Assembly (NCBI RefSeq): GCF_001194135.2
Contig: NC_069001.1
Location: 39,733,940 to 39,797,939 of the forward strand
DNA: 64,000 nt
Direction: 5' to 3'
Origin: Octopus bimaculoides
Taxonomy: Eukaryota
Positions 1 to 64,000 of the stretch are shown piece after piece (position 1 is the stretch's first letter; the number at the start of each line of letters is the position of its first letter). The position numbers were made by a program, and so were the translations under genes. Under the pieces are notes generated by a model, which worked only from the letters and a program-made list of their open reading frames with translations, made no database searches and was not told where the DNA came from.

Positions 1-872
1 ATGTGGAAATCTATTAAAACCAGGTTCAATCTCAGACAGGTTGGTACTAACAAGATTAAATATTTAGCTCCAGCTGTGTTTGACAATATAAAATGTTGTC
101 ATTGCTCTTGCTATGTTAACAATTTGTAATTGTTGTTCTTGCTACATTTTCAATCAACTTCTGCATAAAATTCTTGCCAAGATACAAACCAGCCTGCTAC
201 TCCAAGCTCCTCAGTAAAACACTATCCTAACTTGAATAAAATGCAAACAAAAGCAACATTAGCCATCGGCAGTGCTACTATTTATACAATTAATTCAATC
301 ACTTCTGAGTTGATTCAATCCATTTCTAAGTTAAGGGTAAAAATAAAGCAACCCTGCAAAACACAACCGTTCTTGACACACAGAACGACAGCAATCAAAT
401 AATGACAGCGGAGTGCACAACAAACATCAGCAATCTGACTGTTGCCTGTATTCTTGACAAGAAATACCAGTTAGTCTTTTACACCTACTAGGTTCGTTCA
501 TATTAGCCTGAGTTGCAGGATAATTTTTCATTTCTTTTTTTAATTTTTACGATTATAGGTAACAACTTTAGTTGTAACTTCTGAGTCTGAGTCAGGCGCA
601 TCTGAACAATCCCGACAGAACGTCTGCTACAAATAATATTTTTTGACGTAGGGCACCTCTAAGACAACCGCCAGACACTGAACGAAAATGAATGAACTGC
701 TACCAGGCTCAATAAAAGGAGTCCGAGTTATTGGCTGCAATTACATACTTGAAGTCCAGTGTTGGTAGAAATTAAATCAGATTGCAAATACACGTTCACT
801 TTACTAAATTTATATTCGGGCTAAGCCTGAGCAGCCTGAGTGCTGGAGTCGCCACAGATATATATGTGCATA

Positions 873-914
<42 letters not shown>

Positions 915-1404
915 CATGTGTGTATATATACATATGTATGTTTGTTTACATATGCACACATATTCTGTCTTTCTCTCTCCTGCAGCCTCTCCTTACCCAC
1001 ATTCCCTGCTTTCATGTCCCCACTCACTTCATACCTTGAAGGACCACCCTCACACTTCATCACCACCATTTTCATCTCTTTCCAGCTTCAGCCCACTCAT
1101 TCCTCCCTCTCCACCCAGCTCTTCTTTCTATAGCAAGAAGCCTAATCCAGCTCCTTTTCTCTCGCTCCAACCCCCCATCCCCTACTACTGTACAACCACC
1201 CACTTGAAGGGGATCTTATTCTTACATGCTGCATGGTCACCTCACCGGTGCTGGTGTCACATAAAAGCACCACTTTGTAAAGTGGTTGGCATTAGGAAGG
1301 ACATCCAGCCACAGAAGCCAGGCCAAAGCTAGCATTGGGGCTCAAGGAAGTTCTCAAACCTGTTAGCTCCTGTCAAACTGTTCATGTCCCCTGCTGGTAT
1401 GTGC

Positions 1405-1448
<44 letters not shown>

Positions 1449-2117
1449 AACTGTATGGTGGCCTCAATTGTGCTGGTAGTATGGTAAAAGCCCCCAACAC
1501 TTGTTGAGTACAGTAAGCCTTAGGAAGGACATCCAGCCATAGAAACTTTGGCAAACCAGATACTGGAGCATTACATATTACTAGAACACATCGGATCCTG
1601 TCAAACCATCCAATCCATGCCATCTTGGAAGATGGACATTAAATGGTGATGATGTATGTATATACATGCATGTGTGTGTGTATACAGTAATCCCTCACCA
1701 TATCGTGGTTCATCTATCACGGCTTATTATATAAGCTTATGTTGATTCCTCTGTGATGTTGCTTTGCATTTATAATGAAATAAATATATATAAATTATAA
1801 AAATAATACAAAAATATACAGTACAGTATTGTTTCTACTTCACAGATTTTCACCTATCACAGGGTGTTTGGGAACGTAACACCCACGATAGTCGAGAGAT
1901 TACTGTATAAGTAAATACATGTATTTATGTGTATATAGATATATATTTATATGCATGTATATACGAGTGTGTGTGTGTGTATGTTTCTCTAGAGCTTACC
2001 AACAAAATGAAAACGAAAATGGATTTAACTAGTGTTCTATCTCATTTTGTTTGGAAAATTCAGTGAATCTTTAGATCTGTTTATAAATAATACCATTAAC
2101 TTATTCCCCTTTCTTTC

Positions 2118-2195
<78 letters not shown>

Positions 2196-2435
2196 ATCAT
2201 CATCTTTAACATGCTTTTTCTAAGCTGGTGTAGGTTGGATGGTTTGTAGACAGTGTTATGCTGCTCCAATGTTGATTTTGGTTTCTGTGACTGGATGCCC
2301 TTCCTAACTGCAACCCAAAGCTGTTGTAAAAGGCACCTACACATCATAGAACACGGTGGAACAAACTTGAAACCATGTTTGCAAAATTAACTTCTTAACT
2401 GCATGGCCGTACTTGCTCCTGTGTGTGTGTGTGTA

Positions 2436-2479
<44 letters not shown>

Positions 2480-2870
2480 CACACACACAAGCACATACAT
2501 ACACACTCATACACAGAATATATTTCCATTGATGTATATTTAAATACATATGTTCATATAGGTATTACATATACAGATGTGTATGTATTAAAAAAGTGAC
2601 TTATTGTCCCCAAAATGGGGGCTAAAAATTTAAGCTAATTTTTTGATAGCAAAGTCGATTTTCTTTTTTTTTATTGTAAATTTCTTAATTTAATCTTTTG
2701 TGTGCCTTTTAGAAAACGTCCAACAGTTTTCAGATTGTGAAATATTTCTGTTTCATAAATGTATTCCCATGTTTGTAGATATTGAACTAATGGATTGACT
2801 TGGGTTGAATTGGTTTACACTTTTCAAGTAATTCAATCTTGTCTGTTGTTTTTTTTTTTTTTCTTAACAG

Positions 2871-42458
<39,588 letters not shown>

Positions 42459-42968
42459 GTAAGTAATAAAAAAAAAACTACATCCAGAATTTTTTATTAT
42501 TTTGTTATTAAAGAGTTGTCTTCTTTTTTAAATTTCAAAAGTGATAAATTATGTCCTGATAAAATATAAACAAGCCTTTTAGGACAGTTTTAATGAGTTC
42601 CTTGTTGTGAATCTAATGAGAGAACCGTTTCTAGTTTTATTTGCTTTATTTCAGAATTATATAAACTGTTGATTTTGAAAATTAAAATACATTTTTGTTC
42701 TGGATATTTGTGCTATATTCAACGTAGTATATTTCTTTTACACACATATGTACATGCAAACATGCATGTGTGTGTATTGTACATGTTCTGTTTTGAGTTT
42801 TTTCTTTTCAATTTCATATCTTGTTTTGTACATTTCTTTAAAAGCAAACTCTTAAGACTTTAGCTGTTCCCTTACCATTGTTCTTGTTAATTGTCCCCTT
42901 ATCTCATTAGTGGCCCTTTTACTTTGCTAGTTGACACACACCTGTCAAAGTGTTGTACTTTTTTGCAG

Positions 42969-42983
42969 GAGAAAAAAGAAGAG
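42969..42983 (+). CDS. Cav2: Candidate 15-nt microexon after the IQ motif (EKKEE)
   Basis: tactttttttgcag|GAGAAAAAAGAAGAG|gtcagt; phase 0-0. Confidence 0.6.
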
Positions 42984-43724
42984 GTCAGTACTTCTTAGCA
43001 TGAAAGTGTGCAAAACTTTACTTTCACTGATATTGCACATCTTCAAATGTTCTTGTCTTCAAAGTGTTCCGATACAGAGCATACCAGTTCTAAAGCTAAG
43101 GAATAGACCTAGCACTGCCTAGATTGACAACAGACATCAACTCAACCAGATGCTATTTCAGTTAAATTAGCCAATTAAAAATGCATAAAGAAAAACTGTT
43201 AAATTTCTAAATAGTTCTACTATGAAGTGTTTAAAAGTGTCATCATACATTTGTAATCTGATCACTGATGCAGTTTTACTGTATTAAGGTTTCAACTATG
43301 AGTGACACCTTTCGCTTCATATAAAACACTTACCTTATTTACAAATTATAGTAAAAATATGTGAAGATAATTAGAACAAAATAGAAATTCTACCTAGGGA
43401 CATGTTTTGTAGGAAAGCCAAATTATTAGGTCTGTATTTAATGTCATGAGCCTTGATATTGCAATTGATTAAAATTACATCCATGGTGAGGAAAATGACT
43501 AATTAACCTAATGAATGACTCTTGCTAATAAATGCAGGGGAGACAACCGTGATATACTAAATTTTTAAAATTAATATACAAATGATCTAATAATGATAAA
43601 AATGATAATTATAAATCAATTATTAAAATAAAACAATTTCATTCTGCAATCAAGATGCATCTCATCTCATCACACTAGGAATATTTGTCCTCCACTAGCA
43701 TTGCTGGAACCTCAGTTTTGTGAT

Positions 43725-43890
43725 GTGTGTCTCTGCCAACAAATAATATCTGGTGTATTGTGGTGTCCAGTACAATATTAGTGGTCAGCAAAGCTGATTC
43801 TAAGTTGAGCAACAATTTTAGAGCTAGGTGGAATGTGTCCATAAATCTCCATTTTGGTCATGGGCTCAAGCCACGAGAAGTCTTGTGTAC
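43725..43890 (-). mobile_element. RTE-like LINE fragment
   Basis: Minus strand reads MEIYGHIPPSSKIVAQLRISFADH*, resembling the RTE C-terminal LYG...RLRFAGH region. Confidence 0.55.
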
Positions 43891-44477
43891 GATTTTATCA
43901 CTTGTCTTACCAAGATTTTATCCTAAATCTCAGATTATAATTCTGCTTACCACTATGTTAGTAAGTTAGCTTGTGTGTTGGGTAGTTTTTTGCAACTTAA
44001 TGTTTTGAGTTCAAATCCTGCCGAGGCCAGTGTTGCTTTCCATCTTTCTGGAGTTGATAAAATAAAGTACCAGTTGAGCAATGAGGTTGATGTAAATTAT
44101 CGAACCCTCTCTACTGAAATTTGAGCAAAAATACTGGCCTTTGGGTGGTTTTCTGCTAGTTTATTTAGTTGGTAAATTAATGATAATCAGTGATCAATAA
44201 TTGATTTGGTTATAATCTGTGGGTATTATCAATAATATACATCAACCAGAATATTTAATCTTATAATCTGAAGAAGTTCAGGGTGTTGGATGTGAGTATG
44301 AAGACACTGAGTCTTGAATACGTTAATTGGTTTGTCATAAATGATTTTATTGCTATGATAATGTCATTAATTAATTATAATAAAGATTATGATGATGATA
44401 TCGACAATAATTCTTTAACTAAATATCACACCAATTCAGTATTGAAGCTGTTTCCTTGCCTAGAGGTTAATGAGGGA

Positions 44478-44522
<45 letters not shown>

Positions 44523-44581
44523 CAATACGGAGCAAATAATTCACGACAAGAAACAATTCGTAAAAAAAGTCAGTGAAATAG

Positions 44582-44677
44582 GGGTTAGGGTTAGGGAGCA
44601 ATGTGGGTCTGTCGATACATATTTTGATTAAGGGTTAGGGTTAGGGAACAATGTGGGTCTGTCGATATTTTGATTAA
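44582..44677. repeat. Tandem duplication of a unit of about 50 bp beginning with telomere-like GGGTTAGGGTTAGGG
   Basis: Two copies: gggttagggttaggga(g/a)caatgtgggtctgtcgata...ttttgattaa. Confidence 0.85.
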
Positions 44678-44853
44678 GGCTTTGCATAGTTTGAAGTAAA
44701 TTCAGGAAGTAACAAACTTTTATTATTTTAATATATTTTTATATTTCTGAATATTGCCTTCATGTAGAATATATTCAAATCAGGATTCAAAGAACTTATG
44801 TTTAGCTAGTCTCATATTCTAGAAATACCTATGTTACATGGCTAGCAGTGTCA

Positions 44854-44890
<37 letters not shown>

Positions 44891-47800
44891 CTGTCAGTCT
44901 ACTTTTGCTGATAAATTCACTTATTTACAACATTAACATATTTAATGAAGTGAACCAAAAAGAATTTTTAACCATACAAATTGCTCCTGGAATGAGGAGG
45001 AAAGCCATTTGCAGCAATGACAGTTCTTGTTAAGAAAGGCAATGGAGAAAAATAGGAAATATAAATTGATTAAAAATGAAATAGAATTATGTAGTGGAGA
45101 AGTGAACTTGATCCTCAGTGATGTAGGATAACTTCAGGCATGTTTTGCTCTAATTAGACCTTATCAGCAAACTCTGCCTGATTCGAACTTATGAGATTCT
45201 AGACTTTGAGAGAATCAAGATTTTGTGTGAAAATAATTTTTTGATTTAGCTAATTAAAATGACATTAACAATGGTAATTTACACTTCTCTACAAATATAC
45301 ATTAATTAAAACTGTGATTTAAATACTTTAAACTTAATTTACTGTTAATTTTTCCCATATCTATATTTGACGTTCTCACACTGAACCTAACAATATTCTA
45401 CAATAATAGATTGTGTTAAACTATTTCAAATTTATTCCATCTGGTATGCTCTCTCTCTCTCTTTTATTTTTACTTTACATTTTTCCATCTTTATATTATT
45501 TATATTATTTTTACCTAATTTGTTCTTTAATTACGAGTGCATGTTTTCACCCAAGTCCTCACTGTTTATAGGTTAAACATAAGTCTTTCTCTGCTTTCGT
45601 ATCAGTATAGTCTGTGAAATTTGTTTGCCTGTAAATTGCTCAAGCTCTGCTTGGCACCAGTTGACTGCCATTGTTCAAAGGCTGCAGCACACCAGTTCAC
45701 AGTAAACACCACATTCAGTTGTTTATGTTATTAGAATAATAACTAAAAATCTTCTATTTTTAATTTGTTTTTAATTATTTCCACATTGCTTTTCTTGTTG
45801 AAATCTGTCACTGAAACCACTTCAAATAGCCATGTTAGATAGACAGCAACACAGCAATTTTTAAAATATTTTATTTAATTCTAGCTACTTAAATAATATT
45901 TTTCTTTCCTTTTTCTTTCCTTTTTCTTTCTTTCTTTCTTCTTAATGCAGTAAATGTGCAATTAAAACAACACTTTCATTGCTTGTTAAAGTTGAGCTTC
46001 ACATTTTGATGTGTAAATGTTGATTTTTTTTTTATTCCTTTGGTCTATTTTGATTTAAAATTTCCACCAATAATCAATCACGCTTTTTTGTTTGGTAATA
46101 ACAACTTACCAAAAAGATTGTCTTTGTGTATCTTATTTTGTATTCACTTCAATGTTTCTTTACAATTATGTTTCATATGAATACAAAGGAAAGCTTTCAT
46201 CTAATTATAACAATTTTGTGTGCATATGTGTGTTCATATATATACTTGTATGTATCTACATACCTGTCTCTTTATCTATTTCTTGTATATGTTTATGTGT
46301 GTATGTATATGAGTGCATACATATACATACTATGTGTATACACACACTCCATACATACATACTGATTCATTCATGTAAGTTTTTATAATAGAATATTTCA
46401 AATATGGCTATCTATCTTAATTAAAATATTGTATATCATATCTTTAGTGTTCAAAAAGTTTTCAATATTTAAATTTTAAAAGACTTAATCAGTATTTTGA
46501 TAGTTTCGAGAATAGAATGATTATATTTCTTCCTTAAACATTAATATTTTAGATATATCTTCAGTGTGCCTAGAATCAATGTTAACTAATGGTAAAATCT
46601 GTAATAAAACTAAATAAACTGTAAGGGTCTGCAAGAGCAGTAATGGTGATCAAAGCCAAAATAGTGGATGTCAAAACCTTTGGTTTCTGTGAAAAAAATC
46701 TCTTGACAATGAGCCAAGTTACTGACATTCAGAAATCCTCTTGGATTTTGGAAATAATGTTTATTTGAATTTTGTTTCAAGCACACAATCATGTATGGAA
46801 TAAATTTTGAAAATGACAAAATCTTTTTTAATTGCTGTTTTCAAGAATTTGCACACTTTATTTTCTTAAATATGTATTGTAACATTTTTATAGATTAAAT
46901 ATATCTATTATGATACATATTGATATATACTTCTCTAAGACTGTATATATATATATATATGGTCATTAACAGAAAAAACATGGGAATTCAATGATGTTCA
47001 AAATTTAACCAAATCTGTATTTTTTACTGATAATTTGAAAATGTATGCAATTTTGTAAATTAGAATGTGTGTTTGTGTGTGTGTAGGAAGAGGAAGGGAT
47101 ACATTTAATAATATTGTACACAAAGACAGACAGAGAGAAAGAGAGAGGAATAAGTGGATATGTTGTGATAGGATGGTTGAAATGGTAACTCATTGCAGAT
47201 GGCTCCTGTTCAAGACCTGTAATTAAGACTGGTCTCTTACCAATGAGGTTAACACTAATTATTAATTTACATTCCATGGTTCAGTGGTTAACACATCAGA
47301 TAACCATCAATGTATAGATTGAAATTTAAAGACCTATATATTCATATTATACATACATGCACACTTGCACAAATGTTAACCACAGATGAGAGAGAGTATG
47401 GGTGTATATGCATATATGTGTGAGTATGTGAGCTTGATGCAACCTTGTGGCTTGCTGGATCCTGTTAAACTGTTCAATCCATGGTAAATGGATATTAAAT
47501 GATGATAAATATATGCATGTATACAAACATAGTATCACCTAACAGTCTGGATGTTTTGCGTTCTTGTCCCATTTTGTATTATATATATATATATATATAT
47601 ATATACCAAAACATACATACAACCATACATGAGATGTACTTGTGACACAAAATAAGTCGAATTTCATAAATGAAATATTAAATACACATTTTAGGTGCAT
47701 TATATTTTATACACACAAGTTAAAGTGTGTTTGTATGTTAGTTCAAACTTTGGTTATTTCTTTTTACAAATGAATATTTTATTTCTTACTACACAAATTA

Positions 47801-48199
47801 TTCCTCTGTCATATAAAAGTCTGTCTTTGAAATCTTCTGACTGGTTGTTCTTATTAGTCTACGATATTATCTAACATTCACTTGTATTTTCTATTGGAAT
47901 TCTGAGTTTATATTCCTGATAAGTTGAATGAACTTAGGGCATAAGTTATAGAAAGTTGACTTCTATTTATATACAGTAATGAATATTCTGTAATATATAC
48001 ACATAACCACACAAACAATGAAGTACACATACCTATGGCTTTGTGCATTTGAATAATATAATCAGTAGTAAACATTTAAATTTGATGTTTTAAATATTTT
48101 CCTTATAATCATATTTAACTGCAACTAATTACCATTCATATTTGTTTTATTATTTTAACTTTTAATTTTTATTTCTTTATGATTTTCTTCTCCTTTTAA

Positions 48200-49023
48200 A
48201 TTATTTCACATCTGGTGATAGTCCAGGCTCTTGCATGACAAGAGAACACTATGCATCTGGTGAAACTTCCTTGAAATCCCCAAGATAGAATTTGAGTATG
48301 TTTCAACAAGTCAATATTAGCTGAGGTATTTTTTTTAAATTTAAGATTAAGATATGACAGCAAATAGAATGGAGTTTCTATATAATACAGGGACGATAAC
48401 ACTTTGATCCCTTGAATACCTGTATCTATTCTAATACTGCCTCTGAGATACTGGAGGGCTTTGTTTCTTAATTTCCAAGTTTGGTGTTTTCCTCATGCTA
48501 ATCATGAAATGGCTTATTGTTGAAGACATTAGCACAACATACAATATTTCCTCTAAACATCCCTCTTTTATGAGGATAAACTCTATATTTTGGTAGTACA
48601 TGTCAGCTCCTTTCATTTTATGTTTGTCTGCACTATATTTTACATTAACAGTGTTACTGGTGCTGCTGTTGATTTTGTTAAATAATTTACAGAATTTAAG
48701 GCTGTTCATGAAATGTTTTGTAATACCAGTTTTTACAGCATTATTGTATGGTGGGTTGTTCCATATAACATTTCTCTTCTTGATGTTTTTATGGTTTGGT
48801 GAGTGCAACTGCAAGTGTTTGTTTCTTCTTGACATCAGCAACCTAGTAGTGCCTCCCTATCATACACTAAACCTTTGTTGAAGCTGAATTTATTAAAGTC
48901 CAATGCGTTTATCCTCTTGCAGATGTTTAGTGATAAATGCTTGATGACATTTAGATTGAATGTGGCTGTACAATAGGGGGCTATTTGATTTCTTGAAGGG
49001 TCACATAAATGCAGCACCCTCAT
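48200..49023 (-). mobile_element. Decayed Penelope-like element (RT thumb, linker, GIY-YIG region)
   Basis: ORFs 48835-49023 (NICKRINALDFNKFSFNK...EAL) and 48431-48841 (RNVIWNNPPYNNAVKT), matching the PLE WFNPPY motif. Confidence 0.8.
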
Positions 49024-50207
49024 TTTCCTTCAAAGTCACTTGCCTCTGACAGAGCATATGTGCAATGAACACTTTTTCCGTATTCTGTCATTGCAACTGC
49101 CTCCACATAAACCGATCTTCCCTGAAACCCATGCACAGACAATTAACTACTTGCTGAGAGAGATCAGTGGCTACATTTCACAACAAGAAACCCAATATTG
49201 GTGTTAACCCTCTGGACATTATTTCATTAGGTTCGGTTCTGATCTTGCAGAAGCCTCAGCTTTATCTCTTGGCACTTGGCTTCCTTTGATGTGATCCACT
49301 CCATTGTAAGCATTTTGTGTAAAGATAACTTCTTCCCCAAACTGCCTTGAAGAACAGTCATGACCTCTGGTTGCTCACCTAAACAAAACAGATTCTCATC
49401 TCTAACTGCTTCTGCTTCCCAGAACTAGCTAGACGTGTATTAATCCCTTCCAGGCTGACTTAGATGTCTCTCCCCATGTTGCAATCCTTTCCTTTATTGA
49501 ACAGCCATATAATTATATGGCTTCAATCACAATTTTCTTACAGACATCAGTTTGGTGGACTATTATCAACCACTTCATTATTACCAGTTTTTGTAGTTCT
49601 TGTGTTTTGTAGTCACAGTTTAAGGCCATGCCTGAGCATGTTCTATAAATATTTATATCTATAAATATATTCTAGTCTACAGAATAGCATTGACTTTTAC
49701 AGGGTTTTTTTCTTCCTTTTTCTTGTGTGAATGATCTCTGATGCATGGTTGGGAACCCAATTTGGTTTTTTATTGCTTTTTTTAATGTTTAATATAACTG
49801 ATGAGTGAACTAAGCTGCTTGATCTTAATTTTGTAAAGGATTAGCATATTGAGAAAAAATAGACAGGAAAGATCTTGTGTGTGTGTGTTTGTGTGTCTGT
49901 GTGTGTGCTTGTGTGTGTGTGTGTGTGTGTGAATTTAACTGCTTGATTATTCTCCAATAGATTACAACTTTAACTTTCACCTTTTCTGGAACTTCATATA
50001 ATGAACCAATTCCACAACTTCCTATATTCCTTTACATTTCATTTTAGGATCTAACATGAAGTAGTGGCTTTAAATCATTACCTGCAAAAGCAGGAATTAG
50101 TAAAAATGTTAGTTCCATTTGAAGGATACCTACTAAATATATACGGGATGTGTGTGTTTATACATAAATGTATGTATATGTACATATTTATATGTCTGTG
50201 TCAATGT

Positions 50208-50268
<61 letters not shown>

Positions 50269-51240
50269 CACACACATATAAGTATATGTAAGTATAAATG
50301 TTAGGTTTATGAGTGTGATCATAATCCAAAACCATTGAAAGTGCTTTGTTCTGGCTCAGAACAGATATGGGTTTAGGGTCAGTCTGAAGGTAACACTCTT
50401 CTTCTCAGTCTTGATCTGTGTTCATATACACGTATATAAACATATGTCTTTCTGTATATTTATGTTTAGATAGATTGATAGACAGACAGATAAATGTATA
50501 CATATAACGTATGTATTTAGATATATATCGGTATAAATATCTAGTTATATTTGTGAATATATTATATTGTTTATATGTATATCTACTTGTATGTGTATAT
50601 TTTAGGTATAAATATATACATACATACATATATATATATAAAATTATTTTTATATTATTACAATATTATAGTGTCATAACAACTAATTAATGTGTCTGAT
50701 TGGATTCATGCCAATAACCTTCTAGAATTGGAGAGGTAAATAAATAACCATCATATATGGTTGAGTGGAAAAGTTTGGTTTGGTCTCTCTGCTGTTGGTG
50801 GCCTGAAAAAGTCTTCTGTTTTATGGGTCTCAGAGTGGTTGTAGAAATCCAGAATAACATTGATAGATAAAAGAATGCAGCCAAAAGAACTGGTTAATAG
50901 AACCAAACAAATGAGGTTGTCTCTTAAGGCTGACAGATTTGTGTTTTGGATTTGTCCCGTTGAGCCAATAACCTGAAGTTCACCATTCATCTGACAAAAG
51001 TCCACTCTACTTTTAGGTGATGTGGGGGTAAAGAGACAGGTGTAGGGAAAGATGCAGAATGGAGAGAGATGGAGGGAGTCTTTTTTTTTTCTGAAGATGT
51101 GGACATGTATTTGCATTAATGTGTGTAAGTGTGTATATATGTGTTGTGTGTGTGGTGGGGAGAATGTTAACTTCTCATTTATGGCAAGGGAAAAGCCAGC
51201 TGTTATACTTTTTGGGGTCTGTCTGACCAGCTGGTTAATA

Positions 51241-51892
51241 TGAACTTGAGTTCATGAGGGCAGGAAGAAATAACTCCACTTTTAAAGCTCAGTAGGCCCT
51301 TGGGTAGAGAGTGTTCTTTAATATGATCTTTTGGTTTCTGTTAACAGTCAGCACATCTTACTGCTGCTGAAGTAAGGTTTGTGCATGTGCAGTCTTCACC
51401 TGATGTTATATTGTGCAGTATTTTCTGCCTATATTTCCATTCATGTCATGATATTGCATCTCTCTTGAATATGACACAAAGATTTGTGGGTGTCTAACTT
51501 GGACTTGAAGGAGCCTTCCATGGCACCTGTGTATTTTTGTACATTTGTCACTCTGTTGGGATTCTTTGAGACTGTTTCTGCTTCACATGTGATGGTTTCT
51601 GTGTTACATTAACCATTTAGTGGGCTTGTGGTGTTACATCTGAACGAACAGTTTATCTCTATGTTAGATTTGGGCTTATTTGCTAAAATTTTCTTTAAGC
51701 TAGGTGCACAGGTAAAAGAGATCCTCAAAGTATCTTATTGAAATTTTTCCTGTATGTATTTGTTGTGGAAAATACTTATCTGATAATCCAAGGAAGATCC
51801 TATCTACATCTTTTAACATTCAGGCAAAATGGGGATATAAACCAGATAGCCTTATGGTGGCAGTTTTTCATGTTGGGGTTTAGAGTTAGCTC
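51241..51892 (-). mobile_element. Decayed Penelope-like element (linker and GIY-YIG endonuclease C-terminus)
   Basis: Frameshifted pieces KAIWFISPFCLNVK, IFLGLSDKYFP, DTLRISFTCAPSLKKIL, KYTGAMEGSFKSKLDTHKS, LLSFKSGVISSCPHELKF. Confidence 0.75.
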
Positions 51893-52554
51893 TATTTATT
51901 TTATTTATCTTTTATTCTTATCATTAAACTAGTTAAATACATTCCTTATAAAATTTCTGCTCTTTCTTGGCCATTTTACAGTATTATTATGTAACACTGA
52001 AAGAAGTGTTTTAATTCAGTTCACTGTGCATTTTAATCACAAGTTATCTCTAAAATTGGTCGTTATAATGATTTAGATTAAATAATCTCTAATATAATAG
52101 ATTTACCCACTTTTGATGTATCATTACAAAACTTTACATCTTTTTATATTCTGTAAGCAGAGTAGTTTCAGGTTCAAATATTAGTTGAGTGGAACAATTT
52201 GTTTGTACTAATTAGCTATTAATTAGTTATTAATTCATGACACATGAAGTTAGTTATTTTATTCCTATTTTCATATTTTGACTGGAAATGATTCTATATC
52301 TATTTTAGTGTGACTGTATGTATATATGTATGACCATATACATGAATATAATTATATATATCACTATGTAATTATATAAATGAATATGCGTGTGTGTGTG
52401 TATATATGCATGTATAGTTATATCGTTATATGCACATGGTTACTGATATATATATATATGTGTGTACATATATATGTATATAATGTATATATATATATAT
52501 ATATGTAATGTCTGTGTGTATATATATCTATATATACATATCTGTATGTGTATA

Positions 52555-52628
<74 letters not shown>

Positions 52629-52910
52629 CATATCTATAGGTGTATATATATATTATTATATATATATAAATATGTATATCCATATATATGTATAAGACCA
52701 ATCTTTAGATTATAAAGTTATATGTATATTTATATAAGTACCTTGTACATTTTTTTGTTTATGTGTATATGTGAATATATATATTATATATACATGCACA
52801 CACAGTCCATGGCCTTTGGAGAGTAATCTACAGCTGTGATGTCGAAGAGCTTTTCGTTTCTTGTTGAAATTTTGAATGTATCTGATTTGTTCAACTTTTC
52901 TGATTTCAAG

Positions 52911-53054
52911 TTGTTCTGGGAGGATGATATTAAGGAGTATCGTGATGACGATGATTATAAAGAATATCACGATGACGAAGAGTATCACGAGGATTATAAA
53001 GATTATCAGGAGTATCAAGAGGATTATAAAGATTATGATGAGGACTATAATCAG
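52911..53054 (+). CDS. Candidate 144-nt cassette exon encoding a D/E/Y-rich repeat (LFWEDDIKEYRDDDDYKEYHDDEEYHEDYKDYQEYQEDYKDYDEDYNQ)
   Basis: About 60 nt free of AG, then ttttctgatttcaag|; 48 open codons; CAG|gtatga donor; phase 0-0. Confidence 0.55.
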
Positions 53055-53812
53055 GTATGACTGAATACACTCCAATTACTCTGGCACACCTAAACTGCAT
53101 CTGGAATTTAAGTTACACCAGTCTGCCTCCATCCTCTTCAACTCTATTATTATCCGAATTTATGCTGTCACAAGTTATCCATATTTATGCACCTACCTCA
53201 TTTTAAATTGCTTGTGACCCAAGTAGTTGAAAACACTTTTTCTTCAACCAATTTTTGTCACCAGTGTAAGTGCATTGAAAACGTAGTCCATTTTATCATA
53301 AACCAGTCGAAAAATCTTTGTAGTCCTTGTCCTTTATTTCTCATTCATTGTAGGTTTGTTTTTGTTTGTTTTTTTTTGTTTTTTTCATCCATTTTGCAAG
53401 TATTGCAGTGATTTGTGCTAGTTTCCAAAATATAGTTTTTGTCCCTTTTGCTGTAGCTCTTACAATCAATGAGGAATTTTATCTTATTTTTTCTTCTTTT
53501 ATTCTGCATGTTGTGGTGGAATTATTTTTCTATAGTTTTTATCATTTACTTATCTCTTCTAGCTAGACCAAATCAAGAAATATGTTCTAACCATATTGTT
53601 TTCGTAAAGTTTAGTTAAAGCTATCAACTTGTTAACATTTCAAATCTGGTTCTAAAAAGAAACTGATAATTAAAAACCCAACATGTTTTCATTAAACTTG
53701 TAATCTATTTTCTCTGTGTTTACAACCCTTTCTTATGTTGTGCACGGATCAACTATGCATGTTGCTTCATCATCATGGTAAGAAAAATCAACTCGTCATT
53801 CAAGTAAGCGAG

Positions 53813-53844
<32 letters not shown>

Positions 53845-54114
53845 CCCCCAGTGAATATTCTAATTAATAAATGCTCATTATGAGAACTCTTGATTACTTT
53901 TTGAATGTTTGAAGTCCATTTCCCTTTGAGCTTTTGTGCACATCGAACATTTTCTCAGCACATCAACTATTTTGGTCCGCCACTTCTACATTTGATTATA
54001 ATCACTTTTAATAATATTGCTTACAAAATATTTCTATATTTATAAAGTCACATCACTTATTCAACTCTTCACATATACTCCACATATATTTACACGCATG
54101 TGTAGCTGGCTGGG

Positions 54115-54166
<52 letters not shown>

Positions 54167-54309
54167 TATGCATACACACACATAGACATTTGTACACACA
54201 CACACAAATATATACACACGTTCATCTACTTGTCTATAGTATAAGATATTTTTGTAATAAAATCAAATCACATCCTTATATCTGAATGTGTGTGTGTGTG
54301 TGAGTATGT

Positions 54310-54366
<57 letters not shown>

Positions 54367-55359
54367 CATATATATGAACACACACTCACACATAAATGCA
54401 TATAGAGAGAAATATATAAATGCACACACGTTTAACCACTTGTTTGTAGGCACACACATGCCTATCAATTCCATCTTTGCAGAAAATTAAGAAGCATGAC
54501 TCTGAAAGCACTTGACACAAATTTCCATTGATTTTATTTAATCTTCGCTTTTTAATTATCCATTCTATTTGTCTCTCATATATACATCAAAACTGCTGTT
54601 GATTCTAAAATGATCTGATTTCTTCTTTCTTATGTCTTCTAGGGATATTTCAAATTCTTCATAAGCCACAGATTCTTTATGTCCAATAACATGTCTCATA
54701 AACGTCACTGAAATTTGCCTTACAACACAAATTTTCCATTGGCCTTTACACATTTTTTAACAAACTTTTTATGCATTAAAAGCATGTTAATGCAGTAAAA
54801 CATAAGGATTTAGCATGCTAAACTCTTCACACAAAAATTTCATTCTGGCATTTTTAGCTAAACACACACTTAAGATTTTATTCTAAATGCACTTTTCTTT
54901 TCAAAGAATTTTCTGCGACACTTTCTGCTTTTACATTCTTCCCATTGAGATTTCTTGTGTTTCTGAAATAAATTATAAATTCTTCACTTTATTTCTTCTC
55001 CAAATTATATAATAAACTTCTAAAACCTTTAATTAAACATTTCTTTCTTAAATACAAGGCCAAATGGAACATGTTCCAAACAATTTAGATCTTCAGTCAT
55101 AGCAAAAATAATTCTACTAGTTAAGCTGCAGTCATCCTTATTTTTGAACTTCAAGCTTCAATTTTGTAATATTAAGAATTTCATATATTAAAAAGAATTG
55201 CTTCTTAATTTTTTATTTTAATTCGGCATTTTTCCCTTAGTTTCACATAGGATTTGTCTACTTTACATTCTAAATATATTTGTAGATCAATTTAATCACT
55301 GAGAAATTTTTTCTGATCTTTAGATTACGTGTCTAAGAATAAGTATTATAAATTTTGAC

Positions 55360-55391
<32 letters not shown>

Positions 55392-55676
55392 CATTATTAT
55401 TATTATTCTGCAATGATAATTGATAATTAATTATCCTTGCAGATTAACAGAAATGCCTTATTATATTTCTTTCGACTCTTTACATTTTGAGTTCAAATTC
55501 TGCCAATGTCAGTTTTGCCTTTCATCCATTCGAGAATAAAGGGAAGTACAAATCAAATTCTAGAATCGATTTGAGTAACCCCTAACTCCAGAATTGTTGG
55601 TCCTGTGCCTAAAATTAGAAACTGTTATTACTACTACTGCTACTACTTATTGTTGTTTTTCATTTTCAACGGCAAG

Positions 55677-55691
55677 CCCAGTATAGTGGAG
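55677..55691 (+). CDS. Possible 15-nt microexon (PSIVE)
   Basis: gtttttcattttcaacggcaag|CCCAGTATAGTGGAG|gtaagc; phase 0-0. Confidence 0.3.
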
Positions 55692-58070
55692 GTAAGCTCT
55701 TGGTCATCTGAATTTCTAATTACACCTTTTGAGCCATTTTTTCTTTACACTGAGCAATTTTATTTAAATTAAGATAACTTTTTGTGTTTTAAGAATAATT
55801 TAAAGTATTTTTAATAATTTAAATAACTTATTAATAAATGATAAAAAAGTAAGAATTTAACATAATGCAATAAATATCAAAATGTTTATATATATTTACA
55901 CTTAGAATATTTTATTTGTTGTTAAAATTCTTTTGCTTCAGAGAATTTAAAATAGCAAATATAAAGTAATCTGTTTTAATATAAGAGAGAGAAGAAATTA
56001 TGCCTTATTTGGAATTGTGATATAATGTTCTTTATCAAATTAATTTTCATAACTATTGTACTTATTTCAGTAGATAATACACTAAACATTAACTTTTATT
56101 TATGACATGGAGTCAGCATCTAAACAATTTGTTCATTGAATATTTTCTACTTTCAAAGTTTATATTGTCTTAGTGATTCTGTCATCACTACTTTGGCATG
56201 CCTGGCAAAGTCTATGTTTTCCTAAGGAGTTCCAATAACATTGAAACATGTTTGGATTGTCTCCTATACTTACCAGTTCATTTCAAATGATAATAATCAT
56301 TAACTATGGTGGTTCCTCACTGCACCATTATTTCTGGGCTTAATGCTTAATTAACACTTGACTGACCATATTTCTATTGAAATACAATCTCTAGATGTTT
56401 CTGTAATGTTGAAAAATAATCTAGAATTTGAATGGGTTTAAGAAAATAAACAACTTAATTGGCAGTGTTCCCTCCCCATCTCTAATTCTGCCTTTATCTT
56501 CCAATGGAGATAATTCTGATCTTATTGGATTTTCTACCATGGTTACTAAATTCCAGTGAATTTACATCCTGGTTGGGTAAAGGAAAAATCTCAGGTAGAC
56601 TAACAGAAGTCAACTTTTATTCAAACTGAGTCCACAGATTCTGTATTATATTATTCTAAAAGACATTATTGCATACAGATATGGGTTAGTGACTATGTAG
56701 TTCACAATTACATACATCTGGGTTCAATTCCACTTTACAGTGGCCCCAGGTCAACCAAAGATTGTGAGTGAAATTTGGTTGATGGCAACTAGGCACAAGT
56801 TGTGTGTCAGTCATTGATGTAAACATTGGCAAAAGCTAGTGCTGTTTGGATGAAGTCCTTTCCAATATTTATTCTACACCAACTTATGTACATTCTCATT
56901 TACTACTGCCTCTAAAAATACAGTGAACGAATGATTGAATCCATTGGAAACCTCTAATTAACAACCTGTAATTCTTTTACTAATTTAATATACAAAATAA
57001 ATAACAGGTGGGGTATTTAATTGTTTTAGGTATGTTAGAAAATTGCATTTGTTTTAAATTCAAGTTATATAATTTTATTATTCCACTTTACCGCAAAATA
57101 CATTAAAACTCTCTCACTCTAAATATTTAGTTTGTAAAGTTTTCAATCATTGGAGTAATAATAATAGTAATAATGATTTTTTAAATAATATTCCTTGATA
57201 ATTTGTTCAATTAAAATTGAGATAGACTGTCATTTTATGTATCAATTATTTAGATCTTAGATTAATTGTAAAATTAAAAAAGGATTCAATCCAAGAACTC
57301 ATTTAGATTATGTAAAATGACAAAAATAAACAATAGAATTAGAGTGAAAAATATTTTGCCCATCTTCATCTAAAATCTATGCAAATGAAAATAAATTAGA
57401 AATGATTTTAAAAATTATTTTTATACCAACTAATTATCTCTTCTAATTTCAGCTTTATTAATATCCATTTTTTTTAATTACATCATTTTCTGTTGAAATA
57501 TATTTTGTTTATAATGAACTTAGATTCGTGTAAATTTCACTTCATAATAAACTTGTTGCTATTTTATTCCTCTATAGTGTAATGCCAGTCTTTTCCCATA
57601 TTAATTTAACTAATTAATTTTGTACATAATGAATGCACATTTTATTATTTCTATCATAATTACTATTTTGTTAATTATATAAATAGTTAGAATCTAGCCT
57701 GTTTTCCATAATGAATCATTTTAAAATAATCAAGACATAACCTTTAAACATTTTCCAAATAATTTTAGAATTTAAAAAAAGGATTTTGCTCATAGTTCAA
57801 ATGTTATTGACTTAAAAAGATACCTCAGAATAAAGATTTTTCATTAATTAATCTACAAGACAATGTGTTTAACATATAACCAATAAATTGGTGAGAAAAT
57901 TTCTTGCAATTTATTAGATATGAATAATTAAAGAACAAAGAAAATTTTTAGAATTTAGCTTTGTAATTACTTAATAATCTTTGGCTCATTCTATTAAGTA
58001 TTTCAGCATGTACTATACTAATGTTTTCTGTGTAGCTGGTGTCCTCAAGTATTTTTCAGTACCTGTTAGA

Positions 58071-58110
58071 GTAGGCTGATGAGATTTAATAAAATTGAAA
58101 CATGTCCTCT
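58071..58110 (+). ncRNA. Minimal hammerhead motif, sense strand, degraded stem I
   Basis: CUGAUGA-GAUUU AAUA AAAUU-GAAA-CAUGUC; 5-bp stem II, palindromic ACAUGU stem III, GUC triplet. Confidence 0.5.
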
Positions 58111-58396
58111 GTTAACAACAAACTGCCAAAAATCAGACTTCCTTCCTACTGCAATCATTTCTTTCTTCATCAAAATTAATCATCAACATAATGATTTTTC
58201 TCTTCATTAACAATTTAATTAATTAAAATTTGTCTCATTTTATAAACTAGGCTAGTAATTACTTTACAATTTATAACTATTTGATCTTTATAAACATTCT
58301 CAAAGTTTTCACTTTGATCATTTTTCCTTTAATTGAAATATTTAGGAAAAATTTCATTCAAAGGAAACTCTAATTCCACTGTTTATACTAGTTTAT

Positions 58397-58437
<41 letters not shown>

Positions 58438-59102
58438 ATATGAAGAATAAGATTTATTTATGTAACATGTTTTCAAAGAATTACTTTTGATATTAATTAA
58501 TCTTATTAGTAAATTGGCAGAATTAATAGAATGATGGACAGAATGTTTTGCTGTAATTATTTAGTTTCTAAGTTCAAACATCATCAAGTTAATTTTGTCC
58601 TTTATCCATCCAAGCTTGATGAAACAAACTACCAGTTATATAGTGGGGGATCAACCTAGCCTTCTTCAAACCTGTGTCTTTATGCCTAAGTGAGAAATGA
58701 ATATATCAATCTTGATGGTGGATTGGCAGAAGAGTGATGGATGAAATGCCTTGTGGTATTCAGTTGCCTACCTAGAGGCTTTATGTTCATTTCTCACCAA
58801 GGTCACCTTTACCTTTTATACATCTACAGTAGATACTATAAGTACAGGTCATGTATAAGGGTCAGTCTAATTTTCTTATTTTTGTCCCCTTCATTTCAGG
58901 TCTTCTGATATCTATTTTTCTTGTTAATATGAAAATCCAACATTATTATGGTTTTACTCATCATCTTGATAATCCTCTCAATTTGTAACTCTAACATTGT
59001 TAACGCCAAAACTATGATTACTTTTTCCATTTCTTAATTGGAGGCAAACTTTCTAACTGTATTGTATGGATGTCGTTTGTACTTCTTGTGTTCCTTAATT
59101 AG

Positions 59103-59201
59103 ATCGAGACTCAGGAGTTTGAACCCTGCACCAAGTATCATAAGATTCCAGTTCATTCTCCTTGCCTTAGATTAAATGGACAACAGTTTCGCTTTCAGCA
59201 G
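59103..59201 (+). CDS. Candidate 99-nt cassette exon (IETQEFEPCTKYHKIPVHSPCLRLNGQQFRFQQ)
   Basis: Branch-like ttctaac at 59051-59057, AG-free pyrimidine tract, ttccttaattag|, 33 open codons, CAG|gtatgg; phase 0-0. Confidence 0.6.
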
Positions 59202-59671
59202 GTATGGATGTGACACAATTTCTTCAAGGAATTTCAGAATTTCATTTAGATTATTGTCCGTGACATTTCAATAAGAATGTTCTTTAATATTATCCTTTGT
59301 GTTCTGAGTTCAAATCCCATCCATGATGACAGGACTTTCCAAAGTCTTCATGCCTAGCCATAGAACTTTCCAAAGTCTACATCCTAAACATTAATGTTTC
59401 CAAACACTCCTCAACTCACAGACTAATATTTCCGAGAAACAGTAAAAACTTGCACATTATTGTATAGCAAAAGATTTGGACACCAAATCTGTAACTCATG
59501 CAGTAAGTTATAGATTTGTAGTTGAAATCCCATCAGTGACCCAGAATGCTAGAGATTTGTGGTTCAATCCTACTGCACTTTCCTCTCTCAAAATTGGTTC
59601 TTATAATGTCTAATATCATTTGTATTAATATCAGCAATTTTAATACGTAAATGTATTAGTTTGTTTTATTT

Positions 59672-59707
<36 letters not shown>

Positions 59708-59971
59708 GAAACTGATGCAGATTCCCCAAATCCAATCTATTGTGGCACAGTGAAGATTTGTAAAACATTCCAAAAATGTGAATAGATATACACACTTGGA
59801 TGTATGCATCAACAATTCAAGCAACACATATTTATAAACACTAGGATCTCTCATAACTCAAAAAGTCTTCTAGCTTTGTTAGATACAAGCTTGAACTCTC
59901 TCCAGGAGAACCTACATAAAACTCAAAGAAAACTCATACATGCATATACTTAAATAAATGAGTGTGTATAG

Positions 59972-60014
<43 letters not shown>

Positions 60015-63000
60015 TTGGGCTGCAAATTCATTTCACAATTTATATGGTTGTTCAATGAAACAAACTTGCAGCCTGTAAGATATTTATCCCTATAAAGTAT
60101 GTATGTTTGTACATATATATTGGAATACATATGTGTAGCTGTTTGTGTGTACATTTAATATTAATGTATATATATTTTTGTGTGTATGTGTATATAAATG
60201 TTTGTATGTAATTTTATGCAATTTGTTTCCATGTTAATTGAAGTGTTATAATTAGGTAGAAAAACAGTAGGATTCTACTTTGATTTAAAAAACTCAGAAT
60301 CCAACTTTAATTAACACATATAGGATCCTACCTTAATTAACAGCCATAAGATTTGGCATTAATTGATGTGTTTGTCTTGATTTGAGAGTTTTATAGTTTA
60401 TGATTCTAAAACAGCACATTATATCAGGAAGTAAAGATGGAAACTGAAAACCGTCTTGGAAATATCAGGTGAGACTTGAGGTTCTCACTTTTAATGTTGA
60501 CATTTCTTTCTTCTCTAAGTTTACAGTATAGAATACTTATTCAAGACATTCTTTCAGTTTTAAAAGACTGTAAACATACAGTTTGAAGGACTGAGTCATT
60601 CTAGGAGAGAGAGAGGGAGGAGGGATATTTTTTATTATGGTGATTGTTTCTGTTGCAATTGTGAATTGCTGAAGTACAACTCTATACAAATAGGTTTTGA
60701 GCTGCTTATGATTTTAGCTACTCTTGATATATGAAGAATAAAGGAAACCTGTGATAAAATTGTTGATATCAGAAAACCTTTGATGAAATATTTAGCTCAG
60801 TTCAAAGAATGCCAAAGGATTGAGTTACAGAGCCAACTAATTCATGTGAAAATGTTTAAAATGTTAAGCCATTTCTTTTTTACATAATATCAAGATTGAT
60901 GAATCGGAAATCAATGTAGATGAAATTTTAGAAGTGGTTAACCTTGCTAACAGCAATACACTTACTTGTGATGGCAATATTTTTTCTAAAGAGCAATATC
61001 TTTGATAATGCAAGGATTTGAACTCATAACATGTGGGTCAATACCAGCTAAATTACTCACCAATGTACTCATACATATTGATCTTTTATTAAAACAAATT
61101 TAAGTATGCTATACATTATTCTAAAGTTAAACAGCAATTCATTTATTCACATCAAATATAGCTTACACTCTTCTGCTTAATATGAAATTTGATTTGTTTT
61201 CATTACCTTTAGCTTTTAGTTATATATATATCTATAATTTACACAATTTCATTTTTATTTGTGTGTGTATATATATATATACATACATACACACAAACAC
61301 ACACATGTATACTTACACAGTTATTGAAATATTTCATGTAAACTCACAAACTCATTGAAGCATAAATACATATTCATATGATTTTGATCTTTATTATTTT
61401 TGTAAGGCTTGTAACACAAAAACAGATATTTCAAATGTTGAATACATAAATATTAAAACCATGATAGAAATTTTTTAAATGTTTCTTCATATTCCAAGTA
61501 AACTCCACTGGTCACATTCTTTCCTTTTAAATTCAATAACATTCAGTGACATAAATGTATAGTTTGTCAATGTTGCTAGGTTTATATACACATAACAGTT
61601 GTGTATAATACATATAGTACGTTTGATACACAGACATTTCCTAGAGATTGTTGTCTATTATAGGTTACATTGTTTGTCATTAGTACCTGGGAACAGCGTT
61701 GTTGAAAATCCCCAGGCCAGCTCTGCATTAAGCCACAGACATGTTAGACAAAGGTAGTTAATTTAATGAAAGCTCTGGCTATTGTTTCTGTTAACTGTGA
61801 AATCTGTTGTTCTTGGATTTGTCCTCATTCTGAAGCAGAGAAAAAGTTTACTGCATGACAGCTGGAGTAATGAATGACAATTATAGTTACTGAACAGATT
61901 ATAATTAATAATTTACTTAAGTTCAATTATATCTAAGTAAATGATGTTCAAAAGTGAAATTAAATTAAATTTCCAGGTCATATTTCTTGTGAAACATAGG
62001 GTTTGATTTTTAATTAGTTTGAAAATATTCTATTTTATGTTTTATTTCATCAACCTTACTGTTGGTGGTGGGGATAGAAAAGTAACATGGAATATGAAAT
62101 CAGCAGGTAAAAAAACCTACTACTGAGCACCACTTGAAATTCTTTGTTGCTCTTCCGAGTCTGATTCATCTTACTAGAAATGTTGACATTTTATTGTTTG
62201 TCATCAGGAAGGTCTCACAATCACCACTTAACCCTCAATACTTTTACTTGGTGCTGTGAGGTGGGAAGCACTCTACCATAGAACTGACAAAGGTTTAGTT
62301 GGTTTGCCAGAAAAGTCCCTGTCACTGAGGAAAACAGGGAACTTACTTGAAAGCCACAATAGAAATCTTTAAAAATTCTATTTTAAAATTATAGAAAAAG
62401 TAATTACATTTATTGTGAAAATGTAATTATAAATTTCTCATTTATTATAATAATTAAAAAAAGTAAACATAAACTGACCTTTTAATAATCTTAGTGGAAA
62501 CCTTTTTCTCTGGGGCGTTTGTATATAGAACAACATAGCCATCTATGTGTTCAGGTGGTCTTCTAGATATCCATCTGTTGTTAGCCATATAAAAGAAGTC
62601 TTCAGTGTCTAATTTTTATAGATATTTAGGGGACAATTTAACAACATTGCAATTAATATAATATTATGTAATCAGCTGAAATGTATTTTCTCATGTAAAA
62701 TCCATACTTCTTCCAAAAGGATGCGAGTTCACCACCTCAAGGTTAGGCTAATGTATCCAGAAGGAGACTTACCTCTCAAATGTTTCAAGTGACAGAAACC
62801 AAATATAAGCTCTGCTCCTATATCACACATGGAATTTGATGGAATTTTCCTATAAAGCATCTTTGTTGGGAATAGAATTATAAGAGACTAACACATTCAC
62901 TATTTTATAGCATGATACCAAAGTTATATAACTAAAATTTTGAGATTTTTTTTCATTTTTGTTTTTCCCTCATAATCACTTCCACTTCCCAGGCTGTGAT

Positions 63001-63239
63001 ATTTTCTCAGTGATAAATATATTTTATATGATAAATATAGGTTTTGTGTGATAAATATGTGTGATAAATATATTTGTTTCACATGGTTGTATTTATGGTT
63101 CATATTATATGTGAGCCGTATCTATTTGGCATATGATATACTTATATCTCACGTGGTGGGCATTTATCACATTCGTTGAGTTTGTGTTTCATATATTATC
63201 TCTTACTATAGTTTTGTAAATCCTGTGGTATATCTGAAT

Positions 63240-63425
63240 ATCATGTGTGCCTATATACCATTTGGTGTGTCTCTATATTATGTGGAGTGTCTATAAACCA
63301 CGTCAAGTGTCTATATACCATGCAGAGTGTCTATATACCATGTGGTATGCTTATATATCATGTAAAGTATCTGTATATAATGTAAAGTGTCTATATAACA
63401 TGTGGAGTGTCTCTATATCATGTGA
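63240..63425. repeat. Degenerate minisatellite, unit of about 20 bp (atgtggagtgtctatatacc)
   Basis: About nine degenerate copies. Confidence 0.75.
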
Positions 63426-63905
63426 TAGATCAGTGTAACATTCTTTAAGACTCTTGCTTCAAGTTTTAACTCCAAATCCTCTCGAGTGAAAATTTCCCTA
63501 ATTACATCCAACTTCATTTTAAACTTTTGTTTTTTGTTCCCTTCACCTTCCCCCCTCTTCTCTTCAACTATTCACTTACATTTAAGTTTCTATGTATGAA
63601 TGGGTTCATATATATATACAAATATACATTTATACATTTATATACGTACACACACGTACACAAATTATCTGGTAAGTCAGCTTTTGATTTTAAAAATTGA
63701 TTGCTTGTAAATTACAAACAATTGTTATAATTAATTCTACACCAAATTTTGATGTATATATTACCATGCTGTTTATACTTTTTTTGTTTATTCTTTAGTT
63801 TGTTTTAGCCATCATGACTCACGCCCTGCTGGAGTATCACTTTGAATCATTTTCAAAATATGTCTTTCAGAGACTTTTTTTCTTTCTTTAAATATATTCA
63901 TATAA

Positions 63906-63943
<38 letters not shown>

Positions 63944-63969
63944 ATTTATCTATCACTGTATATGTAACT

Positions 63970-64000
<31 letters not shown>

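What the first reader, a model, noticed from the sequence alone, without database searches (positions are those of the whole stretch)
42459..64000. Modular post-IQ cassette array: over 21 kb with only phase-0-entry candidate exons and no recognisable constitutive exon
Seen: after the IQ exon (phase 0) the best splice-flanked open segments are 15 nt (42969), 144 nt (52911), 15 nt (55677) and 99 nt (59103), plus weaker 24-nt (51348) and 41-nt (60428) candidates. All start in phase 0, and all but the last are 3n long. Inference: a combinatorial cassette system diversifying the proximal C-terminus of the presynaptic channel between the calmodulin site and the distal scaffold-binding tail. Some candidates may be chance.
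Basis: inference. Interest (0 to 1): 0.72.

Follow-up and report, generated by a model that had tools for sequence, protein, structure and literature searches.

The report
Octopus calcium-channel post-IQ cassette exons
Three of the six short segments flagged after the calmodulin-binding (IQ) exon of this octopus presynaptic calcium-channel gene are real, optionally included coding exons, but they are already present in a cloned squid cDNA, in public octopus gene models and in a 2018 paper, so the finding is correct but not new.

Summary
The window is the Octopus bimaculoides CaV2 (cacophony/CACNA1A-type) alpha-1 gene, from the II-III linker to the proximal C-terminus. The 15-nt microexon EKKEE (42969-42983) and the 144-nt acidic, tyrosine-rich exon (52911-53054) are in octopus models and the cloned squid cDNA. 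The 99-nt exon (59103-59201) is in the squid cDNA (20/33 residues identical, same length) and one O. bimaculoides model.

All three are 3n, phase 0 and AG/GT-flanked. Inclusion varies: a squid-type RNA contig and an O. vulgaris model skip all of them, and other models carry subsets.

Nothing retrieved supports the candidates at 51348, 55677 and 60428. The next constitutive exon (RPPSFF...) and a 24-nt LQYSDSEE segment lie beyond the window.

Dunn et al. 2018 already described this splice site in molluscs, naming the octopus "LFWED...NQRP" insert.

Verdict: observation partly confirmed, interpretation supported, already known. The function of the cassettes is untested.

The parts
42349..42458 (+). 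IQ exon of CaV2 alpha-1 (E)[36 protein letters not shown]. It is constitutive, ends in phase 0 and has the donor ATG|gtaagt.
   Evidence: 100% identical to the octopus proteins. The junction with the upstream exon was resolved as 41870/42349. It aligns to the CaV1.2 preIQ-IQ/calmodulin structures 3OXQ and 3G43 up to ...RAYKASQ.
42969..42983 (+). 15-nt microexon encoding EKKEE. It is a cassette, phase 0-0, with context ttttttgcag|GAGAAAAAAGAAGAG|gtcagt.
   Evidence: Present in P0121, P0241, P0242, P0245 and the squid cDNA P0123. Absent from P0122, P0250 and P0251. It has the best combined splice-site score in the region. Equivalents in other molluscs are EEKDE, EEKEE, EVLDE and VEDKEE.
52911..53054 (+). 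144-nt acidic, tyrosine-rich cassette exon LFWEDDIKEYRDDDDYKEYHDDEEYHEDYKDYQEYQEDYKDYDEDYNQ. It has 23 D/E and 10 Y in 48 residues, is phase 0-0, and contains in-frame internal tandem repeats.
   Evidence: 100% identical to the O. sinensis and O. bimaculoides models and 36/48 identical, without gaps, to the squid cDNA. Expanded in Argonauta. Tandem repeats of period 21/27/30/39. Named as the octopus 'Large insert (LFWED...NQRP)' in PMC5818475.
52675..52910 (+). Intron sequence upstream of the acidic exon that is conserved in a sister Octopus species.
   Evidence: Logan contigs L002-L005 are 94.5% identical to the window overall. They show only 4 substitutions in 52675-53094, against 40 substitutions plus indels in 53095-54110.
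59103..59201 (+). 99-nt cassette exon IETQEFEPCTKYHKIPVHSPCLRLNGQQFRFQQ, phase 0-0, with context ccttaattag|ATC...CAG|gtatgg.
   Evidence: Identical in XP_052831401. Homologous to squid cDNA VETLEIESRNKYHSTPLHSPCIAINGQQFQFQQ: 20/33 identical, same length, tblastn E = 1e-8.
59202..59209 (+). 8-nt extension of the 99-nt exon, using the alternative donor GGAT|gtgaca. Only the RefSeq model XP_052831401 uses it. Doubtful.
   Evidence: This donor is needed to reproduce ...FRFQQVWI of P0241. Its donor score is -1.2, against 6.0 for the canonical donor.
60737..60845 (+). 109-nt exon (I)IKETCDKIVDIRKPLMKYLAQFKECQRIELQSQLIH, found only in XP_052831401. It has a weak acceptor (tatatgaag) and is in frame only together with the 8-nt extension. 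It is either an annotation artefact or a rare form.
   Evidence: It has no counterpart in the squid, O. sinensis or O. vulgaris proteins. Joined to the canonical 99-nt donor it shifts the frame into stop codons.
51348..51371 (+). Not supported.
   Evidence: The peptide is absent from all retrieved proteins. Splice scores are ordinary: acceptor 0.3, donor 3.8.
55677..55691 (+). Not supported.
   Evidence: The peptide is absent from all retrieved proteins. The acceptor is poor, with score -5.4. The overlapping ORF is not on record in sister-species contigs.
60428..60468 (+). It is not 3n and is not supported.
   Evidence: The peptide is absent from all retrieved proteins. It would shift the reading frame. 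The donor is strong (8.7) but the acceptor is weak (-1.4).

Best explanation
The region 42459-64000 is the part of the Octopus bimaculoides CaV2 alpha-1 gene that lies between the IQ exon and the next constitutive C-terminal exon (RPPSFFQRIIG..., beyond the window).

It contains three genuine cassette exons of 15, 144 and 99 nt, separated by introns of 0.5, 9.9 and 6.0 kb. A 24-nt coding segment (LQYSDSEE) lies downstream of the window. Every cassette starts and ends in phase 0 and is a multiple of three, so each can be included or skipped independently without changing the frame.

Inclusion inserts up to about 94 residues. The insert begins 8 residues after the last residue that aligns to the calmodulin-binding IQ helix. 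It consists of a charged pentapeptide, a 48-residue acidic/tyrosine low-complexity segment, and a 33-residue segment with the conserved motif KYH..P.HSPC...NGQQF.FQQ.

Shown: the exons exist, they are conserved between octopus and squid, and they appear in different combinations in cDNA, RNA contigs and gene models.

Inferred: inclusion is regulated by neuron type. The microexon's UGC just before its 3' splice site fits the Srrm/eMIC microexon code.

Inferred further: the insert tunes calmodulin-dependent regulation, or spaces or charges the linker to the distal scaffold-binding tail. The only functional test at the equivalent site, Aplysia with and without eCT, found no difference.
For: - Gene identity: all window exons from the II-III linker to IQ are 97-100% identical to the octopus CaV2 proteins. 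Hits carry Pfam Ion_trans, GPHH and Ca_chan_IQ.
- Species: the window encodes RMDEIEKDL and contains the exact 99-nt and 109-nt exons of XP_052831401. It also has an N gap where the IIIS4 exon is missing from the O. bimaculoides models.
- Cassette exons appear in proteins and cDNA.
- The squid-octopus alignment has no gaps. Identity per exon is 84% (IQ), 100% (microexon), 75% (acidic), 61% (99-nt) and 84% (next exon).
- All-skipped RNA: Logan contig L001 is a spliced transcript, 96% identical to H. bleekeri over the conserved part, that joins ...NSLKT directly to RQPSFF.
- All exons are 3n, phase 0, with AG/GT.
- A sister-species contig shows the acidic exon and its flanks more conserved than the downstream intron.
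- Molluscan context: the microexon and lineage-specific inserts occur at the same junction, included or skipped among isoforms.
- Literature: Dunn et al. 2018.
- UGC motif near the 3' splice site of eMIC-dependent exons: PMC8797185. The sequence here is ttttttgcag.
Against: - Most isoform patterns are computational gene models, not sequenced transcripts.
- I could not inspect RNA-seq junction counts for O. bimaculoides, so inclusion levels and tissue specificity are unknown.
- The acidic-only pattern (the A0A0L8G525 set) could simply reflect a microexon missed by the 2015 annotation.
- In octopus, the 99-nt exon appears only in a model that uses a non-canonical path (107 + 109 nt).
- No functional difference was seen with or without the large insert in Aplysia.
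- Rbfox-type TGCATG motifs are not enriched: 54 observed against 42 +/- 7 expected.
- The AlphaFold model is uninformative, with pLDDT 39.
Confidence: 0.85

Rival explanations
1. The whole 21.5 kb is one long intron, and all the listed segments are chance AG...GT open stretches.
For: The region contains 834 such phase-0, 3n segments by chance. Generic splice-site scores do not separate the acidic and 99-nt exons from the background. Three of the six candidates have no support.
Against: Three segments are reproduced exactly in octopus proteins and are conserved, with identical lengths, in a cloned squid cDNA. The acidic exon and its flanks are conserved in a sister species.
Confidence: 0.03
2. 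The three exons are real but essentially constitutive in octopus neurons. The skipped forms would then be annotation artefacts or minor species.
For: Five of the seven octopus models examined include at least the microexon and the acidic exon. The O. vulgaris 'X9' protein is a predicted model.
Against: A spliced RNA contig from a decapodiform skips all cassettes, whereas the cloned cDNA of a 96%-identical squid includes them. The equivalent Aplysia insert was cloned both ways. Isoforms with and without the microexon are annotated in Haliotis and other molluscs.
Confidence: 0.12
3. Some transcripts end inside this region. Read-through or alternative polyadenylation after a cassette exon would give a channel truncated just after IQ and lacking the distal tail.
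For: Read-through of the donors meets stop codons almost at once: VSTS* after EKKEE, V* after the acidic exon, VWM* after the 99-nt exon. The Argonauta model ends ...DYQQV, exactly such a read-through. Mya and Saccostrea models end shortly after the microexon. The region has 26 AATAAA hexamers.
Against: I found no transcript with a poly(A) tail or 3' UTR in this region. Contigs L002-L005 break at microsatellites on both sides and look like genomic or pre-mRNA sequence. AATAAA is expected often in DNA that is about 70% A+T. The truncated models may be annotation artefacts.
Confidence: 0.1
4. The RefSeq path of XP_052831401 is a true additional isoform. It extends the 99-nt exon by 8 nt and adds the 109-nt exon 60737-60845, so the array would have a fourth in-window exon.
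For: The path is in frame as a pair (216 nt) and reproduces the deposited protein exactly.
Against: The donor is weak (GAT|gtgaca, score -1.2) and so is the acceptor (tatatgaag, -4.5). There is no homologue in squid, O. sinensis or O. vulgaris. The model lacks the conserved LQYSDSEE segment that follows in squid and O. sinensis. With the canonical donor the exon is out of frame.
Confidence: 0.2

Closest known systems
Molluscan CaV2 alpha-1 C-terminal splice site 'eCT' (Dunn et al. 2018, Sci Rep 8:3263, PMC5818475)
   Same: Same gene family and same position, directly after the IQ domain and before RPPS(L/F)F. It combines a small charged microexon with a large optional insert. [quoted passage not shown]
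   Different: The paper treats it as a single site with one insert. It does not resolve the octopus/squid array into separate 15, 144, 99 and 24-nt units. It does not mention the 99-nt exon or its conservation between squid and octopus. The Aplysia insert sequence is unrelated.
Heterololigo (Loligo) bleekeri optic-lobe CaV2 cDNA, BAA13136.2 / UniProt P91744
   Same: The cloned cDNA contains EKKEE, the 48-residue acidic segment, the 33-residue segment and LQYSDSEE in the same order and with the same lengths as the octopus exons.
   Different: It is a different order of cephalopods. A cDNA gives no gene structure, and it represents only the all-included form.
Vertebrate CaV1/CaV2 proximal C-terminal alternative splicing (CACNA1A/B e37a/b, CACNA1A e43/44 and e47, CACNA1D e42A/43S). 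Recalled from general knowledge, not tested here.
   Same: Alternative splicing close to the EF-hand/IQ module of high-voltage-activated channels. It is used to tune calmodulin- and kinase-dependent regulation and coupling to the distal tail.
   Different: The vertebrate events are mutually exclusive pairs, or truncating or frame-shifting events. They are not a chain of in-frame acidic cassettes, and there is no sequence homology to the octopus cassettes. PDB homology stops at the IQ helix.
Neuronal microexon programme (Srrm3/4, invertebrate Srrm234 eMIC domain; Torres-Mendez et al. 2022, PMC8797185)
   Same: The EKKEE exon is 15 nt, a multiple of three, sits in a neuronal ion-channel gene, and has UGC immediately upstream of its 3' splice-site AG.
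   Different: Dependence on Srrm/eMIC and neural specificity were not tested. Its splice sites are strong rather than weak, and the AG-free zone upstream is only about 18 nt.

Membership tests
CaV2 (non-L-type, cacophony/CACNA1A-like) alpha-1 subunit gene | Encodes four-domain channel segments followed by the EF-hand/GPHH, pre-IQ and IQ modules. Its closest relatives are annotated CaV2 channels. | tested here: met
   The window exons are 97-100% identical to octopus 'voltage-dependent calcium channel type A subunit alpha-1'. Hits carry PF00520, PF16905 and PF08763.
CaV2 (non-L-type, cacophony/CACNA1A-like) alpha-1 subunit gene | Distal C-terminus ending in the acidic D/E-x-WC PDZ ligand. | tested here: inconclusive
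   The orthologous proteins end ...DEDDDWC, but that exon lies outside the window.
Cassette (skipped) exon | Canonical AG/GT boundaries at the positions used in mature mRNA or protein. | tested here: met
   for 42969-42983, 52911-53054 and 59103-59201.
Cassette (skipped) exon | Length a multiple of three with equal entry and exit phase, so that skipping keeps the frame. | tested here: met
   Lengths are 15, 144 and 99 nt, all phase 0-0.
Cassette (skipped) exon | Both included and skipped forms are observed for the same gene. | tested here: met
   Included in P0123 (cDNA), P0121, P0241 and P0245. Skipped in P0251 (RNA contig L001), P0122 and, for the microexon, P0250. Within O. bimaculoides itself the evidence comes only from predicted models.
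Cassette (skipped) exon | Tissue- or cell-specific regulation of inclusion. | not testable with these tools
   No access to RNA-seq junction counts.
Mutually exclusive exon set | Exactly one member of the set is present per transcript, and the members are paralogous. | tested here: not met
   All cassettes co-occur in the squid cDNA and none occur in L001. The cassettes are unrelated in sequence.
Neuronal microexon (Srrm/eMIC-dependent) | Length of 27 nt or less and a multiple of three. | tested here: met
   15 nt.
Neuronal microexon (Srrm/eMIC-dependent) | UGC motif close to the 3' splice site. | tested here: met
   The sequence is ...acttttttgcag|GAG. The motif is described in PMC8797185. 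One instance cannot show enrichment.
Neuronal microexon (Srrm/eMIC-dependent) | Inclusion is neural-specific and lost when Srrm234/eMIC is removed. | not testable with these tools
   Needs expression and perturbation data.
Molluscan CaV2 'eCT' splice site | Optional sequence inserted between the IQ exon and the RPPS(L/F)F exon. | tested here: met
   Junctions in octopus, squid and 20 other lophotrochozoan proteins. Table 1 of PMC5818475.

The most novel reading that the evidence does not exclude
The 144-nt acidic/tyrosine exon and the 99-nt exon would be coleoid-specific additions to an ancient molluscan microexon site. Placed 8 residues after the IQ helix, they would form a lineage-specific regulatory module of the presynaptic channel. 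Possible roles are a low-affinity Ca2+/cation-binding or tyrosine-kinase-targeted segment that changes calmodulin-dependent gating or nanodomain coupling. The module would be used combinatorially in different cephalopod neuron classes.
Probability: 0.12. Interest if true: 0.5.

Novelty: already known. Interest (0 to 1): 0.22.

Why it matters
The result shows that a reading of raw sequence alone recovered three real cassette exons, including a 15-nt microexon, in 21 kb of AT-rich intron.

Biologically it adds little that is new. The exons are in a cloned squid cDNA and in public octopus models, and the splice site was described for molluscs in 2018.

What is useful is the resolved gene structure:
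- There are four separate in-frame units rather than one 'large insert'.
- The 99-nt exon has kept its length and a motif since squids and octopuses diverged.
- The microexon is shared across Mollusca.
- The current O. bimaculoides RefSeq model probably mis-splices this region. It lacks the LQYSDSEE segment, and it lacks the IIIS4 exon because of an assembly gap.

If the cassettes prove to be used in a cell-specific way, they would offer a handle on how cephalopods tune presynaptic Ca2+ channels from a single CaV2 gene.

Tried and rejected
1. A 181-aa query (EF-hand to IQ) returned only proteins of 316 aa or less and no cephalopods. The tool appears to favour proteins near the query's length. 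Tripling a 707-aa concatenate of window exons then retrieved full-length cephalopod channels.
2. tblastn with the bivalve, insect and unnamed short proteins from the first search (P0001, P0005, P0012) found nothing downstream of IQ, because the cassettes are cephalopod-specific.
3. A profile of the IQ-to-RPPSFF region, searched against the word-indexed database, gave only 3 hits and none were cephalopod.
4. Generic splice-site weight matrices, with frequencies recalled from general knowledge, do not discriminate in this AT-rich genome. Verified sites score from -1.9 to 9. I used them only descriptively.
5. The Rbfox motif TGCATG is not enriched: 54 observed against 42 +/- 6.7 expected.
6. Rfam found no RNA family in the window.
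7. Genomic DNA of O. sinensis and Argonauta could not be fetched. There was no record for P0121, and the Argonauta gene range is too long.
8. Four exact-ORF look-ups, meant as handles on sister-species contigs around 42969, 55677 and 59103, found nothing on record. The conservation of the unsupported candidates therefore could not be tested.
9. An AlphaFold2 model of IQ plus cassettes had mean pLDDT 39 from a 4-sequence alignment. It is uninformative and compatible with disorder.
10. The PDB has no match to any cassette.
11. The original squid cloning paper is not in the searchable library.
12. I considered and rejected mutually exclusive splicing, because the cassettes co-occur, and a gene on the minus strand, because the ORFs there are low-complexity or microsatellite-derived.

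Full report
**What the window is.** The + strand carries a CaV2-type voltage-gated calcium-channel alpha-1 gene. Open segments encode domain III S1 onward, domain IV, the EF-hand region and the IQ exon. The IQ exon is 42349-42458. It translates as (E)[36 protein letters not shown] and ends after a complete codon, followed by gtaagt.

A first protein search returned only short fragments, the best being a Mya arenaria fragment at 78% identity. A padded query then retrieved full-length cephalopod channels:
- Octopus sinensis X2 (XP_036367714)
- Octopus vulgaris CAI9738066
- the cloned Heterololigo bleekeri cDNA product (BAA13136.2 / P91744)

tblastn shows the window exons are 97-100% identical to the octopus proteins.

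The species is Octopus bimaculoides, for three reasons. The window encodes RMDEIEKDL, as in that species. It contains exactly the exons peculiar to XP_052831401. It also has an N gap at 12603-12955 where the domain-III S4 exon is missing from the O. bimaculoides models.

**Check of the observation.** Each has an AG before and a GT after, and each is open in phase 0. Five are multiples of three. Comparison with proteins settles which are real.
- O. sinensis X1/X2 read ...NSLKM|EKKEE|LFWEDD...DYNQ|LQYSDSEE|RPPSFF...
- O. bimaculoides XP_014784009 reads ...|EKKEE|LFWEDD...DYNQ|RPPSFF.
- XP_052831401 adds IETQEFEPCTKYHKIPVHSPCLRLNGQQFRFQQ, which is exactly window 59103-59201.
- The squid cDNA reads ...NSLKT|EKKEE|LFWEDD...DYNQ|VETLEIESRNKYHSTPLHSPCIAINGQQFQFQQ|LQYSDSEE|RPPSIF.

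So 42969-42983, 52911-53054 and 59103-59201 are exons. The squid and octopus sequences align without a single gap. Identity is 84% for the IQ exon, 100% for the microexon, 75% for the acidic exon, 61% for the 99-nt exon and 84% for the next constitutive exon.

The peptides of the other three candidates (51348, 55677, 60428) occur in none of the 249 proteins retrieved up to that point. The region holds 834 chance segments of the same formal type, so recovering three true exons in five 3n picks is far beyond chance. Splice-site scores alone would not have done it. Only the microexon has outstanding sites.

**What is not in the window.** Neither LQYSDSEE nor RPPSFFQRIIG... is encoded anywhere in the window, and 42459-64000 has no assembly gap. 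The next constitutive exon therefore lies beyond base 64000. I could not tell whether LQYSDSEE is a separate 24-nt exon or an upstream extension of the RPPSFF exon. The statement 'no recognisable constitutive exon' is right, but it only means that the window ends inside this intron-rich stretch.

XP_052831401 continues ...FRFQQ VWI IKETCDK...QLIH RPPSFF. This requires two things: a donor 8 nt downstream of the canonical one (GGAT|gtgaca, 59209), and a 109-nt exon at 60737-60845 with a weak acceptor (tatatgaag).
- The two pieces are in frame only together.
- With the canonical, conserved donor the 109-nt exon runs into stop codons.
- The exon has no counterpart in squid, O. sinensis or O. vulgaris.
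- The model lacks the conserved LQYSDSEE segment.

I regard this path as a probable gene-model artefact, with about a 20% chance that it is real.

**Evidence that the exons are alternative.** Six patterns occur at this junction:
- None included: O. vulgaris CAI9738066, and Logan contig L001.
- Acidic exon only: O. bimaculoides A0A0L8G525, A0A0L8G5M3 and A0A0L8G6E5.
- Microexon plus acidic exon.
- Microexon, acidic exon and LQYSDSEE.
- All four units.
- The XP_052831401 path.

L001 is the strongest piece of evidence. It is a 2970-nt spliced RNA contig from run SRR8281683, 96% identical to H. bleekeri across the EF-hand/IQ part, and it joins ...NSLKT directly to RQPSFF. The cloned H. bleekeri cDNA has all four units. 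Most other patterns are predicted models, and the acidic-only form may simply be a missed microexon.

**Conservation at the DNA level.** One ORF spans 72 nt of intron plus the acidic exon (P0270). It is found unchanged in four Logan contigs (L002-L005). These are 94.5% identical to window 52671-54137, so they come from a sister Octopus species. The stretch 52675-53094 has only 4 substitutions, and the one inside the exon is synonymous. The stretch 53095-54110 has 40 substitutions plus indels. Exon and flanks are thus under more constraint than the downstream intron, as is usual for regulated exons. Similar look-ups around the other candidates found nothing on record, so their conservation remains untested.

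**Anatomy of the cassettes.**
- The microexon is ttttttgcag|GAGAAAAAAGAAGAG|gtcagt. It has the best splice sites in the region and a UGC directly before the AG. That feature is enriched at Srrm/eMIC-dependent neuronal microexons (PMC8797185).
- The acidic exon has 23 D/E and 10 Y in 48 residues. It is built from in-frame tandem repeats of period 21-39 nt. It is expanded with poly-D in Argonauta.
- The 99-nt exon keeps the motif KYH..P.HSPC...NGQQF.FQQ between squid and octopus.
- Homology to solved CaV1.2 preIQ-IQ/calmodulin complexes (3OXQ, 3G43) ends at ...RAYKASQ, 8 residues before the junction. Nothing in the PDB matches the cassettes.
- An AlphaFold model was of too low confidence to use.

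**Wider context.** In other molluscs the same junction carries a charged microexon:
- EEKDE in Gigantopelta, Pomacea and Littorina
- EEKEE in Haliotis asinina
- EVLDE/EVLEE in Mercenaria and Ruditapes
- VEDKEE in oysters
- EENKEE in Mytilus

The microexon is skipped in other isoforms or species (Haliotis rufescens X9, Babylonia, Lymnaea). Unrelated long inserts occur in Gigantopelta X4, Haliotis cracherodii X10 and Ruditapes X8. The microexon therefore looks ancient in Mollusca. Among the sequences examined, the acidic and 99-nt exons have homologues only in coleoids. In the representative search, a few non-cephalopod proteins carry unrelated acidic runs after IQ.

**Comparison with what is known.** Dunn et al. 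2018 (PMC5818475) cloned Aplysia CaV2 with and without a large C-terminal cassette ('eCT') located after IQ. They found no functional difference. [quoted passage not shown] Together with the squid cDNA and the RefSeq/UniProt models, this makes the feature already known. What this analysis adds is the resolved exon structure in the genome, the squid-octopus conservation of the 99-nt exon, and the critique of the current RefSeq model.

**Mechanism.**
- Shown: there are three in-frame, independently skippable exons between IQ and the distal tail, and they are used in different combinations.
- Inferred, moderate confidence: splicing is regulated by neuron type, with the microexon under the Srrm/eMIC programme.
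- Inferred, low confidence: the insert alters calmodulin-dependent regulation, or the geometry or charge of the linker to the scaffold-binding tail (...DEDDDWC).
- A rival is that some transcripts end here, giving channels truncated after IQ. Hints for this are stop codons 1-4 codons past each donor and truncated Argonauta, Mya and Saccostrea models. No 3'-end evidence was found.

**Verdict.** The feature is already known. Interest is low to moderate.

Noticed in passing
window 17113-17223 and ~21236-21418: A pair of mutually exclusive exons for domain IV S1-S2. One encodes [37 protein letters not shown] and the other [45 protein letters not shown]. Different octopus isoforms use one or the other. 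Table 1 of PMC5818475 already lists the pair. The Argonauta model P0243 wrongly contains both in tandem.
   Followed up: partly
window 12603-12955: A 353-base N gap sits where the domain III S4 voltage-sensor exon ([33 protein letters not shown] in O. sinensis) should be. The O. bimaculoides models XP_052831401 and XP_014784009 lack this segment, which is an assembly-gap artefact and not biology.
   Followed up: partly
window 5782 / 5794: Tandem alternative 3' splice sites 12 nt apart (cttacag|TATTTCTTTCAG|TCATAC) add or omit ISFS in the II-III linker, giving [10 protein letters not shown] or YHTSRL in different isoforms.
   Followed up: partly
window 7214-7240: A 27-nt cassette exon in the II-III linker (ttcatag|ATGCAAACAGAATCAATACTCAACCAG|gtaatg) encodes (N)ANRINTQP(G). 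It is present in P0121 and P0241 and skipped in P0122 and P0394.
   Followed up: partly
window 52446-52694 and 54118-54169: Long (AT)n microsatellites flank the acidic exon on both sides. The sister-species Logan contigs break at both of them. The window as a whole is rich in (TA)n and (CA)n arrays.
   Followed up: no
window 63247-63424: A minisatellite of about 9 copies of a 20-nt unit (GTGTCTATATACCATGTGGA), with a 60-nt higher-order period, lies in the intron.
   Followed up: no
beyond the window (proteins P0121, P0242, P0122, P0244): Further optional C-terminal segments lie downstream of the RPPSFF exon and are present or absent among octopus isoforms. Examples are NQANYNPNQQRGGYVNRSFSGVDETQLYENPKYK, SIEMKDVGRR...TKLNKDE, PSEKQDFSWGLRPEHAAH...PPQ and YFYEDYYYDD. 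The whole C-terminus is therefore heavily alternatively spliced.
   Followed up: no
tool behaviour: the search for homologous proteins returned only proteins up to about 1.75 times the query length: the longest was 316 aa for a 181-aa query. Tripling the query retrieved full-length channels. This matters for anyone who reads an absence of hits from that tool as meaningful.
   Followed up: yes

Follow-up and report, generated by a model that had tools for sequence, protein, structure and literature searches.

The window analyzed here, a 64,000-nt stretch of Octopus bimaculoides contig NC_069001.1, contains exon reading frames of a four-domain calcium channel (IVS4, IVS5, IV pore/S6, EF-hand, pre-IQ, and IQ), which lie upstream of a cassette exon rich in acidic residues and tyrosine (the acidic exon; Table 1). 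The recognizable CaV2 exons together span positions 35636 to 42458. When the joined exons were compared with PDB by phmmer, human Cav2.1 was the best match (4.6e-92), accompanied by human Cav2.3 and Cav2.2 (to 3.3e-89), all ahead of Cav1 chains; this similarity to PDB Cav chains stops at the IQ region, and Pfam finds a Ca_chan_IQ match in the IQ exon. With flanking exons most similar to Cav2.1, Cav2.3, and Cav2.2 and with mRNA that joins it to the IQ exon, the acidic exon is part of a CaV2 alpha1 gene, in the proximal C-terminal tail directly after the IQ (calmodulin) site, as an earlier note made from the sequence alone had proposed. Runs of N mark assembly gaps at positions 3661-3812, 7800-8073, 12603-12955, and 25708-26309.

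Table 1. Features of the octopus CaV2 locus (positions in the window) and divergence from a related octopus lineage (contigs L001-L004 and L005)
Feature	Position	Strand	Description and basis
IVS4 exon	about 35.6 kb		Recognizable CaV2 exon
IVS5 exon	about 36.5 kb		Recognizable CaV2 exon
IV pore/S6 exon	about 38.2 kb		Recognizable CaV2 exon
C-terminus start exon	about 40.2 kb		Recognizable CaV2 exon
EF-hand exons	about 40.9 and 41.3 kb		Recognizable CaV2 exons
Pre-IQ exon	about 41.7 kb		Recognizable CaV2 exon
IQ-domain exon	42349..42458	+	Upstream partner in inclusion and skipping isoforms; RNA contigs, phmmer, Pfam
15-nt microexon GAGAAAAAAGAAGAG (EKKEE)	42969..42983	+	Context cag/.../gtcagt; RNA contigs; 15/15 conserved in L005
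Conserved island around acidic exon	52761..53354	+	0.7-1.3% substitutions versus related octopus lineage
Acceptor region	52850..52910	+	T-rich, 59 nt without AG, ending ...tttcaag, then TTG; sequence; identical in related lineage
Acidic tyrosine-rich cassette exon	52911..53054	+	144 nt, phase 0-0, 48 aa; translation, RNA contig ends
Acidic exon (144 nt) versus L001-L004	52937 (substituted site)		1 substitution, G>A (GAG>GAA), synonymous; 0 indels
Flanks versus L001-L004	up to about 150 nt from acidic exon		0.7% substitutions
Youngest in-frame tandem duplication	52980..53039	+	30-nt unit EYHEDYKDYQ / EYQEDYKDYD; TRF period 30, 1.9 copies, 96% match
Donor site gtatga	53055..53060	+	CAG/gtatga; sequence, RNA contigs
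Intronic arm	53313..53330	+	Candidate 18-bp RNA helix partner of exon positions 52987-53004; perfect, 3 G.U pairs
Stretch beyond the island versus L001-L004	53355-54137		5.0% substitutions, 7 indels

Translated on the plus strand, the acidic exon is free of stop codons and reads LFWEDDIKEYRDDDDYKEYHDDEEYHEDYKDYQEYQEDYKDYDEDYNQ (LFWEDD...DYNQ). Its 48 residues include 23 acidic ones (14 D and 9 E), 10 tyrosines, 4 lysines, 1 arginine, and 2 histidines, and successive tyrosines lie 6, 3, 6, 4, 3, 3, 4, 3, and 4 residues apart; both the tally of 23 D/E and 10 Tyr and the interval of 3 to 6 residues reported in the earlier note are exact. The synonymous variation that it described (GAT/GAC, GAA/GAG, CAA/CAG) is equally real, with 11 GAT and 3 GAC codons, 7 GAG and 2 GAA, and 2 CAG and 1 CAA, and every tyrosine (10/10) is encoded by TAT. 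The borders that it drew, an AG-free acceptor region (nearest upstream AG at position 52848) and a CAG/gtatga donor, are both used in mRNA. Among 7,498 stop-free segments of 48 codons in the six frames of the whole 64-kb window, just 18 have at least 15 D/E together with at least 6 Y, and all of these overlap the acidic exon. TRF resolves the exon into in-frame tandem units, one of 30 nt (Table 1) and one of 27 nt in 2.3 copies, the latter being the older. Its composition (34% GC versus 31% in the window; 64% purine) is local base composition read as GAT, GAA, TAT, and AAA codons. The other two plus-strand frames and one minus-strand frame are also open across it, including a 121-aa Ile/Leu-rich open reading frame at 52710-53075 on the minus strand and plus frame 2 at 52876-53064; these extra frames are open because the codon repertoire of the repeat is restricted, and they are no evidence of more genes. 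Microsatellites surround the exon.

The peptide also contains a single match to the pattern DYKxxD, the core motif recognized by anti-FLAG M2 (PMC11756784), at residues 38 to 43 (DYKDYD), as had been pointed out before. The match to the FLAG epitope is one of pattern; the octopus motif is coincidental and sits in a native protein. It could cross-react with anti-FLAG M2 in octopus tissue, or serve as a free reagent.

Evidence for splicing came from Logan RNA contigs matched to short stretches of the locus, which show only dominant paths. The acidic exon is spliced at its exact borders in more than 10 public RNA runs from several studies; in X35, X16, X33, and X25, for example, contigs cover 52909/11-53054 and then pass on each side into exon sequence that lies elsewhere in the genome. 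The inclusion chain runs from the IQ exon to a 15-nt microexon (EKKEE), to the acidic exon, and on to exons beyond the window. Upstream of the acidic exon, contigs read ...AATAGTTTAAAAATG followed by GAGAAAAAAGAAGAG, that is, the end of the IQ exon and then the microexon, and in X16, X33, X25, X42, and X26 they read ...AAAATG, GAGAAAAAAGAAGAG, and TTGTTCTGG... in succession and in frame; the chain recurs in X26, X42, X41, and X40. Two runs labeled as a second organism (X37 and X38) splice the acidic exon identically (at 80% likeness). Matches in X13 and X14, also at 80% likeness, are spurious and reflect only GAT-rich sequence. Downstream of the acidic exon, contigs continue into CCCTCTGAGAAGCAGGACTTTTCATGGGGA (PSEKQDFSWG), outside the window; the constitutive exon joined to the acidic exon is PSEKQDFSWGLRPEH. 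In X39 the acidic exon is followed by AGCATTGAAATGAAGG... (SIEMKDVGRR) instead. The junctions at 52911 and 53054 for which the earlier note had looked to spliced reads are thus present, and its 0-0 phase agrees with in-frame splicing of all 144 nt in the mRNA contigs. The link to the IQ exon that it expected stands, as mRNA carries both exons in one chain, but it overlooked the EKKEE microexon between them, found just ahead of the acidic exon in all inclusion contigs that reach across this junction.

Skipping was seen as well. Contigs of X52 and X48 pass straight from the IQ exon into CGTCCACCGTCATTCTTCCAG... (RPPSFFQRII), and X50 goes from the IQ exon through a different microexon, CTGCAATATTCAGACTCTGAGGAG (LQYSDSEE), to RP...; the block carried by these skipping isoforms (RPPSFFQRIIG...SARSSQS...FLRRGSSRRKK; here the RPPSFF block) is conserved in molluscs. 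Since inclusion and skipping isoforms are both present and the exon length is a multiple of 3, the acidic exon is a true cassette, as had been claimed. Contig depth, a rough measure only, puts its inclusion at 26 to 100%, with acidic exon to IQ exon depths of 108/208 in X35, 27/104 in X40, and 11.5/38 in X39. At branch points of the assembly graph, contigs break precisely at junctions: the IQ contig of X40 stops at the final base of the microexon, exon contigs of X35 and X40 begin 30 nt (k-1) upstream of 52911, and one contig of X26 breaks exactly at the 3′ end of the acidic exon. In every acidic-exon contig seen, the RPPSFF block is skipped. Because Logan contigs show only dominant paths, however, this may not amount to exclusivity between the acidic exon and this block.

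The RPPSFF, SIEMKD, LQYSDSEE, and PSEKQ exons were not found within the window by tBLASTn with Aplysia, Mya, and octopus tails; those encoding LQYSDSEE, RPPSFFQRIIG..., and SIEMKDVGRR lie beyond its end (>64000) and are known as loose ends of contigs. Low-depth contigs of X16 and X42 run through the cassette donor (53055-53232) and through both sides of the microexon (42804-43060). They are unspliced pre-mRNA, and some branches in the junction graph could therefore be pre-mRNA rather than alternative splicing. Contigs of X35 and X39 halt 7 nt into the microexon (window position 42976, microexon nt 8), and those of X35, X40, X42, and X38 halt 26 to 27 nt into the downstream PSEKQ exon. Such common stops in independent runs suggest sequence variants, for example through A-to-I editing of an AAA Lys codon or through errors in runs of A.

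The acidic exon is not new to annotation. Searched without a profile against 1.84 billion representative proteins, its 48 residues matched two, the open reading frame of the window itself and UniRef100_A0A0L8G525 (1857 aa), the latter with two cluster mates. All three of these UniProt octopus models carry the exon, which has therefore been public since the 2015 annotation. Their tails read ...NNSLKM, LFWEDD...DYNQ, RPPSFFQRIIGVMRTPSARSSQSIDSEHSD...SFSFLRRGSSRRKK...KYK, SIEMKDVGRR...NKDE, and PSEKQDFSWGLRPEH..., an order in which the acidic exon follows the IQ exon and runs straight into the conserved RP(P)S(L/F)F block; this annotated junction was not found among the RNA contigs seen. Dunn et al. 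(2018) list the octopus exon in their Table 1 as "Large insert (LFWED...NQRP)" and place it where Aplysia has DPVRLPK/NHNEK, ahead of the "large C-terminal splice" (PMC5818475). The earlier note, which knew of no such segment in other Cav2 channels, was mistaken on this point, given the three models and the 2018 table. What the 2015 gene models miss is the EKKEE microexon, absent from all three, and the real combinations of exons.

The tract nevertheless appears specific to the octopus lineage, as the earlier note had supposed: only octopus proteins match among the 1.84 billion representatives, and the bivalve and gastropod sequences compared have no counterpart of the acidic tyrosine tract. 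A word-indexed protein search (of a database apparently holding only proteins up to about 520 aa) found just the window open reading frame and a genomic IQ-exon open reading frame, and a second protein search found tails from bivalves and arthropods only. In Mya, Aplysia, and Crassostrea the IQ exon leads through a small insert to RP(P)S(L/F)F, and these inserts (PHDNEE in Mya, DPVRLPK/NHNEK in Aplysia, and VEDKEE in Crassostrea) are not homologous to the octopus exon. The Aplysia large splice (RPSLFRRLMGMRTSSARSSQSLDSEHSDEND...LRRNSSKRRE) and the Mya arenaria tail (RPPSFFKRLMGVVRAPSARSSQSIDSDHSGDED...FLRRNSSKKRR) are clearly homologous to the octopus RPPSFF block; tBLASTn of the Aplysia and Mya tails against the window matched the IQ exon only. 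With the RPPSFF block common to molluscs and the acidic tract found only in octopus, the exon adds a lineage-specific segment at a splicing hotspot that is conserved among molluscs.

We compared the exon with four Logan contigs (L001 to L004, from SRR11869385, 390, 391, and 394) that carry the exact exon open reading frame but are not identical to the window. The neutral baseline was taken from one other stretch of the same gene, contig L005 (from SRR11869385, the run of L003), which covers the IQ exon and microexon (window positions 41894-44522); its introns are 12 to 17% different, for a baseline of 15.7% with 32 indel events in 2,048 nt, compared with 3/110 changes in the IQ exon, 0/15 in the microexon, and 3 to 4% in the 100-nt flanks of the microexon. 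At this baseline the acidic exon would be expected to have accumulated about 22.6 substitutions and 2.25 indels, against the single synonymous substitution and absence of indels observed (Poisson 4e-9 for substitutions; P = 0.11 for zero indels). There are no nonsynonymous changes, versus about 17 expected at the intron rate, all 10 tyrosines are kept, and both splice sites are identical in L001 to L004. Frameshifting variation in repeat length, which the earlier note had named as evidence against its reading, is not seen between the window and these contigs. Of the sampled 31-mers of 52800-53200, 100% are present in 12 DNA runs, which represent at least 9 samples. By the comparison with L001 to L004, the acidic exon shows strong conservation in another octopus lineage. 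Divergence along the locus is uneven (0.7 to 1.3% over about 600 nt at the exon, 5% over the next 0.8 kb, and 12 to 17% in introns near the IQ exon), which points to an extended conserved noncoding zone around the cassette. Conservation in the flanking intron equals that in the exon, so demands at the RNA level may explain part of the constraint.

The peptide encoded by the acidic exon has a net charge of -18.0 and a pI of 4.05, compared with a net charge of +6.0 and a pI of 9.98 for the RPPSFF block; the IQ exon is at +2.8. Aromatic and hydrophobic residues recur at a spacing of 3 to 4 in its C-terminal half, and when the segment is drawn as an ideal helix its last six tyrosines cluster to a single side (post hoc test; R = 0.73, p about 0.01). 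A single-sequence AF2 model, made without an alignment, predicts three helices with pLDDT averaging 65, a low confidence that indicates helical propensity rather than a confident fold and that weakens any argument from the helix. Tyrosine sulfation was considered for this segment and rejected, as the channel tail is cytoplasmic.

Isoforms with the acidic exon and without the RPPSFF block suggest a charge switch beside the IQ site: as an acidic segment (-18) replaces a basic one (+6), splicing would act as such a switch near the basic IQ/pre-IQ-calmodulin module. The exon would supply a polyanionic segment with helical propensity and an aromatic stripe, which in the contigs seen takes the place of the presumably ancestral, basic, Ser-rich post-IQ block. 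The exchange would alter intramolecular or partner electrostatics; its likeliest effect would be on gating that depends on calmodulin/Ca2+ or on the binding of partners, and the acidic-context tyrosines may be kinase targets. A switch that tunes calmodulin/Ca2+-dependent regulation is, in our judgment, the best explanation overall, and we hold it with modest confidence; tyrosine phosphorylation and Ca2+ binding are possible additions or alternatives to it. Against it, the acidic exon is followed directly by the RPPSFF block in the octopus gene models, and the X26 contig that ends at the 3′ border of the exon may leave room for such a junction.

A functional precedent for charge-altering splicing at this site may be found in Cav1.3 and Cav1.4, whose C-terminal modulator is spliced out just past the IQ domain, competes with calmodulin, and shifts gating. 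By analogy, splicing directly downstream of the IQ site would in both cases change a charged intramolecular module. The Cav1 modulator, however, is distal and acts via PCRD/DCRD helices, and it belongs to the Cav1 subfamily and has no sequence relation to the octopus exon, for which we propose functional analogy and no homology.

The closest system by position is CaV2 of Aplysia californica, in which alternative exons 45 to 48 follow the IQ domain and encode DPVRLPK, NHNEK, and the "large C-terminal splice" (PMC5818475, PMC10657410). The family and the position are the same, with ...(F/L)KM of the IQ exon before the site and RP(P)S(L/F)F after it, and both animals use successive cassette exons that include microexons. 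The sequences are dissimilar: Aplysia inserts are 5 to 7 aa long or form a Ser/Gly-rich basic block, whereas the octopus exon is 48 aa long, polyanionic, and tyrosine-periodic, and it replaces the RPPSFF block in the contigs seen, while the Aplysia inserts precede that block. In Aplysia, whether or not a channel carried the post-IQ alternative exons made no detectable difference to its expression, its modulation, or synaptic depression (PMC5818475, PMC10657410), and the 2023 Sci Rep follow-up, which describes four consecutive alternative exons after the IQ domain, likewise found no effect on synaptic depression (PMC10657410). This argues against a charge switch in octopus, though the sequences concerned are unrelated.

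The same Aplysia result, together with the conservation of flanking intron to the degree of the exon, favors a serious rival in which the exon encodes a largely neutral spacer, derived by exonization of AT- and purine-rich repeat, and the conservation reflects RNA constraint through splicing control or an A-to-I editing duplex. The base composition and tandem-repeat structure of the exon fit this origin, and codons such as GAT, GAA, TAT, and AAA act as splicing enhancers. A candidate duplex is present: an 18-bp helix between exon and downstream intron, a length matched by 2 of 300 flanks after dinucleotide shuffling, has both arms inside the conserved island; of the arm changes in the related lineage, one preserves the pairing (G-C to G.U) and one disrupts a near-terminal pair. 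From its sequence this helix may serve splicing or A-to-I editing, and the contig breaks noted above are compatible with editing sites; the fold of the whole region is no more stable than that of shuffles (z = -0.69). The intronic conservation also counts against a charge switch as the source of the constraint at the protein level. On the other side, a slippage-prone repeat without a single nonsynonymous change or indel, a frame kept open, and substantial inclusion are all poorly accounted for by a near-neutral spacer, and we consider RNA-driven constraint on such a spacer fairly unlikely as the full explanation.

The phosphotyrosine model of the earlier note, with a multisite tyrosine-kinase substrate and phosphotyrosine docking platform in the channel tail, seems to us quite unlikely. 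Acidic-context tyrosine clusters are phosphorylated by kinases in the N terminus of erythrocyte band 3 and in Syk/Src substrates, and the octopus tract resembles these in presenting D/E-flanked tyrosines in what is probably a disordered cytoplasmic segment: D or E occupies position -1 of all 10 tyrosines, positions -2 to -4 are mostly acidic, and every tyrosine persists in the related lineage. It differs from them in the regular spacing of its tyrosines (3 to 4), in K/H/Q at +1, and in the lack of SH2-type motifs. The +1 residue is K, H, R, or Q at 8 of the 10 tyrosines and otherwise D or N, unlike the known optima of Src or Syk. No canonical SH2 motif (pYxxPhi with an aliphatic +3, or pYxN) occurs at any of the 10, because +3 is always D, E, H, or Y and N is never at +2. 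The phosphotyrosine model gains some plausibility from the regulation of molluscan CaV2 by Src, which acts by way of a tyrosine in the EF-hand close by (PMC5818475, PMC10657410).

More doubtful still is a low-affinity tract for binding or buffering Ca2+ or other cations by the inner mouth of the channel, in the manner of the calsequestrin tail or the BK "calcium bowl." Its 23 carboxylates in 48 residues, the DDDD run, the net charge, and the proximity of the IQ/calmodulin Ca2+ sensor would suit such a role, but many polyacidic tracts have no role in Ca2+ binding, and the regular tyrosines and lysines would be left without a function. Pfam found only the IQ domain and no EF-hand or other Ca2+-binding family in the acidic tract, which also had no PDB sequence match at E ≤ 10. 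Finally, the possibility that the exon is only a chance reading frame in repeats, which the other open frames and the microsatellite surroundings might have favored, is ruled out for practical purposes by splicing in more than 10 runs, by the protein models, and by conservation.

Firmly established is a real, in-frame, alternatively included, and conserved exon of octopus CaV2 at the post-IQ splicing hotspot. CaV2 channels set off transmitter release, and short-term plasticity is shaped by the calmodulin machinery housed in their proximal C terminus. A bolder proposal, speculative and in our view improbable as a whole, is that octopods evolved a lineage-specific, strongly constrained acidic tyrosine-helix cassette, mutually exclusive with the ancestral basic block. 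Presynaptic CaV2 would then come in two classes of opposite charge that differ in calmodulin/Ca2+ or tyrosine-kinase control, with the choice between them perhaps made by the conserved exon-intron RNA duplex or by editing. A swap of a conserved acidic segment for the basic one beside the IQ site would offer octopus neurons a simple route to diversify presynaptic Ca2+ entry.
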